Source of the DNA: Kiritimatiellia bacterium
GTDB taxonomy: Bacteria; Verrucomicrobiota; Kiritimatiellia; RFP12; UBA1067
Length of the DNA: 64,000 nucleotides
Assembly (NCBI GenBank): GCA_017395505.1
Contig: JAFPUH010000037.1
Location: forward strand, 59,226 to 123,225
Direction: 5' to 3'
Part shown: one piece after another, positions 1 to 64,000 of the stretch
How positions within the stretch are numbered: the first letter of the stretch is position 1
How the letters are laid out: each line of letters begins with the position of its first letter
Made by a program: the position numbers and the translations under genes
Notes under the pieces: model-generated
What the model was told of the DNA's origin: nothing
What the model saw: the letters and a program-made list of their open reading frames with translations, nothing else
The model's database searches: none

Positions 1-1927
1 GATGGCGCCGCCGGGCGAGAGCTTCTGGAACTTCGCCTCGATCTCGAGCTTCTTGAACGCATCGATCGGCTCTGTCACGTGGATGTGGTAGGAGTTCGTG
101 ATGTAGTTCTTGTCGGTAACGCCCTTGATGATGCCGAAGCGCTTCTGGAGGCACTTCGCGAACTTGTAGGTCGTGGACTCGAGCGGCGTGCCGTAGAGGG
201 AGTAGTCGATATCCTCGGCGGCCTTCCACTTCGCGGTGTACTCGTTGAGCTTCTGCATGACCTCAAGGCCGAACGCCTCGCCCTCCGGCTCGGTGAGCTT
301 CTTGCCGATCATCGCATAGACGCACTCCCAGAGGCCGGCGTAGCCGAGCGAGATCGTCGAATAGCCGCCGAAGAGCAGCTTGTCGATCTTCTCGCCCTTC
401 TGGAGACGCGCGAGCGCACCGTACTGCCAGAGGATCGGCGCGGCGTCGCTGGACGTGCCTTTCAGGCGCTCGTGGCGGCACTGCAGCGCCTTGTGGCAGA
501 GCTCGCAGCGCTCGCCGAAGATCTCCCAGAACTTCGCCATGTCGCCGTGGGCCGAGAGCGCGATGTCGACGAGGTTGATCGTCACGACGCCCTGGTTGAA
601 GCGGCCGTAGTACTTCGGCTTGCCAGGCTCGTAGTTGCCGGCGTTGGCGACGTTGTTGAAGCCGTTGCCAGAGCGGTCGGGCGTAAGGAACGAGCGGCAG
701 CCCATGCAGGTGTAGGTGTCGCCATGGCCGACCTCTTCACCCTTCGAGAGCTTGTACTCGCGCATCTTCTTCTCGCTGATGTAGTCTGGCACCATGCGCT
801 TCGCGGTGCACTTCGCGGCGAGCTCGGTGAGGTACCAGTAGGGAGTGCCCTCGCGGACGTTCTGCTCCTCCAGTACGTAGATGAGCTTCGGGAAGGCAGG
901 CGTCACATAGACGCCCTGCTCGTTCTTGACGCCGCGGATACGCTCGTTCAAGACCTCCTCGATCACCATGGCGAGGTCCTTGCGCTCTGCCTCGCTCCTC
1001 GCCTCGCCGAGATACATGAAGACAGTCACGAAAGGCGCCTGACCGTTCGTCGTCATGAGGGTGACGACCTGGTACTGGATGGTCTGAACGCCCTTCTGGA
1101 TCTCCTTGCGAACGCGCTTCTCGACGATCGTGTCAAAGGCCTCCTTCGACATCTGGACGCCAGCGAGCTGGCACTCCTCCTCGAAATCCTTGCGGATGGC
1201 CTGACGGGAAATCTCGACGAACGGCGCGAGGTGGGTGAGAGAGATCGACTGGCCGCCGTATTGGTTCGAGGCGACCTGCGCGATGATCTGCGTAGCGATG
1301 TTGCACGCGGTCGAGAACGACTTCGGCTTCTCGATCATCGTGCCGGAGATCACTGTGCCGTTCTGCAGCATGTCCTCGAGGTTGACGAGGTCGCAGTTGT
1401 GCATGTGCTGGGCATAGTAGTCCATATCATGGAAATGTATGATGCCCTCCTTGTGCGCCTGCACTACGTCGGTCGGCAGAAGCAGACGGGCCGCGACATC
1501 CTTCGAGACCTCGCCCGCCATATAGTCGCGCTGCACGGCGTTGATTGTCGGGTTCTTGTTCGAGTTCTCCTGCTTGACGTCCTCGTTGTTGCACTCGATG
1601 AGCGACATGATCTGCTCGTCGGTCGTGTTCGCCTTGCGCTTGAGTTCCTGCTTGTAGCGGTAGACGATGTACTTCTTCGCGATCTCGGTCGCGTTGAACT
1701 CCATGATCTTCGTCTCGACGACGTCCTGAATCTCCTCGACCGTCATAGCGCGGTCGCGAGCCTCGCAGACGCCTGCGACTTCCTCCGCGATGAGCTTGAT
1801 GCGGCCTTCGCTCAGCGCGTTCTTGTAATCCACGGCCTGGCTGGCCTTGCGGATGGCGTTCTCGATCTTGGTGATGTCAAACGGAACCTCCTGGCCGCTC
1901 CGCTTGATGATCTTCATCGCTTTCATG
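1..1927 (-). CDS. nrdD: Anaerobic ribonucleoside-triphosphate reductase (class III RNR), 5' portion; C-terminal end lies beyond the window start
   Basis: Manual minus-strand translation from ATG (rc of 1925-1927) gives MKAMKIIKRSGQEVPFDITKIENAIRKA... (ATP-cone) then ...GHGDTYTCMGCRSF...NYITNSYHIHVTEPIDAF... typical of NrdD. The six-frame track only reports the antisense + ORF 79..1947 because the real ORF runs off the window. Confidence 0.85.
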
Positions 1928-1993
1928 TGTCGTGTTCTCTCTTTTGAGGTTAAGTGTGAAATGTCTTCTGTTGTGGTGTTTGGTATATATCAT

Positions 1994-2009
1994 ACACTAA
2001 ATATTGTAT
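1994..2009. promoter_or_regulatory. NrdR-box-like 16-bp palindrome (ACACTAAATATTGTAT) overlapping the -35/spacer of the nrdD promoter
   Basis: Matches the NrdR operator consensus acaCwAtATaTwGtgt at 13 of 16 positions. It lies directly upstream (minus-strand sense) of TGATATATA (-10-like, about 1984-1992) and about 65 nt from the nrdD ATG. Confidence 0.45.
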
Positions 2010-2086
2010 GTGCGCAAGGGGGAAAATGTAAAAAGTTTTCAACAGGTTGTAGACAATAAATCTACACACCACCATAAATAGTAGAA

Positions 2087-2118
2087 CCCCTAGGGCTGCA
2101 CTACGCATTCCCTAGGGG
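2087..2118 (-). terminator. Hairpin formed by two CCCTAGGG palindromes 14 nt apart, downstream of the galM stop; possible terminator
   Basis: CCCCTAGGG ... CCCTAGGGG inverted repeat, followed on the minus strand by TTCTACTATTTATGG. No clean U-tract. Confidence 0.3.
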
Positions 2119-2151
2119 TTGTGGCGCGCCTATATGCTGCGCGAAGGCCTT

Positions 2152-3249
2152 TTACTTGGCGGAGAAGCGGAACTCCGTCGTCGTGCGGTACGTCTGGCCG
2201 GGCTTGATGAACGTCGTAGGCCACTGCGGCTTGTTCGGCGAGTCGGGCGCGTGCTGCGTCTCGAGCGCGACGCCGCAACGGAACGAGAGGTGCTCGCCAC
2301 CCTTCGCGGTCTGGTCGTAGCTGGCCCAGTTGGCGGTGTAGACCTGCAGGCAGGGCTCGGTCGTCCACACGTCGACGTTGCGTCCGTTCAGCGGACAGTA
2401 AACGCCGCCGGCGTAGATGAGGCCGCCTTTCCCACCGGCCATGATGCCTTCGTCGAGAACCCAGTTGTGGTCGTAGCCCTTGCCGATCTCGAGCTGCTCG
2501 TTGGCCTCGTTGATGCGCTCTCCGATACGCATGCCCTTGCGGAAGTCGAACGGCGTGCCGTCGACCTTCGCGATCTCGCCGGTGGGAATCTGGCCGGGAT
2601 CGGTCGGCGTCACCTGCGAGGCGGCGATCGTCATCACGTGGTCTTCGATCGTTCCGCCAGCTTCGCCCTTGAAGTTGAAGTAGACGTGCTGCGTCATGTT
2701 GATCGGCGTCTCCTTGTCGGGGACTGCCTCGTAGTCGACGCGCCACACGTTGTCCTTCGTGAGCGTGTAGGTTACCTTGACCTCGACCTTTCCGGGGAAG
2801 CCCTCGTCACCGTCGGGAGAGACGTGGGTGAACACCACGCCGACGTCATCGCCGTTTACAAAAGGCTCGGCGCCCCAGACATATGCGTCCCATCCGCGGG
2901 CGCCGCCGTGCAGGTTGCAGCCGATTCCGGCGGGCGCATTGTTGAGCGCGGGCAGTTTGTACTCGACGCCGTTCATGGTGAAGCGTCCGGCACCGATGCG
3001 GTTGCCGTAGCGGCCTATGATGCAGCCCCAGTAGGGGTCGCCGCCATCCCAACCGGCGGGAGAATCGAAGCCGACTACGACATCCTTCATCGCTCCGTCA
3101 CGGTCGGGCGTGAAGAGCCTCACGACCTTGCCGCCGTAGTCGCTGACCTCGAGGACCACCCCGCCTGCGCCGTTCAGGGTGAACTTGCGGGCCTTCTCGC
3201 CGTATTTCGTCGTGCCGAAATCGCTGACCTCGTAGCTTGGCTTGTTCAT
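2152..3249 (-). CDS. galM: Aldose 1-epimerase (galactose mutarotase)
   Basis: 365-aa ORF with mutarotase hallmarks (HGG.RGWD, NHVYFN-like QHVYFNF, C-terminal FRFS). Confidence 0.85.
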   Translation of the reverse strand: MNKPSYEVSDFGTTKYGEKARKFTLNGAGGVVLEVSDYGGKVVRLFTPDRDGAMKDVVVGFDSPAGWDGGDPYWGCIIGRYGNRIGAGRFTMNGVEYKLPALNNAPAGIGCNLHGGARGWDAYVWGAEPFVNGDDVGVVFTHVSPDGDEGFPGKVEVKVTYTLTKDNVWRVDYEAVPDKETPINMTQHVYFNFKGEAGGTIEDHVMTIAASQVTPTDPGQIPTGEIAKVDGTPFDFRKGMRIGERINEANEQLEIGKGYDHNWVLDEGIMAGGKGGLIYAGGVYCPLNGRNVDVWTTEPCLQVYTANWASYDQTAKGGEHLSFRCGVALETQHAPDSPNKPQWPTTFIKPGQTYRTTTEFRFSAK

Positions 3250-3253
3250 TGGA

Positions 3254-3517
3254 CTATTCTCCTTTAGGTTGTTTTCTTCTGCTTGTGACTTCTATGACAT
3301 TCACCTGATTGCGCAACTGCAGCATTATCTGCTCGACGACCCTGCCGCTGCCGTAGACGTCGATCTTCATGCGCGAGACCGTTCCGTCCTCTGTGGGACC
3401 GACGTTGAGCGTCTGTATGTTGTAACCGCGGCCGGATATGAGCCCGACGATGCGCGCTAGCACGCCCGGCTTGTTCTCGACGTAGCAGTTCAGCCTGTAT
3501 ATCTGGTTTTCGCTCAT
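3254..3517 (-). CDS. ilvN: Acetolactate synthase small (regulatory, ACT-domain) subunit, short form
   Basis: 87 aa; NKPGVLARIVGLISGRGYNIQTLNVGPTED matches the IlvH/IlvN ACT domain. Directly downstream of ilvB. Confidence 0.75.
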   Translation of the reverse strand: MSENQIYRLNCYVENKPGVLARIVGLISGRGYNIQTLNVGPTEDGTVSRMKIDVYGSGRVVEQIMLQLRNQVNVIEVTSRRKQPKGE

Positions 3518-3526
3518 CGCCTGACC

Positions 3527-5260
3527 TCAGTTGAAGACCATTTCGCTCACCGGCTTTCCGGCCGGGATCATCGGATACACGTTCGCCCTAGGCTCGACGA
3601 TGACCTCGACTACAGTCGTCTTCGGCGAATTGATCGCCTTGGCGATGGTCGAGTCGAGCTTGGCCGGGTCGATTACGCGGTAGGCCTCGGCGCCGTGGGC
3701 CTCAGCGAGCTTTACGAAGTCTGGCAGGTAGTCGTAGTCGAGATCCTGTTCGAGATGCTCGTTGTTGGGACGCCCCTTCACGGTCAGTATCGAGCCGGAG
3801 TAGTTCTTCTTGTAGAAGAGCTCCTGCCACTGGCGAACCATGCCGAGGCAGCCGTTGTTGATGATGATGAAAGTTACGGGCAGCTTGTGCTCGACGGCGC
3901 AAACGACCTCCTCGAACGTCATCTGGGCTCCACCATCGCCGCATATCGCTACTGTCTTGTGGTCGGGTCTGGCGAACGCCGCGCCAATCGCGGCGGGGAT
4001 GCCGAAACCCATAGTGCCCATTCCGCCGGACGTGAGGAAGTGGCGCGGAATCGAATAGCGGAAATGCTGCGCCGCCCACATCTGGTGCTGGCCTACGTCG
4101 GTAACCACGACCGCCCTTCCCTCGGTCGCCTTGTCCACAGCTTCCATCACTGCCTGCGGCATGATTACGCCAGGGTGCATCTGGCTCCACGAGACGGGAT
4201 GCGACTTCTTCCAGCCGTCGATCTTGGCGATCCATTCAGGATGCGTCGCCGACTTTACGCGCGAAGATACGGTCGTCAGCACGTCCTTCACGTCTGCGAC
4301 GATGCCAAGCGCGACAGCCACGTTCTTGCCTATCGACGCGGGGTCGCAGTCGACATGCACGATCTTCGCATGCGGCGCATACTTAGAGATCTTGCCGGTG
4401 ACGCGATCCGAGAACCTGACGCCAAGTGCGATTATGAGATCGGCCTCATTCATCGCCCAGTTCGCGGCCGGGGTGCCGTGCATACCGGCCATCCTGAGCG
4501 AAAGCGGATCGCGCTCGTCGAAGCTGCCTAGACCCATGAGCGTAGTCGCCACGGGAATCCCCGCCTTGTGCGCGAGGGCCGCCACATCCTTCGCGGCGCC
4601 GCTCGCGACGACTCCGCCACCGGCGTATATCACTGGACGCTTCGCCTCGTTGATCATTCTGGCGAACCTGCTGAGCTGCGCCGAGGTGGCAGCGCTTTCG
4701 GGGTGGTATGCCCTGAGCGACACGCGCTCTGGATACTGCGCCGACGTAAGCGCCTGCTGGCAGTTCTTGGGAATGTCGATCACGACCGGACCTGGCTTGC
4801 CGTGGGTCGCGATGTAGAACGCCTGAGCGACGATCTCGGGTATCTCGTCGGCTGAATGCACGAGGAAGTTGTGCTTGGAGACTGCTCTGGTGACGCCTGT
4901 CGTGTCGGCCTCCTGGAAGGCGTCGGTGCCTATCAGGCTCATCGGCACCTGTCCCGTTATCACGATAAGCGGCACGCCGTCGATGTTCGCCGTGGCAAGG
5001 CCGGTGACGGTGTTGGTCGCTCCTGGACCTGAGGTCACGAGGCATACGCCTGGCTTCCCCGTCGAACGCGCATAGCCGTCGGCCATATGCACGCAACCCT
5101 GCTCGTGGCGGCCCAGCACAAAAAGGAACTTCGCGTCGGGCAGGCAGTTGAATATGTCTAGAGCCTGTCCACCGGGGTAGCCGAACAGAACCTCCGTTCC
5201 TGCCTTCGTGAGCGAATCAACCAGCGCCTGAGCACCGGTACGTGTTTCATTACGGTTCAT
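3527..5260 (-). CDS. ilvB: Acetolactate synthase large subunit (TPP-dependent)
   Basis: 577 aa; N-terminal TPP domain GYPGG, central FAD region, C-terminal TPP motif GDGG...NN. Typical AHAS. Confidence 0.9.
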   Translation of the reverse strand: MNRNETRTGAQALVDSLTKAGTEVLFGYPGGQALDIFNCLPDAKFLFVLGRHEQGCVHMADGYARSTGKPGVCLVTSGPGATNTVTGLATANIDGVPLIVITGQVPMSLIGTDAFQEADTTGVTRAVSKHNFLVHSADEIPEIVAQAFYIATHGKPGPVVIDIPKNCQQALTSAQYPERVSLRAYHPESAATSAQLSRFARMINEAKRPVIYAGGGVVASGAAKDVAALAHKAGIPVATTLMGLGSFDERDPLSLRMAGMHGTPAANWAMNEADLIIALGVRFSDRVTGKISKYAPHAKIVHVDCDPASIGKNVAVALGIVADVKDVLTTVSSRVKSATHPEWIAKIDGWKKSHPVSWSQMHPGVIMPQAVMEAVDKATEGRAVVVTDVGQHQMWAAQHFRYSIPRHFLTSGGMGTMGFGIPAAIGAAFARPDHKTVAICGDGGAQMTFEEVVCAVEHKLPVTFIIINNGCLGMVRQWQELFYKKNYSGSILTVKGRPNNEHLEQDLDYDYLPDFVKLAEAHGAEAYRVIDPAKLDSTIAKAINSPKTTVVEVIVEPRANVYPMIPAGKPVSEMVFN

Positions 5261-5274
5261 CTAATCCAATCGTC

Positions 5275-6837
5275 CTACTCTTCTTGCTTCTCTTCTTCTT
5301 GCTTCTTTTCTTCTGTTTCAGTTCCTTCGCAGCCGCAGTCAAACACGATGTCGGACGCGAGACCTCCGCCGAGCGAGCGGTAGAGGGCTATGAGGTCCAC
5401 CGTTATCTGTCCGCGCGAAACGGCCAGCTCCTCCTCGAGGTTGAGGCGGCTACGCTGCGCATCGAGAACGTTGTTGAAGTCCCTGAGGCCGTTCTTGTAG
5501 AGGTCCTGAGAAATCGTGACGGCATCGGTCGCGGCCTTTACCGCGCTGTTCAGCGCCTGATAGCGATGGTATTCGAGGGTGTAGGCGGAGTAGTTGTCGC
5601 GAACCTCAGCATACGCGCTCTCGAGAGCCAGCTCGTAGTTGAGGCGAGCCTCCTCGACCCTGGCCTCGGCAGCTTTGGTTCTGGCCACGACATTGCCGCC
5701 CTGAAGAAGCGGCCAGGAGATGGACGGGCCGATCGACGCATAGAAGCTGCCGGGCTGCGCGAATTTCGATGCCTGCACCGACTCGAGGCCAAGACCGCCA
5801 GTGATGAAGAGCTTCGGATACCACGCCGACTTGGCCACACCTACGCTCGCTACCTGCGCGGCGAGGGTACGTTCGGCGGCCTTTACGTCGGGACGCGACC
5901 TTATGAGATCCATCGGCAGCTCGGCCACCTTCTGCGGCGACATGAGCCAGTCGCGCCCGGGAACAGGCTTGAGAGTCTCATGCAGCTCGCCCGGAGTCTT
6001 TCCGGCGAGAATCGCAATCGCGTTCTTGAGAGCCTCCTCCTGCGCGAGAAGCTGGGGTATCCTCGCGCGAGTCTGCTCAACGATATAGGCGCACTGGTGC
6101 ACGGCCAGCTCGTCGCCAATGCCGGAGTCGAAGCGCGACTTGAGGATGTCGTATGTCTCGCTCTGCAGCTGAAGGTTGTTGCGGGCGACGGCTATGCGGT
6201 CCTGTATCGTCCTGAGAGTGATGTACTGCTGGCCAAGACGGGTCGTGAGCTCGACCCAAGCCTGTGCGACGCCCCAGCCAGCCGCCTCTGCCTTTGCGAG
6301 AGCCGCCTCGGTTGCGCGACGGTTGCCGCCGAATATGTCGATCTCCCACGACGCGTTGAAGCCGGCGTTGAACACGTCAAGCTGCCTGTGGCGGTATGCA
6401 CCCTGCACGCTGCGGTTGTTGCGGTGTGACTCGGTGCGCGTGGCGCTGCCGTCGATCGAAGCCTTGGGCGAGAACGCCGAAAGCGTGCCGATCATCTCCC
6501 ACTCGGCCTGACGCAGACGGCTGACCGCCGCCTTGAAGCTCAGGTTGTCGGCTATGGCGCACTCGACGAGTTCGGCGAGAACAGGATCGTTCAGCCTCTC
6601 CCACCAGCGGGCCATGAGATCCTCGGAAACTACGACGCGCTCGTCTGCCTCCGCCTCGGCAGTCTTGTACTCGCCGGTGCCGGAGAGCTCTTCGGTCGGA
6701 GAACCCGCGTCAGGCAGGGCGCAGACAGGCGCCTCGACCTCCGGCTCGGTGTAGTCCGGTCCGACGGACGGCAAGTTCATGCACCCCGTTGTGGCCGCAA
6801 GCGAAAAGACCGCAAACCTGTTGAGAACCTTCTTCAT
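5275..6837 (-). CDS. RND efflux outer-membrane factor lipoprotein (NodT/OprM family) with a C-terminal K/E-rich tail
   Basis: 520 aa; signal peptide plus lipobox (LAATTGC); OEP-type repeats; ends ...CEGTETEEKKQEEEKQEE. Confidence 0.9.
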   Translation of the reverse strand: MKKVLNRFAVFSLAATTGCMNLPSVGPDYTEPEVEAPVCALPDAGSPTEELSGTGEYKTAEAEADERVVVSEDLMARWWERLNDPVLAELVECAIADNLSFKAAVSRLRQAEWEMIGTLSAFSPKASIDGSATRTESHRNNRSVQGAYRHRQLDVFNAGFNASWEIDIFGGNRRATEAALAKAEAAGWGVAQAWVELTTRLGQQYITLRTIQDRIAVARNNLQLQSETYDILKSRFDSGIGDELAVHQCAYIVEQTRARIPQLLAQEEALKNAIAILAGKTPGELHETLKPVPGRDWLMSPQKVAELPMDLIRSRPDVKAAERTLAAQVASVGVAKSAWYPKLFITGGLGLESVQASKFAQPGSFYASIGPSISWPLLQGGNVVARTKAAEARVEEARLNYELALESAYAEVRDNYSAYTLEYHRYQALNSAVKAATDAVTISQDLYKNGLRDFNNVLDAQRSRLNLEEELAVSRGQITVDLIALYRSLGGGLASDIVFDCGCEGTETEEKKQEEEKQEE

Positions 6838-6838
6838 G

Positions 6839-9800
6839 TCACTTTACCTCCCTGTCCTTAAGCTGACGGCGACGGTACGCCATCGTGGAAATGTATGCAA
6901 ATACGCGCTTGATGTTCTCGCGCCACGTCTGGAAGAGCGCATACAGCCCCGGCACGAGAAGTATGCCGAACACAACCGACGCGAGCATGCCGAAGAATTC
7001 GGTAGTGCCGAGGTGGTTGCGGCTCGCGGCGCCGGCGCCAGTTGCGAGCATCATCGGCAGCGTGCCGAGAAGCGTCGTAAGAGCAGTCATGAGCAGCGCC
7101 CTCAAGCGTTCGCCGGCGGCGGAGCCGGCGGCATCCACGATCGAGTAGCCCTCGTTCTCGCGCTTGTCCTTGGCGAACTCGACTATGAGAATCGCGTTCT
7201 TCGAGGCCAGACCCACGAGCAGCACGATGCCGAGCTGCGCGTATATCGAAAGCGGATACGGCGAGCCTGTCTGGTAGATGCCGAAGTACTTGAGCCCCAG
7301 AAGCGCACCGAACACCGCGACGAAGATGGAAAGCATCACGGGCAGCGGAATCGTCCAGCTCTCGTACTGAGCCACAAGGAAGAGGTAGCCGAAGAGGATC
7401 GCAAGCGCGATCAGCGCCGCGGCACCACCTTCGTTGCGAGCCTCCTGGAACGAGAGATCCGCCCAGTCGTAGCCGTAGTCGCCAGGCAGCTCCTCGGCGA
7501 AGAGCTTCTTTAGCCGCTCCATCACTGCGCCCGACGCGACGCCCGGCATTGGCTGGATCATCAGCTTGGTCGTCACATACTTGTCGCGGGTGTAGACCGT
7601 TCGAGGTCCGAGCTCGCGTGTTATCGTGCCGAGCGAACCGATCTGGACCATCGCGCCTGTCTCACCGCGCACATAGAGGCGAGAGACAGCCTCGGGCGTC
7701 GCGCGCCCTTCCCAGTCGGACTGTATGGTCACGCGGTTGACCTGGGTGCCCAGGTTGACGTCGTTGACGTAGCGCGAACCGAGGTAGTTCTGAAGCGTGG
7801 TGTATACGGTCGCGACAGGCACCTTGTACATCTCGGCCTTCACGCGGTCGAGGTTGAACCTCAGGTGCGGCGTCACCGCGTTGTAGCCTGAGTACGCCAT
7901 CATGATCTCGGGGAAGACGCTCTTGTCGTTCAGCTTCGCGAGCAGCTTCTTCTGAACCTCCTCGACCTTGAGCGGATCGGCCGAACCCTTGTCCTGGATG
8001 TTCACCGAAATGCCGTTCGCCAGGCCGAGGCCGGGAATCGCCGGCGGCATGAACACCTTCCAGCTGGGCTCAGGAACCGCAGCAAGCGTCTGCATCAGCC
8101 TCTGGACGAGTGCTGCGGCGCTCTGGTCCTTGCCCTTGCGCTCCGACCAGTCGGCCAGGTCTACGATCAGCATGGCCTGGTTTTCGCCTCGGCCGCCGAC
8201 CATCGAGAAGCCGGTGATCGTAAGAACGCTGCGAATCTCCGGAACCTTAAGAAGTATGTCCACCGCCCTGAGCGAAACGTCGCGCGTACGGTCGCGGGTA
8301 GAGCCCTCCGGCATCTCCATCGACGCGAAGACGACGCACTGGTCCTCATCCGGCAGGAATGAGGTCTGGGTGCCGAGGAACATCTGGAGAGTCAGCAGGA
8401 TCGTCAGCACGAGCAGCGCCAGCGCAAGGAATATCCTCGACGCGAGCCACTTCGCGAGGCGTATGAAGAAGCCCTTGAACGCATTGATCACCCAGTTGAA
8501 CCATGCGAGCGGACCATGCTTGTATGGCCTCGCCTCGTGCAGTATGAGCGAGCAGAGGGCAGGCGCGAGCGTAAGCGCGCAGACGGTCGAGAAGCAGACC
8601 GCCGCCGAAAGCGTGACGGAGAACTGCTGGTAGATGCGCCCCGTGATGCCGCTCATGAAGCCGACCGGCACGAAGATGCCGAGCAGCACCAGCGTAGTCG
8701 CGATGACTGCGCTCGTCACATCGCTCATCGCCTGTATAGCCGCCTCCTTGGAGTTGAGCCCGCGGGTTTCGATGAGGTACTGCACGCGCTCGACCACGAC
8801 GATGCAGTCGTCGACGACGACACCGATCGCAAGGATCAGTCCGAACAGGGTGAGAATGTTTATCGAATAGCCCAGCGCCGACATGAGAATGAACGTCGAG
8901 CAGAGCGAAACGGGAATGGTGAGGCAAGGTATAAGCGTCGCGCGCCAGTCCTGCAGGAAGAGGTAGCAGACCAGCACCACGAGCGAGAACGTTATGATGA
9001 GCGTCCAGATGATCTCCTGTATGCAACGCTGCACGTAGTCGGTCGCATCGTATGGGATGACCCACTCGAGATCGTCCGGGAACGACTCGGCGAGGTGGGC
9101 CATCTCGGAGCGGATACGCTTCATCGTGGCTATTGCATTGGCGCCCGGCTTCTGCTGCAGGGCTATCGAAACCGCGTTGCCGCCGTCGAGCTGGCCGGTG
9201 AACATGTAGTTCTGCTCGCCGACTTCGGTGCGGGCGATGTCCTTAAGCCTGACTACGCCGCCGTTGGCGTCGCGCCGGACCACGATCTCGTCGAACTCCT
9301 TGGCGGTCATCAGACGCCCCTTCGCGACGAGCGACATCGTGAACCCCGCATGCTCGCCGGTCGGCGCAGCGCCTACCGAGCCAAGCGACGCCTGTATGTT
9401 CTGCTTGGAGACGGCCGCAATCACCTCTTCGGAGTTCATGCCCTGTGCCGCAAGACGCGCAGGGTCGAGCCACACGCGGACCGACAGCTTCGGCCCGTAG
9501 ACCGTCGCCTCGCCCACGCCGGCCACGCGCAGCAGCACCGGCTGGATGTTGGAGTAGATGTAGTCTGATATCTGAAGGCGGGAAAGCGTGCCGTTCGGCG
9601 ACCTGACCGCGATGAAGCCAAGCATGTCCTCTGACTGCGCGCGGATTCGCCCGCCCAGCTGCTTGACTTCTCCCGGCAGCTTGGCCTCGGCCTGCGCGAC
9701 GCGGTTCTGGACCTTTACCATGTCCATGTCGCGGTCGCTGCCGACCTCGAAGGAAACCGTAAGCGAATACGTACCTTCGTCGCTGCAGCTGCCCGTCATG

Positions 9801-10072
9801 TAGATCATGTCGTCCACGCCGTTCACTTCGTCTTCGATCGGCATGGCCACGGTGTTCAGCACCTCCTTGGCGTTTGCGCCGGGATAGGTGTAGTTGATTG
9901 AGATCGTAGGCGGAGTCAGGCGGGGATACTGCGATACGGGAAGCTTCCAAATCGCCATCACGCCAGACATCGTCAACACGATGGCTATGACCATCGCGAA
10001 CCTGGGACGCTCCACAAACGTCCTGGAGAACGTCTTTATCTGGTCGATGGCGGGTCTGAGGGTGAGTTTCAT
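6839..10072 (-). CDS. RND multidrug efflux transporter (AcrB/MexB family)
   Basis: 1077 aa, 12-TM HAE1-type architecture with conserved N-terminal motifs (FVERPRFAMVIAI...). Confidence 0.95.
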   Translation of the reverse strand: MKLTLRPAIDQIKTFSRTFVERPRFAMVIAIVLTMSGVMAIWKLPVSQYPRLTPPTISINYTYPGANAKEVLNTVAMPIEDEVNGVDDMIYMTGSCSDEGTYSLTVSFEVGSDRDMDMVKVQNRVAQAEAKLPGEVKQLGGRIRAQSEDMLGFIAVRSPNGTLSRLQISDYIYSNIQPVLLRVAGVGEATVYGPKLSVRVWLDPARLAAQGMNSEEVIAAVSKQNIQASLGSVGAAPTGEHAGFTMSLVAKGRLMTAKEFDEIVVRRDANGGVVRLKDIARTEVGEQNYMFTGQLDGGNAVSIALQQKPGANAIATMKRIRSEMAHLAESFPDDLEWVIPYDATDYVQRCIQEIIWTLIITFSLVVLVCYLFLQDWRATLIPCLTIPVSLCSTFILMSALGYSINILTLFGLILAIGVVVDDCIVVVERVQYLIETRGLNSKEAAIQAMSDVTSAVIATTLVLLGIFVPVGFMSGITGRIYQQFSVTLSAAVCFSTVCALTLAPALCSLILHEARPYKHGPLAWFNWVINAFKGFFIRLAKWLASRIFLALALLVLTILLTLQMFLGTQTSFLPDEDQCVVFASMEMPEGSTRDRTRDVSLRAVDILLKVPEIRSVLTITGFSMVGGRGENQAMLIVDLADWSERKGKDQSAAALVQRLMQTLAAVPEPSWKVFMPPAIPGLGLANGISVNIQDKGSADPLKVEEVQKKLLAKLNDKSVFPEIMMAYSGYNAVTPHLRFNLDRVKAEMYKVPVATVYTTLQNYLGSRYVNDVNLGTQVNRVTIQSDWEGRATPEAVSRLYVRGETGAMVQIGSLGTITRELGPRTVYTRDKYVTTKLMIQPMPGVASGAVMERLKKLFAEELPGDYGYDWADLSFQEARNEGGAAALIALAILFGYLFLVAQYESWTIPLPVMLSIFVAVFGALLGLKYFGIYQTGSPYPLSIYAQLGIVLLVGLASKNAILIVEFAKDKRENEGYSIVDAAGSAAGERLRALLMTALTTLLGTLPMMLATGAGAASRNHLGTTEFFGMLASVVFGILLVPGLYALFQTWRENIKRVFAYISTMAYRRRQLKDREVK

Positions 10073-10082
10073 GCGAGGCTCC

Positions 10083-11303
10083 TCATTCGTCGATCGGTGG
10101 TTCGTAGCCGGGAGTGATGTCGTCGTTTGGCGTCGGCTCGACCGGCATTATCTTGATGCCGGGGCCGAGCTTGGAAGTTCCGGAAAGCACGACGCGCTCG
10201 CCAGGCTCAAGCCCGGTGACGACAGGCACCCAGCCTTCGAAGTTCTCCTTGATCTCGACGGGACGCTGCTCGACCGTCATGTCTTCGCGGACGACCCACA
10301 CGCCCTGGTTGCCGCCAGGCAGGTCGAACACGCACTGCTGGGGAATCGACGGATATACCGGCGGATTGGCGTAGTCGGTAAGAAGCGTAACGTAGCTGTT
10401 CGGTATCAGCAGCCGCTCTGGGTTGGGGAACGAGAGGCGCATCATGATCGAGGCGGTCTCCTTCGACATCTGGTTGTCGTCGAAGTCCCACGCGCCCTCC
10501 TGGTCGTACTCGCTGCCGTCTGGCAGCAGGAGGCGCATGCGGAACTCGTGGGCCATGCCCTTCCTCTGCGCCTGACGCCATGCGATATATGCACGGTCGG
10601 TGAGGGGGAACGAGACGCGGATCGGGTCGATCTGAACGATTTTCGCGAGAGGCCCCTTGGACGGCGCGACATAGTCGCCGAGGTGGGCGATTGTCTTGCC
10701 GATCTGACCGGAGATGGGCGCGACTACCTTCGCCTTCTTGAGGTCGTATTCCGCGACCACGAGATTGGCCCTTGCCTGCATCACCTTCGCTCTGGCGCTC
10801 GCGAAGCCAGCCTCGGCATCGTCAAGTTCCTTCTCGGTGATGCCGCGCGAATCGGCCTTCTCCATACGCTCGTAGTAGCGCTGTGCGCGACGCTCCTCGG
10901 CCTCGGCGGCGGATAGATCGGCCTTGCGCTGGTTCACTACGGCCTGATAGCGTTCGTCGTCAAGCACGTAGAGAAGCTGCCCTGCCTGGACGATATCGCC
11001 TTCCTTGAAGGTGATCTCCTTGATGTATCCGTCAACCTGCGGCAGAAGCTCGACCTCCTGGATAGCCTCGGCATGTGCCACGAAGCGTTCCGGCAGGTTG
11101 TAGACGCGGTTTTCGACGTTGGTCAGCGCGACGGTCTGCGGCATTCCTGCCATCGCCGCCATGGGATTGGCCGCCGCCGGCTTCTCGGCCGGCACGAGTT
11201 CGCGCGCAACCCAACCGCCGACTGCACAGACCGCAGCCAGCACAACAGTTCCTATAAGTGCGCCGATTGCGCCCTTCGATTCTTTTTTCGTGGCTTCTGC
11301 CAT
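10083..11303 (-). CDS. RND efflux periplasmic adaptor (membrane fusion protein, AcrA/HlyD family)
   Basis: 406 aa; N-terminal TM, coiled-coil, lipoyl/beta-barrel motifs (VAPISGQIG). First gene of the MFP-RND-OMF operon. Confidence 0.9.
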   Translation of the reverse strand: MAEATKKESKGAIGALIGTVVLAAVCAVGGWVARELVPAEKPAAANPMAAMAGMPQTVALTNVENRVYNLPERFVAHAEAIQEVELLPQVDGYIKEITFKEGDIVQAGQLLYVLDDERYQAVVNQRKADLSAAEAEERRAQRYYERMEKADSRGITEKELDDAEAGFASARAKVMQARANLVVAEYDLKKAKVVAPISGQIGKTIAHLGDYVAPSKGPLAKIVQIDPIRVSFPLTDRAYIAWRQAQRKGMAHEFRMRLLLPDGSEYDQEGAWDFDDNQMSKETASIMMRLSFPNPERLLIPNSYVTLLTDYANPPVYPSIPQQCVFDLPGGNQGVWVVREDMTVEQRPVEIKENFEGWVPVVTGLEPGERVVLSGTSKLGPGIKIMPVEPTPNDDITPGYEPPIDE

Positions 11304-11322
11304 ATCATCCTCCCTAGAGTTT

Positions 11323-11350
11323 GCACCTTTGCAAGGTATGGTGCATGTAT
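11323..11350. promoter_or_regulatory. Imperfect palindrome TTGCACC-TTTGCAAGG-TATGGTGCA in the 5' leader of the efflux operon (operator-like)
   Basis: Lies between the -10 (rc of 11361-11366, AGGTATAAT) and the MFP ATG. Related to the perfect palindrome CCGCACCATATTTGCAAATATGGTGCGG at 18044-18071. Confidence 0.35.
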
Positions 11351-11417
11351 AGGTAGTGTATTATACCTAATTTTGCGGGTCTGCGTCAAATGCTGACGCG
11401 ATATGAAGAAGGCTTCG

Positions 11418-11912
11418 TTACTTGGCCGGAGGCTTCGGCCACTCCACACCCGACATGGTTTCGTCGAGCTTCTTCAGGAACGCCTTGGGACCGCCCTGCG
11501 TATAGCCGCCAATCCGCCTGACGACCTCGCCTTTCGAATCGGTTATGACCATCGACGGAAATCCGCTTATCGAGTATTTCTGGAGCAGTTCCGGATTCTG
11601 CTTCGCAGCGAGGTTCGAGAGCCTCTTCCTGTCCTTGGGATGGTCTATCATGACCAGCACATACTTCTTCGAGGCGCGCTTTATGAACGCACTCTGGGAA
11701 AACACCTCGGCATCCATGCGGACGCAGTAGCCGCACCAGTCCGAGCCGGAAAACGCCATGAACACAAGCTTGCCTTCGCTTTCGGCCTTTTCCCTTGCCT
11801 TGGCCACATCCTCCATCCAGCCCTTCGGTACGCTTCGCGAAACCGACGGCGCGGCATTCGCGACCACGGTGAACATAGCCAATACGACCGCAACTGCATT
11901 CTTTACTTTCAT
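11418..11912 (-). CDS. Secreted thioredoxin-like protein (SGSDWCGYC motif; DUF255/thioredoxin_7-like)
   Basis: 164 aa with signal peptide and a CxxC in a thioredoxin-like context. The motif GSDWC is shared with the N-terminus of the 50269..53418 protein. TGTAAAAT sits 6 nt before the ATG, so the transcript is likely leaderless. Confidence 0.6.
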   Translation of the reverse strand: MKVKNAVAVVLAMFTVVANAAPSVSRSVPKGWMEDVAKAREKAESEGKLVFMAFSGSDWCGYCVRMDAEVFSQSAFIKRASKKYVLVMIDHPKDRKRLSNLAAKQNPELLQKYSISGFPSMVITDSKGEVVRRIGGYTQGGPKAFLKKLDETMSGVEWPKPPAK

Positions 11913-12042
11913 GCGCGTATTTTACAAAATGGCGGCGACTTTGTCAATCGCCTGCTAGAGAGGGATGCCCATGAACCCGGCATTGGAGAAGACCACCGCA
12001 AGCCGAAGGACTTCCCCTGGACGCAACCTGGCTGCGGGAGCA

Positions 12043-14094
12043 TCACTTCTTCACGACCGTGAAGACGTTGCGGTTGCCGACCCTCTCGTATGTGACCGAA
12101 TCGGACATCTTCTTGACCATCATTATGCCAAGACCGCCGATTGGCCTTTCAGCCGCGGAAAGCGTCGTGTCCGGATCGGTGTGCGACAGCGGATCGTACT
12201 CGTCGCCATCGTCTATGAACGACATCTTTACGCATTCGGGATTCTCATTCTCCTCAAGGTCCACCTCGAAGCAGGTCGCTCCGGAATGCTTTACGATGTT
12301 CGAGCATATCTCGTCCAGTATTATGTGGAGCGTCGGCAGAAGGCTCTTGCGCTCGACCGTCTCGTCGAGGAAGTCGGACGCGGCTGCGACACCGGCCTGG
12401 GTCGACGGGAACGACTTTGCGCGGCGCGTGCCGTTGAACCTCAAGAGGAGCTGCGTGCAGTCGTCGGCCTGCTCGACACCGAGGCCATGGGCCCTCACGC
12501 ACGCCAGAACGGCGCCGAGGATGCGCGAACGCGAACCTTCGAACAGCGGAGTGCCGCCGGCGAGCATCGACGAGATGTCCTGCTCTAGGCGTTCTTCGCC
12601 GAACAGCACGTTCTTGGCGTCAGGCTGCTCGGTGATTCCGTCCGTGTAAAGGTATATCGCGTCGCCTGGCTTGAGCTGAAGCGTCTCGCTGCGGTACTTG
12701 ACGCCCGGCATGACGCCGAGCACGAGACCGGGTGTCGAGCGCATGAAGCTCGTGCGGCGGCCATCCTTGTCGGGAGCCTCCGATATGAATATCGGCGGGT
12801 TGTGTCCTGCGTTCACGTAGTTGACGGTGCCGGTCACGAGATCTATCTCGCCAACCCATGCCGTGACGAACATGTTTGCGCCGTTGTCGCGGCTCAGGGC
12901 CTCGTTCGCGGTCGTGACGACCTCGTCGATCGGCCTGCCCGTCTGGGCGATGCCCTTTATGGACGCCTTCGCCCTCATCATGAAGAGCGCGGCCGGAACG
13001 CCCTTTCCGCTCACGTCCGCGATCAGGAACGTCACCTTGGCCGGACCCGAGAAGTAGAAGTCGTAGAAGTCGCCTCCGACATCCTTCGCCGTGTTCATGT
13101 CGGCGAAGATGTCTATCCGGTGCTCTCCGGGGAACGGCGGGAAGGTACGCGGAATGGCGCTCTCCTGGATCTCGGAAGCCATCGCCATCTCCTTCTTGCG
13201 CTGCGCGGAGATTTGCCCTTTGACATAGCCTGCAATGACGATTCCCACCAGGAACGAGGCCAGAATGAGGGCCATTCCGTTCAGGAACGCCGATGTTGCG
13301 ACGAGTACACGCCTTTCAACTATCGCAGTGCGCTTGGGAATGACGGCATATACCGGGAAGCCCTCGATTATGCGCTTCTCGCAATAGCTCTCTTCGCCAG
13401 GATCGACCCACTGGCCGCCCTCGCAACCGGCCTCGGGATGCGATATGATCGTGCCGTTGACCGTCGTTATGAATATGCCGCCGTTGTCCCCGCTCACATG
13501 CCAGCCGTGTGTCAGGCCCGTGACTGCGGTTCTGGACAGGTTGCGCACCGACTGCGGCCGGGCGCCGACCTGCACGAAGCCGCCGTCAGGCAGCCACACG
13601 CCGACATACTTTACCATATCGCCGCGAAGCGTGTTGGGCAGAAGAGGCTGGGTCACCTCGAATTTGTCTGTGAGCAGCGCAGCAAACTCCTTCGCCTGGC
13701 CGTCCGCCTTGGTGAAGTCTAGAGCCCCCACCTCCTCGCGGCGCGCGCTGTGTGTAAGCATTCCGTCGGAGTTGACGATGCATATCTCGTCGACGCGAAG
13801 CTCGTCGGCCACATTCCTGAGCCGGCGGCACGACTCGTCGGGATCGTTCCACCACGGCTCTTCGCGCATCTCGTAGTATTTGTCGCGAAGCAGCATCGCC
13901 TGGCGCAGCATCTTGGCGTCCACACGCTCGCGAATGTCGACCGCGACATCATTGAATACGTTGTCGAAGATGCGCTGCATCTCCCGCTTCGTCATCTTCT
14001 CGTGAAGAATCCACGTAAGCACCATCGACGCGACGAACGCTATGGCGACAGCGCCGACGAGCCTAAATACAAGTCTGCGATTGGATGTCTTCAT
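12043..14094 (-). CDS. Membrane sensor PP2C (SpoIIE/RsbU-type) serine phosphatase fused to a C-terminal RsbW/SpoIIAB-type HATPase kinase domain
   Basis: 683 aa: TM1, a periplasmic domain of about 230 aa, TM2, a PP2C domain (DVSGKG, DGITE motifs), then a HATPase_c N-box and G-boxes (DDGDEYD, GGLGIMMVKKMSD). Confidence 0.85.
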   Translation of the reverse strand: MKTSNRRLVFRLVGAVAIAFVASMVLTWILHEKMTKREMQRIFDNVFNDVAVDIRERVDAKMLRQAMLLRDKYYEMREEPWWNDPDESCRRLRNVADELRVDEICIVNSDGMLTHSARREEVGALDFTKADGQAKEFAALLTDKFEVTQPLLPNTLRGDMVKYVGVWLPDGGFVQVGARPQSVRNLSRTAVTGLTHGWHVSGDNGGIFITTVNGTIISHPEAGCEGGQWVDPGEESYCEKRIIEGFPVYAVIPKRTAIVERRVLVATSAFLNGMALILASFLVGIVIAGYVKGQISAQRKKEMAMASEIQESAIPRTFPPFPGEHRIDIFADMNTAKDVGGDFYDFYFSGPAKVTFLIADVSGKGVPAALFMMRAKASIKGIAQTGRPIDEVVTTANEALSRDNGANMFVTAWVGEIDLVTGTVNYVNAGHNPPIFISEAPDKDGRRTSFMRSTPGLVLGVMPGVKYRSETLQLKPGDAIYLYTDGITEQPDAKNVLFGEERLEQDISSMLAGGTPLFEGSRSRILGAVLACVRAHGLGVEQADDCTQLLLRFNGTRRAKSFPSTQAGVAAASDFLDETVERKSLLPTLHIILDEICSNIVKHSGATCFEVDLEENENPECVKMSFIDDGDEYDPLSHTDPDTTLSAAERPIGGLGIMMVKKMSDSVTYERVGNRNVFTVVKK

Positions 14095-14768
14095 TTCTCG
14101 CCCCTCGCCGCAATCACCTCGTCTAGCGCCGCCTTCAGGCGGACGTTCCCCTTGCCGAGAGCTATGCCGAAGTTCTCGCGCGTCTCCAGCCGTGACGCCG
14201 CCAGCTCGCCGCCGGACAACTCCGCGGTATGCCTGACGGCGCTGCTGTCGAAGAATACCGCATCGACGCGTCTGGCCCTCAAAGCCTTCAATGCCAAAGG
14301 ATACGTATCGTAGCGTATCGGATCTATGTTGTGCGCCGACAGGTAGAAGTCGTAGGTAGACGCATCAATGGTCGCAACGCGCAGGTTCTCGACCAAGATC
14401 ATTGTCGGCATGCGCTCGCTGGCGCGGTAGAGGAACATTCCGCCCTCGTGCGCATACGGCTCCGAGAAATCTACGGCCTGGAGACGCCCCTCGGTGATCG
14501 TTATCGTGGACGCCGCCATGTCGGCCTTGCCAGAACTGACCATCGGCAGAAGGTCGGGGAACTTCGCCCAGCGGACCTCAAGCCCGCGCCCAAGCTTTGC
14601 GGCGGCTTCGCGCGCTATGTCAATCTCTATGCCGACGATCTCGCCGGTCGCTTCGTCGCGGTATGAGAACGGTGGAGTGTCTGTAGTCGTTATGAGCACA
14701 AGCGGCGGCTCGGCCGCCACGAGGGACGTCGCCAGAAGGACGCCCAGAAACGCAAGACTGCTTTTCAC
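14091..14768 (-). CDS. Periplasmic solute-binding protein, family 3 (amino-acid-binding type), orphan (no permease or ATPase nearby)
   Basis: 225 aa, signal peptide, SBP_bac_3-like sequence. ATGA overlap with the downstream phosphatase-kinase gene. Confidence 0.75.
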   Translation of the reverse strand: MKSSLAFLGVLLATSLVAAEPPLVLITTTDTPPFSYRDEATGEIVGIEIDIAREAAAKLGRGLEVRWAKFPDLLPMVSSGKADMAASTITITEGRLQAVDFSEPYAHEGGMFLYRASERMPTMILVENLRVATIDASTYDFYLSAHNIDPIRYDTYPLALKALRARRVDAVFFDSSAVRHTAELSGGELAASRLETRENFGIALGKGNVRLKAALDEVIAARGEK

Positions 14769-14770
14769 GG

Positions 14771-15064
14771 TCAGACGATCGTAAAGATGGAACTCATGCC
14801 CGTGATGTCGAAGACGCTCTTGACCATCTCGTTCGGGCTCACGATGGACATCTTGCCACCAGAGACCATCATCGCCTTCTGCGCACCCATGAGAACGCGT
14901 AGACCTGCGGACGAGATATATTCAAGATCGGCAAAGTCGAACAGTATCTCCGTTACGCCGTCAAGCTTAAGCTCGCCCTCAAGCTCCGGCGAGGTGTTGG
15001 TGTCGAGGCGCCCCTCGACCTTGAGCGTAAGGCATCCGTTTTCCAGTTTCTTCTCGATTTTCAT
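14771..15064 (-). CDS. STAS-domain anti-sigma-factor antagonist (SpoIIAA/RsbV-like)
   Basis: 97 aa; DLEYISSAGLRVL carries the conserved phosphorylatable Ser in a STAS fold. First gene of the operon; SD AAGGAA 8 nt before the ATG. Confidence 0.8.
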   Translation of the reverse strand: MKIEKKLENGCLTLKVEGRLDTNTSPELEGELKLDGVTEILFDFADLEYISSAGLRVLMGAQKAMMVSGGKMSIVSPNEMVKSVFDITGMSSIFTIV

Positions 15065-15102
15065 TTATGGTTTCCTTGTAGGCTAAATAGCAGTATGCTT
15101 TA

Positions 15103-15114
15103 TATATTATACCA
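15103..15114 (-). promoter_or_regulatory. Extended -10 promoter TGGTATAAT for the STAS / SBP / phosphatase-kinase operon
   Basis: rc of 15106-15114 is TGGTATAAT; about 34-nt leader with an SD. Confidence 0.5.
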
Positions 15115-15205
15115 AATTTGCCTCGTCTCGTGTGCTGGGAATTTTTGCAAAGACCACAAGGTAGGTGGACTCATGTACAGCCAAGAGCAAAATCCAGTTT
15201 CGCAT

Positions 15206-15380
15206 GGTTTGCGAAGTTGTTTTGGCAAAAATGGAGGTGGTAAGTATAGAAATATAGTATATATTAGATATATATTACTAATTATATTTTACACACAAAA
15301 ACAATTTCGCAACGCGCAGGGGGGTACCCTTATAACATGGCACACCCCATGCGAAGTTGGATTTTTGCGAAGTTGGATTT
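15206..15380. promoter_or_regulatory. Three copies of TGCGAAGTTG(G/T)(A/T)TTT (two in tandem at 15348-15380) plus a 60-bp AT-rich tract, upstream of the partner-switching operon promoter
   Basis: Direct repeats at about 15208-15223, 15348-15362 and 15367-15381. The AT-rich block 15241-15300 contrasts with the 65% GC background. Confidence 0.35.
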
Positions 15381-15386
15381 GCCCTG

Positions 15387-16010
15387 CTATGCGTTTACCC
15401 GCATATCCGCCCAGAGCTGTTCCTGTGCCTCGATGACGAGAAGCATCATTTCGCGGGTCGCGTCATCGATTTCGGCCGCTTCGTACCGTGCATTTGCGAT
15501 GTTGCCGAGCATGATCAGCGCCTCCGTCCACATCTCGTACGAGCAGGAGTCCTTCCTTTTGGCGAGTTTCGCACCTTCGAGAACGTATGCATCGAGCGCC
15601 GTTCGCACATCGCGCTGGAATACGCTCTCGTCGAAAAGCGTGTCGGTGTCGTTGGGGTCGTTCTCGTCGTCGGGGTCCTTGAGCCTGTATTCGAACGTCG
15701 CATCGAAGGCCATGACGAACATCACGACCTCCATGAGCTGGCGCTTGCTGTCGAATTCAAGCGGAAGGCGGCATACGCCGTTCGCGAGACTGTCGGAGTC
15801 CTCATTGATAGCCTTTAGAATGTGGCTCTTCACATTCTCGCGCCTTTCGGCGTCCAGTGAGGGATTCGCCGGCTGCCTGTCGTAGCCGAAGTAGAACATT
15901 TTCAGTATGGGACGCCAGAAGTCGTCCGTCCTGCGCTCCTTTGCGGCCTCCCAGTCAAGGACTTCGCCGTCGGTTCTCTGCGTCTTGCCAATGAAATCGA
16001 GCGTCTTCAT
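15387..16010 (-). CDS. Hypothetical acidic protein (207 aa), downstream partner of the P-loop protein
   Basis: ORF with a 4-nt overlap (16007-16010) to the upstream gene. No recognisable family. Confidence 0.5.
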   Translation of the reverse strand: MKTLDFIGKTQRTDGEVLDWEAAKERRTDDFWRPILKMFYFGYDRQPANPSLDAERRENVKSHILKAINEDSDSLANGVCRLPLEFDSKRQLMEVVMFVMAFDATFEYRLKDPDDENDPNDTDTLFDESVFQRDVRTALDAYVLEGAKLAKRKDSCSYEMWTEALIMLGNIANARYEAAEIDDATREMMLLVIEAQEQLWADMRVNA

Positions 16011-17779
16011 TTCGCGTTCCCCTTCTTTATGACGTATTTGGTGCCCTTTCCGTTCGAGCCGATTCTATGGAGTATCGTCACCTCGTCGCGATCTTCGAGG
16101 GTTTCCTCTATCTTGTCCATCTCGAACTTGGTGACATGCAGCCCCTTTGTGATTTCCGAGCGCATCACTCCCGCGTCGCCTGCCTTGCGGATCATGCGGA
16201 TCGCGGCGAGCACCTTCTCGTCCGTCTCGTTTGTCGCCGCGTAGTCTCGCGCCATCTGCAGCATGCGGCCCTGGATCGCCTTGACGAGCGCCCACGCCCA
16301 GCGGACGCCCTCGACGGAGATAACCGGCCTTTCGATGTCGGCGCTGATCGCGTGCAGGAGCGCGAGCTTGAGGACCAGTTCGACCGAACGTCCCCACACC
16401 GACTCCTCCATCGCGTCGCCCGCCGCCTTTTCGTAGAGCGCGTCCGACTCGTCGGAGACCTTGCGAGCCTCCTCCTCGGCTTCCGGCGACATCTGCACGA
16501 GATACGGCTGTATAGGCCCCCTGTCGCCCGCAGGCGGGGGCATCGCCGCAAGCCGCGACACCTTGTCGGTCACGAAATACGGCACGGGGTTCGCCTCCAG
16601 CCCCGACTTGAAGTTGTCCTTGCTGCGGGGCCCCGCCTCGAATACGAGGCAGCGCCCGAGAAGTCCGCCCGTAAGCGCGCGCTGGCTGAGGGCGCTGTAG
16701 AAGTTGCTCGGCGTCGCTGTCGCGAACATCGAGAAAGAGGGCTTTACGATGTCCTCTCGGCCCTGCGGCTTGTTGGGGCCGGCGGCCTTGGCGCGCGTCG
16801 TGTGGATCGAGCCGGACGACGTGAAGATGCTCAGCATCAAGCGCCAGAGGGATTCCGTCGCCGAGCTGCTGTTGCGGTCGCTCTTGAGCTCGCGAAGCAC
16901 CGAGTCGTACTCGTCGAACTGGCAAAGGAGCGTCGGCGAGTTGAGGAGCGCATCCTCGAGGCCCTGTCCAGAGGCGACGTTCTGTATGACGGACGACGAC
17001 ATGCGGACGTTCGCGGCGAGGTTCTTTATCACCTTTCGGGGGTGGTCCTTGCCGGTCGCGGAGCCGGCGAGCGCGATTATGTAGAGGTTTGGGTATGCGT
17101 CGCGGGGGCCGACGAACTTGCGTCCCGCCAGGTGGGCGAGGAACACGAGCGAGCCCGCGAAGGAAAGCACGCGATTCGGACGGTGGGCCGAGAGCATCAT
17201 GTATTCGGTGAGCTCGTTCACGAAGCCGGGCACATTGAGGAGCGACTCGTCGATCGCGCCCTGGTTCTGGGGCGAGGACGCCTTCTCGGGGGCCGGCGCG
17301 GCCTCGTCGCCGCAGGGCGGCAGGGTGATGGTCGAGATCATGTCTCGAGCGGCCGTGTAGCGGCTCGTCACCTCCTCGTTGAGCGCGGAAAGCGCAAACT
17401 GGCGGGCCTCGAAGGACGGGAAGCTCCGCATGTTGATGTCTTCGGTGCCGCGCCTGAGGTCGCGCTCGCACACGACGGACACGAACTCGCGGAAGTCGGT
17501 GCGAATCGTGGCGGTACTCGCCGCGAGGCCATTGAAGAAGTCCAGAAACCCGTCGTCGGCCAGCTCCGGCATGCTCTTTACGGCCGCAACGCCGCGTACT
17601 ATGGCGTCTTGGCTCGTTTCGTTCATAAGCGCACGGAAAGCGGCGCTTCGGCTGTCGCTCGAGAAATAGCTGTTCTCAATTCCGATCCGCTCGACAAGGA
17701 GTTTCGCCTGCCGCGCGAACTGCACAAGATGAGACAGCACCGCATACTCAAGCCGCTCTTCTTTGGTGATGTCTTTCAT
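16007..17779 (-). CDS. P-loop NTPase-like protein resembling the DUF3987 / VirE (phage-plasmid primase C-terminal-like) family, with a C-terminal winged-helix-like region
   Basis: 590 aa from the internal ATG at 17779. The longer track ORF to 17959 would read through the REP-like repeat. Deviant Walker A LYIIALAGSATGKD and Walker-B-like LLCQFDEYD. TGGTATAAT sits 8 nt upstream of the ATG, suggesting a leaderless transcript. Confidence 0.55.
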   Translation of the reverse strand: MKDITKEERLEYAVLSHLVQFARQAKLLVERIGIENSYFSSDSRSAAFRALMNETSQDAIVRGVAAVKSMPELADDGFLDFFNGLAASTATIRTDFREFVSVVCERDLRRGTEDINMRSFPSFEARQFALSALNEEVTSRYTAARDMISTITLPPCGDEAAPAPEKASSPQNQGAIDESLLNVPGFVNELTEYMMLSAHRPNRVLSFAGSLVFLAHLAGRKFVGPRDAYPNLYIIALAGSATGKDHPRKVIKNLAANVRMSSSVIQNVASGQGLEDALLNSPTLLCQFDEYDSVLRELKSDRNSSSATESLWRLMLSIFTSSGSIHTTRAKAAGPNKPQGREDIVKPSFSMFATATPSNFYSALSQRALTGGLLGRCLVFEAGPRSKDNFKSGLEANPVPYFVTDKVSRLAAMPPPAGDRGPIQPYLVQMSPEAEEEARKVSDESDALYEKAAGDAMEESVWGRSVELVLKLALLHAISADIERPVISVEGVRWAWALVKAIQGRMLQMARDYAATNETDEKVLAAIRMIRKAGDAGVMRSEITKGLHVTKFEMDKIEETLEDRDEVTILHRIGSNGKGTKYVIKKGNAK

Positions 17780-17820
17780 GGCTACTATTATACCAAAAAT
17801 GGCGAGACGGTGCGTCGCAC

Positions 17821-18030
17821 AGGTCCCGGCGGGCAAGGCGTCAAAGTCCCAGGACCCCAGACTATTTTGCCCTGCCACTTTTCGTATTGGAGTCCCAGGA
17901 CCCCAGACGTCAAACCCCCAGGACTTTGACCCCTTGGGTCCTAGGACTTCACACCTCAAAGTCCTAGGACTTCATACCCCAAAGTCCTAGGACTTTGCTC
18001 GCCTCTCCGCGTGACCCCTTCAAGCCGCCT
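17821..18030. repeat. REP-like intergenic element, copy A (about 210 bp) with three GTCCTAGGAC palindromes; homologous to 58599..58760
   Basis: Alignable to copy B from AGGTCC(C/A)GGCGGGCAAGGCGTCAAAGTCCC through GACTTTGCTC.CCT.CCGCGTG. Several nested inverted repeats. Confidence 0.8.
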
Positions 18031-18043
18031 CGAAGAACCACTT

Positions 18044-18071
18044 TCCGCACCATATTTGCAAATATGGTGCG
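18044..18071. repeat. Perfect 28-bp palindrome CCGCACCATATTTGCAAATATGGTGCGG
   Basis: Seen directly in sequence. It sits 26 nt past the stop of the 18097..20262 gene and is not followed by a T-tract. Confidence 0.8.
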
Positions 18072-18096
18072 GAATTCTAACGCCCGTAATATTACG

Positions 18097-20262
18097 CTAT
18101 GGCATTTCGACCGTCACCTTGAAGAACCGATGAAGCGAATTGGTCGGATACGCCCATTCCTCAGTAGACGATAGCGTCTCCTTGCCATATATCTTGTAAA
18201 GCCGTTCAATGCTATTCGTGTTCAAGTTCGGCTCCCATGTCACAACTGGCACGCCATCTTGCATGTCTATCTTCGCCGTAAACACGCTCGTTTCATTCGT
18301 CGGGTTTGTTCCGGCCACAAACTCTTCCCAAAGTCTCGTCGCCTTCCCGCCCTGCGTCTTGCCGCTCAAGGCAATCGCCGTTGTCTCGAAGTCAGTATCC
18401 TTGCCATCAAAACCGTATTTCGTCAACCACGAATACGGCACGGGTTCTGGTGTGGTCATTGTGAAGCCACTACCGTCGGCAGGCGCCCACTGCACCTGAT
18501 CAACCCAAATGCAGTCTGGCGCATACGAAGTCGCGCCATCCTTGCGGTATTCCCATTTGAGCGTATGCTTGCCGCCTCCCACAATTTCATGCGAGACATA
18601 ATGCCATTCGCCATCATGGCCGGCAATCCTCGCCACAACCACATCATCTACCAAGAAAGCACCATAATCATAGTAACCGTCGTCCCCTTCTTCCTCATCG
18701 GCTTCTTCGCACGCCGCTCTCCACCAGAACGACACCTTACCGTCCTTCTTAATCGAAGATTGCAGCCATGTAGTCTCGTTATTGCCAATCGTACCACTCT
18801 GCACGGACGACACGCCGTCATGCGAAACGTCCGTCACAACGGTCCAGGGATGCGAGTCATCCGTCTCCATCGTGTAACCGTAGAAATTCGCCGCCTCGCT
18901 CAAAGACTCACTTCGCGTGAAGGTCGCCGTAGCCTCTTCCGAATCCTTCCAATCATCCTTGACGGCAATCGCCCGCACGCTGCAAGATTGATAGATGCCG
19001 AAAGGATGCTTGTACTCGCGCCCATTCACCGCTGGGTCGCCCCCGTCAACCGTGTAGAGTATCGTCGCTCCTTCAGTCTCGCACGAAATCGAAACTGCCT
19101 GTGAAACATTGTCAAAGGTTATCCCGCTTGGTTCGATAACTGGTCGCTCAACAGTATACCACTCGCGCGTAAACGTCGCCGTCGCAGTTTCGCTATCAAA
19201 CCAATCCTCCTTAAATGCTTTGGCCTTAACCGTTGTTGTGTCGTCAATTGCAAACGGTCCTGTGTAGAGCGCACTCTTCTCCGTCGGTTCACTCCCATCA
19301 AGCGTATAATGAATCTCGACACTATCGGTTTCACAAGAAAGCGTCACTATGTTGCCGGCCCAATTGAACACATTCTCTTCTGCGGATATGTTCGGCTCGA
19401 CTGCTTGACCAAACGCATACTCATTCGAGTAAACGACTTGATATGGATATTCGGCAACATACGCCAATGCCTTGACTTGTACCCGATGGGTTATCGAAAA
19501 CGGGCCTTCATACAGGAAACATTTTGCGGTTTGATTTGTAGTCGGCTCGCTCCCGTCAATCGTATAATAAATTTTTGCGGTATCATTTGCTGATGTCAAA
19601 ACAACTTTTCTGTCTTCAGCAAGCACGCCGTCAGCTGGAGCAAAGTTCACTTTTGCGGCTCCATAATCCACCGCGCCCATGAGCCATGTTTCACCTTCTA
19701 CCCAGTCTTCGCATCCCTCAACCGCCATACATCCATTACCTTGAGAGTAATTGAAGCGTCCCGTGCAGCTACATTCGCGGCCGCCGGCACTCCAACTAGA
19801 TGAAATAGTGGTTGCTGGTTTTAAGCCTTCAAACATGATATTTACTGTATTTTTGATGGGATAAACCCACCAGCCTCGCCATGTATCATAATAATTATGA
19901 TCCCTGAGACTTGCCCTCGAAAAAAATGAGCTTCCATTTGTTGCGATTCTTAAAACGGTTGAAGGGACTATTACGGCCGTCACATCCGAATCATCAGGTA
20001 TTTTGATAGCACCTACCCCAATACCAACTACTGGCATACCATCAATCATAGATGGCAATCTTAATACCTTTGGCAGCGCTCCACTATGGGCGGGCAATGG
20101 ACTATTGGACTCATTAGGAACCATTGTTCGTGTGGAGGGATTCTCCAAAACAACGCCATCTTTATCTTCATAATAATACCAAGTGATTCCTTCTATGGTT
20201 TGTGTCAGAGCAAAGACACTGCTGGTGATCCCCGCAAATATCAAGACTAACATGCTTTTCAT
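18097..20262 (-). CDS. Secreted or cell-surface protein with a BspA-like leucine-rich region and four chitobiase/beta-hexosaminidase C-terminal-type (Fn3-like) repeats
   Basis: 721 aa with signal peptide. Repeated IYYT(I/L)DGSEPT / ILYTVDGGDP modules. Markedly lower GC than the flanks. Confidence 0.75.
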   Translation of the reverse strand: MKSMLVLIFAGITSSVFALTQTIEGITWYYYEDKDGVVLENPSTRTMVPNESNSPLPAHSGALPKVLRLPSMIDGMPVVGIGVGAIKIPDDSDVTAVIVPSTVLRIATNGSSFFSRASLRDHNYYDTWRGWWVYPIKNTVNIMFEGLKPATTISSSWSAGGRECSCTGRFNYSQGNGCMAVEGCEDWVEGETWLMGAVDYGAAKVNFAPADGVLAEDRKVVLTSANDTAKIYYTIDGSEPTTNQTAKCFLYEGPFSITHRVQVKALAYVAEYPYQVVYSNEYAFGQAVEPNISAEENVFNWAGNIVTLSCETDSVEIHYTLDGSEPTEKSALYTGPFAIDDTTTVKAKAFKEDWFDSETATATFTREWYTVERPVIEPSGITFDNVSQAVSISCETEGATILYTVDGGDPAVNGREYKHPFGIYQSCSVRAIAVKDDWKDSEEATATFTRSESLSEAANFYGYTMETDDSHPWTVVTDVSHDGVSSVQSGTIGNNETTWLQSSIKKDGKVSFWWRAACEEADEEEGDDGYYDYGAFLVDDVVVARIAGHDGEWHYVSHEIVGGGKHTLKWEYRKDGATSYAPDCIWVDQVQWAPADGSGFTMTTPEPVPYSWLTKYGFDGKDTDFETTAIALSGKTQGGKATRLWEEFVAGTNPTNETSVFTAKIDMQDGVPVVTWEPNLNTNSIERLYKIYGKETLSSTEEWAYPTNSLHRFFKVTVEMP

Positions 20263-20627
20263 ACTCTTTCTCCTTTCGTAGAATCTGTGATAATGATATG
20301 CGTGCCATAAGGTGCACCTCGTTTTTGAAGTTCCATCTTAATGTTCAATTTATGCCATTCACAATACCTCTTAAGTTCCTCGAATTCTTCTAGTCCGTCG
20401 AAGGCTCCGCTTCCGTGATGCCGAGAGATGAAGCAAACATCACCAGTCGTTGTATAACCAACAGTGGCATGATCAAGAAACTTCAAATTCTTACAAGAAC
20501 CAAATATGCTTTTTTGTAAGCAACCCCTTGGGCACCGGCCGCCACGCAAAACCAGAGCTGGGCAACCAGAATGATAAGTCTTAATCTCCTTGCCGTCTGG
20601 TAAGGAATAAATGTATGGTTTTGACAT
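20259..20627 (-). CDS. Small Cys/His-rich hypothetical protein (122 aa), translationally coupled upstream of the surface protein
   Basis: 4-nt overlap with 18097..20262. Motifs SGCPALVLRGGRCPRGC and HATVGY..ISRHHGSG. Possibly a papain-like or C39-like fold, unproven. Confidence 0.45.
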   Translation of the reverse strand: MSKPYIYSLPDGKEIKTYHSGCPALVLRGGRCPRGCLQKSIFGSCKNLKFLDHATVGYTTTGDVCFISRHHGSGAFDGLEEFEELKRYCEWHKLNIKMELQKRGAPYGTHIIITDSTKGERV

Positions 20628-20852
20628 CTATCAGTATCTCCTTTCGCCTGCCGCTACCTAGTTTGTGAGATGAGCACCGGTGGCAAAAGATAAGCGGCGC
20701 ACTCTCAAGATTCACATCTTCTGGAGGCACCGGAAAGAGCCCGAAGTAAAACATGATTAGAAAGTACGCCGCGTGGATACCACGCAGCGCAACTTCGTAT
20801 TTCGCCTTACTCCTTGAAAATTTCCGGTTTTCCAGAAAGCTACTATACGCTG

Positions 20853-21036
20853 TTGCGTACGTTGCACGGGTTAGGTTGCCCACCCCGCGCTTTTCTCCAC
20901 TCCACTTCACCCGAAGTGTGGGAGCTACGGCCGGCTTTTCTGCCCGACCGGTATGTCAAAGAACCTTGCCCTTCTCGCGAAGGAACGGCGAATATGATAC
21001 CATATCGCCGCGCTCATTTCAAGCGCGGCGAGAGGG
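20853..21036 (-). repeat. About 185-bp repeat R190, copy 1: GC-rich structured segment ending in a hairpin (TCGCCGCGC-TCATTTCAA-GCGCGGCGA) immediately followed by TGGTATCAT
   Basis: More than 95% identical to 21616..21797. The 3' 50 nt also occur at 23121..23170 and, diverged, at 58836..58878. Confidence 0.85.
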
Positions 21037-21063
21037 AAATTAGTTTTCGAAATTCTGTGCCTA

Positions 21064-21312
21064 CTACACCCGAACACCATATTCATATATGGCATCACTC
21101 GGCAAATCTATTCTATCGCTCCAAACAACGCATGTCCGACTTGAATCAAGCCGCGCATTCTCAAACAACCCAGGCAATGTGCGCAAGTCTTCAAACGCCT
21201 TTATTGTGCTGATATCATCGGCGACGTCATATACCACATCCCGCCCCTCGTCAAAATGGACGAAGAGTTTGTAATCTGGCAAGGTCTTAATACTTGATAT
21301 CCTGCGTATCAT
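21064..21312 (-). CDS. DUF2442 family protein
   Basis: 82 aa with the characteristic ...VVWSDRIDL....LY C-terminal pattern. Forms the usual pair with DUF4160. Confidence 0.65.
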   Translation of the reverse strand: MIRRISSIKTLPDYKLFVHFDEGRDVVYDVADDISTIKAFEDLRTLPGLFENARLDSSRTCVVWSDRIDLPSDAIYEYGVRV

Positions 21313-21324
21313 AGCTTAGCCCTA

Positions 21325-21576
21325 TCAAAGCGGTGGCAGCTTCACTATCCGCTGTGTCTTCCACATTTCTTCCAGTTCGCCTCTGTGCAACGACAACCAT
21401 TCCTTGACAAGTCGCTGCGCAGTCAATGGCAAATCTCCATCCGTCATTTCGGACGAAGCCAAATCAAACACTCCGACGCACTCGCCATAAATGGCATGTA
21501 TGTGCGACGGATCATGTTCTTTAGGCTTAAAGAACATCTTAACGACTATACCATAAAATCTTGCAATCTCTGGCAT
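21325..21576 (-). CDS. DUF4160 family protein
   Basis: Starts at internal ATG 21576 (MPEIARFYGIVVKMF...HIHA.YGE...) with SD GGAGGG 8 nt upstream. The track ORF to 21630 is an upstream extension. Confidence 0.65.
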   Translation of the reverse strand: MPEIARFYGIVVKMFFKPKEHDPSHIHAIYGECVGVFDLASSEMTDGDLPLTAQRLVKEWLSLHRGELEEMWKTQRIVKLPPL

Positions 21577-21615
21577 TTTAAATGCCCTCCTTTCTTTCCG
21601 ATGGTCTATTCTAAA

Positions 21616-21797
21616 TTGCGTACGCTGCACGGGTTAGGTTGCCCACCCCGCGCTTTTCTCCACTCCACTTCACCCGAAGTGTGGGAGCTACGGCCGGCTT
21701 TTCTGCCCGACCGGTATGTCAAAGAACCTTGCCCTTCTCGCGAAGAACAGCGAATATAATACCATATCGCCGCGCTCATTTCAAGCGCGGCGAGAGG
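21616..21797 (-). repeat. About 185-bp repeat R190, copy 2 (hairpin plus TGGTATTAT at its upstream end); precedes the DUF4160/DUF2442 cassette
   Basis: Near-identical to 20853..21036; ends 40 nt before the DUF4160 ATG. Confidence 0.85.
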
Positions 21798-21850
21798 TCA
21801 AAATCTCATTCCTTCAGTGGGCTCGGAGTAATGCGCAAATCCGGCTGCAA

Positions 21851-22051
21851 TCACTTTGAACGAATACAGTTGTAAAGATATTCGCCACTTTCACGGTAAA
21901 GTCCCGACTCAGGGTCTATCAGCTTAGTGAAGAATGCAGAATGATAAACCTCGTCCATGGCATCTTCAGGCGACTTACCCTCATGTGCGACAATCGCCGC
22001 AATCAAGTCCTGTATCGCAAACTCGATAAGCTGCTTCTGCTCATTTGACAT
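21851..22051 (-). CDS. DUF3791-like small protein
   Basis: Internal start MSNEQKQLIEFAI...SPEDAMDEVYHSAFFTKL resembles the DUF3791 N-terminal region. Overlaps the DUF3990 3' end. Confidence 0.5.
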   Translation of the reverse strand: MSNEQKQLIEFAIQDLIAAIVAHEGKSPEDAMDEVYHSAFFTKLIDPESGLYRESGEYLYNCIRSK

Positions 22052-22538
22052 TGAGCACCTCCTTGAAGCGAAGCAACTTGACGGCACGTTCGGTATGGAA
22101 TGAATACTGCGTATAAAGCTCCTTGAACTTCATGCGCTGCGCAAACTCATCAACCGTAATCAAATCCTTTTCATACAAACGAAACAGCAACGAGAGTTTG
22201 TCGTTCGCAATAGGACCGACAACAACATCATACCGATTGTCACGATTGTGGTCTTCCGCTGGCTGATCAATCTTTCTGTTTGCCTTTACAAAAAGCGCCC
22301 ATTCACGACACGGCTCAGCAAACTTTTTCACATTCAAGGAATCAAAAACGCCATCATCCGCTTCAAACACCATGACCTTAGGCACGCCTCCTAGCCGGAC
22401 GACTCTTTGGCGAGCAGTCTTCTCTGCGCACTCAAGCGAACTTGTCGCATAAAAGCCCCGTCCAAAATCTTTAGCCGGCAGACCTTTGGCAAGGTCGATT
22501 TCGCAAAATCCCAGATTTGACCCATGGTAAAGCTTCAT
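22041..22538 (-). CDS. DUF3990 family protein
   Basis: MKLYHGSN...DFGRGFYATSS matches the hallmark N-terminus of DUF3990. Confidence 0.7.
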   Translation of the reverse strand: MKLYHGSNLGFCEIDLAKGLPAKDFGRGFYATSSLECAEKTARQRVVRLGGVPKVMVFEADDGVFDSLNVKKFAEPCREWALFVKANRKIDQPAEDHNRDNRYDVVVGPIANDKLSLLFRLYEKDLITVDEFAQRMKFKELYTQYSFHTERAVKLLRFKEVLNVK

Positions 22539-22795
22539 GCGGCGACACCTCCGTTCCTGCGAGCGACTTGGGCCATATCAGCGACCGCTTCTTCAATCGA
22601 ATATGTGTGTTCAATATCGTAGTGGTCGGAAAGAAACGAAAGCGCACCATGTTTCTTCAAATAGTCGAACGCTTCCAGATATGACATACCATATGTGTCC
22701 GCAAAATCATTCACGCACACCACAAAGTAGTCAATCTTGTTTTTCGTCAATTCTGGCATGACAATCCATTTCTTTTGAGCTAATGATTCTGCCAA
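22535..22795 (-). CDS. DUF3791 family protein
   Basis: ...DYLKKHGALSFLSDHYDIEHTYSIEEAVADM pattern typical of DUF3791. ATGA overlap with DUF3990. Confidence 0.6.
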   Translation of the reverse strand: MAESLAQKKWIVMPELTKNKIDYFVVCVNDFADTYGMSYLEAFDYLKKHGALSFLSDHYDIEHTYSIEEAVADMAQVARRNGGVAA

Positions 22796-22804
22796 GGTCC
22801 CTGT

Positions 22805-23104
22805 TCATACGGCAACAGCCTCCTTGCACACACGATGCGCAAAACCAAGCGAATGCGGCAATATATGCGACGATACCAGATCAACCTTGCAGTTGAACAG
22901 TTTCTCATACTCCGACGACATAGCACATTCGTTGCGCCAACTGTATTCGCCTGGCATCCACTTCACCAAGAAATCCACATCGCTGTCGGGACGCTCCTCC
23001 TTGCGGGCGCACGAGCCGAAGACCCAAAGCTTTTCGGCCTTGTGCTTCCTGGCGATGGCGTATATCTCGTCACGCCTCGCCCGTATCTCGTCAAGCATGC
23101 ACAT
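22805..23104 (-). CDS. Minimal nucleotidyltransferase (MNT / Pol-beta superfamily), no cognate HEPN partner seen
   Basis: Start MCMLDEI... (ATG at 23104 or 23098). GS-x9-DxD motif in LWVFGSCARKEERPDSDVDFLV. Confidence 0.7.
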   Translation of the reverse strand: MCMLDEIRARRDEIYAIARKHKAEKLWVFGSCARKEERPDSDVDFLVKWMPGEYSWRNECAMSSEYEKLFNCKVDLVSSHILPHSLGFAHRVCKEAVAV

Positions 23105-23120
23105 ATTTGCAACATCCCGA

Positions 23121-23170
23121 AGGAACACCGATATGATACCATATCGCCACGCGCGAATCAAGCGCTGAAC
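23121..23170 (-). repeat. R190 3'-tail fragment (hairpin plus TGGTATCAT) at the right boundary of the low-GC island
   Basis: CGAAGGAACACCGATATGATACCATATCGCCACGCGCGAATCAAGCGCTG aligns to the last 50 nt of R190. GC composition returns to the flank level immediately to the right. Confidence 0.7.
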
Positions 23171-23172
23171 GA

Positions 23173-24318
23173 TCAGGAGAAAGTCTTTGCGTAATCGGAG
23201 TAGATAGCGGCCGCGTCAAGGTCCGACCGTGCCATTCTGAAGGCGTTTGCGCCGCATTTCGCAGTGTCGAGCGAACTGAGCGTTCTCACGAGACTTGCGG
23301 CATCGGATGCGCGGTATAGGGCGCCGGCCTCATGGCGGGCGAGCAGCTTGGCGCTTTCGCCGCCGAGGGAGCTGACGACCGCAAGCGATGCTTTGGCATA
23401 GTCGCAGAGCTTGTAAGGTACGCCGACGCAGCTTGAATCGTCCATCGGTATCATGCCGACGTTGCAGCCGGCGAACATGCGCGAAAGCTCCTCTTCGCCA
23501 AGATAGCCCCTGAAGCGAACGCGCGACGAAACGCCAAGCCCTTCCGCAAGCTGGCGCAGCGCCCCTTCTCCTTCTCCCTTTCCGGCGATGTCTAGCGTTG
23601 CGTCAGGCAGTTCTGCGAGAGCGCTCACGACTGTTGCGAGGTCGTATGTCCGGCCGAGATTTCCGGCGTATGCGAGGCGCAGCGCGCCATCATCCTTACG
23701 GACGACAGCAGAAGCGCCGGACATGTCGATGCCGTGGTAGAACCTGCGAACTTCGCCCTTGAAACCGTAGCCGCGAACGAGATCGATGTAGCGGTCTGCT
23801 ACGACGGTTATCGCGTCCGCACCGAGGTAGTTCGCTCGGGCGAGGCGGCGAAGCGGCCATAGCGCCGCCTTGGGAGCGACGCGCTCGAACGTCTCTGGCC
23901 ACGCATCCATGACATCAATGACGAGCTTGGCGCCGAATTTCGCTGCGAGACGGCGAGCGACGAGTCCTGTCGAGAGCGGAGGAGTCGAGACGACGATCAG
24001 ATCAGGGGCGCCATTCTTTTTCGCCGCGGCTTGGGCGAGGCGCGACCATTCGCGCGAATAACGCCAGTGGCTGATCATGCGGCCAAGCGAGACGTTGGCG
24101 GAATAAGGCGGCTCGTGCACCAGGCGAAGCGCGAAACTAGGCGGCTCTCCTGCTATGGCGCGGCGTGTCTTTGTCGTATGGTTGAAGTCGGCCGTCCAGA
24201 GGGTCACTTCATGCCCCGCGCGCGCAAAAGCCTCCGCCATGAGCCAATACCGCTGGGGACGAAAACCCTCCAGCGGAAGGTTGTCGAAGGGATTCTCTAT
24301 CCAGACGCGCAAATTCAC
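23173..24318 (-). CDS. Glycosyltransferase family 4 (RfaG-like)
   Basis: GTG start overlapping the der stop (GTGA). N-terminus ...GFRPQRYWLMAEAFARAGHEVTLWT and C-terminal E-x7-E region typical of GT4. The track extension to 24816 overlaps der and is rejected. Confidence 0.75.
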   Translation of the reverse strand: MNLRVWIENPFDNLPLEGFRPQRYWLMAEAFARAGHEVTLWTADFNHTTKTRRAIAGEPPSFALRLVHEPPYSANVSLGRMISHWRYSREWSRLAQAAAKKNGAPDLIVVSTPPLSTGLVARRLAAKFGAKLVIDVMDAWPETFERVAPKAALWPLRRLARANYLGADAITVVADRYIDLVRGYGFKGEVRRFYHGIDMSGASAVVRKDDGALRLAYAGNLGRTYDLATVVSALAELPDATLDIAGKGEGEGALRQLAEGLGVSSRVRFRGYLGEEELSRMFAGCNVGMIPMDDSSCVGVPYKLCDYAKASLAVVSSLGGESAKLLARHEAGALYRASDAASLVRTLSSLDTAKCGANAFRMARSDLDAAAIYSDYAKTFS

Positions 24319-25697
24319 TCCTCCGGCGAAGGCTGCACGGGGGCGGGGGGCTTTGGTCCGGCGCTGTTGCGGCTGCGAGCCTTGAGGAATATCCTGAGAG
24401 GCGCGCCCTCGAGACCGAACCTGGCGCGTATCTGCTTGTCGAGATACGACAGATAGGCGAGAGTCACCAGCTTGGGGTCGTTCACGAAAAGACGGATAGT
24501 CTGGGGATTCGTCGCAACCTGGAGTCCGTAATATATCTTGAGGCGCTTGCCCTTGATCATCGGCGAGAGCGTCTTTTTCGTCGCCTTCGTGATGACGTTG
24601 TTGAGCATTCCTGTCGGGATGCGCTCCGAGGCCGAAGCCGCGGCGCGGTCGATCGCGTCGACCGTACGGCGGATGTTGTAGCCGGACTTGTTGGAGCAGA
24701 AGACGACCGGCGCAAACGAGAGAAACGGCATCATCGTCCTTAGGGCAGGCACGGCCTTCGTCTCGGTTATGCCCTCCTCCTGGGCGAGATCCCACTTGTT
24801 CATCAGTATGACGCAAGCCTTGTTCGCGTCGAGAATCTTACCGGCGATGCGCTTGTCTTGCATCGTCGGGCCCATCACGGGATCCATCACCAAAAGCACG
24901 ACGTCGGCTTCGTTTATCGCATCCTCCGAGCGGAAGAGCGAGAAGTTGTCTACCGAAGTCTTCGACATCTTCGTATGGGGCTTCATTCCGGCGGTGTCGA
25001 CGAGCATGTAGCGGCGCGCCTCTGGGCCGGTGCCGATAGTGAAAGGCACCTCGACCGCGTCGCGAGTCGTGCCGGGGATATCGGAGACGATTACGCGGGG
25101 CGCGTTGAGGAGGCGGTTCACGTATGAGCTCTTGCCTACATTGGGGCGCCCGACGATCGCGACCTTGAGCGGACGCGAAGTTGCGGCATCCTCGGAGACC
25201 GGCGGCAGGCGGGAGGCAACATCCTTCAAAAGCGCCTCGATGCCCCTGCCATGCTCGGCGGAGGTCGGGAAAACCGGCAGCCCGAAGCGCTCGAATTCGG
25301 CGGCGCGCCAGTCGTCATCGGCGACGTCGCACTTGTTCGCGGCTATCACGCAGGGAACGCCAGATTCGCGCACTCGCTTTATGACCTCGCTGTCGAGGGG
25401 CGTTATGCCCTCGCGTGAATCGACGACTATCACGCAGACGGCGGAATCCTCGACTGCCAGCGCAGCCTGGCTCTTCGTCTCGTCGTCGAGGGGGTCGTTC
25501 GTCACATGGCGGTCGAAGGCGATACCGCCTGTGTCGACCAGCATAACCTTGCGGCCAAGGATATCCACCTCGCGGGTCACACGGTCGCGCGTCACGCCGG
25601 GCTGGTCGAAGACTATGGCGACGCGCTTCTTTGCGATCCTGTTGAAAAGAGCGCTCTTGCCCGTGTTGGGGCGCCCGACGAGAGAGACGACGTTCAT
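24315..25697 (-). CDS. der: Ribosome-biogenesis GTPase Der (EngA), tandem GTPase domains
   Basis: Two G-domains (GRPNTGKS, GRPNVGKS) plus a KH-like C-terminus. Confidence 0.95.
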   Translation of the reverse strand: MNVVSLVGRPNTGKSALFNRIAKKRVAIVFDQPGVTRDRVTREVDILGRKVMLVDTGGIAFDRHVTNDPLDDETKSQAALAVEDSAVCVIVVDSREGITPLDSEVIKRVRESGVPCVIAANKCDVADDDWRAAEFERFGLPVFPTSAEHGRGIEALLKDVASRLPPVSEDAATSRPLKVAIVGRPNVGKSSYVNRLLNAPRVIVSDIPGTTRDAVEVPFTIGTGPEARRYMLVDTAGMKPHTKMSKTSVDNFSLFRSEDAINEADVVLLVMDPVMGPTMQDKRIAGKILDANKACVILMNKWDLAQEEGITETKAVPALRTMMPFLSFAPVVFCSNKSGYNIRRTVDAIDRAAASASERIPTGMLNNVITKATKKTLSPMIKGKRLKIYYGLQVATNPQTIRLFVNDPKLVTLAYLSYLDKQIRARFGLEGAPLRIFLKARSRNSAGPKPPAPVQPSPEE

Positions 25698-26641
25698 CAG
25701 AATTTGCTCTTCTTGGAGAGAATGTAGAATACGGCCGCTATTACGAAGCCGAGCGCGCCAGAGAAGCCCATCACTATCGCGAACGAGTGGGGATGCGCCA
25801 TGAACGGAAGCGTCGTCAGGTTCATGCCGTAGATGGACGCCACAAGCGTAGGCACGGCGAGCAGAATCGTAACCGCCGTAAGGTACTTCATGACGTTGTT
25901 GAGGTTGTTGTTGATCAGCGAGGCGAAGGTATCGAGCGTTCCGTTGAGGATGTTCGCGTGGATGGTCGCCGTCTCGAGGGCCTGCTGGTATTCGACAAGG
26001 GCGTCCTCGAGCTGGTCGCTGTCGTCTTCCGTAAGCACGACCTGACGCGAGGTGTTCGCGCGGGCAAGGGCGATCGTATCGGCCTTTAGGGATGTCGTGA
26101 AGTAGACGAACGTCTTTTCGATCGTAAGCAGCTTCAGAAGCACCTTGTTGGATATCGACTCGTGCAGCTCGTCCTCAAGGTCGATCGTGCGCTGGTGAAT
26201 GTCGTGCAGGTAGCGCAGGAAGAGCACTCCGCCGTGCCAGAGCAGGCGGAACGCGAAGCGGTACTTGTCCTTCGGCGGGCAGACGCGACGTATCTGGTCG
26301 AGAAAGGCCGTAGTCACAGGGGTGCGCATGCTGCAGACGGTAATTACGCTCTCGCCGATCAGGATGATACCTAGCGGCACGGTGCAGTAGGGCGCAACCT
26401 CGTCGTCGTCGACGGGGCAAGGCACATGCACGATCAGAAGCGTCGCATCGTCCTCGTAGTCGAAACGCGGCCTTTCGTCGCGGTCGAGCGGGTCGGTCAG
26501 GAAATCACGCGGAACGTTGCAGTAGGAGGCGACGGACTCGATCTCGGTTGTCGTAGGCTCGACGAGGTTGACCCAACACGACGACGACAACTGGGGAGTC
26601 TCCTTGAGACCTCCGTTCTCCCAGCGATATATCGTCATCAT
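25697..26641 (-). CDS. corA: Magnesium/cobalt transporter CorA
   Basis: YGMN motif (YGMNL) before two C-terminal TM helices. ATGA overlap with der. Confidence 0.9.
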   Translation of the reverse strand: MMTIYRWENGGLKETPQLSSSCWVNLVEPTTTEIESVASYCNVPRDFLTDPLDRDERPRFDYEDDATLLIVHVPCPVDDDEVAPYCTVPLGIILIGESVITVCSMRTPVTTAFLDQIRRVCPPKDKYRFAFRLLWHGGVLFLRYLHDIHQRTIDLEDELHESISNKVLLKLLTIEKTFVYFTTSLKADTIALARANTSRQVVLTEDDSDQLEDALVEYQQALETATIHANILNGTLDTFASLINNNLNNVMKYLTAVTILLAVPTLVASIYGMNLTTLPFMAHPHSFAIVMGFSGALGFVIAAVFYILSKKSKF

Positions 26642-26682
26642 GTCGCACCCCCTTCCTTTATTGCGTTCGCTATTGCAATTCC

Positions 26683-27693
26683 CTAGGCAAGCTGACCGAG
26701 GAACCTGACATCGTTCTCGTAGAGCCAGCGGATGTCGGGAATACCGTACTTGATCATCGCGATGCGCTCGACGCCGAAGCCGAACGCGTAGCCGGAAACC
26801 TTTTCGGGATCGTAGCCCACGTGGCCGAAAACGCGAGGATCCACCATTCCGGCGCCAGCGACTTCGATCCAGCCGGAATCCTTGCAGACGCGGCAGCCCT
26901 TGCCCTTGCAGAGATGGCAGCTGAAGTCCACCTCGACCGAAGGCTCGGTGAACGGGAAGAAGTGCGGACGGAAGCGCACGGTCACGCCGTCGCCCATCAT
27001 CTCGTGGGCGAAGTAGGCGAGGACGCTCTTGAGGTCGGCGAGCGAGACGGGCTTGGTGTCGACGTAAAGGCCCTCGATCTGGTGGAAGTTCGCCGAGTGG
27101 GTCGCGTCAGTCGTGTCGCGGCGGTATGTACGGCCGGGGCAGATCACGCGGATCGGCGGCTTGTTCGCCAGCATCGTGCGAATCTGCACGGGCGAGGTCT
27201 GGGTTCTCAACAGCGTATCGTCGTCGAACCAGAAGGTATCGCTCTTGTCCATCGAAGGATGGTGGGGCGGCGTATTGAGCGCGGTGAAGTTGTTGAAGCG
27301 GTTCTCGAGCTCGGGACCGTCGGCGACTGTGAAGCCGAGGCGCCCGAAAATGCGGGCCGTCTCTTCGATCACGCGTGAGAGCGGATGCTTCGCGCCAAGC
27401 GAGAACCAGCGGCCAGGCAGCGTAACATCGGCATCTGCGGCGCGCTCAGCGCCACCGCCTGCGCCCTTCGCCGCGAGCGCAGCCTCAACCTCGGCGCGCC
27501 ATGCCTGAACAGCCTTGCCGAAAGCGGGGCGCTCTTCCTTGGGAACATCCTTCATAGCCTTTATCAAGGCCGGAATCGAACCGTTGCGGCCAACGTACTT
27601 GACGCGAAGAGCCTCGACGGCAGCGGCATCAGCCGCCGACGCGATTTCCTTAAGGCTCTCAGCCTTTGCAATCTCGAGTTCTGCCAGTGTCAT
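26683..27693 (-). CDS. pheS: Phenylalanine--tRNA ligase alpha subunit
   Basis: Class II aaRS motifs (FHQIEGL..., GFGVERIAM). Its own TGGTATAAT promoter at 27715-27723. No pheT follows. Confidence 0.95.
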
Positions 27694-27714
27694 TCTTAAA
27701 CCTCTGATGAATGG

Positions 27715-27723
27715 AAATTATAC
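27715..27723 (-). promoter_or_regulatory. Extended -10 (TGGTATAAT) promoter for pheS
   Basis: rc of ATTATACCA; 23-nt leader with an AGAGG SD. Confidence 0.5.
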
Positions 27724-27736
27724 CATATTTTCGCGC

Positions 27737-28918
27737 TCAGCGGGACGCGATTCTCGCCGCAAGCGCAGGCAGGTCCGGGTCGCGCGCTCCGCAGGTCGCA
27801 AACGCCTCGAAGCTGCTGCGGTGGACAGAAATCCAGCCGTAGGCCGAATCGAGGTCGGCGACGAGTTCAGAGCGCGGCACCTTCGCGGCGAGCGCATCGG
27901 AATTCACCGAGCGGTCGGTCGTACCCCCGGCGTCGTAGACGGGCAGCAGAAGCAGCCTGTCCTGCGGACGTATCGTGGCGTTGAACATCTCAGCGAGGGC
28001 ATCCATCATCTTGCGGAGCGGAGCATAGCCGTGAGGACGCCATACGACGCAGATTCCGCCAGGGTGGTGCTCGGCGAGAGTCGTCCACATCGCCCTGAGC
28101 TTCTCGGGGTTGTGGGCGTAGTCGTCGTAGACGTTTTCGCCGTATTTCTGGAGCCGACGCTCCACTCCACCGAAAGTCATGAGCGCTGCGCGGGCCTTCG
28201 CCTCGTCGCAGCCAAGCGCCTTGGCCATCTCAAGGGCGAGAAAGGCGTTGTTGCGGTTGTGGCGTCCGGGTATCGAGACATCGGCCTCGCCGTAGAGGGT
28301 GCGGCCGTCTATCACGGGTCCGGCGCAATTGCTTACGAAAGCGTCGAAGACCTCATCCATCTCCTCCTTGGAATAGTGGTCGGCAGAGGCGTTGGTCACT
28401 ACGGCGGCGTAGGGCTTGAACGCAACTAAAGACTTGTCGCTTTCGTCCACCTCGGCTACGGCATACTCGCCGCGTCCGAAGCGCACGGCCCCTTCCCAAC
28501 CGGGAACGTTCGCGCCGTTCACGCACATGGGGTCGAAGCCGCACTCGGAGAGTATGTGGCCTAGCATGGCCGTAACGGTCGATTTTCCGCAAGTGCCGAC
28601 GACGGCGACAAGCTTATATGGGGAAAGGGTGCGAGAAAGCGCCTTCGCACGGTGCGTCACAGGAATGTTCAGCGAAGCGGCCTTCAAGAGGCCGGGGTTG
28701 TCGCTCTCGATTGCGGTGGAAACGATCACTTCGCCGGTGGTTCCGTCGATGCCGCTGCCATCGTCTGGATGGCACCTTACGCCGAGCGACTCCAGAAAGT
28801 CGATGTTCTTCGTCTTGAGGTTGCGGTCTGCACCGGTCACTTCGTCGCCCATACGCACAAGCGCCGTTGCAAGAGCGCTCATGCCGACTCCGCCAATGCC
28901 TATGAGATGACGCTTCAT
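27737..28918 (-). CDS. Compact Mur-ligase-family protein (MurC/Mpl-like, about 394 aa)
   Basis: Start MKRHLIGIGGVGMSALA; P-loop GTCGKST; C-domain DDYAHNPEKL. Shorter than canonical MurC or Mpl. Its start overlaps the prfB stop. Confidence 0.65.
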   Translation of the reverse strand: MKRHLIGIGGVGMSALATALVRMGDEVTGADRNLKTKNIDFLESLGVRCHPDDGSGIDGTTGEVIVSTAIESDNPGLLKAASLNIPVTHRAKALSRTLSPYKLVAVVGTCGKSTVTAMLGHILSECGFDPMCVNGANVPGWEGAVRFGRGEYAVAEVDESDKSLVAFKPYAAVVTNASADHYSKEEMDEVFDAFVSNCAGPVIDGRTLYGEADVSIPGRHNRNNAFLALEMAKALGCDEAKARAALMTFGGVERRLQKYGENVYDDYAHNPEKLRAMWTTLAEHHPGGICVVWRPHGYAPLRKMMDALAEMFNATIRPQDRLLLLPVYDAGGTTDRSVNSDALAAKVPRSELVADLDSAYGWISVHRSSFEAFATCGARDPDLPALAARIASR

Positions 28919-30066
28919 CACTTCTTTTCGCCGGCTGCCTTCATCTGGAGCCAAGCTTCGATGAAAGGCTGGATGTGCCCATCCATGACGCCGTTGACGT
29001 CGCTAGTTTCGCACTCGGTGCGGAGATCCTTCACCATCGTGTAGGGACAGAAGACGTAGGAGCGAATCTGCGAACCCCAGCCGTTCTCCGACTTGGCGCC
29101 GTAGAAACGGTCCATCTCAGCCTTCTTCTGGTCTTCGTAGTATTCGTAGAGCTGGGCGCGAAGCATGTTCATCGCCTTCTCCTTGTTCATGTGCTGCGAG
29201 CGCTCCTTCTGGCACGCGACCACGATACCGGTCGGCAGATGGGTCAGGCGGACGGCCGAATCAGTCTTGTTGACGTGCTGGCCGCCGGCTCCACCGGCAC
29301 GGTAGGTGTCGATGCGAAGATCTTCATCCTTTATCTCGACATCGATATCGTCGTTGATCTCGGCCACGGTCTCCATCGAAGCGAAGCTCGTCTGGCGGCG
29401 CTTGTTCGAATCGAAAGGCGAGATTCTCACGAGACGGTGGATGCCTCGCTCTGCCTTGAGCATTCCGAACGCATAAGGACCCTCGACGCGGAAGTAGACA
29501 TCCTTGAGGCCAGCCTCTTCACCCGGCTGCTGGTCGTATTCCTCGACCTTCCAGCCCTGGCTTTCGGCGTAGCGGATGTACATGCGGTAGAGCATCTGCA
29601 CCCAGTCGCAGGCCTCGGTTCCGCCCTGGCCAGCGTGAAGCTTCACGAACACGTTGCATGCGTCGAACTTGCCGCCCAGAAGCGACTGCATCCTGAGCTT
29701 CGAGAAGAACTCGTCGGCCTTTGCGCACTCCGCAAGCGTGTCCTTGAGCGCAGTCTGCTGCGCGGCGCCATCCTCCATCTCCGCAAGCTCGAGCATGACG
29801 CCGGAGTCTTCGACCGACTTGAGCAGCGAATCGTAAGGCCCGACATATGCGCGCTCCGCGTTGGTCGCGGCTATGACTTCGCGAGCCTTTGTCTGGTTGT
29901 TCCAGAAATCGGCGCCAGTCTGCTGCTCCTCGAGGTCGGCAAGGCGTTTGCGACGCTCGTCTATCTTAATGTAGTCGGCCATCTCGCCGACGCGCCGCTT
30001 GAGGTCCTCGATGCGCTGGCGCACCTCCTCGACCTCCAAGAGCTTCTCCTTGACTTCCTCTGCCAT
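28918..30066 (-). CDS. prfB: Peptide chain release factor 2 (single uninterrupted frame, no programmed +1 frameshift evident)
   Basis: Start MAEEVKEKLLE; GGQ motif (AGGAGGQHVN); SPF tripeptide (RISPFDS). Confidence 0.9.
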   Translation of the reverse strand: MAEEVKEKLLEVEEVRQRIEDLKRRVGEMADYIKIDERRKRLADLEEQQTGADFWNNQTKAREVIAATNAERAYVGPYDSLLKSVEDSGVMLELAEMEDGAAQQTALKDTLAECAKADEFFSKLRMQSLLGGKFDACNVFVKLHAGQGGTEACDWVQMLYRMYIRYAESQGWKVEEYDQQPGEEAGLKDVYFRVEGPYAFGMLKAERGIHRLVRISPFDSNKRRQTSFASMETVAEINDDIDVEIKDEDLRIDTYRAGGAGGQHVNKTDSAVRLTHLPTGIVVACQKERSQHMNKEKAMNMLRAQLYEYYEDQKKAEMDRFYGAKSENGWGSQIRSYVFCPYTMVKDLRTECETSDVNGVMDGHIQPFIEAWLQMKAAGEKK

Positions 30067-30094
30067 CCTAGATCTCCTTGCTTGACGGTTGCCC

Positions 30095-30134
30095 TTAAAA
30101 AAGAGAATCGCCCCCCGCTGGAGACGATTCCCTT
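30095..30134 (-). terminator. Rho-independent terminator after secDF
   Basis: Minus strand shows GGGAATCGTCTCCAGCGGGGGGCGATTCTC followed by TTTTTT. Confidence 0.55.
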
Positions 30135-30152
30135 TTACCGAGCCAATGGTAT

Positions 30153-32708
30153 TTACTTCTCTTCCTTGGCTTCGACCTCGAACTCGGGACGCTTGCCGCG
30201 ATACCACCAGAGCATTATCGGCGTCGCGATGAAGATCGAGGAGTAGGTGCCGGAGACGACACCGATAAGCATCACAAGGGCGAAGTCGAAGATCGAACCG
30301 TCGCCGAACGCGAAGAGCGCCGCAACCGCGAAGAACGTCGTGAGCGAGGTGATGACCGTACGGCCGAGGCAGGCGTTGATCGACGCGTTGCAGATCTCGG
30401 TGAAGGTCAGGCGACGGTCGTAGCGGAGCTTCTCGCGAATACGGTCGAACACGACGACCGTGTCGTTCACGGAGTAGCCGATGATCGTCAGAAGAGCCGT
30501 GATCACGATCAGCGAAACCTGGCGGCCGCAGAGCGAGAACAGGCCGAGGGAGATGAGCGCGTCGTGAGCAAGCGCGACGAGAGCGCCAAGGCCGAACCCG
30601 AACTGGAAGCGGAAGCCGACATAGATGAGGATCGCCACGAGCGAGAAGAGCACTGCGTAGGTACCGCTCTTCTTGAGGTCGGCGCCAACCATGGAGCCGA
30701 CTTCGTCGACAGAAGCGGGAACGATACCGGCCTCGGGGAACTTCTCCTGAAGGAGCTTCGTCACGTAGGCGCCAACATCCTTACCCTCGAGCTGGGACCC
30801 TTTCTTCGTCTCGGCGGTCTCGCCGGTCTTGACGAGAAGCGTCGTATCGCCGACACCCTCCTGATACTGGATGACCGTCGCGTTGTCGAACGGATTGAGC
30901 GTCTCGCGGATCTCCGCAACGGCAGGCTTGGCGTCCTGCTTCAGGTTGTAGACGATCGAGGTGCCACCCGTGAGATCGACCGCGAGGACAGAGGCGGGAT
31001 TCGTAAGACCGCGGATCGCGAAGATGAGAAGCGTGACGGCGATGATCGCGAAGGAGCCGCCGACCGTGTACTTCGCAGGCTTCATGAAGTCGAACTTGGG
31101 AGTCTTGAAGAACTCGCGCATCTTGAACGCGGTCGTACGGGAAGGATCGACGGCATGGTCGAGAACAAGGCGCGTCACGACGACAGCCGTGAACATCGAG
31201 ATCACGACGCCGGCCGTAAGCGTAATCGCAAAGCCGCGGACAGGACCTGTTCCGACGACGAAGAGAATGACGCCGGTTATGATGGTCGTCAGGTTCGAGT
31301 CGAAGATCGCAGTAAAAGCGCGACCGTAGCCGTTCTTGATCGCGTCGCCAGCGTTGCGGCCGGCGGCGAACTCTTCGCGGATACGCTCGAAGATGAGCAC
31401 GTTCGCGTCAACAGCCATGCCGAGCGAGAGGACGAGACCGGCGATACCGGGCATCGTCAGCACGGGCAGCTGCATCGAACCGCCGCCGCCCATGGAAGGA
31501 TCGTGGGCGAACACGCCGAGGATGTTGGCGACGAAAACGAGAGCCGTAGGCAGAAGCGCGATATCGAGGAAGAGCGCGACGTCAGCCACGAGACCCGTGT
31601 ACCAGTAGTAGAAGAACATGAAGAGCGCTACGAGCGCAAAACCGAGCGCGGCAGCAATGACACCGGCATGCTTGGCGTCTTCACCGACGGTCGGCGAGAC
31701 TGAGGTCTCGGCCAGAATCTTGAGCGGCGCAGGCAGCGCGCCGGCGTTGAGCTCAGCGGCGAGCTTGTTGGCGGATGCGGCATCGAAGCGGCCGGTGATT
31801 TCGCCACGCGAGCCGATCTCGTCGTTGATGACGGGAGCGGAAATGAGCGTCTCATCGAGGATGATCGCAAGCTGACGGCCACGATCAGTCGGATTCTTGG
31901 GACCATGCGCCTTGTAGTTGCGCGTGAGGGTCGAGAAGATGCGGCCACCCTCCGAGTTGAGCGTGAAGCCGATCGAAAGGCGACCGGAGGTGGGCTCGCG
32001 CTGAACGGCGGCGGAAACGAGCGCTTCGCCTGTCAGTTCGGTCTTGCGGGCGACGAAGTTGGGCGAATACGTACCGTCACCGTTGTCCTCAAGCATGAAG
32101 CGGTAGCGGGCATCAGGCGTCTCGAAAGCGGCGAGACGGGCGGCGTAGCCCTTGGTCTTGGAGACTTCAGCCCAGTTCTCTGTGCGGGCATAGCCGTTGC
32201 CGCTCTTCTTGTACCCCTCGGGGGCGACATCCTTGGAAAGGAGCTTGGCGACGAGCTGGTCGTTCTTCGGATGCGTCAGGCGGAACTCGAGGAACGCCGC
32301 GCTCTGAAGACTTGCCTTGGCGGCCTTGCGAACCTCTTCATCGACACCGGGCAGCTGCACCAGAAGGCGGTGGTCCTTCATGCCCTGGATCACAGGCTCG
32401 TTCGTACCCATCGCGTCGACGCGGCGGCGGATGACCTGGATTATGCGGGCATCGCAATCCTTCAGCGTATCCTGTATCTTGGCTTCGACGGCACCAGGGG
32501 TGTTGGTGATCGCCGGATTCGCCGCGATGATCGTCTCGGCAAGCTTGTCGGTGTCGACGCCGAGAGTGAAGGACGTGCCGCCTTTCAGATCAAGGCCGAA
32601 GCGGAGCTTCTCGGACGGAGGATTGCAGACATAAATGGACACGACGGCGATAAGCGCCAAAACGAGCCACTTCCATATGTTGTTGCGGACGATGTTTTCC
32701 TTTGCCAT
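30153..32708 (-). CDS. secDF: Fused protein-export membrane protein SecDF
   Basis: 851 aa; SecD periplasmic domain plus a duplicated 6-TM SecD/SecF module. Confidence 0.95.
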   Translation of the reverse strand: MAKENIVRNNIWKWLVLALIAVVSIYVCNPPSEKLRFGLDLKGGTSFTLGVDTDKLAETIIAANPAITNTPGAVEAKIQDTLKDCDARIIQVIRRRVDAMGTNEPVIQGMKDHRLLVQLPGVDEEVRKAAKASLQSAAFLEFRLTHPKNDQLVAKLLSKDVAPEGYKKSGNGYARTENWAEVSKTKGYAARLAAFETPDARYRFMLEDNGDGTYSPNFVARKTELTGEALVSAAVQREPTSGRLSIGFTLNSEGGRIFSTLTRNYKAHGPKNPTDRGRQLAIILDETLISAPVINDEIGSRGEITGRFDAASANKLAAELNAGALPAPLKILAETSVSPTVGEDAKHAGVIAAALGFALVALFMFFYYWYTGLVADVALFLDIALLPTALVFVANILGVFAHDPSMGGGGSMQLPVLTMPGIAGLVLSLGMAVDANVLIFERIREEFAAGRNAGDAIKNGYGRAFTAIFDSNLTTIITGVILFVVGTGPVRGFAITLTAGVVISMFTAVVVTRLVLDHAVDPSRTTAFKMREFFKTPKFDFMKPAKYTVGGSFAIIAVTLLIFAIRGLTNPASVLAVDLTGGTSIVYNLKQDAKPAVAEIRETLNPFDNATVIQYQEGVGDTTLLVKTGETAETKKGSQLEGKDVGAYVTKLLQEKFPEAGIVPASVDEVGSMVGADLKKSGTYAVLFSLVAILIYVGFRFQFGFGLGALVALAHDALISLGLFSLCGRQVSLIVITALLTIIGYSVNDTVVVFDRIREKLRYDRRLTFTEICNASINACLGRTVITSLTTFFAVAALFAFGDGSIFDFALVMLIGVVSGTYSSIFIATPIMLWWYRGKRPEFEVEAKEEK

Positions 32709-32743
32709 TTCTTTTGCCCTCTTATGGGAAATTTTGGTGGTAT

Positions 32744-32752
32744 ATTATACCA
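32744..32752 (-). promoter_or_regulatory. Extended -10 (TGGTATAAT) promoter for secDF
   Basis: rc of ATTATACCA, 36 nt upstream of the secDF ATG. Confidence 0.5.
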
Positions 32753-32785
32753 AATTTCGCCCAAGCCGTCTAGTGCCAAGCCGCT

Positions 32786-34459
32786 TCAGCGAAGGAGAAA
32801 TCTACGCCAGCGGGGCAGGTAGTAACCGCCAAGAAGCTCAGAGTATTCGCGGTTGGCGTAATCGGTCAGCGAAGTCGTGCCGAAGCGGCGGCTGGTCCAT
32901 GTAGTAACCATGCGGCGGAAGGCGCCAGCCCCCCTTTCGCCGGCCCTGGCTCTAGCCTGCGCCTCGTAGGTCGAAAGGCGAAATTGCGGCGCTGGCGCCA
33001 ACAGCCGGTGTTCGCGCTCTATTAAGTCTAGAAATTCAAGGCGCGCCTTAACATCGCTTTCGAGCCAGGGCATGAGCGCGCGGGCTCGATTCGCCAGGCA
33101 TTGACGGTAGACATCGACGAAATCCTCGCGTCTCGCACCGCATCTCGAAAGAAGCGCGGCGGCACGCTCGAGCATGGCCGGCGAATACCACAGCCCGCCT
33201 CGAGGCCCCCAAGTGCTCGCGTTGTCCGCAGAAAACGACGGCAGGGCGCACATTACGTTCTCTACCGTCCCCTCCTGGCAGCGAGGACATGCATAGACAG
33301 TATCGGCAAGGATGCGCCACGCCTCTGAAAGCATCGGATTCTTGAAGCCGTTGCGCTTCTCGACCCAGCTCTCAAGCCAGTCCCCCAGTTCCGCGTCGGA
33401 CAGTTCGCTGCCTGTCTCGCGCATCATCATCTCCTCGAAAAGAGCGTAGCACACGGGATTTGTGAAATATCCCTCGGATAGCGAGCCGTATCCGCGAAAG
33501 GTCCTGGCTCCGCGTCCTTTTGCGGCGCGTCCGAGACGAGCAAAAGTCTTAAGGTTGCCGTAGAGTCCGTGATTGCCGCCGAAGTTCAGCACCTCGCACC
33601 AGACCCAGGGCAGATCGCCAAAATCCAGATCGCACACGGAGTCGTCGGCGTCGAATGCACTCATATCCTTTACGAGCGCTTCGATAAGGGTGTAGCGAGG
33701 GTCGAGACCGGCGCGGACAGCCGGCGTTGGATTGGCCTGCCAAGCCTGAACCACCCACGTCACACCCGGAAACGCAGTCTGCTGGGCGGATTGGACGGCT
33801 CGTGTCGCGTCGGTTACATCTATACCGGCCGCTTTTCCGCCTTCGTGAAAGAGGTCGCCAGCCAGATACTTAGGCTCGAAACCGTAGACCACCTTGAGGT
33901 TCTTGTGCCAGATGGCGGCTACTTTGGCGAATTCTTCGCCCGTCGGATCAAGCATAGGTGGCCGCTCGTAGCAACTCCATTGTCCCTGCGGAATCGCAGT
34001 GGGGTGACCGAGAGGCATCATGCCGACATATCCGTGAAGGATCGGCTCTATTCCCCTTTCGCGCATCTTCTCGCAGATGAAGCGGCCGCGTTCGCCATCC
34101 GCATCTATCGTAGCCTGGTCGAGAGGTCCGCCCTCTCCCGTCAGGTTCGCCATAAGCCACCATGCCCTGGCGCATTCGTCGGGAATGAAGGCGAATATCG
34201 CATCCTCGCCGTAGCCGAGCTCGCGAAGCGTCATCTGCCATACCTTGAAAGTTCCATCGGTGACGAGAGCCACATTGTACCCAGCGTCTGCAAGACGGTC
34301 GATTTCGCGCGACCAGTCAGATTCCGAGAGGTACGCGAAGGTGTAGGAGAGCGTGCAGTAGTTGTAGGCTATGCGGAGAGGTGGGACGTCGGCGCGGCAG
34401 ACGAGCGCCATAGCGAGAGCGAGCGCCGCCAAAATTCTAGGCTTTAGGGTGTGTGTCAT
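32786..34459 (-). CDS. Secreted glycoside hydrolase resembling alpha-N-acetylglucosaminidase (GH89)
   Basis: Signal peptide. The N-terminal region PLRIAYNYCTLSYTF...W.REIDRLADAGYNVAL resembles the NAGLU N-terminal/TIM-barrel region. Assignment is by recollection only. Confidence 0.55.
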   Translation of the reverse strand: MTHTLKPRILAALALAMALVCRADVPPLRIAYNYCTLSYTFAYLSESDWSREIDRLADAGYNVALVTDGTFKVWQMTLRELGYGEDAIFAFIPDECARAWWLMANLTGEGGPLDQATIDADGERGRFICEKMRERGIEPILHGYVGMMPLGHPTAIPQGQWSCYERPPMLDPTGEEFAKVAAIWHKNLKVVYGFEPKYLAGDLFHEGGKAAGIDVTDATRAVQSAQQTAFPGVTWVVQAWQANPTPAVRAGLDPRYTLIEALVKDMSAFDADDSVCDLDFGDLPWVWCEVLNFGGNHGLYGNLKTFARLGRAAKGRGARTFRGYGSLSEGYFTNPVCYALFEEMMMRETGSELSDAELGDWLESWVEKRNGFKNPMLSEAWRILADTVYACPRCQEGTVENVMCALPSFSADNASTWGPRGGLWYSPAMLERAAALLSRCGARREDFVDVYRQCLANRARALMPWLESDVKARLEFLDLIEREHRLLAPAPQFRLSTYEAQARARAGERGAGAFRRMVTTWTSRRFGTTSLTDYANREYSELLGGYYLPRWRRFLLR

Positions 34460-35030
34460 GATATACGTAGCGTTGGCGCATGAACTTTATCGAACGTGAG
34501 AATATCTGGTCCACATTGGCGGAGGACGAGACGTCGAGGAAATCGCGAACCTCCTCGCTCGAAAGGAAGAATCGCGTCTTCAGCAGGTGTATGTAGCATC
34601 TCTCCGGGTCTTCGTTCCAGAGTTCACGGAAGCACCACAGCGTCATCTGCCACACTTCGCGGCGTACGACCTCATGATCGTGCTTGGGCAGACTCAACGC
34701 CTCGCTCTCGCCATCCTCCCCCTGGTACGCGCCCTCGATCGATATCTCGCCGTGCCTGTTGGGATCGGCACCGAGTATGTAGCCGCGAACATAGGTGCGA
34801 ATCCATCCCTGGAGACTTCCGCCATCGTCCCTGTAGAGATCGATCTTGCGGCGGCCAAGCATGTCCTCGTATAGCATGCCCATAAGGTCGCCTGCGGTTA
34901 TCGAATAGCGCTTCATCAGCTCGGCGCTGCGCTGCGACGTTGACTCGGGCTCAACGACCTTCTCCCATACCAGCTTCCAGCCGGCGTCCTCGCCCGCCTT
35001 GACAAGTTCGTACCATTCGTGGTCCGTCAT
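34437..35030 (-). CDS. Sigma-70 family (ECF-like) RNA polymerase sigma factor
   Basis: 197 aa with region-2-like (LYEDMLGRRKIDLYR...GWIRTYV) and region-4-like (SSEEVRDFLDVSSSANVDQIFSRSIKFMRQ) segments. Confidence 0.55.
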   Translation of the reverse strand: MTDHEWYELVKAGEDAGWKLVWEKVVEPESTSQRSAELMKRYSITAGDLMGMLYEDMLGRRKIDLYRDDGGSLQGWIRTYVRGYILGADPNRHGEISIEGAYQGEDGESEALSLPKHDHEVVRREVWQMTLWCFRELWNEDPERCYIHLLKTRFFLSSEEVRDFLDVSSSANVDQIFSRSIKFMRQRYVYHDTHPKA

Positions 35031-35347
35031 GCGAACGTAAGCCCTCCCGGAATCGGCTTCGGAAAGTCATTGCGATGCAGCCAAAGCGAACTTTCGTGCT
35101 TGCCTCGGATGAAATCGACGAACGAGATGCGAGCCTTCCCGTCTCTTACGGCGAGTCGCCGACCGGCGAATTCGAACACCGCCTCGGGAACAGGCGAACC
35201 GTCTCCCTGCGAAATCTCGATCGGCAGGATGCTGCGCTCGTCGGATCCGCCCGGAAAAGTCAGCTTGGCCACCCAGCAGCCGGCCGGATCTTTCGTCGGC
35301 TGCGACATGAAGGTGAAGGTTATGGTCTTGCCGTCAGGAGTCCGCAT
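35027..35347 (-). CDS. Hypothetical protein (106 aa), translationally coupled upstream of the sigma factor
   Basis: ATGA overlap with the sigma gene. No family recognised. Confidence 0.4.
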   Translation of the reverse strand: MRTPDGKTITFTFMSQPTKDPAGCWVAKLTFPGGSDERSILPIEISQGDGSPVPEAVFEFAGRRLAVRDGKARISFVDFIRGKHESSLWLHRNDFPKPIPGGLTFA

Positions 35348-36275
35348 ACGGATTCTCCTTGTCTATCTCCGCCTCGATCCTAGGCAGACTGTCGTGCAGC
35401 GACAGCTTGAAAGGCAGATTCATGCAAAGCGGACGGAGTATGCGGAACATCCTTCCGGAAAGTATCTTTATCTCGCCTGGTATCCTGCCGCGCGAGATCA
35501 TGAGCTTCAGAAGACGGCGAGGCATAGACTCCCAGAGTCCGCGAAGCCCGTATTCTGGAGTTATCGTCGCCAGCTCCCAGATGACCCGTTCGCCGGTCGC
35601 GCCGTCCAGACCGACAAGTGCATAGGCGCAACGAGGACGCTTCTCGGAGGTGAAGATTCCCCTGGCCATGCGGAAATCCACTTCTATGGACTCCTCCTGC
35701 ACAAAAGGCAGGTCCTTTGCGATCTTCACGTCATCCGGAGGCAGTATTATGTGCTCGACGTGGGGCCTTATGTCAGGAATCGGCAGCGGCTCGTCGCGCC
35801 ACTGTCCGTCGGCACCTTCGACGCGCGCAAATATCGCCTTCTCACCAGCGTATTTTAGCGGCAGCTGCCTGTCAGCCTCAATACGCATCATGACACCGAA
35901 CACATCCCAGAACATCCTGACGCAGAGATTCGTCGCGGCTTCGTCTATATCAACCGGCACATATCCGGGATCGTTCCTCAGGACCTTCGGGTCTTCCTCA
36001 CGGAGTATCAGAAGTTCGTAGTGCGCCAGTTCCATAGGCATGGTGGCGAAGCCAAAGTTTCGGTCCATGCGAAGACGGATGAAATCCTGAAACGTCTGCC
36101 AGCCTTCGAACAGCATTATTCGGGCTTTGACAAGCGGCGCAAAATCTTTGATTAGCGCGCAGAAATACGGTAGCGCCGTGCCTTTGGGCTTGATGGCCCA
36201 ATGGTATCCGGAAAGTTCATCCCACAAGTCGAGATCGTCTATCCGCCGGCCTATCTCAGCGATTGTCATCGTCAA
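35334..36275 (-). CDS. Hypothetical protein (313 aa), first gene of the sigma-factor cluster
   Basis: ORF with plausible coding composition. No family recognised. Confidence 0.4.
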   Translation of the reverse strand: MTMTIAEIGRRIDDLDLWDELSGYHWAIKPKGTALPYFCALIKDFAPLVKARIMLFEGWQTFQDFIRLRMDRNFGFATMPMELAHYELLILREEDPKVLRNDPGYVPVDIDEAATNLCVRMFWDVFGVMMRIEADRQLPLKYAGEKAIFARVEGADGQWRDEPLPIPDIRPHVEHIILPPDDVKIAKDLPFVQEESIEVDFRMARGIFTSEKRPRCAYALVGLDGATGERVIWELATITPEYGLRGLWESMPRRLLKLMISRGRIPGEIKILSGRMFRILRPLCMNLPFKLSLHDSLPRIEAEIDKENPYADS

Positions 36276-37504
36276 CCCAGCTCGACAACCCTTCCGCCCT
36301 CAAGCCTCGACTTCTCGGCGGCGAATGCAATAAGATGGCTTTCAAGCGACTCTTCCGTTACGCGGCGCATCTCATCCCTGTCGCCGGCGTGTAGAAGGCG
36401 CAGAAGCTCTACGACGAGATTGAAGTCGCCTCCTCCGTGGCGCGACGGATTGTCAACGCGAAGAGAGAACGGTGCGCAGTTGGCGTTGAGCGAACTGCCG
36501 TCGAAACGGCATATGTGCAGAGACTCTCCATCGCCGACTATCTCACCGTTAGTGCAGCTTATGCGCGTAGTGCGTATGTTGCGCTCGGTGTAGCCGGCCA
36601 TGACGAGGCTTACGGTAGCCCCGCCCTCGAACTCCATATTTACCGTCTGATGGTCCGGCACATCATTGTCGCACGCATAGACGCAACGCCCGTAGTCTGT
36701 ATCGCGCACAACCTTCTCCATCGCCTCGCGCGATGTGTCAGCGAACATGTAGCCGAGCTGCGAACCGTAGTCGAGATACATCTTCTTCGCGCTCCATATG
36801 CAGGATCGCTCGATCTCTTCGGGACACTGCACGCAACGGTCGGCCGCACCTGCAGGCTTGTTCTCGGGACGGAAAACCTTTATGGACCCGAAACTTGTCA
36901 CCCGGCGGCATTTGCGCCCAAGCCACCAAACGAAAAGGTCGAAGTCGTGCGAACACTTCTGGAGTATTATCGGCGATGCCTTGACCGAGTTGGACCAGTT
37001 GCCTCGACAGTGCGAATGGGCAATCTTGAAGAAGCCGACGCTCTCCTGGTGCGCGATGGAAACCACCTCGCCCAACTCGCCCGAGTCGACTATAGCCTTT
37101 ATGTGGGCAAAATACCGCGTATAGCGGAGAACATGGCCGATGATCACAAGAAGCCCCTTGGATACGGCCTTTTCGATTATCTCGCGGCACTCCGACTCCT
37201 TTGTCGCGATGGGCTTTTCGAGAAGAAGATGGTAGCCTTTATCAAGCGCGGCGAGCGCAGCCTCGTGATGCAGGGCATCGGGAAGCGTCACGAAAACGAC
37301 ATCGGCATCGGGACGCGAGGCCAGGCACTCGCGCCAGTCACCCCAGTAGCGGGGCGCGGGTATCGTCTCAGCCTGCTCGGGATCGGCCACTCCGACTATC
37401 TCGAGCTGGTCTGGATGCTCCTTGGCATACGCGGCATAGGCGCGGCCACGGTAGCCCGCACCGAGCACGATTGCGCGGATAGCCCTGTTGTCGCTGTCGT
37501 TCAT
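36272..37504 (-). CDS. Gfo/Idh/MocA family NAD(P)-dependent oxidoreductase
   Basis: Rossmann N-terminus AIVLGAGYRGRAYAAY...EKP. TGGTATAAT sits 8 nt upstream of the ATG, suggesting a leaderless transcript. Confidence 0.85.
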   Translation of the reverse strand: MNDSDNRAIRAIVLGAGYRGRAYAAYAKEHPDQLEIVGVADPEQAETIPAPRYWGDWRECLASRPDADVVFVTLPDALHHEAALAALDKGYHLLLEKPIATKESECREIIEKAVSKGLLVIIGHVLRYTRYFAHIKAIVDSGELGEVVSIAHQESVGFFKIAHSHCRGNWSNSVKASPIILQKCSHDFDLFVWWLGRKCRRVTSFGSIKVFRPENKPAGAADRCVQCPEEIERSCIWSAKKMYLDYGSQLGYMFADTSREAMEKVVRDTDYGRCVYACDNDVPDHQTVNMEFEGGATVSLVMAGYTERNIRTTRISCTNGEIVGDGESLHICRFDGSSLNANCAPFSLRVDNPSRHGGGDFNLVVELLRLLHAGDRDEMRRVTEESLESHLIAFAAEKSRLEGGRVVELG

Positions 37505-37533
37505 CGGTAGTGATTATACCATAAATGGACAAA

Positions 37534-38580
37534 CTACGCCATACGGCGGGCCGCAGACATGGAAAGAGAGACAGCGGCGAGAACGAGAAGCGCGCCGGAG
37601 AGCAAAAACGCGGCGAAATGCTCCGACCAGCGGTCGTATGCCTCCATATTGAGGCGCGTCGTCTCTAGCTGGTCGATCTCCTCCAAAGCCCGCTCGAGCG
37701 AATCGCGGTCGTTTACCGAAAAATACGTTCCCCCTGTCGTCGAGGCTATGCTCTTTAGCTGCCGCTCGTCAAATGTCATGTCGGCGTACTGCACAATCTG
37801 GCGTCCGAAGAAGTCGCGTGCGATGATCGGTGTGCGGCTAGCGTTCGTGCCCACTCCGATGGCGTAGACCTTGACGCCCATAGCAGCTGCAGCCTTTGCG
37901 GCTTCATCCGGCTCGACCGCACCGGCGTTGCTCACGCCATCCGAAAGAAGTATCACAATCTTCGACTTGGGCTTGGCATCCTTGAGTCTGGCAAGCGCTG
38001 TTGCCAACCCGTCGCCGATTGCGGTCATCTGCTCGCCTTCTCCAATCTGGCCGCCTTGGGCGTCTATCGCGGCTGAAGGTATCTCCACACCCTTCAGCAC
38101 GTTTAGCAGCGCGTCATGATCCGCAGTGAGCGGAGAGCGCGTTGCAGCGTAGCCGCCGAATGTCACAAGGCCTATAAGATCGTCGGGACGCTTGGCGACG
38201 AATTCCGCAAAAAGCTTCTTCACGACAGCAAGGCGAGTAGTCTCGCGAGAGAACTTCTCTCCCTCCGGCGTAAGGTCTAGAGCATCCATGGAACCCGAGA
38301 CATCGACGGTCATCGCGATCGCTATGGCGTCTATAGTCTTACGTTCGCGGGCGAGAGGCGAACGAGGACGAGCCGCCGCGACGACCATCAGCGCAAGACC
38401 GGCGATCATCATGTAAGGGGTCATGGCCGCCACCTTCGCGCGCCAGCCGGCAGCACCGACTGGGAGCCTTGAGATTGCGGGATAGCGTATTCCGCTGCGC
38501 CTAGCGCGCCGCAGCAACCGCCACGCGACAAATGCGAGCGGCAACGCAAAAAGCAGCATCAGCGGATTTGCCAGGCTCAC
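37534..38580 (-). CDS. VWA-domain membrane protein (BatA-like)
   Basis: N-terminal TM helices, then a VWA MIDAS motif (DVSGSM). Confidence 0.8.
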   Translation of the reverse strand: MSLANPLMLLFALPLAFVAWRLLRRARRSGIRYPAISRLPVGAAGWRAKVAAMTPYMMIAGLALMVVAAARPRSPLARERKTIDAIAIAMTVDVSGSMDALDLTPEGEKFSRETTRLAVVKKLFAEFVAKRPDDLIGLVTFGGYAATRSPLTADHDALLNVLKGVEIPSAAIDAQGGQIGEGEQMTAIGDGLATALARLKDAKPKSKIVILLSDGVSNAGAVEPDEAAKAAAAMGVKVYAIGVGTNASRTPIIARDFFGRQIVQYADMTFDERQLKSIASTTGGTYFSVNDRDSLERALEEIDQLETTRLNMEAYDRWSEHFAAFLLSGALLVLAAVSLSMSAARRMA

Positions 38581-39545
38581 TTTACAACCTCCGCCGAATC
38601 GGCCTTGAGATAGTCGCGAGCAGAGTCGGTCGCCTCGTCCGCCATCTGAGGCGTCGCCTCGACGCCAGCGAACTTGACCATGTCGGCGTTTTCGAGGAAC
38701 CGCCTGAGAGAGGCAGTATCCACGACCCTCGTCTCGTCCTCACCGCATTCGCGAAGGAACTCGTCCGTCGTCATGTGCGGCGCGCGAATACCGTACTTGC
38801 GCTGCACGTAGCGCCTCACGACCATCGTCAGCTCAACATAGAAGTCCTTATACCTTCCACGTCCAGGGAGTCCCTTCTTTAGCAGTCGGTCGAGCTCTAC
38901 CCACGCTCGCTCAATCGGGCTCATCAGATGCTCCCTGACTCGACGCGAGATGTACCTTATTCCGAAAAGAAGCGCGTACGCCACCGCAACGACAGCTGCA
39001 AGGGCCGCAGTGAGCTGCCCTACTAGCCTCCAGCTCAAGGGCGGAAGGTCCTTTTTCGGATTCACCTCCATCTCTCCCGTCACTGGTTCGCGTGGCGGCG
39101 GTTGGCCGAACCTGACAGGTCCTGCGATAAACGAGTAGGCTCCATCGTCCGCGCGGGACGACAGCATGCGAGGCGAGGCCTTGACTACGAATGGCGCTAT
39201 CTTGTACTCCTCCGCGCACGGTTCAGGCACGAGCTTCCAGTTGACTGTCTGAACAATGCGCCCGTCCTTGTCCGTAAAAGGTTCGTCCTCGAAATCCTCG
39301 GCGACGGAGAAGCCGCGAACGCGTCCTCTCAAATCTGGCGGCAAGACTTTCATGTCTTGCGAAGATTTGACGGTGACAGTAAGAAACACGCTACGCCCTG
39401 GGTCGATCGCCTCGGGATCGCCATCAATCGAAAGCTCGACCCCGTTTCGCTCCACCATAAGCAGCGACGCCGCCACAAAAAGACACTTCAGCACAAGATC
39501 ACCTCTTCCTTGCGCGACGCTTGAAGAGCGTCCTGACCTCATCAA
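38577..39545 (-). CDS. Hypothetical membrane protein (BatD/DUF4381-like position in a Bat-type cluster)
   Basis: 322 aa with one central TM. Lies between the DUF58 and VWA genes. Confidence 0.45.
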   Translation of the reverse strand: MMRSGRSSSVAQGRGDLVLKCLFVAASLLMVERNGVELSIDGDPEAIDPGRSVFLTVTVKSSQDMKVLPPDLRGRVRGFSVAEDFEDEPFTDKDGRIVQTVNWKLVPEPCAEEYKIAPFVVKASPRMLSSRADDGAYSFIAGPVRFGQPPPREPVTGEMEVNPKKDLPPLSWRLVGQLTAALAAVVAVAYALLFGIRYISRRVREHLMSPIERAWVELDRLLKKGLPGRGRYKDFYVELTMVVRRYVQRKYGIRAPHMTTDEFLRECGEDETRVVDTASLRRFLENADMVKFAGVEATPQMADEATDSARDYLKADSAEVVK

Positions 39546-40389
39546 TGTATGGCCTGTCAGTCGCGACAGTCATCGTATCCATGCCCGTCTTGACGAAGAA
39601 TCGCCGCAACGCCTCGTCATCTGCAGCAGCCCGCCCGGCGAACTCGCGTCGGACCCTTTCGCTTGACGTATCGACAAGCACAAGCTCTCCAGTCTCGAGA
39701 TCCTCGAGCTCGACAAGCCCGACATCTGGCAGCACCCTCTCCGCAGGATCGCTTACCGGAACACAAACGACATCGTGATGCCTGGCCGTTGCCCTGAGCA
39801 TTCTCTCGAAACTGTCGTGGTCTGCAATAAAGTCGGATACGAGAAACACCACGGCGCGACGCTTCTGCACGCCGTTCAGGAACTTGAGAGCCGCTGCAAT
39901 GTCGGTGCCGCCCTTAGCCTCGTCTTCAGCCGCCAGCACCTCGCGCACAAGGCGCATCACGCTGTCGCGGCCCTTTCGAGGCGGTATGTACTTCACTATC
40001 CTGTCGGAGAAGAGCACCAGCCCTATCTTATCCTGATTGCGTATGGCCGTAAGCGCGAGAAGCGCCGTAACCTCAGCCGCAAGTTCCATCTTCGAGCGAT
40101 GGCCGGAGCCGTAACCCTGCGAGCCCGAAACGTCCACCATGAAAAGCACGGTGAGTTCGCGTTCCTCCGCGAAGCGCTTTATGTAAGGCACTCCAGTCCT
40201 GGCAGTGACGTTCCAGTCGATCGTCCTGACGTCATCCCCCGCTATGTACGGCCGCACCTCGTCGAACTCTACGCCCTGGCCCTTGAATGTCGAGTGGTAG
40301 TCGCCGCTGAGCTGGTCGTCGATGAGGCGGTTGGTGAGGATGCGAATCTTCCCCACCTTGGCCATTAGTTCCTTTACGTCTGTAGCCAT
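39499..40389 (-). CDS. DUF58-domain protein (MoxR-associated)
   Basis: Typical DUF58 sequence (DDVRTIDWNVTAR, VDVSGS). Confidence 0.8.
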   Translation of the reverse strand: MATDVKELMAKVGKIRILTNRLIDDQLSGDYHSTFKGQGVEFDEVRPYIAGDDVRTIDWNVTARTGVPYIKRFAEERELTVLFMVDVSGSQGYGSGHRSKMELAAEVTALLALTAIRNQDKIGLVLFSDRIVKYIPPRKGRDSVMRLVREVLAAEDEAKGGTDIAAALKFLNGVQKRRAVVFLVSDFIADHDSFERMLRATARHHDVVCVPVSDPAERVLPDVGLVELEDLETGELVLVDTSSERVRREFAGRAAADDEALRRFFVKTGMDTMTVATDRPYIDEVRTLFKRRARKR

Positions 40390-40398
40390 GCCGTAAGC

Positions 40399-41211
40399 CT
40401 AGACCATCGCACCGCTCCAGCCGAGCTTCCTCGACAGGACCTCGTACGGATCATAGCCCTGAAACTCCACGAACGGCGCGCACTCAGGAGACTTGCGTAT
40501 CTCGATCGAATCGCCGTCATCAAGCATCAGCGCATTCTCTCCGTCGGCGTAGACGCCGATCTTTCCTCCGCGCTCGCCATCCCTCGAACGGAGCGTCACG
40601 CGCATGGAAACCTCGTCGCTCACAACCATCGGCCTCACGCCCAGAGCATGCGGATTCATCGGAGTTACGACAAAGCACGACGAATCCGGCATCAACACAG
40701 GGCCACCCGCCGAAAGCGAATACGCCGTAGACCCGGTTGGCGTGGCAAACACGAGACCGTCCGCAAAATAGCGAGCAGCGCCGCGTCCGTCAACCGCGAG
40801 GTCTAGAACAGCCGCGTGGCCCGAAAGTTCTCTTGTTAGCACCATGTCATTCAGCGCAACGGCAACAGCATCGGAAGCCCCAGCCCTGCGAACCTCGAGC
40901 ATAGTACGGCGCGATATGCGGAAAAGTCCTTCCTTGAGCATTGAAAGCGCCTTGTCGAAGTCCTTGCGCTCAACGCTCGCCAGATAGCCAAGACCACCAA
41001 GATTGAATCCGGCGATCGGCTTTTCGCGATGCAACCGCGCGGCGCGCAATATGGTTCCGTCACCTCCGAGCGCAATCACGACATCAGCCTCGTCGCCCTT
41101 GGCGCAAAGCTCCATGCCGTAATCACCCAGAGACGCAACGAGCGCTTCGTAGGCAGCCTTCGCCTCAGGCTTCTGCCCGTTTACATGGAAATGGACTTTC
41201 CTGACAATCAT
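40399..41211 (-). CDS. nadK: NAD+ kinase
   Basis: GGDGT motif (ALGGDGTILRAA); NE/D short motif. ATGA-type overlap with the upstream oxidoreductase gene. Confidence 0.9.
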   Translation of the reverse strand: MIVRKVHFHVNGQKPEAKAAYEALVASLGDYGMELCAKGDEADVVIALGGDGTILRAARLHREKPIAGFNLGGLGYLASVERKDFDKALSMLKEGLFRISRRTMLEVRRAGASDAVAVALNDMVLTRELSGHAAVLDLAVDGRGAARYFADGLVFATPTGSTAYSLSAGGPVLMPDSSCFVVTPMNPHALGVRPMVVSDEVSMRVTLRSRDGERGGKIGVYADGENALMLDDGDSIEIRKSPECAPFVEFQGYDPYEVLSRKLGWSGAMV

Positions 41212-42611
41212 GCCTTTGAGTCCCTCGACTCCGCAAGACGGAGTAGCTCGCGATTCTTCTCGCCGAGCGCAGGCTTCTTCTTGAAGCTGGCGACCAGTGC
41301 CCTTTCGAGGCTTTCATCCGAAAGGCCTGTGCACTTGAACTTCTTGAGCGCGGCGAGCATCATGGTGTTCGCAGCCTTCGGCACGCCAAACTCCTCCGCC
41401 ATCTTAATCGCAGGCCATACAATGAGCCTGACGCCTTCGGGCGGCTGAACCTTTACGGGCACAGTCTCGTCGACGATCACCGTGCCGCCCGACTTCACGT
41501 CGCCCACAAACCTTTCATATGCCGGCTGGTTCATGCAGACAAGCACGTCCGGATGCTCGACCGTCGGCGAACCGATAGGTGTGCCTGAGACGACGACAGA
41601 GCAGTTTGCGCTGCCGCCGCGCTGCTCCGGGCCGTAGCTCGGAAACCACAGCGTGTGGCGACGCTCAAGCCGCGCAGCCTCTGCAACGGTGAGACCGAGA
41701 GAGAGGATGCCTTGGCCGCCGTAGCCAGCAAACTTGAATCGGCGCTCTGCGAAAGACGCGTCCGTCTCGGCCGCAGGGACAGCATCCTTCTCGGCGAAAA
41801 GCTCGCTGCACGACGCGACCTGCGGTATGGGGCGCACGGACAGCGCCTCACGACCCGTCTCGTCGCGAAATACGCCAAGAGGGAACTCCTTCTCCATCTC
41901 GTTCATGCAGAAGGCTGCGGCGTCTTGCGCGTTCATCTTGAAGTTTGTCGGGCACGGCGCCAGTATCTCGAGCATCGCGTAGCCCTTGCCGTCGCGCTGT
42001 ATCTCGAAGACCTTTCGGATTGCCTGCTTTGCCTGCATTATCCTGCGAGTATCTGCCACCGAAACGCGGGCGATGTAGACAGGTGCCTTGAGCTGCGCGA
42101 AGACCTCGCAGACGTGCAGAGGATGTCCTGTCAGCGCAGGGTCGCGCCCGAACGGAGTCGTCGTGGTAGTCTCGCCGTCGAGTGTCGTCGGAGCCATCTG
42201 CCCGCCGGTCATTCCGTAGAGCGAATTGTTGACGAATATGCAGCCAAACTTCTCGCCACGGCTCGCCGCCTGAAATGCGTTGTTGAAACCGATCGCGCCT
42301 AGATCACCGTCGCCCTGGTAAGCGATCGTCACGGCATCGGGACGCGCCCTGCACGCACCGGTCGCGGCCGCGCTCGCCCTGCCGTGGGCCGCCGATATGT
42401 GCGCCGCATCCCAGTAGTAGTAGGTGAACACGCCGCAACCTACTGGATCCACAAAGATCGTACGGTCCTGAAGTCCAAGTTCGGCGCATGCCTCCGCAAT
42501 CAGCTTGTTTATTATGCCGTGGCCGCAGCCGGGGCAGTAGTGCGTGAAGCTGACGTTCTTTCCGCTTCTCGGAAAGACCTTGTACATTCCCTTCTGTTCG
42601 ATCGCCGCCAT
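41208..42611 (-). CDS. 2-oxoacid:ferredoxin oxidoreductase, fused beta (TPP-binding) and gamma subunits
   Basis: N-terminal CPGCGHG / GDGD TPP motifs. C-terminal gamma domain starting RFKFAGYGGQGILSLG. Confidence 0.85.
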   Translation of the reverse strand: MAAIEQKGMYKVFPRSGKNVSFTHYCPGCGHGIINKLIAEACAELGLQDRTIFVDPVGCGVFTYYYWDAAHISAAHGRASAAATGACRARPDAVTIAYQGDGDLGAIGFNNAFQAASRGEKFGCIFVNNSLYGMTGGQMAPTTLDGETTTTTPFGRDPALTGHPLHVCEVFAQLKAPVYIARVSVADTRRIMQAKQAIRKVFEIQRDGKGYAMLEILAPCPTNFKMNAQDAAAFCMNEMEKEFPLGVFRDETGREALSVRPIPQVASCSELFAEKDAVPAAETDASFAERRFKFAGYGGQGILSLGLTVAEAARLERRHTLWFPSYGPEQRGGSANCSVVVSGTPIGSPTVEHPDVLVCMNQPAYERFVGDVKSGGTVIVDETVPVKVQPPEGVRLIVWPAIKMAEEFGVPKAANTMMLAALKKFKCTGLSDESLERALVASFKKKPALGEKNRELLRLAESRDSKA

Positions 42612-43666
42612 CAGATCATCTCCTTTGCGGACTTGACCGCATCATCGACCGAAACCACCTCACCGCCCATGCGGTGCACCATCTTCACACCGGCGGCCTC
42701 AGCGCCAAGTCCGGCCTTAGCCAGGTTGAGCCTCACATCGTCAGCGAACTGTCCGGCGTCCAGCTCTATCGTCATTATCTTGCGCCCCTTCGCGACAGCC
42801 GCGAGCTGTTCGCGCGGGAACGGATTGAGAGTTACCGGACGGAACACTCCAGCCTTCACTCCGACCTTGCGCAGCTCCTCCGCCGTGGTCCTGGCAATTC
42901 GACCAGAAATGCCATAACCCACAATCAGCAGCTCGGCGTCGTCCGCGAGATAGGCTTCGCCTATTGCGTCCTCGGCCATCTTCGCGTACTTCTCCTGAAG
43001 ATGCAGATTGAACTGCTCCTGCTGGGCCGCATCAAGGTAAATGGACTTTACGAGGTTCTCGCGCGTCTTGGGTTCGCCTTGGGCGGCCCAGTCGCTGAAA
43101 TCGGGTCTCTGAAGACCGCTCTCCGGCAGAAGCACCGTCTCCATCATCTGACCCTGTAGCCCGTCCGCAAAGACGACCGCCGGCGTGCGCCACTTGGCCG
43201 CCATCTCAAACGCCTTCATGGTGAGATCGAACATCTCCTGCGCGCTAGCAGGCGCAAGGGTGAATGTCTGGTAGCTGCCGTGGCCACCGCCCTTAACCGC
43301 AGGAGTGTAGTCGGACTGCTCGGGATACACATTACCGAGACCGGGACCAGCGCGGTTAACGTTCACCACTACAGCCGGCAGCTCCGCGCCGGCAAGATAG
43401 GAAATTCCCTCCTGCATCAGCGAAAAGCCGGGGCCGCTCGTCGCAGTCATGCAGAGCTTGCCAGCACCAGCTGCGCCAAACATCATGTTTATCGAGGCCG
43501 TCTCGCACTCTGCCTGTACGAACGTGCGCCCAAGCATAGGGAACCACTTCGCTGCACCGTGCGCAATCTCGCTCGCCGGCGTTATCGGATAGCCGAAATA
43601 CAGGTCGCAACCCGCGTACAGTGCGCCCATTACGACCGCCTCGTTGCCTTTCACGAACTTGGTCAT
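42611..43666 (-). CDS. 2-oxoacid:ferredoxin oxidoreductase alpha subunit
   Basis: Typical alpha subunit (KGNEAVVMGALYAG...; MTATSGPG). Confidence 0.85.
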   Translation of the reverse strand: MTKFVKGNEAVVMGALYAGCDLYFGYPITPASEIAHGAAKWFPMLGRTFVQAECETASINMMFGAAGAGKLCMTATSGPGFSLMQEGISYLAGAELPAVVVNVNRAGPGLGNVYPEQSDYTPAVKGGGHGSYQTFTLAPASAQEMFDLTMKAFEMAAKWRTPAVVFADGLQGQMMETVLLPESGLQRPDFSDWAAQGEPKTRENLVKSIYLDAAQQEQFNLHLQEKYAKMAEDAIGEAYLADDAELLIVGYGISGRIARTTAEELRKVGVKAGVFRPVTLNPFPREQLAAVAKGRKIMTIELDAGQFADDVRLNLAKAGLGAEAAGVKMVHRMGGEVVSVDDAVKSAKEMI

Positions 43667-43860
43667 TTCTCAATCCTCAATGCATATGGCTCGGGACAGT
43701 TGTAGAAGCATATTCCGCAGCTTATGCAGCCCTCGCCCTTGTATTTGACGGACTTTATGCCCATAGCGTTCAGCTCGTCGCCTAGCGCAAGGCATTTCTT
43801 CGGACACGCCGCCACACAGCGTCCGCAACCTTTGCAGTTCTCTTTATCCACAACAACCAT
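43663..43860 (-). CDS. 4Fe-4S ferredoxin (delta subunit of 2-oxoacid:ferredoxin oxidoreductase)
   Basis: 65 aa with two CxxCxxCxxxCP clusters. Confidence 0.8.
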   Translation of the reverse strand: MVVVDKENCKGCGRCVAACPKKCLALGDELNAMGIKSVKYKGEGCISCGICFYNCPEPYALRIEK

Positions 43861-43884
43861 GATACCACCTCGTATTGAGGGCCG

Positions 43885-44337
43885 TTATACAATATCCTGC
43901 ATGAACGCGCCCGTTTCATGCGCCTCAGATCCGTCCGATCCGGACGAGAGGTCGGCCTTATATTCAGAGACGAATTCACGCCAAGTCTTGACCACATCGG
44001 CGAAACGGTCGACCATATCTAGAGATTTGTCGGGGTCGATCCTGTCGAGCCATGTATACTTCTCTAGCCAGATCGAACCCGTCTCGGGATTAATCGTCAG
44101 CGTAGAGCCGGCGGTTCCGCCGTAAAGCCAATTGGCCTGGAGGGCAACACGATAGAGAGCCTCAAGACCATCTTCTGGCGGAGGCACACCAATCTCGGCC
44201 ATGAAGAGCACAAGATCGCCTGCCTCATGAAGCATCACCGAAACGCCATCGATATCGAGCCCGCAAACTCCGCCTTCGGCCTCGATCTCAAGGTTCAACT
44301 TTTGCCCAAGTGACTGTATGAATTTATCGAATTCCAT
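43885..44337 (-). CDS. CesT/YbjN-family protein (T3SS-chaperone-like fold; putative sensory transduction regulator)
   Basis: 150 aa, acidic. Pattern similar to the CesT/Tir-chaperone family. TGGTATAAT sits 7 nt before the ATG, suggesting a leaderless transcript. Confidence 0.45.
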   Translation of the reverse strand: MEFDKFIQSLGQKLNLEIEAEGGVCGLDIDGVSVMLHEAGDLVLFMAEIGVPPPEDGLEALYRVALQANWLYGGTAGSTLTINPETGSIWLEKYTWLDRIDPDKSLDMVDRFADVVKTWREFVSEYKADLSSGSDGSEAHETGAFMQDIV

Positions 44338-44422
44338 GGTGGTAATTATACCAAATCTCAGTTCTCAGACGCAAGGGGGATGCTAAAAACCCAACATGTA
44401 ATGCAAAAAATAATCGAAGGAT

Positions 44423-44499
44423 TGGTGGGCGGTGAGAGACTCGGACTCCCGACCTTGACCGTGTAAAGGTCCTGCTCTAACCAACTGAGCTAACCGCCC
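44423..44499 (-). tRNA. tRNA-Val (anticodon TAC), CCA encoded
   Basis: rc is GGGCGGTTAGCTCAGTTGGTTAGAGCAGGACCTTTACACGGTCAAGGTCGGGAGTCCGAGTCTCTCACCGCCCACCA, which folds as a cloverleaf (7-bp acceptor, GCTC/GAGC D-stem, anticodon loop TTTACAC, T-arm GGGAG/CTCTC). A TGATATAAT promoter lies 14 nt upstream. Confidence 0.85.
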
Positions 44500-44519
44500 T
44501 AAAAACGGTGCGTATTATA

Positions 44520-45215
44520 TCATATTTTCGGAACCGCCGACAATAGCCTTTTGGTATAGTCGCTCGTCGGGTGCTCGAAGACTTCAGCCGCTTCGCCGGA
44601 GTCGACGAAGAGGCCCCTTTCCATAACACAGATCCTGTCGCAGACGTTCTTCACAACAGCCAGGTCGTGTGCAATCAGAAGAATCGAAATGCCGAGGTCT
44701 CGGCGAAGTTCACGCAAGAGGTTCAGCACTCTCGCCTGAACAGATACGTCAAGCGCCGAGACAGGTTCATCGGCGATCAGCACCTCGGGCTCGCACGCAA
44801 GTGCCCGGGCCACAGATACGCGCTGGCACTGTCCGCCGGACATCTCGCGCGGATACTGGTCGAGAACCGCCTTGCTTAAGCCAACAAGCTCCAGAAGTTG
44901 CTCGGGAGTGCGGTGGCGTATGCCCTTCACCTTGAGCGTCTCTGCGAGAGTCTGACGCACGGTCATGCGCGGATTCAGAGAGCCGACGGCATCCTGAAAC
45001 ACCATCTGAACGGACTTTGCATTACAGACTATGCGCCCCGACGACGCCTTCTCGAGTCCGATAAGTGTCTTGGCGATGGTGGACTTTCCGCTTCCGGATT
45101 CGCCGACGATGCCGAGAATCTCGCCCTGCCTCAAGGTGAACGACACGCCCTTCACGGCCTCGAAATCGCCGTATCTGACGTGCAGGTCTTCTACTTCGTA
45201 GAGGTTGCCGCTCAC
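44520..45215 (-). CDS. ABC transporter ATP-binding protein (oligopeptide Dpp/Opp-type ATPase), orphan, coupled to argH
   Basis: Walker A GESGSGKST, signature LSGGQ, Walker B ILLIADEP. 4-nt overlap with argH. No permease or SBP partner nearby. Confidence 0.85.
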   Translation of the reverse strand: MSGNLYEVEDLHVRYGDFEAVKGVSFTLRQGEILGIVGESGSGKSTIAKTLIGLEKASSGRIVCNAKSVQMVFQDAVGSLNPRMTVRQTLAETLKVKGIRHRTPEQLLELVGLSKAVLDQYPREMSGGQCQRVSVARALACEPEVLIADEPVSALDVSVQARVLNLLRELRRDLGISILLIAHDLAVVKNVCDRICVMERGLFVDSGEAAEVFEHPTSDYTKRLLSAVPKI

Positions 45216-46573
45216 TTGAGAAGATCTTTCTTTGCGGCGAGAAGCGCGCCGAGCCTTTCGGACACCGACTTGAGCATCTTCGCCTCGCGCTCCGCATAGA
45301 GGGTGTGATCGATGCCACCCGTCGTACCAGCGTGTGTCTTTGCGGCGACAGCTTCGTCAGGGCCTTCATTCTCGAGACGCTCCAGATGGTCGCGAACCTC
45401 GTGATACGCGTCGCGCCAAGGCATGCCGCCGGCAACCATCTTGAGGGCTACGTCAGTCGCGAAGACTCCGGGCGAGAACGAGGCGCGGCAACGCTCGGCA
45501 TCGAAGCCGAGCCCGGCGACGACCTTCAGCAGTATGCGCAGCGTCGTGCGCGTTATGTCGAGCCCCTTCATGTAGAGCGACTTGCAGTCCTGAAGGTCAC
45601 GGTTGTATCCGCCAGGCATCGCATGCATAAGCGTCATCGACGCGGTGCTGAGTCCGATGACCTGTGCAGTCTTCGAGCGCACGAGCTCCAGCACGTCGGG
45701 GTTGAACTTCTGCGGCATGATAGAGGAGCCTGTGCAATATTCGCGCGGAAGCTTGAAGCAGCCAAACTCCGGCATGGAGAGGAGTATCATGTCCTCCGCA
45801 AGACGCGACAGCACGATCATCAGCTGCGCGAGGGCCGAGAGCAACGACGCCTCGCATTCGCCACGCGCCATCGATGCTCCGAAGCAGTTGTGGAGCATGC
45901 GCGAAAAGCCGAGCAGCTCAGTCGTCCTCTGCCTGTCGATAGGCAAGGGCACGCCATAGCCTGCCGCAGAGCCTAACGGATTGAGATCTGCAAGGCGATA
46001 GGCGGCCTCGAGGTTCTCGATCTGATCCAGCACCATCTCGGCGTGTCCCGTGGCCCACATCTCGATGCTGGACGGCATCGCCGGCTGAAGGTGTGTGCGC
46101 CCGACGAGCGGGGTCTTGCCGCCTCGCACAGCGAAAGCCCGCAGTTCGGCTGCGAGAGCGACAGCCTCAGCCTCGGTGCGGAGCAAGGCATCCTTTATGT
46201 GAAGGCGAACGTCGACCGCGACCTGGTCGTTGCGGCTGCGGCCCGTATGTATCTTCTTGCCGAGATCGCCAAGCTCCTCGGTCAGCATGCGCTCGACGGC
46301 CATGTGCACATCCTGATCGTCCTCGCGTATCGTGAACTCGCCCTTTTCCGCAAGCTCCGATATCCTTGCGAGGGCTTTGCGGACGGACGCCGCCTCTTCT
46401 TTCGTGACAATCGGGCTCTTGAGCGGCATCTCCGAAAGCATCGTAACGTGGGCGGCCGTGCCCATGCAATCCCAAACCGCGAGGTCGAGATCCAATATGG
46501 GATCGTCCCCTACCGTATACTTCAGCACATCCTGATCGATCGTGTTGTCGGTGATGGTCTTAGCGTTCTTCAT
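45212..46573 (-). CDS. argH: Argininosuccinate lyase
   Basis: Fumarate-lyase signature GSSIMPQKFNPD and an ArgH-typical N-terminus. Confidence 0.95.
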   Translation of the reverse strand: MKNAKTITDNTIDQDVLKYTVGDDPILDLDLAVWDCMGTAAHVTMLSEMPLKSPIVTKEEAASVRKALARISELAEKGEFTIREDDQDVHMAVERMLTEELGDLGKKIHTGRSRNDQVAVDVRLHIKDALLRTEAEAVALAAELRAFAVRGGKTPLVGRTHLQPAMPSSIEMWATGHAEMVLDQIENLEAAYRLADLNPLGSAAGYGVPLPIDRQRTTELLGFSRMLHNCFGASMARGECEASLLSALAQLMIVLSRLAEDMILLSMPEFGCFKLPREYCTGSSIMPQKFNPDVLELVRSKTAQVIGLSTASMTLMHAMPGGYNRDLQDCKSLYMKGLDITRTTLRILLKVVAGLGFDAERCRASFSPGVFATDVALKMVAGGMPWRDAYHEVRDHLERLENEGPDEAVAAKTHAGTTGGIDHTLYAEREAKMLKSVSERLGALLAAKKDLLK

Positions 46574-47471
46574 TTTCGACTCCCTTGAGCATCTCTTCTG
46601 CCAAATCGAGCATCTTGCGCAGTTCTTCCGGCGGCTTCTCGCCCTTAGCCAGCTCGACGAGGAAAAGTCCGTATGTCATAACTGCAGCAGTCATCTTGTC
46701 GCCATGTCCACCGCCGAAGAGCAGAAGCTCCTTTACCTTGTTTATCGCCGCTAGGCGAACATCTGCATCGTTTGCTACGTCGATCGCCTCATCGAAAGAA
46801 AGAGACTCGTAGCGTCCGCAGAATGGCGTTCCGTGGTATTCCGGATACAGCCTCAGGCGCGAGGCGAAGTTGACGACATCCTCGTGCGAGGCGATGCCTG
46901 GCGCCAACACAGAGCGCAGCAGCTTGAGGTAGTATTCATCGTCGCGCCCCGGCTCGAATACCCCTAGCTCGCGCCAGCGTTTCAGCTCGGCGCGTTCGTC
47001 CTCTACGCGAAGAACGGGATCTGCCTCTCTCAGGCGCTTCAGGGCCGCGGCATCGTCGAGCGTCTCGCCCTTGACTGCGAGAAAGAACGCCTTTACCACG
47101 GCGACGCGCAGGGACTTCCGGTCGGAGTAGCCGGGCGCAGGCAGGCGGATTCGCGTAAAGGCGCCGCCCTTCTCGCGCTTGCCAACGCTGGCGACGACAT
47201 CTGTCACGTTCGTCCGTACGGACCCGACATGCACGATGATGCCGGGTTCTTCGAAGTGGACCGGCTTCATCATCTGCGACTTGTAGAGGGTCGTGCAGAT
47301 GTCGGATACGAACGTCGCGACAGGACCCTGATACTCGCGCCGCATGTCGGAGGGACAGTCTGCATAGACCTGGACGAGTCCATCCATATCTGTGATCGGC
47401 GGGGCCTTCAGGCGCTCGATTATCTCGGCTCGGGTGAGGGCGAAGAGCAGTATCGCGGCGAAGGTCGGCAT
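46560..47471 (-). CDS. Hypothetical secreted protein (303 aa)
   Basis: Signal-peptide-like N-terminus. Overlaps both neighbours within the operon. Confidence 0.4.
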   Translation of the reverse strand: MPTFAAILLFALTRAEIIERLKAPPITDMDGLVQVYADCPSDMRREYQGPVATFVSDICTTLYKSQMMKPVHFEEPGIIVHVGSVRTNVTDVVASVGKREKGGAFTRIRLPAPGYSDRKSLRVAVVKAFFLAVKGETLDDAAALKRLREADPVLRVEDERAELKRWRELGVFEPGRDDEYYLKLLRSVLAPGIASHEDVVNFASRLRLYPEYHGTPFCGRYESLSFDEAIDVANDADVRLAAINKVKELLLFGGGHGDKMTAAVMTYGLFLVELAKGEKPPEELRKMLDLAEEMLKGVENEER

Positions 47472-48550
47472 CAGCGTATCTTAATCAGAATGATGAGCAG
47501 TATGGGCATCACGATCAGCTGGAGCAGCGTGAAGCGCATCAGCACCTGGGCGTTGGACCAGCCGAGGTTCTTCTTGCAGTGGTCGTGCAGCGGAAAGCGT
47601 ATGCGGCGGATCACGTTATCTTCGGCTATGCCGCGTCCGCACTTCTTGGCGAGGCGCAGCAGGACGAGCTTGGCGAGGCCACCGCCGCCGTTAACCAGTA
47701 TGACTGGCGCAAACGCAAGGACGAGGAACGGGTTGCCAGTGACGAGGGAGCCAGCGCCCACGAGGATGCCAAGGAAGCGGCTGCCGGCGTCGCCCATCAG
47801 TATCTTCGAGGGTTCGGCGTTGAACCACAGGTAGCCGCCGAATCCACCGGCGACAGTCATCACAAGAATCGCCCAACGGGCGGCGTCGGGGTTGCAAGGC
47901 AGCAGGAAGTAGTGGGCGACGGGCTTGTAGCCGATCACTATGTAGAGCATCACCGCGAGAAAGACGAGCTCGATCGTGGTGAGGGTTCCAGCAAGACCGT
48001 CGACACCGTCTGAGCAGTTTGTGGCATTCATCGTGAACCACAGGACGAAGGCTGCAGCAGGAACGTAGAGCCACATCGGCACGACCCACATGCCCTTCCA
48101 GAACGGCAGCCACACCAGGGTGGAGTGTCCCTTCGCAATGAAATAGGCTATTGCGACGGCGCAAACTGCGTCGAGTAGCCCCTTCTTGAGCTCGCCCCAC
48201 GGCACTTCGGCTCGATCGTCGAGATAGCCGAAAACCATCGCGGCGTGGATCGCGACGACTGCGAGGAAATCCCAAATCGAGAGCGGCACGAAGATCAGCA
48301 CCACAGGCAACACTATGGACGAGACGAGAAAGCCAGCGCCTGTGGGCTTTCCGGCCGACGCCATGCCACCAAGGTCTTTGCAGAGAACCTTGCCACGGTC
48401 ACGAGGCAGACGGTCCCAAAGCTTGGGCAAGAGGACCCACGCGAGTATTGCGGCGGTGAAAGTTCCGCCAGCCAGCAGCAGGGCATGGGATTGCAGCAGA
48501 CGGAACGGACCCCAATATGGGGTCAGGTATTGCGAGATGTGGTATAGCAT
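47471..48550 (-). CDS. MraY/WecA-family polyprenyl-phosphate sugar-1-phosphate transferase (MraY-like, outside any dcw cluster)
   Basis: 10-TM protein with NATNCSDGVDGLAG (NAxNxxDGxDGLA motif) and an MLYH... N-terminus resembling MraY. Confidence 0.65.
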   Translation of the reverse strand: MLYHISQYLTPYWGPFRLLQSHALLLAGGTFTAAILAWVLLPKLWDRLPRDRGKVLCKDLGGMASAGKPTGAGFLVSSIVLPVVLIFVPLSIWDFLAVVAIHAAMVFGYLDDRAEVPWGELKKGLLDAVCAVAIAYFIAKGHSTLVWLPFWKGMWVVPMWLYVPAAAFVLWFTMNATNCSDGVDGLAGTLTTIELVFLAVMLYIVIGYKPVAHYFLLPCNPDAARWAILVMTVAGGFGGYLWFNAEPSKILMGDAGSRFLGILVGAGSLVTGNPFLVLAFAPVILVNGGGGLAKLVLLRLAKKCGRGIAEDNVIRRIRFPLHDHCKKNLGWSNAQVLMRFTLLQLIVMPILLIILIKIR

Positions 48551-49296
48551 TGATTTTCCTTATAAAACACTTTCCATAGAAACAGTCCACGGGCAGGCGC
48601 AGTCTCGACACGAGCAGTGCGAGGCGTCGCAGCCTCGAGCAGCTCGCGCACGGCCTCCGGCGTTTCGTTGCCCTTGCCCACCGAAATCAGAAAGCCGACC
48701 ATCGAGCGCACCTGCTTGTAGAGAAAGCCGTCGCCTCGCACGATGAAGACGTATTTATGGCCGGAGCGCCTGACATCGAACGAGAAGATCGTCCTTACAG
48801 TCGTCTCGAGCTCGCGGTTGGGGTTCGCGGCGAACGAGACGAAATCGTGCTTTCCGACGAAAAAGGCGGCGGCCTTCTGCATCGCCTTCAGGTCGAGCGG
48901 ACGGTGGCAGAACGTCCAATATGGCACGAGATGGGGCGGCAGTATGTCGGCCTGATACAGTTGATAGCGGTATTCCTTGCCCTTGGCCGAGAGACGGGCG
49001 TCGAAGCGGTCGTCCGCATAGGACGCCTTTAGTATGCGAACGCTCTCAGGCAGACGCGAATTCATCGCACGCACGAGGTTCTTGGGCGGAATCGGCTTTG
49101 TCAGGCGGAAGTGTCCCACAAACCCCTTCGCATGCACCCCGGCGTCAGTGCGCGACGAGCCGAAGATTCTAACGGGCTCGCCCTCAAGATAGGCGAGAAC
49201 CTCCTCGACCACCTGCTGCACGCCAACGGCATTCTCCTGGTACTGCCAGCCGGAAAATCCCGTGCCGTCGTAAGCGATTACAACCTTGTACTTCAC
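48523..49296 (-). CDS. truA: tRNA pseudouridine(38-40) synthase
   Basis: Catalytic Asp motif GSSRTDAGVHA. Typical TruA length. Confidence 0.9.
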   Translation of the reverse strand: MKYKVVIAYDGTGFSGWQYQENAVGVQQVVEEVLAYLEGEPVRIFGSSRTDAGVHAKGFVGHFRLTKPIPPKNLVRAMNSRLPESVRILKASYADDRFDARLSAKGKEYRYQLYQADILPPHLVPYWTFCHRPLDLKAMQKAAAFFVGKHDFVSFAANPNRELETTVRTIFSFDVRRSGHKYVFIVRGDGFLYKQVRSMVGFLISVGKGNETPEAVRELLEAATPRTARVETAPARGLFLWKVFYKENQCYTTSRNT

Positions 49297-50288
49297 GCCT
49301 TGATCTTCTTCAACTCCCCGGCGCGGGACTTCGGCACTACAAGAACAGCGTCCTTCGTTGCTACGACAATCATGTCGCTCACGCCCAGCACGCGGATCTT
49401 CGGGCCCTTAGAAACGCAGATGTTGCCGGAACTCTCGACAAGGGCGCAGTCGCCGTCTGCGACGTTTCCAGCCTCGTCATGCGGATAGTAGCGCTCGAAG
49501 GCGCCGTAGCCACCGACATCGTCCCAGCCGAAATCGCCAGGCACAACCGCAACTCCGCCAGAACGCGATAGAGCCTCCATCACAGCGAAGTCGAACGATA
49601 TCTTGGGCAGCGGCTCGTATACCCTGCGAAGCTGGCAAGTCCTCAGACTCACTCCGGCACAGAGCGGCAGAAGGTCGGGAGCGTTTGCGGCGAACGCCTC
49701 GCGGAATGTCTCGACGCGGCCGATGAACATTCCAGCGTTCCAGAGGTAGCCTTTCTTCACATAGGTCTTCGCATTCTCGACATCCGGCTTCTCGACGAAG
49801 CGGCCCGACTTAGGGTCGACATACCCGAACGCCGTCGACGGGCACGAGGGCATTATGCCGAGGGTGACGATCTTAGGCTCGGCGTTAGCGAGCGCGATCG
49901 CCTGCCTGACGACGCTCTGGAAGCGCCTCACATCGCCAACCAGCTGGTCAGAAGAGAACACGCCCATTACGCCATCTGCGCAAAGGCCTGTCGACAGCGC
50001 TATGGCCGCGCCCGTATCGCGGCGCATCGGCTCGCCTACAATGTTTGCTTTCGATATCTCGGGCAGTTCGCGCCTGGTGGCCGTTACCAGATTGCGCGAA
50101 GTTACGATGAACAGATTCTCAGGCGCGACGAGTCCCTTCAGTCGCGAAACGGCCTGGCGTATGAGGCTCTCGCCGCCGAACACGTTCAGGAACTGCTTAG
50201 GCCTCTCCGGAGTCGATAGCGGCCAGAAGCGTTCGCCTGAGCCGCCGGCCAGAATTACGGCCTTGAAATCAGTAGAGTTTTGTGCCAT
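49293..50288 (-). CDS. Sugar-phosphate nucleotidyltransferase (mannose-1-phosphate guanylyltransferase-like)
   Basis: N-terminal ILAGGSGERFWPLS motif of NTP-transferase family. Confidence 0.7.
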   Translation of the reverse strand: MAQNSTDFKAVILAGGSGERFWPLSTPERPKQFLNVFGGESLIRQAVSRLKGLVAPENLFIVTSRNLVTATRRELPEISKANIVGEPMRRDTGAAIALSTGLCADGVMGVFSSDQLVGDVRRFQSVVRQAIALANAEPKIVTLGIMPSCPSTAFGYVDPKSGRFVEKPDVENAKTYVKKGYLWNAGMFIGRVETFREAFAANAPDLLPLCAGVSLRTCQLRRVYEPLPKISFDFAVMEALSRSGGVAVVPGDFGWDDVGGYGAFERYYPHDEAGNVADGDCALVESSGNICVSKGPKIRVLGVSDMIVVATKDAVLVVPKSRAGELKKIKA

Positions 50289-53200
50289 AGACGAGAATCT
50301 TGTTGAGATGGAAGAAATCCTTTCGGGCGCCGGCCTTGCGGCTCACGCGCACCTGACGGGTGCAGTTGCCGCCACCCCTGAGATCAACCCTGTATGTCTC
50401 CTGCGCCTTGTCGGACGCGAACACCTGACGCCACTCGCTGCCGTCCTCGGAGATCTCGACGACAATCGGCACCTGCCTGTTGCCGTTGACACCGCCAAAG
50501 CGGTTTTCGATAAGCACGCCCTTCACGTCCGTAGGACCGGCGAGGAACACCGTAGCCCAGGGACTCTCCTCGCTCTCGGTATGGAAGGCGCCCTCGCTGC
50601 ACGCGGACTCGTCGATTGCGAGCGGATAGCGCGCAGGCTTGTCGTGTCCGCAAGTGGACGATGTCTGCAGCAGACCGTCCTTGCTGACGAGGTCGCCGCC
50701 GAAATCCTTCAGAGGATACTTCTGACCGCCCTTGGGCAGGGGTTGAAGCTTCTCCTGCAGCTTGACGATGTTGCGGAACGCCTCGATGTTGCCGTTCTTG
50801 CTCGCGGCGAGCAGCATCGGGCCGAAGTTCATCCCGCTGCCATCGCCGTCCTTGGCGTCCTTCGTCTTGGCGGCGACAGCTTCGTTTATGCACTGCGTGA
50901 AGAGCTTCGAGCCCTGGGCACTCTTCGTGAAGAAGTCGCTGCCCCAACCCATCGTCTGGGAGAAATAGTCTGACGTGCCATACTGCGCCTCAAGCATCGC
51001 CTTGAGCACGTCGTAGCGCATCTGCATGTCGTCGCCGAGCGACTCGCCCCATGTTGCAAGGACGGTGCTGAAGTCGGCCTCCTCCTCGATGCGGGTGTTG
51101 CCCTGCTTGAGGAGAGGAGCGAATGCGATCAGCTCATCCTTGAGCGCAGGCTTGCCCTTCTCCTTCGCGACGCGCTGGAAGTAGGGCGTAAGGATGTTCC
51201 AGAGAGGCTGGCGACCGGACTTCATGCCGCGGGCGCAGCCGCGAACCCACACGCGCAGCAGGTCGAGCGGTGTGTTCGAGCGCATCAGCCACTCGCCATA
51301 CTCGTGCCACGCGCCGTAGTGGTCGGGCTTCGCGGCGCATGCGTGCTGATAGAAGGCCTCAATCAGCTTGCGGTCGCGCTTGGACTCCTCGGCGAGGTGA
51401 GCCAGCGCAATCATGCGGTCAGCCGCAAGGCGCGTCTCGCGATCGCCTGAGAATGTTCCCTCGAGCGCCGGAGTGTACTGCCACTCGTGCTTGTTCCAGA
51501 AGCACATGTGCATCTGCGAATGGCCTGTCACGTTGTAGTTGATCTCCCACTTGCCGCTTGGCAGACGACGAGAATAGGCGCAGTGGCCAGGCTGTCCGAC
51601 GGTCGTCGAGGGCATTCCGTGCGAGTTTGCGATGGCGCTGCCGAACTTGGAGAGCTCTCCGCAGACGCCGCCGACCATCTGCGACATCTTGCGCTTGGGC
51701 CACTCGCCGGCCGTGGACCAGGGCTTGTAGTACCAAGGCCCGTGCACCGAGTCGCCGAAGCAGTTCTTCAGACGATAGACAATCATCCACGGCGTTCCGC
51801 CGTACTCGCGCACCGGCAGGTTGACGAACTTCTCGAGATGGCGCTGCTGGTTGGCCATGTCGTCGCAGCTGCCGGTAGCGTGCCCCTGATGCACTGCGAA
51901 GCGCCAGAGCCACACCGGCTGGTCGTAGGCCGACTTGTGCAGTCTCCCTGTGAGCGCGCTCGAGCGGTAGGCGTCGAGCACGTCGGCAAGCCACGCTTCG
52001 TCCTTGTCGGGGTAGACCTGGGCGAGCGCCGTCATGAAGCGGCGGCCTTCGTTATCCTCAAACTTGCCGTTGTCGTACTCGACCCACCTGCCGTTGTCCT
52101 GATAGATGAGCGATTCGAGGGCGAGTATGGCCTTGGCACCGTCGCCAGGCGCAGTTCCTGCATAAGCCCATGCGTCGGTGCTGTTCTCGGGGAAGGTTCC
52201 GCTCCACGCGAAATCCTCGAGCCACGCGCGGTCGTTTATGAATGCCTTCACGAACTTCTCGCTGCCGGGACGGCCTGTAAGATCCTGCCAGCCCTTCTGC
52301 CCGATGAGACGCAGCGCCGCATACTGCGCAATCGCCAGCTTCTGGGGCTCGGTCAACTTCGCGCCGGGCTTTATGGACGATATCTGGCGCTTCGCGTAGT
52401 CGAGCTTGAACTCCTCGGGAATTCCGGACGAACCAGCGCCGCGCGGCCTGACGGCGGCGTGCTTGAGACCCTTCGACTCGATCTTCTCGCCTTCGAGCAT
52501 GAGACGGCCCATCGCGAACTGCCCCCACAAAGTGTTGCGACCAAGGGCGAAGACCTCCTTCATCAACGTCTTCTGCGCTGGAGTGAGCGGCTTGTCGGTT
52601 CCCTCCTGGGTGAGGGCGTACTCCATTATCTTCACCCACTGCTTCTGGTTGGCGTTGAAGTGCTTCTGGGGCAGCGACTTGGCCTTGGCGACCATCTGCT
52701 CGGCCTTCGCGCGGTTGCCGTCAGCCTTCAGGTTGGTGACTGTCTCGACCTGAGCAACTGTCTTGTATTCGTCGAGGTCGAAGTGCGCGAGCCAGCCATA
52801 CCTGTCGCCGGCATCGAGCTTGACGAGCGCGTCCCACTCCTTGCGCCAGCCGTTGTTGCCGGTCGTAAGCTCGCTGAAATGGAACGGACCCATCTGCTTG
52901 GCGAGAATGTCGAAGCCTCGTCCATAGAGGTCGGCGGCCTCCTCGGGGGCGGACGTCTTCTCTGCCTTCTTGAAGAGCGCGACGACCTCGTCCTTCTTCT
53001 TCGTCAGGTTGCCTATCGCCTTGGCCAGCTTCTCGCCGGTCGCGCTCATCGGCACGTTCTCGATCTGCGCGAACACACAGAGATCCTTGCCGTTCGCCGC
53101 ATAGCAGGTGATCGCAGGAAAGCGCTTCGTGCGTATCAGGATCGGCTTTACGCGCTCGTTGGCTGAGCGGACGGCGTCGGTCAGATTGTCCATGTCGTCA

Positions 53201-53418
53201 TAGACGCCGGTCACATATTTGGAGTCGACTGCCTTGCTACGCAGAAACGCCGTAGACTCGAAAGCCTTGCGGACGCTTTCGCCGCTTACACACCAGTCGC
53301 TGCCGCACTGGAGAACGAGCACACCCTTGCCGGTACGCAAGGCTTCGGCATCAATCGACTGCGCTGAACGCGCCTCGACCGCGAGAAACGCGGCGAGCAA
53401 TACAAGCATTGTTCTCAT
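50269..53418 (-). CDS. Large secreted protein (1049 aa): N-terminal thioredoxin-like segment (CGSDWC), a central candidate transglutaminase-like Cys/His core, and a C-terminal F5/8-type-C (discoidin)-like domain
   Basis: Start at internal ATG 53418 (MRTMLVLLAAFLAVEARSA, signal peptide). TGGTATAAT sits 6 nt upstream, suggesting a leaderless transcript. Motifs GVCGELSKFG...HCAYS and a C-terminal NRFGGVNGNRQVPIVVEISEDGSEW. The 77-codon upstream extension in the track is rejected. Confidence 0.65.
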   Translation of the reverse strand: MRTMLVLLAAFLAVEARSAQSIDAEALRTGKGVLVLQCGSDWCVSGESVRKAFESTAFLRSKAVDSKYVTGVYDDMDNLTDAVRSANERVKPILIRTKRFPAITCYAANGKDLCVFAQIENVPMSATGEKLAKAIGNLTKKKDEVVALFKKAEKTSAPEEAADLYGRGFDILAKQMGPFHFSELTTGNNGWRKEWDALVKLDAGDRYGWLAHFDLDEYKTVAQVETVTNLKADGNRAKAEQMVAKAKSLPQKHFNANQKQWVKIMEYALTQEGTDKPLTPAQKTLMKEVFALGRNTLWGQFAMGRLMLEGEKIESKGLKHAAVRPRGAGSSGIPEEFKLDYAKRQISSIKPGAKLTEPQKLAIAQYAALRLIGQKGWQDLTGRPGSEKFVKAFINDRAWLEDFAWSGTFPENSTDAWAYAGTAPGDGAKAILALESLIYQDNGRWVEYDNGKFEDNEGRRFMTALAQVYPDKDEAWLADVLDAYRSSALTGRLHKSAYDQPVWLWRFAVHQGHATGSCDDMANQQRHLEKFVNLPVREYGGTPWMIVYRLKNCFGDSVHGPWYYKPWSTAGEWPKRKMSQMVGGVCGELSKFGSAIANSHGMPSTTVGQPGHCAYSRRLPSGKWEINYNVTGHSQMHMCFWNKHEWQYTPALEGTFSGDRETRLAADRMIALAHLAEESKRDRKLIEAFYQHACAAKPDHYGAWHEYGEWLMRSNTPLDLLRVWVRGCARGMKSGRQPLWNILTPYFQRVAKEKGKPALKDELIAFAPLLKQGNTRIEEEADFSTVLATWGESLGDDMQMRYDVLKAMLEAQYGTSDYFSQTMGWGSDFFTKSAQGSKLFTQCINEAVAAKTKDAKDGDGSGMNFGPMLLAASKNGNIEAFRNIVKLQEKLQPLPKGGQKYPLKDFGGDLVSKDGLLQTSSTCGHDKPARYPLAIDESACSEGAFHTESEESPWATVFLAGPTDVKGVLIENRFGGVNGNRQVPIVVEISEDGSEWRQVFASDKAQETYRVDLRGGGNCTRQVRVSRKAGARKDFFHLNKILVYGTKLY

Positions 53419-53460
53419 GTGAGTATTATACCAAATCCCCATACAGACAGGCAACCGCAC

Positions 53461-53497
53461 AAAAAAAGCAAGCCCCCGCACAACTTGGTGCGAGGGC
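53461..53497 (-). terminator. Rho-independent terminator after hndD
   Basis: Minus strand shows GCCCTCGCACCAAGTTGTGCGGGGGC followed by TTGCTTTTTTT. Confidence 0.6.
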
Positions 53498-53542
53498 CAG
53501 CTTTTGAGTCGAGCCGGCGGCTGTTCCGCCGTCGGCAACACC

Positions 53543-55345
53543 TTACTTGGCGAAGGTGTAGACGTCGACCTTCTTGTAGCCGGTGTGCAGCAAGTGGTGA
53601 GCCTTCTCGCCGCCCTGCGCACCGGTCTTGCCGTCGAGGAAGTCGGCATAGAGCGACTGGACCTCTGGGTTGAGGTGCGACATGCGCAGAGTGCACTTCT
53701 CGTCGTCGGTGTAGATGCCGGCGGTGCGCTTGGCGCGGACTTCGTCCGTCGCGAGGCAGGGCTGTCCGCCGCCGCCGATGCAGCCGCCGCGGCACGCCAT
53801 AACTTCGATGAAGTCGAAGCGAGGCTTGACGCCGTTCTTGCGGTCTTCGCGGATCATATCGAGCACCTTCTCGACGTTGCCCATCTGGTGAGCGACGGCG
53901 ATATTGACCTTCGTGCCCTTGATGTCGATCGTCGCGGTCTTGACGCCTTCCATTCCGCGCACTTCCTTGAAGTCGATGCTCGGAGGCTGGGCGTCGCCAG
54001 TGATGAGGCAGTAGGCCGTGCGGAGCGCGGCTTCCATGACGCCGCCGGTGACGCCGAAGATCGTGCCAGCGCCGGTGTAGGCGCCGAGCAGCTTGTCGGC
54101 GGGCTCTTCAGGCAGCGACGCGAAGTCGATGCCGGCGGCCTTGATCATGCGGGCGAGCTCGCGGGTCGTGAGGACGACGTCGGTATCCTGGAAGCCGGTG
54201 GAGTTCATGTGCTCGTCGCGGATGATCTCGTGCTTCTTCGCCGTGCAGGGCATGATCGAGGTGACGTGAACCTTCGCGGGATCGACACCGTTCTTCTCGG
54301 GCCAGTAGCTCTTGGCGAGAGCGGAGAGCATCTGCTGGGGCGACTTCGCGGTCGAGAAGTTCTCGGTGAAGTCGGGAGCATACTTCTCCATCCAATCGGT
54401 CCACGCAGGGCAGCAGCTGGTGAGGAGCGGAAGCTGTCCACCCTCGGTGAAGCGCTTGATGAACTCGGTGCCTTCCTCCATGATCGTGACGTCAGCCGAG
54501 AAGTTCGTATCGAACACCTGGTTGAAGCCGAGGCGACGGAGCGCGGCGTAGATCTTGCCGGTCGTGAGCGAGCCGGGAGCCATGCCGAAGGCCTCGCCGA
54601 GCGCGACGCGGACAGCAGGGGCTATCTGCACGAGGCAGACCTTTTCGGGGTCCTGCAGCGCAGCCCAGACCTTCTTGGTCTCGTCGTTCTCGTAGATCGC
54701 GCCCACGGGGCAGTGCGCGGAGCACTGGCCGCACTTGATGCAGGGCGACTCGGCGAGCTTGACGCCGGCGGCGGGGGCCATCACGGTCTTCTCGCCGCGG
54801 CCGATGAACTCGAGCGCCCAGACGTTCTGCATCTCCTGGCACACCTCGGCGCAGCGGCCGCACTTGATGCACTTGTCGGAGTTGAGGACGATCGACGGCG
54901 TGGAGTTGTCGATGTCGCGGTGGATGACCTCGCGCGGGAACGGGATGTCGCGGATGCCGAAGTCGGCGGCGATGTCCTGAAGCTCGCAAGAGCCGGAACG
55001 CGGGCACTGCAGACAGTCCTGCGGATGGTTCGCGAGGATGAGCTCGAGAACGGTGCGGCGAACCTGCACGATATCAGGGTCGTGGGTGATGATCTTCATG
55101 CCCTCGGTGGCCTCGGTGCAGCACGCACGCAGAAGCTTCGGGCTCGGGACGAACTTGCCGGGCTCGGTGCGCGAAGGCACGAGCTGGCGGACGACGCAGA
55201 TGCCGCAGCTTGCGCCGGGCTTGAGGTCGGGGTGGTAGCAGAGCGTCGGAATCTTGATGTTCGCGGCGCGAGCGGCGACGAGGAGGTTGGAGCCCTTCGG
55301 GACTTCGACCGCAACGCCGTTGACTTCGAGTTTAACCATATCCAT
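53543..55345 (-). CDS. hndD: [FeFe]-hydrogenase catalytic subunit (HndD/HydA type; N-terminal 2Fe-2S, 4Fe-4S clusters and H-cluster)
   Basis: H-cluster motifs TSCCPAW, MPCTAKK, CxxGGCIGGGG. N-terminal 2Fe-2S ferredoxin-like domain. Confidence 0.9.
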   Translation of the reverse strand: MDMVKLEVNGVAVEVPKGSNLLVAARAANIKIPTLCYHPDLKPGASCGICVVRQLVPSRTEPGKFVPSPKLLRACCTEATEGMKIITHDPDIVQVRRTVLELILANHPQDCLQCPRSGSCELQDIAADFGIRDIPFPREVIHRDIDNSTPSIVLNSDKCIKCGRCAEVCQEMQNVWALEFIGRGEKTVMAPAAGVKLAESPCIKCGQCSAHCPVGAIYENDETKKVWAALQDPEKVCLVQIAPAVRVALGEAFGMAPGSLTTGKIYAALRRLGFNQVFDTNFSADVTIMEEGTEFIKRFTEGGQLPLLTSCCPAWTDWMEKYAPDFTENFSTAKSPQQMLSALAKSYWPEKNGVDPAKVHVTSIMPCTAKKHEIIRDEHMNSTGFQDTDVVLTTRELARMIKAAGIDFASLPEEPADKLLGAYTGAGTIFGVTGGVMEAALRTAYCLITGDAQPPSIDFKEVRGMEGVKTATIDIKGTKVNIAVAHQMGNVEKVLDMIREDRKNGVKPRFDFIEVMACRGGCIGGGGQPCLATDEVRAKRTAGIYTDDEKCTLRMSHLNPEVQSLYADFLDGKTGAQGGEKAHHLLHTGYKKVDVYTFAK

Positions 55346-55366
55346 GTTGAAAGTTCCTTTCCTCTC

Positions 55367-57154
55367 TTAGCCGTGGCTGATCGCGCCGAACTTGCAGGTC
55401 GCCTCGCACGCGCCGCACTTGACGCACTTCGCGGGGTCGATGACGTGAGGCTGCTTGACGCTACCCGTGATCGCGCCTGCGGGGCACTTGCGGGCGCACA
55501 TCGTGCAGCCCTTGCACTTCGCGGCATCGATCTTGTACTGGACGAGCTTCGAGCACTTGCCCGAGCGGCACTTCTTGTCCTTGATGTGCTCCATGTATTC
55601 GTCCATGAAGTACTGCAGGGTCGAGCGCACGGGGTTCGAGGCGGTCTGGCCGAGGCCGCAGAGCGAAGCCTTGTTCATGGCGTCGCAGATCTGCTGCATG
55701 TCGGCGATGTCCTGCTCGGTGCCGCGACCCTCGGAGATCTTCTTGAGGTAGTTGAGGAGCTTGCGTCCGCCGATGCGGCAGGGCGCGCACTTTCCGCAGC
55801 TCTCGTCGACCGTGAAGTCGAGGTAGAACTTCGCGATGTCTACGACGCAGTCCGTCTCGTCCATGACGATGAGGCCGCCGGAGCCCATGATCGAGCCGAT
55901 CTTCGCGAGCGACTCGTAGTCGATCGGGGTGTCGAGGAACTGGGGCGGGATGATGCCGCCGGAAGGTCCGCCGGTCTGGGCCGCCTTGAACTGGTGGCCG
56001 CCGCGGATTCCGCCGCCGATGTCGAAGATGATCTCGCGGAGCGTCGTGCCCATCGGGACTTCGATGAGGCCCGAGTTGTTCACCTTGCCCGTGAGAGCGA
56101 AGACCTTGGTGCCCTTCGTCGTCGCCGTGCCGATCTTCGAGAACCAGTCCGCGCCCTTGTTGATGATGACGGGGATGTTCGCGAGGGTCTCGACGTTGTT
56201 GATGACGGTCGGACGTCCCCAAAGGCCCTTGACAGCCGGGAACGGAGGACGCGGACGCGGCATGCCGCGGTTGCCCTCGATGGACTGGAGAAGAGCCGTC
56301 TCTTCGCCGCAGACGAACGCGCCGGCGCCGAAACGGAGCTCGATCTCGAAGTCGAAGCCGCTGCCGAGGATGTCCTTGCCGAGAAGGCCGAGCTCGGAAG
56401 CCTGCTTGATGGCGACCTGGAGACGGTGGATCGCGAGCGGGTATTCCGCGCGGATGTAGATGAAGCCCTTCGAAGCGCCAATCGCGTAGCCGGCGATGAT
56501 CATGGCCTCGAGAATGGAGTGGGGGTCGCCCTCAAGGGTCGAGCGGTCCATATACGCGCCGGGGTCGCCCTCGTCGGCGTTGCAGACCATGTACTTCTGG
56601 CCCTTGGGCTGCTGCTGCGCAAACTTCCACTTCATGCCTGTCGGGAAGCCTGCGCCGCCGCGGCCGCGAAGGCCGGACTTAAGCATCTCCTCGACGACCT
56701 GCTCGGGCGTCATCTCGAAGAGCACCTTTTCGATCGCCTTGTAGCCGTCGCGCGCAATGTAGTCCTCGATCTTCTCGGGGTCGATCACGCCGCAATTGCG
56801 GAGGACGATGCGGTACTGCTTCTGGTAGAACGGAATGTTCGCCTCGGCGACGAGCTTCTTCGCCTGCTCGGGGTCGTAGCAGAGGCGCTGTACGACGCGG
56901 CCCTTGACGAGGTGCTCCGCGACGATCTCCTTGACGTCTTCTGGCTTGACCTGCACATAGAACGTGCCCTGCGGAAGGATCTTCACGATCGGGCCCTGCT
57001 CGCAGAAGCCGAGGCAGCCCGTGGTGACGACCTGGACGGTCGAGTCTAGGTTCTGCGCCTTGAGCTCGTCGTGGAACGCCTCGACGATCTTGTCGCCGCC
57101 GCCCGAGAAGCAGGCGGTGCCGCCACAGATCAGTACATAAGATTGATAAGCCAT
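55367..57154 (-). CDS. hndC: NuoF-like NAD(P)H-binding flavoprotein subunit of the hydrogenase (HndC/HydB)
   Basis: Thioredoxin-like 2Fe-2S N-terminus, NuoF FMN/NADH core (GRGGAGFPTG), C-terminal 4Fe-4S motifs. Confidence 0.9.
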   Translation of the reverse strand: MAYQSYVLICGGTACFSGGGDKIVEAFHDELKAQNLDSTVQVVTTGCLGFCEQGPIVKILPQGTFYVQVKPEDVKEIVAEHLVKGRVVQRLCYDPEQAKKLVAEANIPFYQKQYRIVLRNCGVIDPEKIEDYIARDGYKAIEKVLFEMTPEQVVEEMLKSGLRGRGGAGFPTGMKWKFAQQQPKGQKYMVCNADEGDPGAYMDRSTLEGDPHSILEAMIIAGYAIGASKGFIYIRAEYPLAIHRLQVAIKQASELGLLGKDILGSGFDFEIELRFGAGAFVCGEETALLQSIEGNRGMPRPRPPFPAVKGLWGRPTVINNVETLANIPVIINKGADWFSKIGTATTKGTKVFALTGKVNNSGLIEVPMGTTLREIIFDIGGGIRGGHQFKAAQTGGPSGGIIPPQFLDTPIDYESLAKIGSIMGSGGLIVMDETDCVVDIAKFYLDFTVDESCGKCAPCRIGGRKLLNYLKKISEGRGTEQDIADMQQICDAMNKASLCGLGQTASNPVRSTLQYFMDEYMEHIKDKKCRSGKCSKLVQYKIDAAKCKGCTMCARKCPAGAITGSVKQPHVIDPAKCVKCGACEATCKFGAISHG

Positions 57155-57169
57155 TGTGTCTCCTTACTT

Positions 57170-57565
57170 TCAGGCGTTCTTGACGATATCGACCGAAGGC
57201 CTGTCGAGGATCTTGCCCTCAATGAGGTTGTGGCCGACGATGTGCTTCTCGACGATCTCCTTCGCGGTCGCGGCATCGACGTGACCGTAGATGACCGCGG
57301 GCATTCCGGGGACGACGACCTCGACGGTCGGCTCGGAGTGGCAGAGGCCCATGCAGCCCGTCTGGCGGATGAGGACGTTCGTGAGGCCCTTCTCTGTGAG
57401 CGTATCTACGAGGGCAGTGAATGTATCCTTCGCGCCGGCGGCTATGCCGCAGGTACCCATGCCGACGATGACCTGCACGTCCTTGTTGGAGTTGTCGCGC
57501 ATTTCCATCGCCTTCTGCTTTTCGCCGCGCATCTTGCGCAGGTCGTCCAGTGTAAGCTTTGCCAT
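57170..57565 (-). CDS. hndB: Thioredoxin-like [2Fe-2S] ferredoxin subunit (HndB-like)
   Basis: 131 aa with a CxxxxC...C...C 2Fe-2S thioredoxin-like ferredoxin pattern (GTCGIAAG...CMGLCH). Confidence 0.7.
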   Translation of the reverse strand: MAKLTLDDLRKMRGEKQKAMEMRDNSNKDVQVIVGMGTCGIAAGAKDTFTALVDTLTEKGLTNVLIRQTGCMGLCHSEPTVEVVVPGMPAVIYGHVDAATAKEIVEKHIVGHNLIEGKILDRPSVDIVKNA

Positions 57566-57587
57566 TTTCCTGTCTCCTTAGATTAAA

Positions 57588-58067
57588 TTAGCCGCGCTCG
57601 CGGTAGATCTTGATGAGGCGCTCGACATCCTTCGTCTCGAGCTTGCCGTGCACTTCGCCGTTGATGACGACGACAGGGGCGAGGCCGCAGCAGCCGAGGC
57701 AGCGGACGGCTTCAACCGTAAAGAGCCCGTCGGGTGTCGTCGCATTGAGGCCGACGCCGAGCTGACGCTCGAACTCCTTGACGAGATCGTCGCCGCCTCT
57801 GAGGTAGCACGCCGTACCGAGGCACACCTGGATGATGTACTTGCCTGCCTTCTGCAGCTTGAAGAAGTTGTAGAAAGTCACCACGCCGTAGATCTTCGCG
57901 AGCGGCACCTCGAGCATCTCCGAGATTTCGATCGCAATGTTGCGCGGGATGTAGCCGTAGGTCTGCTGAACCTGGTGGAGCACCATGATCAGGTTGCCGG
58001 GCTTGGCCTTCCAATCAGTGACGAACGCCTTGAGTTCCGGCGTCATCTGTTCGAGTTGTTCGCTCAC
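57588..58067 (-). CDS. hndA: NuoE-like [2Fe-2S] subunit of the hydrogenase (HndA/HydC)
   Basis: GTG start; NuoE signature CLGTCYLRGG...CLGCC. First gene of the operon, with GGAG SD and a TGGTATAAT promoter at 58108-58116. Confidence 0.85.
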   Translation of the reverse strand: MSEQLEQMTPELKAFVTDWKAKPGNLIMVLHQVQQTYGYIPRNIAIEISEMLEVPLAKIYGVVTFYNFFKLQKAGKYIIQVCLGTACYLRGGDDLVKEFERQLGVGLNATTPDGLFTVEAVRCLGCCGLAPVVVINGEVHGKLETKDVERLIKIYRERG

Positions 58068-58107
58068 GAGTGTTTCTCCATAATCTAGTTGTTAGAGTTT
58101 GATGGGA

Positions 58108-58116
58108 TTATACCAA
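58108..58116 (-). promoter_or_regulatory. Extended -10 (TGGTATAAT) promoter for the hndABCD operon
   Basis: rc of ATTATACCA; about 40-nt leader containing GGAGAAACACTC-GTG. Confidence 0.5.
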
Positions 58117-58154
58117 ATACTCCGAACGCCTGCAACCAGTTAGATAGGTCTAAT

Positions 58155-58307
58155 TTATATCTTCAGGCAGATGACGAGCAGCTCGACGGCAATGACGACG
58201 AGCGAGGCGGCGATGACTATTCCGACGGCCGTAATCATCCGCCCCCACTCACGGAAAGCCGTCGCGGACTCCCTCGCCGATTCCTTGATGTTGTCGAACC
58301 ATTTCAT
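58155..58307 (-). CDS. Unannotated 50-aa single-TM peptide (MKWFDNIKESARESATAFREWGRMITAVGIVIAASLVVIAVELLVICLKI), leaderless
   Basis: Not in the ORF track (under 60 aa). TGATATACT sits 7 nt before the ATG. Polar N-terminal half, then one hydrophobic helix. The opposite-strand 60-aa ORF (58171..58353 +) has no such signals. Confidence 0.35.
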   Translation of the reverse strand: MKWFDNIKESARESATAFREWGRMITAVGIVIAASLVVIAVELLVICLKI

Positions 58308-58433
58308 GCAGTCAGTATATCATATCCAGCCCCTTCCCGCAACCAGACATTAAAGCCGCCGTCTTTATCGCCCAACTCTTAAGGCCTAGGCGGAATTCGG
58401 GTTGGTATTGTATTTAGATTCTCTTTTCTATTC

Positions 58434-58500
58434 TCTTTTGTGTCCCGCTGTGGGAGGGTATCCCTCCCGCTGTGGGAGGGTGGGGGTCCCACTCTGGGAT
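58434..58500. repeat. Tandem hairpin repeats (CCC)TCCCGCTGTGGGAGGG(T) x2 plus a degenerate third unit
   Basis: GTGTCCCGCTGTGGGAGGGTATCCCTCCCGCTGTGGGAGGGTGGGGGTCCCACTCTGGGATG. Each unit is itself an inverted repeat (CCCTCCC-GCTGT-GGGAGGG). Confidence 0.7.
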
Positions 58501-58598
58501 GATGTCCCCTACAGTTAGGGAGATGTAGCGTGTACTTGATTGGCATAATGATGCGATGGCGAATCTTCTACAAAAAACGCCCTTCGACGCTGCTGTGC

Positions 58599-58760
58599 AG
58601 GTCCAGGCGGGCAAGGCGTCAAAGTCCCGGGACCCCAGACCTTTTTCCCCCGCCACTTTTCGTATTGGGGTCCCAGGGCCCTACACGTCAAACCCCCAGG
58701 ACTTTGACCATTGGGGTCCTAGGACTTTGCTCCCCTCCCCGCGTGGCCCTTTCTAGCCGC
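58599..58760. repeat. REP-like intergenic element, copy B (about 160 bp; one GTCCTAGGAC palindrome); homologous to 17821..18030
   Basis: Same orientation and about 85% identity with copy A over the alignable parts. The spurious 58414..58656 ORF lies inside it. Confidence 0.8.
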
Positions 58761-58835
58761 GACCGTCTAAGCGCAACCAACACCCAGGGGCAGCAAGCTT
58801 CAACCCAAAGAAATGCTCAAGTCACAGGAACAGAG

Positions 58836-58878
58836 ATATAACACCAAATCGCCGTGCTCATTTCAAGTGGGGCGAAAG
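58836..58878. repeat. Diverged R190 3'-tail (hairpin TCGCCGTGC-TCATTTCAA-GTGGGGCGA plus TGGTGTTAT) next to REP-B
   Basis: ATATAACACCAAATCGCCGTGCTCATTTCAAGTGGGGCGAAAG aligns to the R190 tail ATGATACCATATCGCCGCGCTCATTTCAAGCGCGGCGAGAG. Confidence 0.55.
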
Positions 58879-58950
58879 TGCAGGCCATCTTCGCGCTTGC
58901 TTACTCTGCGGCGAATATAGTATAATATGCATTAATTTAATGGTGGCAAT

Positions 58951-59988
58951 ATGCTAGTAGCAAAGAGCGTACGCAAACTGACTGCTTACACGCCCGGCGA
59001 ACAGCCGAAGGCGAAGGATGTGGTCAAGCTGAACACGAACGAGAACCCCTATCCGCCTTCCCCGGAATGCGCAAAGGTGCTCTCCGGCTTCGACCTCGAC
59101 AAGCTGCGCCGCTACCCCGACCCGGAATTCTGCGAGCTTCGCAAGGCTATCGGCAGAATGGTGAAGGCCAACCCCGAGAACATCTTCATCGGCAACGGGT
59201 CCGACGAGATACTGGCTCTTTCGGCCAAGGCATTCGTCGAGGATGACGAGACGATCGGCTCGCTTGATCCGTCGTATTCCCTCTACAAGACGCTTGCGGC
59301 GATACGCGACGTAGAATGGCGCGGTTTCGGCGACCTCTGCGACGTCAAGGGCGAAGGCGCGAAGAAGCTGGCGCTTTTCCTTTTGACGAACCCGAACGCG
59401 CCGACGGGTGTGCTGAAACCGCGCGCCGAAGTCGCCGCGTTCGCCAAGCGCTTCAAGGGTGTCGTAATGGTCGATGAGGCATACGCCGACTTCTCGCGCG
59501 AAAACTGCATGGCCCTCGCGACCGCGAAGGACAACGAGAACGTCATCGTGATGCGCACCTTCTCGAAGAGCTTCTCGCTCGCGGGGCTGCGCGTCGGATA
59601 CTGCGTGGGGCCGAAGCCGCTTGTCGACGCGCTCTACAAGGTGAAGGATTCCTACAACGTCGATGCCGTCGCACAGGCCGTCGCGCTCGCCGCCGTAAAG
59701 GACGCCAAGTGGATGCGCGCGAACGTGAAGAAGGTCGTCGCGACCAAGAGGCGCTTCGTGGCGGAGCTCGAGAGGCGCGGCTGGGACGTGATGCCGAGCG
59801 AGTCCAACTTCGTCTTCGCAAGGCCGGCGCACGCGAAGGCTTCCGAGATTTTTGAACGGTTAAGGGGCAGACATATCTACGTCAGGTACTTTAGCGGCCC
59901 GAAGACGGCCGATCGTCTTCGGGTTACGATAGGGACCGACGGGCAGATGGCGACGTTGCTCGCAGCGCTCGACGAGTTCGACAGGTAA
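58951..59988 (+). CDS. hisC: Histidinol-phosphate aminotransferase
   Basis: Class II aminotransferase; LNTNENPYPPSP; PLP-lysine region FSKSFSLAGLRVGY. Plus-strand TAGTATAAT at about 58906-58914. Confidence 0.95.
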   Translation: MLVAKSVRKLTAYTPGEQPKAKDVVKLNTNENPYPPSPECAKVLSGFDLDKLRRYPDPEFCELRKAIGRMVKANPENIFIGNGSDEILALSAKAFVEDDETIGSLDPSYSLYKTLAAIRDVEWRGFGDLCDVKGEGAKKLALFLLTNPNAPTGVLKPRAEVAAFAKRFKGVVMVDEAYADFSRENCMALATAKDNENVIVMRTFSKSFSLAGLRVGYCVGPKPLVDALYKVKDSYNVDAVAQAVALAAVKDAKWMRANVKKVVATKRRFVAELERRGWDVMPSESNFVFARPAHAKASEIFERLRGRHIYVRYFSGPKTADRLRVTIGTDGQMATLLAALDEFDR

Positions 59989-60022
59989 GCGGAAACCGTT
60001 CACAAAAGCAAAACTACTCAAA

Positions 60023-61378
60023 ATGGAACTTCTAAACTCTCTCTATCCCGTCATCCCACAGGATGTAAACTCTCCTACGCACCCCGTATCGGCCATGGAC
60101 TATATGCCGGTCGAGCAGCTTCGCGCACTCCAGCTGCACCGTCTCAAGTGGACGGTCGAATACGCCTACGAGCGTGTGCCGCTGTTCCGCAAGCGCTGCG
60201 ACGAGCGTGGCGTAAGGCCCGAGCACATAAAGACGCTCGCCGACATCAAGCTGCTGCCCTTCTCCAAAAAGGTCGATCTGCGCGACGAATACCCGATGGG
60301 GCTTCGCGGCGCACCGATGGACGAGATAGTGCGTTTCCACTGCTCGAGCGGAACGACGGGCAAGCCGATCTGCATCCCCAACACGCTCGGCGACGTGGCC
60401 GTATGGCAGAACGGCGCGATGCGCTGCCTCGCGATGTACGGCATCCGCGCCGGCGACGTGCTGCAGGTCAGCTACGGCTACGGACTCTTCACGGGCGGCC
60501 TCGGTCTGCACTACGGCGGCGAAGGAATGGGCTGCGCGGTGCTGCCGACAAGCGGAGGCAACACTGAGCGCCAGGTCATGCTGATGCGCGATCTGGGCGT
60601 CAACGCCATCGCCTGCACGCCGAGCTACTTCCTTCGCATCATGGACGAGGCCAAGCGCCAGGGCGTCGACTTCAGGCGCGACACCAAGCTCAGGCACGGC
60701 ATCTTCGGCGCCGAGCCGTGGACAACCGAGATGCGCGACACGATCGAACGCGAGACGGGCATCGTCGCCCACGACATCTACGGCCTCACGGAGATCGCCG
60801 GCCCTGGCGTCGCCGGCGACTGCCAGCACAGGACCGGCCTGCACATCTGGGAAGACCACTTCTATCCTGAGATCATCGACCCCGAGACGCTCGAGCCGCT
60901 GCCTGACGGAGAGGTCGGCGAACTCGTCTTCACGACGATATCGCGCACCGGCACGCCGATGATACGCTACCGCACTCGCGACCTCACGAGGCTGCACACC
61001 GAAAAGTGTCCGTGCGGCAGGACGATGCGCGTGATGGACCGCATCTCCGCGCGCTCCGACGACATGCTGATCATACACGGCGTCAACGTGTTCCCCGGGC
61101 AGATCGAGGCGGGGCTTCTGCGCGTGCCGGAGGTTGCGCCGCACTACCAGATCATTCTTTCGTCGACCGACACCCTCGACCTCTTCGAGATCAAGGTCGA
61201 GGTCAACGCCGAGGCGTTCTCGGATTCCGTGAGAAAGATGGAGGAGCTGCGCAAGCGCGTCTTCGACGCCGTAAAGTCCATCATCGGCCTCTCCGCGAAG
61301 ATCATACTCGTCGAGCCGGGTTCGCTCCCGCGCAGCGAAGGCAAGATCAAGCGCGTAATAGACAACCGCCGCAAGTAA
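60023..61378 (+). CDS. Phenylacetate--CoA ligase family protein (PaaK / F390-synthetase-like adenylating enzyme)
   Basis: 451 aa; AMP-binding motif SSGTTGKP and the PaaK-like N-terminal region (LQLHRLKWTVEYAYERVPLFRKR). Confidence 0.85.
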   Translation: MELLNSLYPVIPQDVNSPTHPVSAMDYMPVEQLRALQLHRLKWTVEYAYERVPLFRKRCDERGVRPEHIKTLADIKLLPFSKKVDLRDEYPMGLRGAPMDEIVRFHCSSGTTGKPICIPNTLGDVAVWQNGAMRCLAMYGIRAGDVLQVSYGYGLFTGGLGLHYGGEGMGCAVLPTSGGNTERQVMLMRDLGVNAIACTPSYFLRIMDEAKRQGVDFRRDTKLRHGIFGAEPWTTEMRDTIERETGIVAHDIYGLTEIAGPGVAGDCQHRTGLHIWEDHFYPEIIDPETLEPLPDGEVGELVFTTISRTGTPMIRYRTRDLTRLHTEKCPCGRTMRVMDRISARSDDMLIIHGVNVFPGQIEAGLLRVPEVAPHYQIILSSTDTLDLFEIKVEVNAEAFSDSVRKMEELRKRVFDAVKSIIGLSAKIILVEPGSLPRSEGKIKRVIDNRRK

Positions 61379-61393
61379 GGAGGGAGGGAACGG

Positions 61394-62458
61394 ATGAAGA
61401 ACTTCTTCAAGAGCGTCAGAAGGCATATCGGAAAGCTCGACGTCGGACAGCTGAGGGAGCAGTACAACCTCATCTCCGACGAGGCGGAGTTCTTCGATCT
61501 CATCCTCGGCACTCTTGACCGCGGCATACTCGTGCTTGATGACGAGCATGGCGAGGTGAAGTTCTCGAACGCCGCAGTCAAGACGCTCCTCGGCATGGAT
61601 CCCCTTCAAGCCGTGGAGGTTCTTGCGATTCCGCTCGGCAAGGCGTCGAAGCGCGAGATGACCGTTTCGTATCCCGAGGCGCGGGTGTTGGAGATGCAGA
61701 CCTTTCCGATGAAGGGCCGCACTCTTGTGCTGATACGCGACACGACCGCGGAAAAGGTCAGGTCCGAAGAGGAGCTCAGGGCCGGCGCGACAAAGGCAGT
61801 GAGGGATCTTGCGGCCGGCGTCGCGCACGAGATCGGCAATCCGCTGAATGCGATCGCGCTCAACCTTCAGCTTCTCCAGCGCCAGCTCAAGGGTGACGAG
61901 ACGGTAAAGGAATGCCTGCACCAGGTCGCGAGGCTCGACGGCATAATTCGCGGGTTCCTCGCGGCGCTCAGGCCGGCCAAGCCCAACCTCATGCCGGGCT
62001 CGGTGGCGGAGCCTCTCACCGCATGCCTTCGCACCCTCAAGCAGCAGTTCGAGGACAGGCGCATCTCGGTGACGCTCGACATTCCGGGCGCGCTCCCGAG
62101 CGTCGCCATAGACCGCAACCAGATGGAGCAGGTGTTCTTCAACCTTCTCAAGAACGCGCTCGAGGCGATGCATGACGGGGGCAAGATCGCAATCGCAGTC
62201 CACAGCGACGACAACGACGTCATCGTCACGATCAGGGATTCCGGCATCGGCATGACGAACGAACAGCTGGCGCATCTCTTCGAGCCGTACAGCACGAACA
62301 AGTCGGGCGGATCGGGTCTCGGGCTCATGGTGACGTTGCGCATCGTCCACGACCACGGCGGGACCATAGCGGCCGAATCCGTGCGCGGCGAAGGCTCCAT
62401 GTTCACCGTGAAGCTGCCCAGGATAGAGCGCAGGATAAGGGAGCTCAAGCAATGCTGA
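61394..62458 (+). CDS. Sensor histidine kinase (cytoplasmic, PAS-like N-terminus; NtrB-like)
   Basis: H-box HEIGNPLNAI; N, G1, G2 boxes (DSGIGM, GGSGLGL). Strong SD AAGGAGGG. Confidence 0.8.
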   Translation: MKNFFKSVRRHIGKLDVGQLREQYNLISDEAEFFDLILGTLDRGILVLDDEHGEVKFSNAAVKTLLGMDPLQAVEVLAIPLGKASKREMTVSYPEARVLEMQTFPMKGRTLVLIRDTTAEKVRSEEELRAGATKAVRDLAAGVAHEIGNPLNAIALNLQLLQRQLKGDETVKECLHQVARLDGIIRGFLAALRPAKPNLMPGSVAEPLTACLRTLKQQFEDRRISVTLDIPGALPSVAIDRNQMEQVFFNLLKNALEAMHDGGKIAIAVHSDDNDVIVTIRDSGIGMTNEQLAHLFEPYSTNKSGGSGLGLMVTLRIVHDHGGTIAAESVRGEGSMFTVKLPRIERRIRELKQC

Positions 62459-63855
62459 AGCCTAAGATTCTCATCGTCGACGACGAGAGGCCGACACGCG
62501 ACGTAATGGCGCGCGCTCTCTCGGGAAAGTACCATTGCATCACAGCGCCCGACGCCGAACAGGCGATGTCGGCTGTAGCAGAAAACCCGGACCTCGCGCT
62601 TGTCATATCAGACGTGAGGATGCCTGGAGAAGACGGCGTCTCGCTGATCAGGCGGGCCAAGGCCGCGAACCCCAACCTGGCGTGCATGCTGCTGACGGCA
62701 TACGGCACCGTCGATCTCGCCGTAGCCGCGATGAAGGATGGCGCGGACGATTTCCTGACGAAGCCGATCACCGATCTGGACCAGCTCGAGCTCAGGGTGG
62801 ACAAGGCGATAAAGACGCGAGCCCTTGAGCGGCAGGTGGACGAGCTCAAGTCGCAGCTCGACGTGAAGCTCGAGACGTTCACCGGCAATTCTCCGCAGAT
62901 GCAGAAGGTCTACAGGCTCATACGTCAGGCTGCGCCGTCGAACGCGAACGTGCTGATCGAAGGTCCGAGCGGAACGGGCAAGGAGCTTGTTGCGCATGCT
63001 CTGCACAGCCTTTCGCCCAGGGCGGAGGGTCCGTTCGTCGCGGTCGAGTGCGCGGCGCTTTCGCCCACCCTTCTCGAGTCGGAGCTTTTCGGGCACGAGA
63101 AAGGCGCATTCACCGATGCGGTGCGGCAGAAGATCGGCCGCTTCGAGGCGGCGAACGGCGGAACGCTCTTCCTCGACGAGATATCGGAGATCGATGCGTC
63201 CACGCAGGTCAAGCTTCTCAGGGTGCTGGAGACGCGAACCTTCCAGCGGGTCGGCGGCACGGAGGACATAAAGACCGACATAAGGATCGTCGCCGCGACG
63301 AACCGCGACCTCGCGAAATACGTCGCGGAGGGCAAGTTCCGCGAAGACCTCTACTACAGGCTGAACGTAATCGACATCCACCTGCCGGCGCTGAAGGACA
63401 GGGTCGGCGACATCGCGCCGCTTGTTTCGCGCTTCCTAAAGGAGTTTGCGGCCGAGAACGGCGGGCGGGTAACCGGCATCGACGCGCGCGCAATGAAGGC
63501 GCTTGAGGACTATTCGTGGCCGGGCAATGTGAGGCAGCTTAGGAACATCGTCGAGAAGATGACCGTGCTTTCCGGCGGCGGCAGGCTGACGATAGACGAT
63601 GTGCCGGTCGAGATACTCGAGGGCGCTGCGCCCAAGGCGGTTGCCGAGCCGGAGCAACCGGCGACGGGCGAACCCGAGGCCGCACCTGCGGCGTACGACA
63701 TTCCGGCTACGCAGTCGCTGGCCGATTCGGAAAAGGCGAAGATACTGTCCGTGCTGGATTCCGTCAACGGCAACAAGTCAAAGGCGGCGGACATACTGGG
63801 CATCTCGCGCCGCACAATACACCGGAAGCTTAAGGAATGGAAGATAGAGACGTAA
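62452..63855 (+). CDS. Sigma-54-dependent response regulator (NtrC/Fis family)
   Basis: REC domain (DDE...D...K), AAA+ sigma-54 activator motifs (GPSGTGKE, GAFTDA, ESELFGHEKGAFT), C-terminal Fis-type HTH. Confidence 0.9.
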   Translation: MLKPKILIVDDERPTRDVMARALSGKYHCITAPDAEQAMSAVAENPDLALVISDVRMPGEDGVSLIRRAKAANPNLACMLLTAYGTVDLAVAAMKDGADDFLTKPITDLDQLELRVDKAIKTRALERQVDELKSQLDVKLETFTGNSPQMQKVYRLIRQAAPSNANVLIEGPSGTGKELVAHALHSLSPRAEGPFVAVECAALSPTLLESELFGHEKGAFTDAVRQKIGRFEAANGGTLFLDEISEIDASTQVKLLRVLETRTFQRVGGTEDIKTDIRIVAATNRDLAKYVAEGKFREDLYYRLNVIDIHLPALKDRVGDIAPLVSRFLKEFAAENGGRVTGIDARAMKALEDYSWPGNVRQLRNIVEKMTVLSGGGRLTIDDVPVEILEGAAPKAVAEPEQPATGEPEAAPAAYDIPATQSLADSEKAKILSVLDSVNGNKSKAADILGISRRTIHRKLKEWKIET

Positions 63856-63860
63856 GGAAC

Positions 63861-64000
63861 ATGGTGTTGATGGTGCCCTCGCTGAAGCTCATAGAGAAAG
63901 TAGGCGAAGGCGGCATGGCGTGCGTGTGGAAGGCATGGGACATCGAGAACCAGCGGCTCGTCGCGGCCAAGATACTGAAGTCCGAGTTCTCCTCGAACGG
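63861..64000 (+). CDS. Ser/Thr protein kinase, N-terminal fragment (continues beyond the window)
   Basis: MVLMVPSLKLIEKVGEGGMACVWKAWDIENQRLVAAKIL is a glycine-rich loop plus the VAxK lysine of Hanks-type kinases. Confidence 0.55.
   Translation, partial: MVLMVPSLKLIEKVGEGGMACVWKAWDIENQRLVAAKILKSEFSSN

Follow-up and report, generated by a model that had tools for sequence, protein, structure and literature searches.

Extended -10 promoters and predicted leaderless transcripts in a sub-clade of gut Kiritimatiellia

Promoter sites and genes of the window

The window, by which we mean the whole 64,000-nucleotide stretch of DNA analysed here, comes from a lineage that its pheS relatives place among the gut and rumen Kiritimatiellia (PVC group). 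It carries, among others, pheS, secDF, an RND efflux operon, an hnd-type hydrogenase operon and a tRNA-Val gene, in front of which TATAAT-like hexamers recur. The sites and the genes they precede are listed below, with distances running from the hexamer to the start codon unless stated otherwise and SD standing for Shine-Dalgarno.

11360..11389, minus strand: promoter of the RND efflux operon, TTGACG, 18 nt, TATAAT, with AGG in place of TG; its -10 is AGGTATAAT (11360-11368); 56 nt to ATG 11303; SD GGGAGG
11418..11912, minus strand: thioredoxin-like gene, 164 aa, predicted leaderless
11919..11947, minus strand: thioredoxin-like gene promoter with a perfect TTGACA, 17 nt, then TG-TAAAAT; its -10 is TGTAAAAT (11919-11926); 6 nt (ACGCGC) to ATG 11912
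15106..15114, minus strand: TGGTATAAT, STAS / SBP / SpoIIE-kinase operon; 41 nt to ATG 15064; SD-like run AAGGAA
17787..17795, minus strand: TGGTATAAT, DUF3987 gene; 7 nt (AGTAGCC) to ATG 17779; predicted leaderless
20994..21022, minus strand: second promoter type in a low-GC island, TTGAAA, 17 nt, TG-n-TATCAT, within a repeated module; further copies at 21756-21784 and 23133-23161 and a diverged copy near 58850
27717..27725, minus strand: TGGTATAAT, pheS; 43-nt intergenic spacer; 23 nt to ATG 27693; SD AGAGG
32744..32752, minus strand: TGGTATAAT, secDF; 35 nt to ATG 32708; SD AGAGGG
37513..37521, minus strand: TGGTATAAT, GFO_IDH_MocA (GFO) gene; 29-nt intergenic spacer; 8 nt (CACTACCG) to ATG 37504; predicted leaderless
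44345..44353, minus strand: TGGTATAAT, CesT-like gene; 7 nt (TACCACC) to ATG 44337; predicted leaderless
44514..44522, minus strand: TGATATAAT, tRNA-Val (44423-44499); 14 nt before the mature 5' end
53425..53433, minus strand: TGGTATAAT, gene of a 1049-aa secreted protein (MRTMLVLLAAF...); 6 nt (ACTCAC) to ATG 53418; predicted leaderless
58107..58115, minus strand: TGGTATAAT, hnd-type hydrogenase operon; 39 nt to GTG 58067; SD GGAG
58314..58322, minus strand: TGATATACT, gene of a 50-aa membrane peptide (58155-58307); 6 nt (GACTGC) to ATG 58307; predicted leaderless
58918..58926, plus strand: TAGTATAAT, aminotransferase gene; 24 nt to ATG 58951

Exact TGNTATAAT occurs nine times in the window where shuffled sequences predict 0.25, TGGTATAAT eight times against 0.05 expected, and matches with one mismatch 23 times against 2.3. 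All nine exact TGNTATAAT sites are non-coding, in an annotated span of which non-coding DNA makes up 7.7%, and all nine lie on the minus strand, as does the gene that follows each of them; among the roughly 13 large intergenic gaps, 12 hold such a promoter site. The TG stands one base upstream of the TATAAT-like hexamer, with variants that include TGATATACT and TGTAAAAT, and is missing from two window promoters, AGGTATAAT and TAGTATAAT. Downstream of the hexamer two arrangements are found: a gap of 6-8 nt without an SD in six genes, all of which begin with ATG, and a gap of 23-56 nt in six others, five of which have an SD-like purine run. Genes internal to operons carry a GGAG-type SD and not the promoter word, as seen in the window gene table.

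An earlier note on this DNA had described a recurrent intergenic extended -10 motif, found also upstream of tRNA-Val, with the ATG of six genes 6-8 nt past the hexamer and no SD, and with SD leaders retained by hndA, pheS, STAS and the histidine kinase; the counts, placement and gene table agree on all of these points. The six ATGs (11912, 17779, 37504, 44337, 53418 and 58307) follow the hexamer at 6, 7, 8, 7, 6 and 6 nt, which leaves no room for an SD, and the leaders of the other four genes hold SD-like purine runs. The sites that it listed are real, with three coordinates to be moved (17788 to 17787, 27715 to 27717 and 58108 to 58107). At its site 11361 the TATAAT is present (11360-11368) and the TG is not, a TTGACG 18 nt upstream being found instead, while the sites that it gave at 58315 and 11913 are TGATATACT at 58314-58322 and TGTAAAAT at 11919-11926, respectively.

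Several smaller features of these sites may be recorded here. Strong terminators lie just upstream of two window promoter sites, a hairpin at 18074-18043 before the DUF3987 gene and another at 53498-53471 before the gene of the 1049-aa protein. The secDF promoter forms part of a palindrome, TGGTATAATATACCA, and one exact TGNTATAAT site shares bases with the end of the ABC gene upstream of tRNA-Val, whose stop codon is the TGA of TGATATAAT. No homologs of the 50-aa peptide were detected in relatives. A one-mismatch match at 20173 (TGGTATTAT) is not a promoter, as it encodes W-Y-Y within a gene that probably begins at ATG 20262; the matches at 12122, 19153, 19560, 21545 and 43859 are coding DNA or coincidental, and TGGCATAAT at 58541 on the plus strand is ruled out as a sigma-54 site by its spacing.

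The motif and its -35 region in related species

First, to what extent does the motif extend beyond the window? In a comparison set of pheS loci from 80 related species (1.19 Mb), 170 motif sites were found, of which 155 fall in the 16% of the DNA that is non-coding, where a first-order Markov model of non-coding DNA predicts 3.2, an enrichment of ~48-fold; the motif is thus commoner in intergenic than in coding DNA, as the earlier note required of it. At the pheS promoter the motif is conserved in most of the 80 species, whereas the flanking DNA has diverged. That such sites arose by chance in AT-rich stretches between genes, descend from a dispersed repeat or serve a global regulator as its operator is an idea to which we give almost no credence: non-coding DNA is indeed lower in GC than the whole sequence (51% versus ~60%), but the expectation of 3.2 was already set at non-coding composition, decoy words of the same composition occur in the relatives 7, 11 and 28 times (6-24 times more rarely) and never 6-12 nt from an ATG, the conserved core spans only ~15 nt between flanks that do not align, and each site is oriented to its gene.

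Second, the sites carry little of a classical -35 element. No position of the -35 region holds more than 0.22 bit, the match to TTGACA covers three or fewer of the six positions in 81% of sites (mean 2.76, versus 2.37 in random non-coding DNA), and a scan for classical two-hexamer promoters did not rise above shuffles and missed most of the sites. At two window sites whose extended -10 is weak, by contrast, the -35 is strong, with a near-perfect TTGACA or TTGACG at 17-18 nt. The -35 element is weak or dispensable, yet not absent, which qualifies the independence from -35 proposed earlier. No sigma gene was found in the window or the loci by tBLASTn with an approximate sequence of the C-terminal part of E. 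coli sigma-70.

Third, the motif behaves as a signal for transcription. It stands before 14 of the 16 tRNA units in the relatives, 10-22 nt from the mature 5' end, and since it precedes tRNA units the step on which it acts is transcription, not translation. Considering that the word occupies the usual position of a ribosome-binding site in the 6-8 nt genes, one might take it instead for a ribosome-binding site or translation enhancer of an AT-rich, non-SD kind that acts on leadered mRNAs (GeneMarkS-2 group B type). This is very improbable in view of the tRNA units, including the tRNA-Val of the window, and of the identical 15-mer found 20-56 nt upstream of genes that possess an SD of their own; operon-internal genes, moreover, have a GGAG-type SD in place of the word, the word agrees with the sigma-70 extended -10 consensus at every base, and the two weak extended -10 sites are those with the near-perfect -35.

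Motif density drops as phylogenetic distance grows, which indicates a trait of one sub-clade among the gut Kiritimatiellia rather than of the whole class; more distant Kiritimatiellia have TTGATT-17-TATATT promoters at pheS. This narrows the lineage-level trait proposed earlier. A tBLASTn search for the six window proteins predicted to be leaderless found no orthologs among the 80 pheS loci because synteny is not kept there. Four orthologs of the GFO protein (84-93% identity), obtained from a separate metagenome scan with that protein, retain the motif, the 8-nt spacing and the ATG, whereas the spacer and upstream sequence differ.

Spacing, start codons and protein N-termini

In the relatives, the distance from the hexamer to the first ATG of a long open reading frame, as assigned by a simple home-made gene caller, is bimodal, with 47 sites at 6-12 nt (mode 7), 66 at 20-45 nt, where ~60 of the leadered cases are one gene, pheS, and just five at 13-19 nt. 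The two classes also differ around the start codon. At 6-8 nt, a pyrimidine occupies position -1 in 27 of 29 genes, an SD-like word is seen in none of the 29 and ATG is the start in 24; at 18 nt or more, an SD-like word occurs in 57 of 76 and the pyrimidine at -1 in 53%. Spacings of 9-12 nt would give a leader of 2-5 nt unless the start site shifts. In one relative (L052) the spacing at pheS is 10 nt, and the GFO gene is predicted to be leaderless in the close clade only.

Protein N-termini agree with the promoter position, the predicted leaderless starts yielding proteins that are full-length for their families. All ten predicted leaderless proteins of the relatives (6-12 nt class) that were compared with NCBIfam profiles, namely TrpS, GltX, PurA, Obg, Fmt, DnaG, RnfA, CysS, HisH and PurB, align from residues 1-9 at profile positions 1-6, and in the CesT-like protein of the window, position 1 of the Pfam CesT profile aligns at residue 5. 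Full signal peptides need the promoter-adjacent ATG: in the thioredoxin-like gene, ATG 11912 yields a full signal peptide (MKVKNAVAVVLAMFTVVANA) that the database start, 11876, truncates. Out of ~54 database gene starts in the window, three look wrong; two of these belong to leaderless-class genes, one of which has its signal peptide cut by the call; the database start for the 1049-aa secreted protein is 53409. The promoter-adjacent codon would then be the true N-terminus, in line with the earlier proposal that these promoters fix start codons, and promoter position can be used to assign start codons in these uncultured gut and rumen genomes.

It could be argued that the promoters are real while the 6-12 nt genes are not truly leaderless, being expressed mainly by read-through from upstream promoters or from a downstream start codon, with the adjacent -10 as a minor or secondary internal promoter. 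Three window sites with short spacings or short leaders do lie in 29-43 nt spacers of co-oriented arrays with no terminator between, and in two of the six genes predicted to be leaderless the database caller placed the start further downstream. Since some promoters of the leaderless class stand in such spacers inside gene arrays, read-through mRNAs would also carry those genes, without an SD, and internal translation on them is expected to be poor. We regard this alternative as unlikely considering, in addition, the signal peptide cut by the downstream database start, the ten family profiles that align from the first residues, the pyrimidine at -1 and the sharp 7-nt mode, which fit a start on the A of the ATG, and the exact 8-nt spacing that GFO orthologs keep in unrelated upstream contexts.

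An extended -10 reading and its parallels

The arrangement as a whole quite probably reflects sigma-70 transcription from extended -10 promoters in which leaderless mRNAs are frequent, a pattern that GeneMarkS-2 calls group C; a promoter box lies ~10 nt before first operon genes and SD sequences are found elsewhere, as judged from the gene table and the bimodal spacing rather than from a GeneMarkS-2 run. The recurring 15-mer, a-A-W-T-W-TGgTATAAT-A, would serve this lineage of gut Kiritimatiellia as its sigma-70-type housekeeping promoter, an extended -10 (TGn + TATAAT) with a TRTG-like T two bases ahead of the TG and little or no -35 contact, and a near-perfect TGGTATAAT promoter likely starts most transcription units of the genome, with the ATG only 6-8 nt away in about half of them. 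RNA polymerase would start 6-8 nt past the hexamer. Where the ATG is placed exactly at that position, as in the six window genes, the 5' end of the transcript would be the A of the ATG, and translation of this leaderless mRNA would begin at the 5'-terminal AUG with no need of a Shine-Dalgarno sequence; a start codon 20-56 nt past the hexamer would instead give a short leader, usually with an SD-like sequence, on which operon-internal genes would likewise depend. An Rfam search of the whole window returned tRNA-Val as its sole match, so the longer leaders are not explained by a riboswitch or sRNA. The promoter and leaderless reading makes predictions at the level of sequence; all those tested held, and the reading is supported to that extent, the leaderless status being predicted from the DNA.

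Promoters in which TG lies one base upstream of TATAAT and the -35 is largely dispensable are known as the extended -10 (TGn) type of E. coli, where they are a minority class, and as the TRTGn "-16 region" of Firmicutes. The present sites resemble both in having a T two bases before the TG in 88% of cases (T-W-T-G) and a largely dispensable -35. They differ from Firmicutes in having W (A or T) in place of R, and from E. coli in that the extended -10 is the dominant form at tRNAs and housekeeping genes, the genome having ~60% GC. It is a further, tentative and on balance doubtful idea that housekeeping promoter recognition in the sub-clade has shifted almost wholly to the 15-nt extended -10 (AAWTW-TGG-TATAAT-A), leaving the -35 nearly information-free. 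If true, this would mean that the primary sigma factor (region 4.2 or 3.0) or another polymerase contact has changed specifically in this lineage, and the shift may have enabled repeated switching between leadered and leaderless states (e.g., L052 pheS and the GFO gene). The fall in motif density among more distant relatives offers a natural system for studying the evolution of promoter architecture and leaderless initiation, and the 15-nt consensus could serve as a compact, portable promoter for engineering in the clade.

A leaderless style of gene expression is already known from Deinococcus and Actinobacteria. GeneMarkS-2 group C genomes provide a leaderless-rich precedent (PMC6028130), and in Deinococcus a -10 motif lies 6-7 bp before open reading frames (PMC12340547). 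Shared with group C, Deinococcus-Thermus and Actinobacteria are a Pribnow-type box 6-8 nt before the start in the first gene of many operons, SD sequences for leadered and operon-internal genes with ~25-50% of operons leaderless, and a motif that reveals mis-annotated start codons (PMC6028130, PMC12340547, PMC3160421). The box itself differs, being here the full consensus TGGTATAAT with an upstream AAWTW tract, whereas that of D. radiodurans and Actinobacteria is a loose TANNNT (mostly TACACT in D. radiodurans). Unlike Deinococcus-Thermus and Actinobacteria, the present lineage is one of gut Kiritimatiellia (PVC). PVC lineages are not mentioned in the main text of PMC6028130 and PMC3160421, and the predicted frequent leaderless expression would extend the style to another PVC lineage. 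A further parallel is Akkermansia muciniphila (Verrucomicrobia), a gut member of the same superphylum, in which start sites mapped by Cappable-seq show pyrimidine-purine at -1/+1, as do the predicted leaderless starts here; its promoter logos, unlike the present sites, are reported to have both a -35 element and a TATAAT box (PMC4782308). Its leaderless start sites, which fall on annotated start codons, amount to 10% (PMC4782308), below the roughly 35-50% of promoter-proximal genes that we predict to be leaderless in the present lineage.

Placement of the motif in the window

The exact extended −10 motif, TGNTATAAT, in which TGn precedes the −10 hexamer, was observed nine times in the 64-kb window against 0.25 expected from dinucleotide-preserving shuffles; TGGTATAAT alone accounts for 8 occurrences where 0.05 would be expected, and with one mismatch permitted the count rises to 23 against 2.3. 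By the gene calls of a public contig carrying the same sequence (ena:ERZ27256806:k141_189394, 143 kb), all nine exact sites lie in non-coding DNA, which amounts to 7.7% of the annotated span, so that the recurring intergenic motif described in the earlier note is borne out. One of the nine overlaps a stop codon, and all nine are on the minus strand, as are nearly all genes between 2 kb and 58 kb. Such a promoter site is present in 12 of the ~13 large intergenic gaps, and the sites at 53425 and 17787 each have a strong terminator hairpin directly upstream. The earlier hexamer-to-ATG spacings hold as quoted, although coordinates were off by 1–2 nt in three places; the site placed at 11361 is actually AGGTATAAT, without TG, and that placed at 58315 is TGATATACT. 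A further site, TGTAAAAT, occupies 11919–11926.

Distance from the hexamer to the start codon in the window
ATG 11912, thioredoxin-like gene, predicted leaderless: 6 nt
ATG 17779, DUF3987 gene, predicted leaderless: 7 nt
ATG 37504, GFO_IDH_MocA gene, predicted leaderless: 8 nt
ATG 44337, gene for a protein with a CesT profile, predicted leaderless: 7 nt
ATG 53418, gene for a 1049-aa protein, predicted leaderless: 6 nt
ATG 58307, predicted leaderless: 6 nt
pheS: 23 nt, Shine-Dalgarno (SD)-like purine run
aminotransferase: 24 nt, no SD-like purine run
secDF: 35 nt, SD-like purine run
hndA: 39 nt, SD-like purine run
STAS: 41 nt, SD-like purine run
RND membrane-fusion protein: 56 nt, SD-like purine run

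The SD leaders that had been ascribed to hndA, pheS and STAS are thus found, each with its purine run. Before tRNA-Val, the motif ends 14 nt upstream of the mature 5′ end, and the TGA stop of the ABC-transporter ATPase gene (44520–44522) doubles as the "TGA" of the TGATATAAT extended −10 driving this tRNA. Divergent from that promoter, TGGTATAGT at 44552–44560 on the plus strand, with a typical upstream T-tract, lies antisense within the 3′ end of the ABC gene; it may act as an antisense promoter or be a one-mismatch match by chance. The secDF promoter sits within a perfect palindrome, TGGTATAATATACCA (32738–32752), and can therefore be read on the opposite strand as a one-mismatch extended −10, facing the 3′ end of the NAGLU gene.

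Promoter character and spread among related species

Scanning species-representative genomes with the window's PheS gave 80 related loci (75–94% identity, 1.19 Mb). Most are labeled as Kiritimatiellia or Kiritimatiellae MAGs, a class of the PVC group in the NCBI taxonomy, and the remainder are mostly Verrucomicrobia, Lentisphaerae or unlabeled; record titles name rumen, horse faeces, goat, sheep, yak and human gut. In most of the 80 species, pheS is preceded by T-W-TGGTATAAT, GGGTATAAT, TGATATAAT or TGCTATAAT at 20–50 nt from the ATG, in flanking sequence without conservation. Among 170 occurrences of TGNTATAAT in these loci, 155 fall in the non-coding 16% of the DNA left by a simple gene caller, where a first-order Markov model of non-coding DNA predicts 3.2. 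Decoy words of equal base composition occur 7, 11 and 28 times. In 14 of the 16 tRNA transcription units counted in the first 60 loci, TGNTATAAT, TGNTATACT or TGTTACAAT ends 10–22 nt before the mature 5′ end, which rules out a purely translational role. The logo of 176 distinct sites has the consensus a-A-W-T-W-TGgTATAAT-A, with T two bases 5′ of TG in 88%. Comparison of the relatives supports the motif as a promoter of the extended −10 type.

These promoters had also been proposed to be largely independent of a −35 element, and the relatives agree: in the logo no position of the −35 region exceeds 0.22 bit, and the match to TTGACA is 3/6 or fewer in 81% of sites. The best match at 16–18 nt averages 2.76/6, slightly above the 2.37 of random non-coding positions (p = 3e-5). 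For sigma-70 promoters a trade-off between the extended −10 and the −35 is expected, and stronger −35 elements are indeed found where the extended −10 is weak: in the window, AGGTATAAT has TTGACG at 18 nt and TGTAAAAT has TTGACA at 17 nt, and in the relatives TATAAT without TG more often has a −35 match of 4/6 or better (34% vs 19%).

The density of TGNTATAAT declines with PheS identity, from 1.8 per 10 kb at 86% or more, through 1.0 at 81–85%, to 0.4 at 80% or less, where none is at leaderless spacing; the pheS promoters of the most distant loci read TTGATT-17-TATATT or TAAACT, without TG. The trait is thus lineage-level, as had been suggested, but the lineage is limited to a sub-clade of gut Kiritimatiellia.

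The predicted leaderless class

Measured to the first ATG opening a long, high-GC3 ORF, motif distances in the relatives are bimodal, with 47 sites at 6–12 nt (mode 7), 5 at 13–19 nt and 66 at 20–45 nt; the looser pattern TGNTANNNT adds 36 sites at 6–12 nt. The 6–8 nt class differs from genes at 18 nt or more in having a pyrimidine at −1 (27/29 vs 40/76) and in SD-like 4-mers (0/29 vs 57/76), with ATG as start codon in 24/29 vs 69/76. In the window, C directly precedes the ATG in five of the six candidates. With six window genes and no SD-like word in the 29 relatives' genes, the claim of ATGs 6–8 nt after the hexamer without an SD stands, and the pattern supports the prediction that leaderless genes are frequent.

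Well-known housekeeping enzymes are among the proteins that start at motif-adjacent ATGs in the relatives. For TrpS, GltX, PurA, Obg, Fmt, DnaG, RnfA, CysS, HisH and PurB, the alignments to the NCBIfam profiles begin at protein residues 1–9 and profile positions 1–6, so a start farther downstream is impossible for these ten proteins. For the window protein starting at 44337, the match to the CesT profile begins at residue 5. The public call for the thioredoxin-like gene, 11876 rather than 11912, cuts the signal peptide MKVKNAVAVVLAMFTVVANA, and that for the 1049-aa protein, 53409 rather than 53418, loses an Arg-containing signal-peptide start.

A metagenome scan gave four contigs with orthologs of the GFO_IDH_MocA protein at 84–93% identity, two of them with their upstream sequence in common. 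All four keep TATGGTATAAT, exactly 8 nt and ATG, even with spacers unlike the window's, unrelated upstream sequence in two, and differing residues 2–7, which argues for selection on the putative leaderless arrangement within this close clade. Since most orthologs at 66–74% identity are operon-internal with SD-like words upstream, the arrangement appears to have arisen there. In another ortholog (73% identical; locus L095, about 1420–1500), the ATG comes ~8–10 nt after a tRNA gene ends, with no visible promoter motif before it; tRNA 3′ processing alone might yield a nearly leaderless mRNA. At one PheS locus (L052, about 9981–10000), the pheS promoter TGATATAAT is just 10 nt from the ATG, without an SD, whereas in other motif-bearing species the motif is farther away, usually with an SD-like word; a single orthologous gene thus seems to have changed from the leadered to the leaderless form.

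Proposed reader, known parallels and neighboring elements

The genes behind the motif include aminoacyl-tRNA synthetases, secDF, primase and tRNAs; as it serves housekeeping genes and tRNAs, its reader is most likely a housekeeping sigma-70-type holoenzyme. What the sequences themselves show is the anatomy of the motif and its statistics; as for start sites, sigma factor and mode of initiation, we infer that this holoenzyme would read the −10 hexamer and TG, with little contribution from −35 contact, and begin transcription at a purine 6–8 nt past the hexamer. Where that purine is the A of ATG, the mRNA would have no leader and would be translated from its own 5′ end, as is established in other bacteria, and SD pairing would be used by leadered and operon-internal genes.

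The pattern exactly matches that defining the GeneMarkS-2 "group C" genomes, mainly Actinobacteria and Deinococcus-Thermus, in which 25–50% of operons are leaderless (PMC6028130). About 1/3 of ORFs in D. radiodurans have a TANNNT box 6–7 bp upstream, which likewise corrects start-codon annotations (PMC12340547); leaderless genes were predicted by Zheng et al. to be widespread among bacteria (PMC3160421), and in Akkermansia muciniphila, a gut member of the PVC group, 10% of the start sites mapped by Cappable-seq were leaderless (PMC4782308). A full-text literature search found no published discussion of the trait in Kiritimatiellia. The present case differs from the known leaderless-rich systems in its lineage, in a consensus that is nearly perfect and preceded by an AAWTW tract, and in a −35 region very low in information. 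The observation in the earlier note is confirmed and its interpretation is supported at the level of sequence; the pattern can help to annotate these genomes and is of modest interest for how promoter architecture evolves.

Several other features were seen in the window. The CHB_HEX_C/Fn3_assoc protein (18097–20262) is publicly called at ATG 19728; since the ORF from ATG 20262 opens with a signal peptide, MKSMLVLIFAGITSSVFA, behind an AAGGAG SD, the called start is probably ~178 codons too short. Adjoining the DUF3987 gene (16007–17779), five ~15-nt copies of TGCGAAGTTGGATTT, direct and inverted, surround a ~60-nt AT-rich palindromic core (15240–15300) within 15141–15382; the block looks like iterons with an unwinding element, and an integrated mobile element may have its replication origin here. 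A 183-nt duplicate, 99% identical (20853–21035 and 21616–21797; diverged copies at 23122–23174 and about 58850–58880), holds the palindrome CGCCGCGCT-TGAAATG-AGCGCGGCG overlapping a TTGAAA-17-TGGTATCAT/TATTAT promoter and is a predicted second, −35-bearing promoter module, located in a low-GC island (20–24 kb, 51% GC) with DUF4160, DUF3791/DUF3990 and NTP_transf_2 genes. The 640-nt intergenic region 58308–58950, which separates divergent operons and has no Rfam match, contains three tandem copies of a 22-nt unit (58443–58508) and a 14-nt inverted repeat (58618–58631/58695–58708). Finally, the hndA leader includes a five-codon upstream ORF (ATGGAGAAACACTCGTGA, 58064–58081), whose TGA stop overlaps the hndA GTG start and may reflect translational coupling or coincidence.

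Follow-up and report, generated by a model that had tools for sequence, protein, structure and literature searches.

To our knowledge, the main gap for most partner-switching phosphatases, including that of the chlamydial Rsb pathway from the same superphylum, is the nature of their input signals. One question then is whether a locus of a Kiritimatiellia bacterium, in which the gene for a periplasmic solute-binding protein (SBP) is placed between those for a STAS protein and a large membrane protein, encodes a partner switch that receives its signal through this SBP, as was supposed in the original prediction. Within the window, that is the whole 64,000-nucleotide (64-kb) stretch of DNA that was analysed, the three open reading frames (STAS, SBP_bac_3 and the 683-aa membrane protein) are indeed present on the minus strand in the arrangement originally proposed, and the domain calls made for them (STAS, SBP_bac_3, PP2C and HATPase_c_2) proved correct throughout, with matches to PF01740, PF00497, PF07228 and PF13581. 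The features of the locus are the following.

15065..15386, minus strand: AT-rich intergenic stretch 5' of the operon, presumed promoter region (sequence)
14771-15064, then 14091-14768, then 12043-14094, minus strand: three-gene operon of STAS, SBP and sensor
14771..15064, minus strand: STAS-domain protein, 97 aa, predicted phospho-substrate and switch protein of anti-sigma-factor-antagonist type (PF01740, TIGR00377)
14909..14911, minus strand: Ser52 codon, predicted phosphorylation site (…EYIS-S52-AGLRV…; SpoIIAA alignment)
14091..14768, minus strand: secreted family-3 SBP, 225 aa, GTG start, Sec-type signal peptide at about residues 1-20, locally orphan (PF00497)
14091..14094, minus strand: ATGA overlap of SBP stop and sensor start codon, translational coupling (read from the sequence)
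12043..14094, minus strand: membrane sensor, 683 aa (TM1, dCache, TM2, helical linker, PP2C, RsbW-type kinase)
13999..14076, minus strand: TM1, residues 7-32 (hydropathy; helix in AF2 models)
13309..13998, minus strand: periplasmic double-Cache (dCache) sensor domain, residues 33-262
13210..13308, minus strand: TM2, residues 263-295 (hydropathy; within the continuous helix 261-313 of the full-length model)
13090..13209, minus strand: cytoplasmic linker, residues 296-335 (AF2 full-length model, H261-313)
12430..13089, minus strand: PP2C/SpoIIE-type Ser phosphatase domain, residues 336-555 (PF07228, motifs, Foldseek)
12046..12429, minus strand: HATPase_c_2 (RsbW/SpoIIAB-type) Ser kinase / anti-sigma-like domain, residues 556-683 (PF13581, boxes, 3KE6)
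11919..11947, minus strand: promoter of the thioredoxin gene that follows downstream, TTGACA-17-TAAAAT, close to consensus (11/12 positions)

The STAS and SBP genes are separated by 2 nt, while the SBP and sensor genes share the ATGA that had been taken for translational coupling, and the signal peptide predicted at the same time agrees with an SBP N-terminus that is hydrophobic over residues 1-28. Within the presumed promoter region (15065..15386) the minus strand holds no sigma-70-type match, and a consensus promoter was not found there. At the other end, the promoter of the thioredoxin gene marks the 3' boundary of the three-gene operon; this DsbH-like thioredoxin was considered as a fourth member and left out, because it has a promoter of its own and is not a conserved neighbour. 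A mobile element lies directly upstream of the operon. A paralog search returned no further copies of the three proteins elsewhere in the window, and among the approximately 45 ORFs surveyed across it neither a polar-amino-acid permease nor a sigma factor was found, the latter absence being as foreseen; the sole ABC ATPase among these ORFs is encoded at 44520-45215, about 30 kb from the operon.

The cytoplasmic components are those of a partner-switching module. The 97-aa protein matches both STAS (PF01740, E = 9.7e-14) and the anti-sigma factor antagonist family TIGR00377 (5.5e-20, above the cut-off of NCBIfam), and its top PDB sequence matches are SpoIIAA and RsbV. The motif DLEYISSAGLRV, put forward earlier as the site of the phosphorylated Ser, is present, its Ser52 aligns with the phospho-serine of SpoIIAA (FMD-S-SGL) and is invariant in 45/45 distinct STAS sequences from related loci, such that the protein is a single-domain STAS with a conserved phosphorylatable Ser, as in RsbU/RsbW/RsbV-type modules. 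The SpoIIE/PP2C match of the membrane protein (PF07228, residues 352-553, E = 3.2e-45) is accompanied by the motifs VGGDFYDF, ADVSGKG, NAGHNPP, LYTDGxTE and QxDDxT, conserved at ≥85% across 31 relatives, and by structural matches in Foldseek to Rv1364c, RssB, SpoIIE and SiaA; it is thus a PPM/PP2C domain of the SpoIIE family with intact metal-binding Asp motifs. In the C-terminal HATPase_c_2 domain (PF13581, residues 564-682, E = 3.3e-13, 50.2 bits against a cut-off of 27.4), the RsbW/SpoIIAB-type ATP-binding boxes, on which the earlier kinase call depended, are present and conserved at ≥80% across 26 relatives, some at ~25% identity (N-box E…NI, G1 D.G….PL, G2 GGLGI..VKK). When the isolated kinase domain was compared with PDB sequences by phmmer nothing significant was returned, and the assignment was settled by Pfam, motif conservation and Foldseek, in which the cytoplasmic half aligns with 3KE6 ('RsbU and RsbW domains of Rv1364c') over 372 columns across both domains (E = 1.9e-19). 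The kinase and phosphatase activities themselves are putative assignments made from motifs.

The fusion of a kinase and a phosphatase for one STAS protein is already known from HsbR, CrsR and Rv1364c. In HsbR/HsbA of Pseudomonas aeruginosa and CrsR/CrsA of Shewanella oneidensis, a PP2C domain and an RsbW-type kinase/anti-sigma domain are likewise joined in one polypeptide and both act on an adjacent single-domain STAS (PMC6482189), and the same order of PP2C, then kinase, with a neighbouring STAS gene is found here. The input of HsbR and CrsR is a cytoplasmic receiver domain addressed via phosphorelay, whereas in our protein this place is taken by a transmembrane dCache domain and a dedicated SBP in the periplasm; REC (Response_reg) was not matched by Pfam in the 683-aa protein, the N-terminus of which is TM-dCache-TM, and therefore the protein would work like the HsbR/CrsR family without being a member of it. 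Since RpoS, the sigma factor of both systems, is encoded away from hsbRA and crsRA (PMC6482189), the missing linked sigma gene is normal for this class. The top structural match over both domains, and also the top PDB sequence match, is Rv1364c of Mycobacterium tuberculosis (PDB 3KE6), in which an RsbU-type PP2C is fused to an RsbW-type kinase. This protein, however, is cytoplasmic, carries an N-terminal PAS domain and has the STAS domain fused too (PMC12143880), whereas at our locus the STAS protein is separate and the sensor is periplasmic and linked to an SBP.

The periplasmic sensor anticipated in the original prediction is apparent from two TM segments (7-32 and 263-295), between which lies a periplasmic stretch of ~230 aa. 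Its predicted fold is a double-Cache (dCache), the type on which SBPs dock in LuxQ, ScrC, MbaA and HptS. dCache domains usually bind small ligands on their own. The domain is only distantly similar to the periplasmic domain of Chlamydia RsbU, and other dCache domains, for example that of DctB, score higher. HAMP was not matched by Pfam in the 683-aa protein; in the AF2 full-length model the helix runs unbroken from TM2 into the linker up to residue 313, and this continuous helix (261-313) agrees with the model in which PPM phosphatases are activated through a coiled-coil linker (PMC12143880).

The SBP itself (SBP_bac_3, PF00497, E = 2.8e-25 in Pfam) has as its nearest solved relatives the arginine, Lys/Arg/Orn and glutamine binding proteins, as aligned to ArgBP, LAO and GlnBP. 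The positions S/T-x-T…R95 and D174 do not vary within the SBP clade and, from what is known of LAO, HisJ and GlnBP, we take R95 and D174 to be the contacts of the α-carboxylate and the α-amino group of the ligand. The combination of SBP_bac_3 fold, α-carboxylate-binding Arg and α-amino-binding Asp is that of a transport-type importer component, and the contacts recognisable in the sequence are the generic α-amino-acid ones only. The cognate BPD_transp_1 permease and ATPase expected near such a component are absent from the 64-kb window.

To what is this SBP then linked? In a search begun from the SBP clade, the sensor gene lies directly downstream of that for the SBP in 44/44 assessable metagenome loci, and the 4-nt (A/G)TGA overlap of the two genes is kept in all 46 distinct junctions from related loci. 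An amino-acid permease is nearby in just one of 64 SBP-sensor loci (377 kb in total), namely L006, where the amino-acid ABC importer next door carries its own SBP; together with the lack of a permease in the window, this upholds the view that the SBP is without ABC partners nearby. An SBP gene next to that of a receptor, with no link to the genes of an ABC transporter, is the arrangement of LuxPQ, ScrBC and NspS-MbaA-type receptors. Triads occur with differing flanks, and no conserved flanking gene was found around the related loci. The divergence of the SBP tracks the periplasmic domain of the sensor (r = 0.83; partial Mantel given PP2C, r = 0.77, p ≤ 2e-4) and not the PP2C domain (partial Mantel given the periplasmic domain, -0.10, p = 0.86), the catalytic PP2C domain being the less conserved of the two. 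This mirror-tree signal could stem in part from paralogs having swapped their cytoplasmic domains, as distinct from a physical interface.

Approximately 40% of the loci are PP2C-only and retain the SBP, while a STAS gene is present in 14/16 fused-kinase loci and in 0/12 PP2C-only loci. Since the PP2C-only variants keep the SBP and lose both kinase and STAS, the SBP would be wired to the sensor-phosphatase. The proposal that the SBP feeds the enzyme setting the state of the STAS protein is thus supported by synteny, gene overlap, scarcity of ABC partners, the dCache fold and co-divergence, but has to be amended in that the partner is the sensor-phosphatase and not the bifunctional enzyme as such. 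One genome contains, in addition to the PP2C-only form, a STAS gene with an SBP-less fused paralog, the STAS of which has the same LEYISSAGLRVLM site; in L087 an IS (rve) adjoins the PP2C-only form. Among the matches listed in a genome scan (600 pattern matches), SBP-less relatives with a homologous periplasmic domain occur in at least Clostridia, Elusimicrobia and Victivallales, and next to the Clostridia relatives a STAS-APH phosphotransferase fusion recurs. An N-terminal extension of ~220 aa in many Clostridia relatives was considered as a fused SBP and rejected, as it is a multi-pass 5TM-5TMR_LYT membrane domain; nor was an SBP domain found in further representatives with longer extensions.

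Receptors dependent on SBPs are themselves well described. In LuxP-LuxQ, ScrB-ScrC, NspS-MbaA and HptA-HptS the receptor has a dCache-like periplasmic domain and its gene adjoins that of the SBP, which in ScrB is of the SBP_bac_3 family, as here (PMC8050422). Their outputs are histidine kinase or GGDEF/EAL domains, whereas here the output is PP2C with or without an RsbW-type kinase, and a 2021 survey of SBP outputs contains neither a PP2C phosphatase nor a partner-switching output (PMC8050422). In GlnH-GlnX-PknG of Mycobacterium tuberculosis, an SBP_bac_3 protein without a transport role signals via a membrane protein to Ser/Thr phospho-signalling (PMC8050422), but GlnX is a four-helix-bundle membrane partner with a Hanks-type kinase as output, in contrast to the dCache-PP2C/RsbW protein that is predicted here to act on STAS. 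RsbU of Chlamydia trachomatis is a periplasmic sensor PP2C with a separate kinase, RsbW, and with RsbV1 and RsbV2, and no SBP is described for it in the sources consulted, whereas here the SBP gene adjoins the sensor. In the literature no description was found of an SBP_bac_3 protein coupled to a SpoIIE-type phosphatase or partner switch, nor of the combination of SBP, dCache-PP2C/kinase and STAS, and for dCache with PP2C just a mention at the level of a census was found, of serine phosphatases linked to dCache in microbes of the rumen.

On balance, the three genes probably constitute a self-contained partner-switching sensor dependent on a periplasmic binding protein. The secreted SBP would bind an amino-acid-like ligand in the periplasm and, as synteny, coupling and co-divergence suggest, dock on the dCache domain of the sensor in the manner of LuxP-LuxQ, ScrB-ScrC and NspS-MbaA; the change may then be relayed along TM2 and the unbroken linker helix, reach the PP2C domains of a dimeric sensor and switch the phosphatase, a route suggested by the model and by the published linker mechanism of PPM phosphatases. 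The C-terminal RsbW-type kinase is expected to phosphorylate the STAS protein at Ser52 and the neighbouring PP2C domain to remove the phosphate, so that the ligand would set the ratio of STAS-P to STAS. By analogy with CrsR/CrsA and HsbR/HsbA, unphosphorylated STAS would bind the kinase/anti-sigma domain or another partner, thereby releasing or capturing a target, most probably a sigma factor, the gene of which lies at another site. Regulation presumably acts on the phosphatase, as the SBP-dCache-PP2C cassette also occurs without kinase and STAS; in one genome of this kind both may be supplied by the SBP-less paralogous module. That the ligand-loaded SBP activates the phosphatase is a guess, held with low confidence.

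How far do these observations tell against other explanations? The idea that the SBP gene was left behind by a decayed ABC operon and stands by chance beside an unrelated partner-switching pair might draw on the mobile element upstream of our operon and on the IS in L087, but the conservation data in effect refute it: triad or pair are kept at 40% to 99% identity on dozens of independent contigs with varied flanks, with intact ORFs, conserved pocket and catalytic residues and an invariant gene overlap. It is conceivable, if unlikely, that the dCache domain binds a small molecule of its own, the SBP serving mainly an ABC importer elsewhere and being co-transcribed for co-regulation or secondary modulation (cf. 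MBP-Tar, ChvE-VirA). Homologous dCache-PP2C-kinase proteins exist without an SBP at many loci of Clostridia, Elusimicrobia and Victivallales, and since these relatives use the homologous domain, it may have its own ligand; similarly, since the SBP retains the canonical carboxylate- and amino-binding Arg and Asp of transport SBPs, and hence a normal pocket, it may additionally serve an ABC importer encoded far away, and polar amino-acid ABC importers do adjoin the module in L006, L023 and L031. Each of these importers, however, brings its own SBP or SBP domains, and 63 of the 64 SBP-sensor loci have no permease nearby; the unfailing position of the sensor behind the SBP, the constant overlap and the specific co-divergence with the periplasmic domain likewise argue for an SBP that docks on the sensor.

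A further alternative concerns the output step only and is compatible with input through the SBP. Here the HATPase_c_2 domain would be a kinase without an anti-sigma role and the STAS protein an effector with phosphorylation-dependent non-sigma targets, as HsbA has in FlgM and HsbD (PMC6482189). We regard this as possible but somewhat doubtful. In its favour, neither the window nor any conserved flank contains a sigma factor, the tethering of the kinase domain to the membrane makes sigma sequestration less obvious, and the recurrent STAS-APH fusion near the Clostridia relatives suggests STAS-linked enzymatic outputs. Yet the kinase domains of CrsR and HsbR bind RpoS (PMC6482189) although rpoS is unlinked, and the missing sigma gene is therefore uninformative.

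The operon is real and conserved, and it joins two known signalling designs, each half of which has precedents; the value of the finding is limited because these precedents are good ones and the hosts, bacteria of the rumen or gut, are uncultured. To the broader proposal of a new receptor class we give about as much credence as doubt: in such SBP-dependent sensor phosphatases, of which this operon would be the first example, a dedicated, non-transport SBP_bac_3 protein and a dCache domain would obligately sense amino acids in the periplasm together and thereby drive a PP2C partner switch. The SBP-dCache-PP2C cassette would be a portable unit of input, in some cases joined to an RsbW-type kinase and provided with a STAS protein of its own, in others standing alone and acting on the STAS protein that belongs to a paralogous module. 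Chemoreceptors, histidine kinases, c-di-GMP enzymes and one Hanks kinase are known receivers of SBP signals, and if the SBP drives the partner switch, Ser-phosphatase/STAS signalling would be a further output for three-component sensing in the periplasm. The operon would then also be a rare case in which the input of a partner-switching phosphatase is directly identifiable via a soluble and easily ligand-screened SBP. The sensor occurs in nature both with and without the kinase, and comparison of the two forms offers a way to ask why kinase and phosphatase are fused. If the proposal is true, several nutrient signals from the periplasm would be integrated at a single STAS node in the partner-switching networks of gut Kiritimatiellae.

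Every detail checked in the ORFs, the Pfam and TIGR matches and the sequence itself agreed with the original prediction, which had placed three ORFs with these coordinates, domains and overlap; they lie closely packed on the minus strand of 12043-15064:

14771-15064 (-): STAS protein, 97 aa (PF01740, E = 9.7e-14; TIGR00377 anti-sigma-factor antagonist, above cut-off)
14091-14768 (-): family-3 solute-binding protein (SBP; SBP_bac_3), 225 aa (PF00497, E = 2.8e-25)
12043-14094 (-): sensor, 683 aa (SpoIIE/PP2C, residues 352-553, E = 3.2e-45; HATPase_c_2, residues 564-682, E = 3.3e-13, above gathering score)

The STAS and SBP genes are separated by 2 nt, and in the window sequence the stop codon of the SBP gene and the start codon of the sensor gene overlap as ATGA. 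The N-terminus of the SBP is hydrophobic and signal-like, and two transmembrane segments of the sensor (residues 7-32 and 263-295) flank a periplasmic stretch of ~230 aa. Since the downstream gene for a DsbH-like thioredoxin has a near-consensus promoter of its own just ahead of it (TTGACA-17-TAAAAT, 11 of 12 positions), the operon comprises three genes. Among ~45 further window ORFs surveyed there was neither a polar-amino-acid permease nor a sigma factor, and the sole ABC ATPase lies 30 kb from the operon.

Relatives of the sensor are found in MAGs of Kiritimatiellae and Victivallales, mostly from rumen or gut, in two forms, a fused one of ~685 aa and a PP2C-only one of ~560 aa. The gene neighbourhoods of three fused homologs preserve the order STAS-SBP-sensor within unrelated flanks, and one PP2C-only homolog retains the overlapping SBP gene with no adjacent STAS. 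To approach this linkage from the SBP side, with no partner presupposed, the SBP-clade alignment was scanned against metagenome contigs, yielding 54 loci. The 44 loci that extend 300 nt or more beyond the SBP all have a dCache sensor gene immediately 3' of it, and all 46 distinct SBP/sensor junctions show the 4-nt (A/G)TGA overlap. The 28 loci with full downstream sequence divide into 16 with the fused kinase and 12 PP2C-only; STAS is upstream in 14 of the former (of the other two, one has no room and one lacks STAS) and in none of the latter. By its genomic context the SBP does not qualify as an importer component, a polar-amino-acid permease being near the SBP-sensor pair in 1 of 64 loci (377 kb in total), where the importer has its own SBP. 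One contig (L066, 1376-6971) carries two tandem SBP-sensor pairs, the second divergent in both SBP (2e-46) and sensor (6e-55), which indicates that the pair was duplicated as a unit.

The association extends to sequence divergence, compared across 33 non-identical loci. SBP divergence follows that of the periplasmic domain (r = 0.83) far more closely than that of PP2C, although both domains belong to one protein (r = 0.51 for PP2C). In partial Mantel tests the SBP-periplasmic correlation persists given PP2C (r = 0.77, p ≤ 2e-4), and that between SBP and PP2C given the periplasmic domain is r = -0.10 (p = 0.86). Of the three, the periplasmic domain evolves most slowly (mean distances: periplasmic domain 0.25, SBP 0.30, PP2C 0.36); sensor domains seldom do so, and the slow rate fits a protein-protein interface. 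This evidence is indirect, and paralogs that exchanged their cytoplasmic domains could account for part of it.

The nearest solved relatives of the SBP are of the Thermotoga arginine-binding protein type, LAO and GlnBP. Invariant in the SBP clade are S/T-x-T…R95 and D174, which align with the α-carboxylate and α-amino binding positions of these relatives, positions that we take to be ligand contacts from established knowledge of LAO, HisJ and GlnBP; the ligand is likely to be amino-acid-like. In the SBP-clade alignment several orthologs have lipoprotein-type signal peptides (…AGCG…), in contrast to the Sec-type signal of the window SBP, so that certain species have a membrane-tethered SBP and others a soluble one.

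In the full-length sensor model (pLDDT 84.4) a single unbroken helix spans residues 261-313, such that TM2 leads directly into a helical linker entering PP2C, with no HAMP domain. Structurally the model is closest to 3KE6, 'the RsbU and RsbW domains of Rv1364c' (E = 1.9e-19), and the 372 aligned columns imply that the match spans both cytoplasmic domains. Even in relatives at ~25% identity the PP2C motifs VGGDFYDF, ADVSGKG, NAGHNPP, LYTDGxTE and QxDDxT are kept, as are the kinase N-box (E…NI), G1 (D.G….PL) and G2 (GGLGI..VKK). The objection foreseen in the original prediction, a lack of G-boxes, therefore falls away, these boxes being present and conserved. Ser52 of the STAS protein aligns with the phospho-serine of SpoIIAA and is invariant in all 45 distinct STAS sequences of the related loci. 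In the periplasmic dCache domain Cys105 is nearly invariant, and Cys238 belongs to the clade consensus.

Alongside the observed domains, folds, motifs, synteny, coupling and co-divergence of the SBP-sensor-STAS unit, we infer a mechanism comprising SBP-sensor binding, the enzyme activities, the sign of regulation and the output. Ligand-bound SBP would dock on the dCache domain, and the signal would travel along TM2 and the unbroken helix of the linker to a PP2C dimer, after the coiled-coil linker mechanism that has been shown for RsbU and proposed to be general for PPM phosphatases (PMC12143880). The putative phosphatase would oppose the fused RsbW-type kinase at Ser52, and the fact that SBP-dCache-PP2C also occurs kinase-free points to the phosphatase as the step under regulation, as in RsbU, RsbP and SpoIIE. 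The STAS protein, or the kinase/anti-sigma domain, may then engage a target whose gene lies away from the operon, as does that of RpoS in the CrsR/CrsA and HsbR/HsbA systems (PMC6482189).

The operon lies between a probable integrated mobile element immediately upstream (15387-23170), which includes a low-GC stretch (47-54% as against ~60%), and thioredoxin and efflux genes downstream; the last entry below lies elsewhere in the window:

22805-23161: nucleotidyltransferase
22041-22795: small gene pair DUF3990/DUF3791
21064-21630: small gene pair DUF4160/DUF2442
18097-20262: large surface protein with three CHB_HEX_C/Fn3_assoc repeats
16007-17959: DUF3987/phage-type DNA primase-helicase (phrog_3022, E = 2e-61)
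15387-16010: ORF with no family match
11418-11912 (-): DsbH-like periplasmic thioredoxin (NF043050, E = 6e-28), directly downstream of the sensor gene
5275-11303 (-): complete RND-type efflux operon, same strand as the sensor operon, with membrane-fusion protein (10083-11303), 1077-aa inner-membrane pump (6839-10072) and outer-membrane factor (5275-6837)
53543-57154 (-): adjacent [FeFe]-hydrogenase large subunit and NuoF-like flavoprotein subunit

Neither an integrase nor a tRNA target was identified for the element, the only tRNA of the window being at 44423-44499. A redox or disulfide link between thioredoxin and sensor is possible; a thioredoxin is also directly upstream of STAS in the related locus L006 (4665-4970) and is not conserved as a neighbour in the other loci. 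The side-by-side hydrogenase and NuoF-like genes, typical of electron-bifurcating hydrogenases, agree with a host that lives as a strict anaerobe in gut or rumen.

When species-representative genomes were scanned with the sensor domain, at least 26 loci were returned. Among the matches listed, only members of the Kiritimatiellae-like set, with identities as low as 40%, are SBP-linked. More distant relatives (~25% identity) from Clostridia, Coriobacteriaceae, Elusimicrobia and Victivallales share dCache-PP2C-HATPase_c_2 and an adjacent STAS, the kinase being fused or split off, and at these loci of the scan no SBP lies beside them. In the Clostridia homologs dCache-PP2C-HATPase_c_2 is preceded by an N-terminal membrane domain of the LytS type, 5TM-5TMR_LYT (L014, 5356-8196; L010, L016, L018-L023, L027), giving two potential sensor modules per phosphatase/kinase. 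A recurrent Clostridia neighbour beside the plain STAS gene is a fusion of ~395 aa (L014 8200-9387; L020 8550-9722; L027 4690-5895; L016 10592-11824), joining an N-terminal STAS with the conserved Ser to an APH-family phosphotransferase; we know of no description of this fusion, which may serve the partner switch as an enzymatic output or as a further substrate.

In locus L087 an SBP and PP2C-only gene lie 6 kb from a STAS gene and a 697-aa fused, SBP-less PP2C-kinase paralog, with an IS (rve) transposase and a 1454-aa protein without family match in the same 10 kb (9270-19806). Compared with the window, this paralog differs strongly in its periplasmic region, while its kinase domain and the STAS protein beside it resemble their window counterparts closely and the STAS site LEYISSAGLRVLM is the same, which suggests that several sensor phosphatases converge on one STAS. 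Upstream, L087 also has a type II CRISPR-Cas9 locus and a two-component pair, HisKA_3/GerE. In three lineages, Kiritimatiellae-like (L006 8398-10811), Ruminococcus (L023 8225-10975) and Victivallaceae (L031 524-4056), the module directly adjoins an ABC importer for polar amino acids that has an SBP or SBP domains of its own, hinting at a functional link to amino-acid uptake even without a dedicated SBP.

Both ends of the system have established counterparts. On the input side, pairs of an SBP and a dCache-like receptor include LuxPQ, ScrB(SBP_bac_3)-ScrC, NspS-MbaA and HptAS, and GlnH-GlnX-PknG couples SBP_bac_3 to a Ser/Thr kinase (PMC8050422); on the output side, HsbR, CrsR and Rv1364c are fused PP2C-kinase/anti-sigma proteins with STAS partners. 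Chlamydia RsbU is a known periplasmic-sensor PP2C, and dCache-linked 'serine phosphatases' are listed in censuses of rumen microbes (PMC9540692). Our literature search found no description of an SBP feeding a PP2C partner switch, and the window sensor, lacking a REC domain, falls outside the HsbR/CrsR family.

The SBP-sensor-STAS arrangement is real and conserved, and a soluble SBP makes the system experimentally tractable. The SBP-less relatives across these groups imply that many gut anaerobes share a core module of sensor-PP2C-RsbW plus STAS, to whose input one lineage has added the SBP.

Follow-up and report, generated by a model that had tools for sequence, protein, structure and literature searches.

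In P4, the alpha protein unites helicase activity and origin binding in a single polypeptide through a winged helix, and additionally carries a primase domain. P4 possesses two separate repeat-bearing cis sites (ori and crr), and its replication is modulated by the small regulator Cnr. The Rep proteins of the Staphylococcus pathogenicity islands (SaPIs) are self-loading initiator-helicases (PMC9371898). AgaPH, a PriCT-DUF3987 protein of an MGE, has also been shown to be a Walker-dependent helicase that unwinds DNA with ATP (PMC11724360). Here, we describe a two-gene operon and its flanking repeats within a 64-kb stretch of DNA from a PVC-group bacterium, probably a gut or rumen member of Kiritimatiellota (hereafter the window, meaning the whole stretch that was analysed), in which positions 15180–18028 probably constitute a replication module that is complete in itself and belongs to a mobile or island-type element, as judged from sequence comparisons and structural models. 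The features of the locus, with positions counted along the window, are as follows.

17820–18028, minus strand: REP-A array, about eight repeats (period 23 bp; palindromic core GTCCYAGGAC)
17780–17800, minus strand: promoter region, with the extended −10 box TGGTATAAT at 17787–17795
16007–17779, minus strand: open reading frame of the 590-aa DUF3987 P-loop helicase, with its ATG at 17777–17779
17315–17779, minus strand: helicase aa 1–155, a novel, all-helical N-domain (AF2 model)
Helicase aa 158–174, minus strand: disordered linker
Helicase aa ~180–515, minus strand: AAA+/DUF3987 ATPase core, with Walker A and Walker B inside it
~17045–17073, minus strand: Walker A, ALAGSATGKD
16904–16924, minus strand: Walker B, QFDEYD
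~16028–16231, minus strand: helicase aa 517–584, C-terminal winged helix (AF2 model)
15387–16010, minus strand: open reading frame of the 207-aa partner
15180–15386, minus strand: origin-like region directly after the partner gene, with iterons and an AT-rich stretch
15366–15375, 15350–15359 and 15210–15219: direct CAACTTCGCA iterons
15302–15311 and about 15194–15204: inverted copies of the CAACTTCGCA iteron
58598–58760, minus strand: REP-B, a solitary array 90% identical to REP-A, lacking 46 bp

Both open reading frames lie on the minus strand at the positions given in the preliminary description, and the translational coupling that it claimed between the helicase gene and that of a small protein of unknown fold is borne out by an ATGA overlap at 16007–16010. 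A longer, TTG-initiated helicase frame reaching 17959 was rejected; it only reads across the repeat array, and the homologues begin with MKDITK. The box TGGTATAAT lies 7 nt ahead of the helicase ATG and a Shine-Dalgarno sequence is absent, a geometry that fits the leaderless transcript proposed earlier, from which a leaderless helicase mRNA is predicted. The same promoter geometry is kept in three related loci (L015, L012 and L001). Since TGGTATAAT occurs eight times in the window against 0.05 copies expected, always upstream of minus-strand genes, it is taken as the general promoter box of the organism; for two further copies in the window, the distance to a start codon is likewise 7–8 nt. 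A direct repeat of 12 nt, TATTATACCAAA (at 15105 and at 17786), was considered as a target-site duplication and discarded, being the eight-copy host promoter box itself, with positions that fall off the homology boundaries. An Rfam search of 14900–23300 returned no match.

The assignment of the 590-aa protein to the C-terminal, DUF3987 type of primase-helicase, which travels with mobile elements, is upheld by a Pfam DUF3987 (PF13148) match over aa 340–501 (38.7 bits against a gathering cut-off of 27) and by the recurrence of near-identical units in three unrelated contexts; the label 'VirE-like' or 'VirE-type' is unsupported, since Pfam gave no match to VirE (PF05272). The protein matches PHROG 3022, annotated 'DNA primase', with an E-value of 1.5e-61, over the C-terminal part of the profile only, and 329 phage records align solely with aa ~175–585; the PHROG and phage matches begin at aa ~130–185. 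Longer relatives bear a PrimPol domain (PF09250); a Pfam search of aa 1–153 found no domain in this protein and hence no primase domain. The residues G243, K244, D289 and E290 are invariant among 18 family members, and the position behind the Walker lysine is occupied by D, N or T throughout the family, which identifies the deviance of Walker A as a conserved trait.

The AF2 model of the helicase (pLDDT 85) revealed, as top PDB matches in Foldseek, MCM, RuvB, ORC/Cdc6, AAV Rep40 and DnaB. In the model, the winged helix is formed by helices at 518–564 and a beta hairpin at 567–584, and its profile matches RPC34/RPC6 (E 0.006). Its predicted recognition helix is acidic, and iteron reading by the winged helix is therefore doubtful. 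The N-domain is modelled as six short helices and a long helical hairpin, a topology like that of the N-terminal domain of DnaB. Alignment of the two with hhalign superposes an E-x-x-VL...F...R..F motif at a probability of just 1%, profile comparisons of the two were not significant, and neither Pfam nor PDB contained a sequence match for the N-domain; a DnaB-like N-domain is offered as a conjecture. The 590-aa protein as a whole is best read as an initiator-helicase of the MCM-like AAA+ type, an activity that we infer from its sequence and model.

The 207-aa partner is all-helical (AF2 model with pLDDT 79 and pTM 0.78) and, in the window copy, acidic, with a pI of 4.51. Fold searches in PDB and BFVD found no match for it, and no primase-like match emerged from Pfam and fold searches. 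Its family is an orphan, with only 87 cluster representatives among 1.84 billion proteins. The longer relatives of about 570 aa were considered as a lead; they contain internal duplications, carry no Pfam domain and gave no clue to function. The partner is present in every module: among complete loci (those extending past the helicase gene), it accompanies 21/21 helicases that bear the new N-domain, and it occurs in 0 of the other ~156 helicase loci. As the N-domain and the partner are always inherited together, they probably act jointly.

Within the origin-like region, a stretch of 92% A+T at 15242–15291 is bracketed by direct and inverted iterons. The window holds three exact copies of CAACTTCGCA, all inside 170 nt of this region. 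Folded as single-stranded DNA, its nested inverted repeats reach a z-score of −4.8. The layout of iterons around an AT-rich centre recurs in all 10 related modules with enough sequence, and the iteron sequence is element-specific in each of them. In L001, whose helicase is 90% identical, all five iteron copies are altered in concert, reading CAACGTCACA versus CAACTTCGCA in the window, and the AT-rich core is kept. This concerted change between elements may indirectly point to specific binding of its own iterons by the initiator. To assign iteron specificity, the substitutions that separate the window from L015 or from L001 were mapped; the winged helix varies even among elements with identical iterons, and the iteron switch is tracked by the N-domain as well as by the partner. 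The origin-like region, the most informative feature of the locus, lies just outside the interval covered by the preliminary description and was missed there, as were the lack of a primase domain, the tight linkage of N-domain and partner, and the link of the 'REP' to the helicase family.

The segment 15180–18028 is 95% identical in L015 and its core, 15207–17799, is 87% identical in L001, with unrelated flanks in both cases. A housekeeping NTPase in a conserved chromosomal context, the outcome that would have spoken against the original assignment, is thus not what was found. An identical protein (P0017) occurs in two contexts, the exact helicase lies in the same chromosomal context in four long contigs, and the compact unit is present across many genomes and contexts. 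The neighbours of the module are often TA and RM genes; beside it lie TA-like genes at 18–23 kb in the window, Dcm, EcoRII, Vsr and TA genes in L001, and an Eco57I-type methylase with a T5orf172 protein in L006; L043 has Abi_2 as a neighbour. The window copy is chromosomal, and plasmids gave a single weak match to the module. No integrase, transposase, excisionase or relaxase was found around the module in the window or in related loci, nor was AlpA or a terminase found among the called genes there. Terminal overlaps indicative of circularity were seen in none of the 182 fetched contigs, a count in which short metagenome contigs cannot exclude circles, and a comparison for att-like repeats between the origin end (~15180) and the distal edge of the low-GC island (~23170) found no shared 9-mer. 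The segment 15180–18028 would be a replication cassette of about 2.8 kb belonging to a mobile element and placed at differing chromosomal sites in related gut bacteria; given the lack of an integrase and of a circular contig and the constant context in four contigs, its autonomy and current mobility are putative.

REP-A begins at 17820, 40 nt upstream of the helicase ATG and directly upstream of the promoter, and so abuts the operon as first described. Its core, GTCCYAGGAC, has 11 matches against 1.3 expected, and TRF assigns the array a period of 23. It is conceivable, if doubtful, that such an array has no functional relation to the operon and is a dispersed host repeat of the REP/BIME type that happens to be a favoured point of insertion or recombination. 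This explanation draws on REP-B, which makes two array copies in 64 kb, 40.7 kb apart and one of them solitary. The 46 bp absent from REP-B equal two repeat units, and a degenerate promoter copy follows it; it has neither helicase nor partner nor origin beside it, and tblastn detected no decayed second gene copy nearby. A similar solitary array is found in L249, a JGI contig, upstream of a 345-aa gene. The gene beside REP-B has the same length, 345 aa. Furthermore, L001 has no array upstream of the helicase and a different one past the conserved unit, and covariation of the array with helicase or partner is absent, its sequence being the same in L012 (helicase 61% identical) and different in L001 (90% identical).

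Against a host repeat stands the distribution of the arrays. In 1.23 Mb of PVC loci, 13 of the 14 arrays with a period of 19–27 nt have a helicase or partner gene no more than 700 nt away (P ~3e-13), and all of the arrays found in that range have a period of 22–23 nt. By blastn, the GTCCTAGGAC array family adjoins modules only, save for REP-B and the weaker match in L249. The REP-A array likewise precedes the helicases of L015 and L012, whose contexts differ, and in all seven cases read (the window, L015, L012, L001, L043, L045 and L055) a promoter or start codon follows directly downstream of the array. A metagenome scan for arrays with the 23-nt pattern found nothing, and a looser palindrome pattern retrieved 120 mostly unrelated metagenomic loci, the only related one being L249. 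REP-A is therefore likely to be a cis-acting array of the module, whether operator, iteron, copy-control or centromere-like, and 'REP' appears to denote a class of 22–23-bp arrays that tracks the helicase family rather than a generic host REP. Since a solitary array exists, the array could also be a target or junction instead of a working part.

If the segment is the replication module that we consider probable, the 590-aa protein would most likely form a hexamer on the origin that directly follows the operon, and this initiator-helicase would melt and unwind the origin much as the self-loading Rep proteins of SaPIs do, with the AT-rich stretch between the iterons as the unwinding element. The PrimPol domain of the phage relatives would here be replaced by the helical N-domain, always inherited with the partner, and the two may recruit host primase, determine which origin is recognised or regulate copy number. 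As no primase is encoded, primers would have to come from transcripts or from a primase of the host. A probable second cis-acting site would be the array of 23-bp palindromes that precedes the leaderless promoter.

A further proposal, which we hold to be unlikely, envisages a new kind of integrase-less 'replicon cassette' of PVC bacteria that moves from one chromosomal site to another, perhaps by way of its own origin or at or beside the 22–23-bp arrays, and that, once fired, over-replicates the adjacent variable TA/RM/Abi island in situ, the N-domain and partner coupling the MCM-like helicase to host priming in a new way. If this were true, such in-situ over-replication would amplify the adjacent TA, RM and Abi genes or ready them for transfer.

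The same locus had earlier been described as a possible remnant, and an inert leftover of a long-integrated prophage, satellite or plasmid, replicating nothing now, would indeed lack integrase and packaging genes, keep a stable location, as seen across the four long contigs, and leave no circular forms among the 182 contigs; the solitary REP-B, with its decayed promoter, also shows that such pieces decay. However, both genes of the operon are intact and under purifying selection, with dN/dS of 0.12–0.29 (0.23–0.29 for the helicase and 0.12–0.24 for the partner), the catalytic residues are invariant, the non-coding cis-acting origin is conserved, with repeats that change in concert and show no decay, and the same compact unit occurs in many genomes and contexts, all of which makes a remnant quite improbable. 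A two-gene anti-phage defence system, likewise put forward earlier, with the helicase as sensor or effector and the acidic protein as modulator, is in keeping with the variable, low-GC or defence-rich DNA beside the module in the window, L001, L006 and L043 but is very improbable, since no PADLOC model matches either protein (0 families), no nuclease or other effector domain is present, the closest relatives are phage replicative primase-helicases, and every member examined has an attached iteron/AT-rich origin with element-specific repeats, for which a defence system has no need.

Hardly any work exists on the mobile elements of Kiritimatiellota and other PVC bacteria of gut and rumen, and genetics in these organisms lacks a replicon. 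As a candidate replicon, the module would be compact (2.8 kb) and well delimited, and its specificity determinants are clear; shuttle vectors could be built from the iteron switch that nature provides between the window and L001. The apparent exchange of PrimPol for a new domain and a separate partner bears on how MCM-like MGE helicases are supplied with primers. The 22–23-bp arrays mark modules and could serve to find more of them. In addition, the module would exemplify replication functions spreading over chromosomal sites without a recognisable recombinase, beside defence and TA cargo.

Among known systems, the PICMI satellites (PMC10803314) have in common with the module a minimal size and a DUF3987 protein for replication; they are defined by an integrase, AlpA and Fis, none of which is present in the module. 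More generally, PICI, PICMI and P4-like satellites are recognised by an integrase together with Stl or AlpA and mostly by packaging or capsid-redirecting genes, a set that the module does not contain. The PrimPol- and PriCT-DUF3987 primase-helicases (AgaPP/AgaPH, PMC11724360; AEP survey, PMC5862659) possess a homologous core with both conserved Walker motifs and a small domain at the C-terminus, and share the association with mobile elements. In contrast to them, the module lacks PrimPol (PF09250) and PriCT; the first ~150 residues of its helicase form a new helical domain, complemented by the 207-aa partner, and the AEP/PrimPol or Toprim domain by which bifunctional primase-helicases are recognised is found neither in the protein nor in the operon. 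Compared with P4 alpha, the helicase of the module has no primase domain and belongs to another helicase family, and the two cis sites of the module carry unrelated repeats; no similarity was found between Cnr and the partner. Iteron plasmids of the R6K, RK2 and pPS10 type (PMC4980987) likewise have repeats spaced by ~22 bp beside the rep promoter and an AT-rich unwinding element, whereas here an AAA+ helicase takes the place of a WH1-WH2 Rep, and the unit is chromosomal, with no circular form observed.

The SaPI/PICI Rep-ori systems (PMC9371898) resemble the module in the order of protein domains (N-domain, AAA+ ATPase and C-terminal winged helix, the latter order being taken here from the model), in an origin that directly follows the replication genes, and in opposed short iterons of element-specific sequence on either side of an AT-rich centre. 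Unlike these systems, the module has no integrase, repressor, primase or packaging gene nearby, contains an extra conserved partner gene between helicase and origin, and uses iterons of 10–11 nt instead of the 5–6 nt in SaPI. It also differs in its PVC-group host, its DUF3987 family and its upstream 23-bp array. Current ideas are not overturned; rather, the logic of the SaPI/PICI type would now include a new phylum as well as a new architecture.

The helicase gene (590-aa product) and the adjoining partner gene (207-aa product) overlap on the minus strand and, together with a repeat array, a promoter and an origin-like region, make up a compact module. Its features, along with a second copy of the array, are arranged as follows:

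15180-15386: origin-like region, the 207 nt that follow the partner stop codon, at which the preliminary description ended
15387-16010, minus strand: partner ORF, 207 aa, from the ORF call
17777-17779 (ATG) to 16007-16009 (stop), minus strand: helicase ORF, 590 aa, from the ORF call
17787-17795, minus strand: -10 box TGGTATAAT, 7 nt before the helicase ATG
17820-18028: REP-A, the array upstream of the helicase gene, about 8 units, 23-bp period, palindrome GTCCYAGGAC
58598-58760: REP-B, a solitary array, 90% identical to REP-A and two units shorter

The translational overlap proposed earlier is present as an ATGA shared by both ORFs. A longer TTG-initiated frame reaching 17959 was rejected as the helicase start, as it traverses only the upstream repeats and the homologues start with MKDITK. 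No ribosome-binding site precedes the helicase ATG. The box TGGTATAAT, with eight copies in the window where 0.05 are expected, each of them upstream of a minus-strand gene, is the organism's general promoter box; since two other minus-strand copies (37513-37521 and 44345-44353) also lie 7-8 nt from the ATGs of ORFs starting at 37504 and 44337, leaderless transcripts may be common in this organism. A 12-nt repeat at 15105 and 17786, which seemingly flanks the operon, was dismissed as a target duplication because both copies are promoters.

The helicase scores over the Pfam cut-off for DUF3987 and is placed by its sequence in that helicase family, as the preliminary description had suggested; the VirE-like kinship suggested alongside found no match. 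The deviant Walker A motif is genuine, and the deviation itself is conserved across relatives as A-x-S-x-x-G-K-[D/N/T], while the Walker B Asp-Glu pair is invariant among the aligned relatives. PHROG families annotated as "DNA primase" are hit strongly (E 1.5e-61), the aligned part being only the C-terminal half of the profiles, and 329 phage genomes, whose matches are annotated as primase, PrimPol or helicase, align only with residues ~175-585 at 22-29% identity. In longer relatives (750-820 aa; from Planctomycetes, Lentisphaerae and viral contigs), the N-terminus is a PrimPol domain, PF09250. A PriCT-DUF3987 protein was demonstrated to be a Walker-dependent helicase that acts with a PrimPol in an integrative element (PMC11724360). 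The predicted structure of the window's helicase (pLDDT 85) comprises four parts:

aa 1-155: N-domain, all-helical, with six short helices and a long helical hairpin
between N-domain and core: disordered linker
third part: AAA+ core
C-terminal part: winged helix

The top PDB fold matches of the model are MCM, RuvB, ClpX, ORC/Cdc6, AAV Rep40 and DnaB, and in sequence profile the C-terminal winged helix is similar to RPC34. The N-domain has no sequence match in Pfam or PDB; topology and a motif alignment hint at a likeness to the DnaB N-terminal domain that is not significant.

The partner gene lies directly 3' of the helicase gene, overlapping or adjacent, in all related loci whose contig runs past the helicase gene. 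Of 178 loci that encode a helicase of this family, 21 have the partner; these are precisely those in which the helicase carries the N-domain, bar one further such locus, whose 1.9-kb contig stops short of the partner gene. The partner family is small (87 cluster representatives among 1.84 billion proteins), and the six-helix model of the protein (pLDDT 79, pTM 0.78) has no fold match in PDB or viral models. The description of the partner as a small acidic protein holds in the window (pI 4.5) and does not extend to the family, in which pI ranges from 4.5 to 9.3. The dN/dS values of both genes are 0.12-0.29, and purifying selection acts on both. In five related proteins of ~530-577 aa (P0145, P0158, P0160, P0161 and P0174), two tandem partner domains are joined to a basic C-terminal extension; none of the five has a Pfam domain.

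The origin-like region contains three exact copies of CAACTTCGCA, the only exact ones in the 64-kb window, and two inverted variants; these iterons, the short repeats of the region, bracket a 50-nt stretch of 92% A+T in a genome of ~60% G+C. Folded as single strands, the nested inverted repeats reach a z-score of -4.8. Iterons and an AT-rich stretch are found 3' of the partner gene in 10/10 related modules with enough sequence, and the repeat differs per module:

L001: CAACGTCACAA
L012: ACAGCACAA
L004: GAACTTTCACA
L006 and L016: ATCCAGATTCGCA
L017: CCAAGTACGCA
L018: CCAAGTTCCC
L019: GACCACAAGTAG

When the window is aligned with L015 and L001, the window and L001 differ in all five iteron copies, at the same two positions each time, and the AT-rich core is nearly unchanged, a pattern that reads as the signature of a protein-read site with switched specificity. 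The layout matches that of the SaPI Rep-ori, in which short iterons lie directly downstream of rep in opposite orientations on either side of an AT-rich centre; there, a self-loading helicase reads them through its C-terminal winged helix (PMC9371898). Some modules have a tandem pair of origin-like units, each with an AT-rich core and its own flanking iterons (L006 12383-12730, L016 12392-12730, L012 6930-7190). The AT-rich cores of distant modules have a common motif, ATATAATTA...ATATATACTATA, conserved beyond the need of a simple unwinding element.

REP-A-type arrays precede the helicase gene in the window and, in unrelated contexts, in L015 (helicase 96% identical) and L012 (61%). L001 (90%) has no array upstream; arrays follow the origin in L001 (CCCTAGGGG, 23-bp period) and L017 (seven CCCGTAGGGG units). 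These differing positions would fit a circular ancestor that was opened at different points. Distant helicase-only relatives have CGGATATCCG, CGGGTACCCG or CAATGCATTG arrays with 22-bp spacing after the iterons and before the next gene, the one for an HU-like protein in L043 and L045. Among 87 non-redundant PVC loci (1.23 Mb), there are 14 arrays with a 19-27-nt period, all of 22-23 nt, and 13 of them are no more than 700 nt away from a helicase or partner gene, a zone that makes up 8.9% of the sequence (binomial P ~3e-13; 12/13 without the window's own array, a manual addition to the set). Because of this enrichment, and since the array stands directly upstream of a promoter or start codon in all cases read, we regard it as a probable part of this module type; possible roles are operator, copy-control site and centromere-like site. 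REP-B is followed by a decayed promoter copy, with the helicase, partner and origin absent there, and a comparable solitary array in a JGI contig lies upstream of a 345-aa gene, the length of the gene beside REP-B. Since such solitary copies exist and the array sequence does not co-vary with helicase or partner, the array may also be an insertion or recombination point.

Several further repeats were observed. The sole array of this period not adjoining a module (L015 4955-5075, 22-nt unit ATTTATCGCGACAAATCACAAC, 4.7 copies) is 5 kb away from the helicase, beside a copy of a 183-nt dispersed repeat. Full copies of the latter in the window (20853-21035 and 21616-21797) are 98% identical, and partial copies occur at 23115-23165, at the far edge of a low-GC island, and at 58826-58878, ~65 nt from REP-B; the copy in L015 lies at 5152-5306. 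With its minus-strand promoter-like TTGAAA-17 nt-TGGTATCAT, this is perhaps a small mobile repeat that carries a promoter. Just past the decayed promoter of REP-B, the direct repeat CCCTCCCACAGCGGGA occurs twice (58440-58500, minus strand). The mini-modules L043 8617-12332 and L045 7930-12348 comprise a 416-440-aa helicase lacking N-domain and partner, iterons, a 22-bp palindrome array and the HU-like gene (PF14848); that of L043 has an Abi_2 gene on one side and adenylate kinase on the other.

The module occurs as a unit of 2.8 kb at differing chromosomal sites in gut bacteria that are Kiritimatiellota-like by the MAG names of related modules. The window shares 15180-18028 with L015 at 95% identity and 15207-17799 with L001 at 87%, and nothing beyond those limits. 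It derives from contig k141_189394 of ENA assembly ERZ27256806; L176 matches it at 100% identity over 20.3 kb, and four long contigs have the exact helicase at one and the same chromosomal position. In a more distant type (P0017), an identical protein occurs in two upstream contexts, and the downstream variant diverges within the AT-rich part of the origin. Identical modules on two contigs (L009 ~2879, L006 12478) likewise split exactly within the AT-rich centre, a hint that recombination or insertion takes place at the origin itself. Contigs assembled from short reads are interrupted at both the iterons and the array, which fits a repeated or variable element without proving one. Neither the surroundings of the module in the window nor any related locus was found to contain an integrase, transposase or relaxase, and no circular contigs were found. 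Directly upstream lies the low-GC island (18097-23170; G+C 0.46-0.53 against ~0.60), which encodes a secreted 721-aa protein with CHB_HEX_C/Fn3_assoc repeats and small genes with DUF4160, DUF3990, DUF3791 and NTP_transf_2 (nucleotidyltransferase) domains that look like toxin-antitoxin pairs. A perfect hairpin with a 14-bp stem (TTCCGCACCATATTTGCAAATATGGTGCGGAA, 18043-18074, minus strand), immediately behind the 721-aa gene, 15 nt beyond the outer end of REP-A, is likely a terminator dividing this gene from the module.

Judging from the family, the fold and the SaPI precedent, a helicase hexamer would form at the iteron-flanked AT-rich element, open it and unwind the DNA. As PrimPol is absent, priming would have to be borrowed from elsewhere. 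The N-domain and partner, always co-inherited in PrimPol's place, are the obvious pair to recruit a primase, determine origin specificity or control copy number, which we propose with low to moderate confidence. Since its palindromes lie two helical turns apart beside the promoter, the array is probably bound by a dimeric regulator on one helix face.

The preliminary proposal of a two-gene defence candidate is not upheld, as neither protein was recognised by PADLOC as part of a defence system; neighbours of the module are often toxin-antitoxin, restriction-modification or Abi genes. PICI, PICMI and P4-type satellites have integrase, regulator and, for most, packaging genes, and bifunctional primase-helicases carry a primase; the module lacks all of these and thus belongs to neither class. 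It probably works like a SaPI/PICI Rep-ori module, and combines a primase-less initiator-helicase that has a new N-domain with an obligate orphan partner, a putative origin of switched specificity and the characteristic array.
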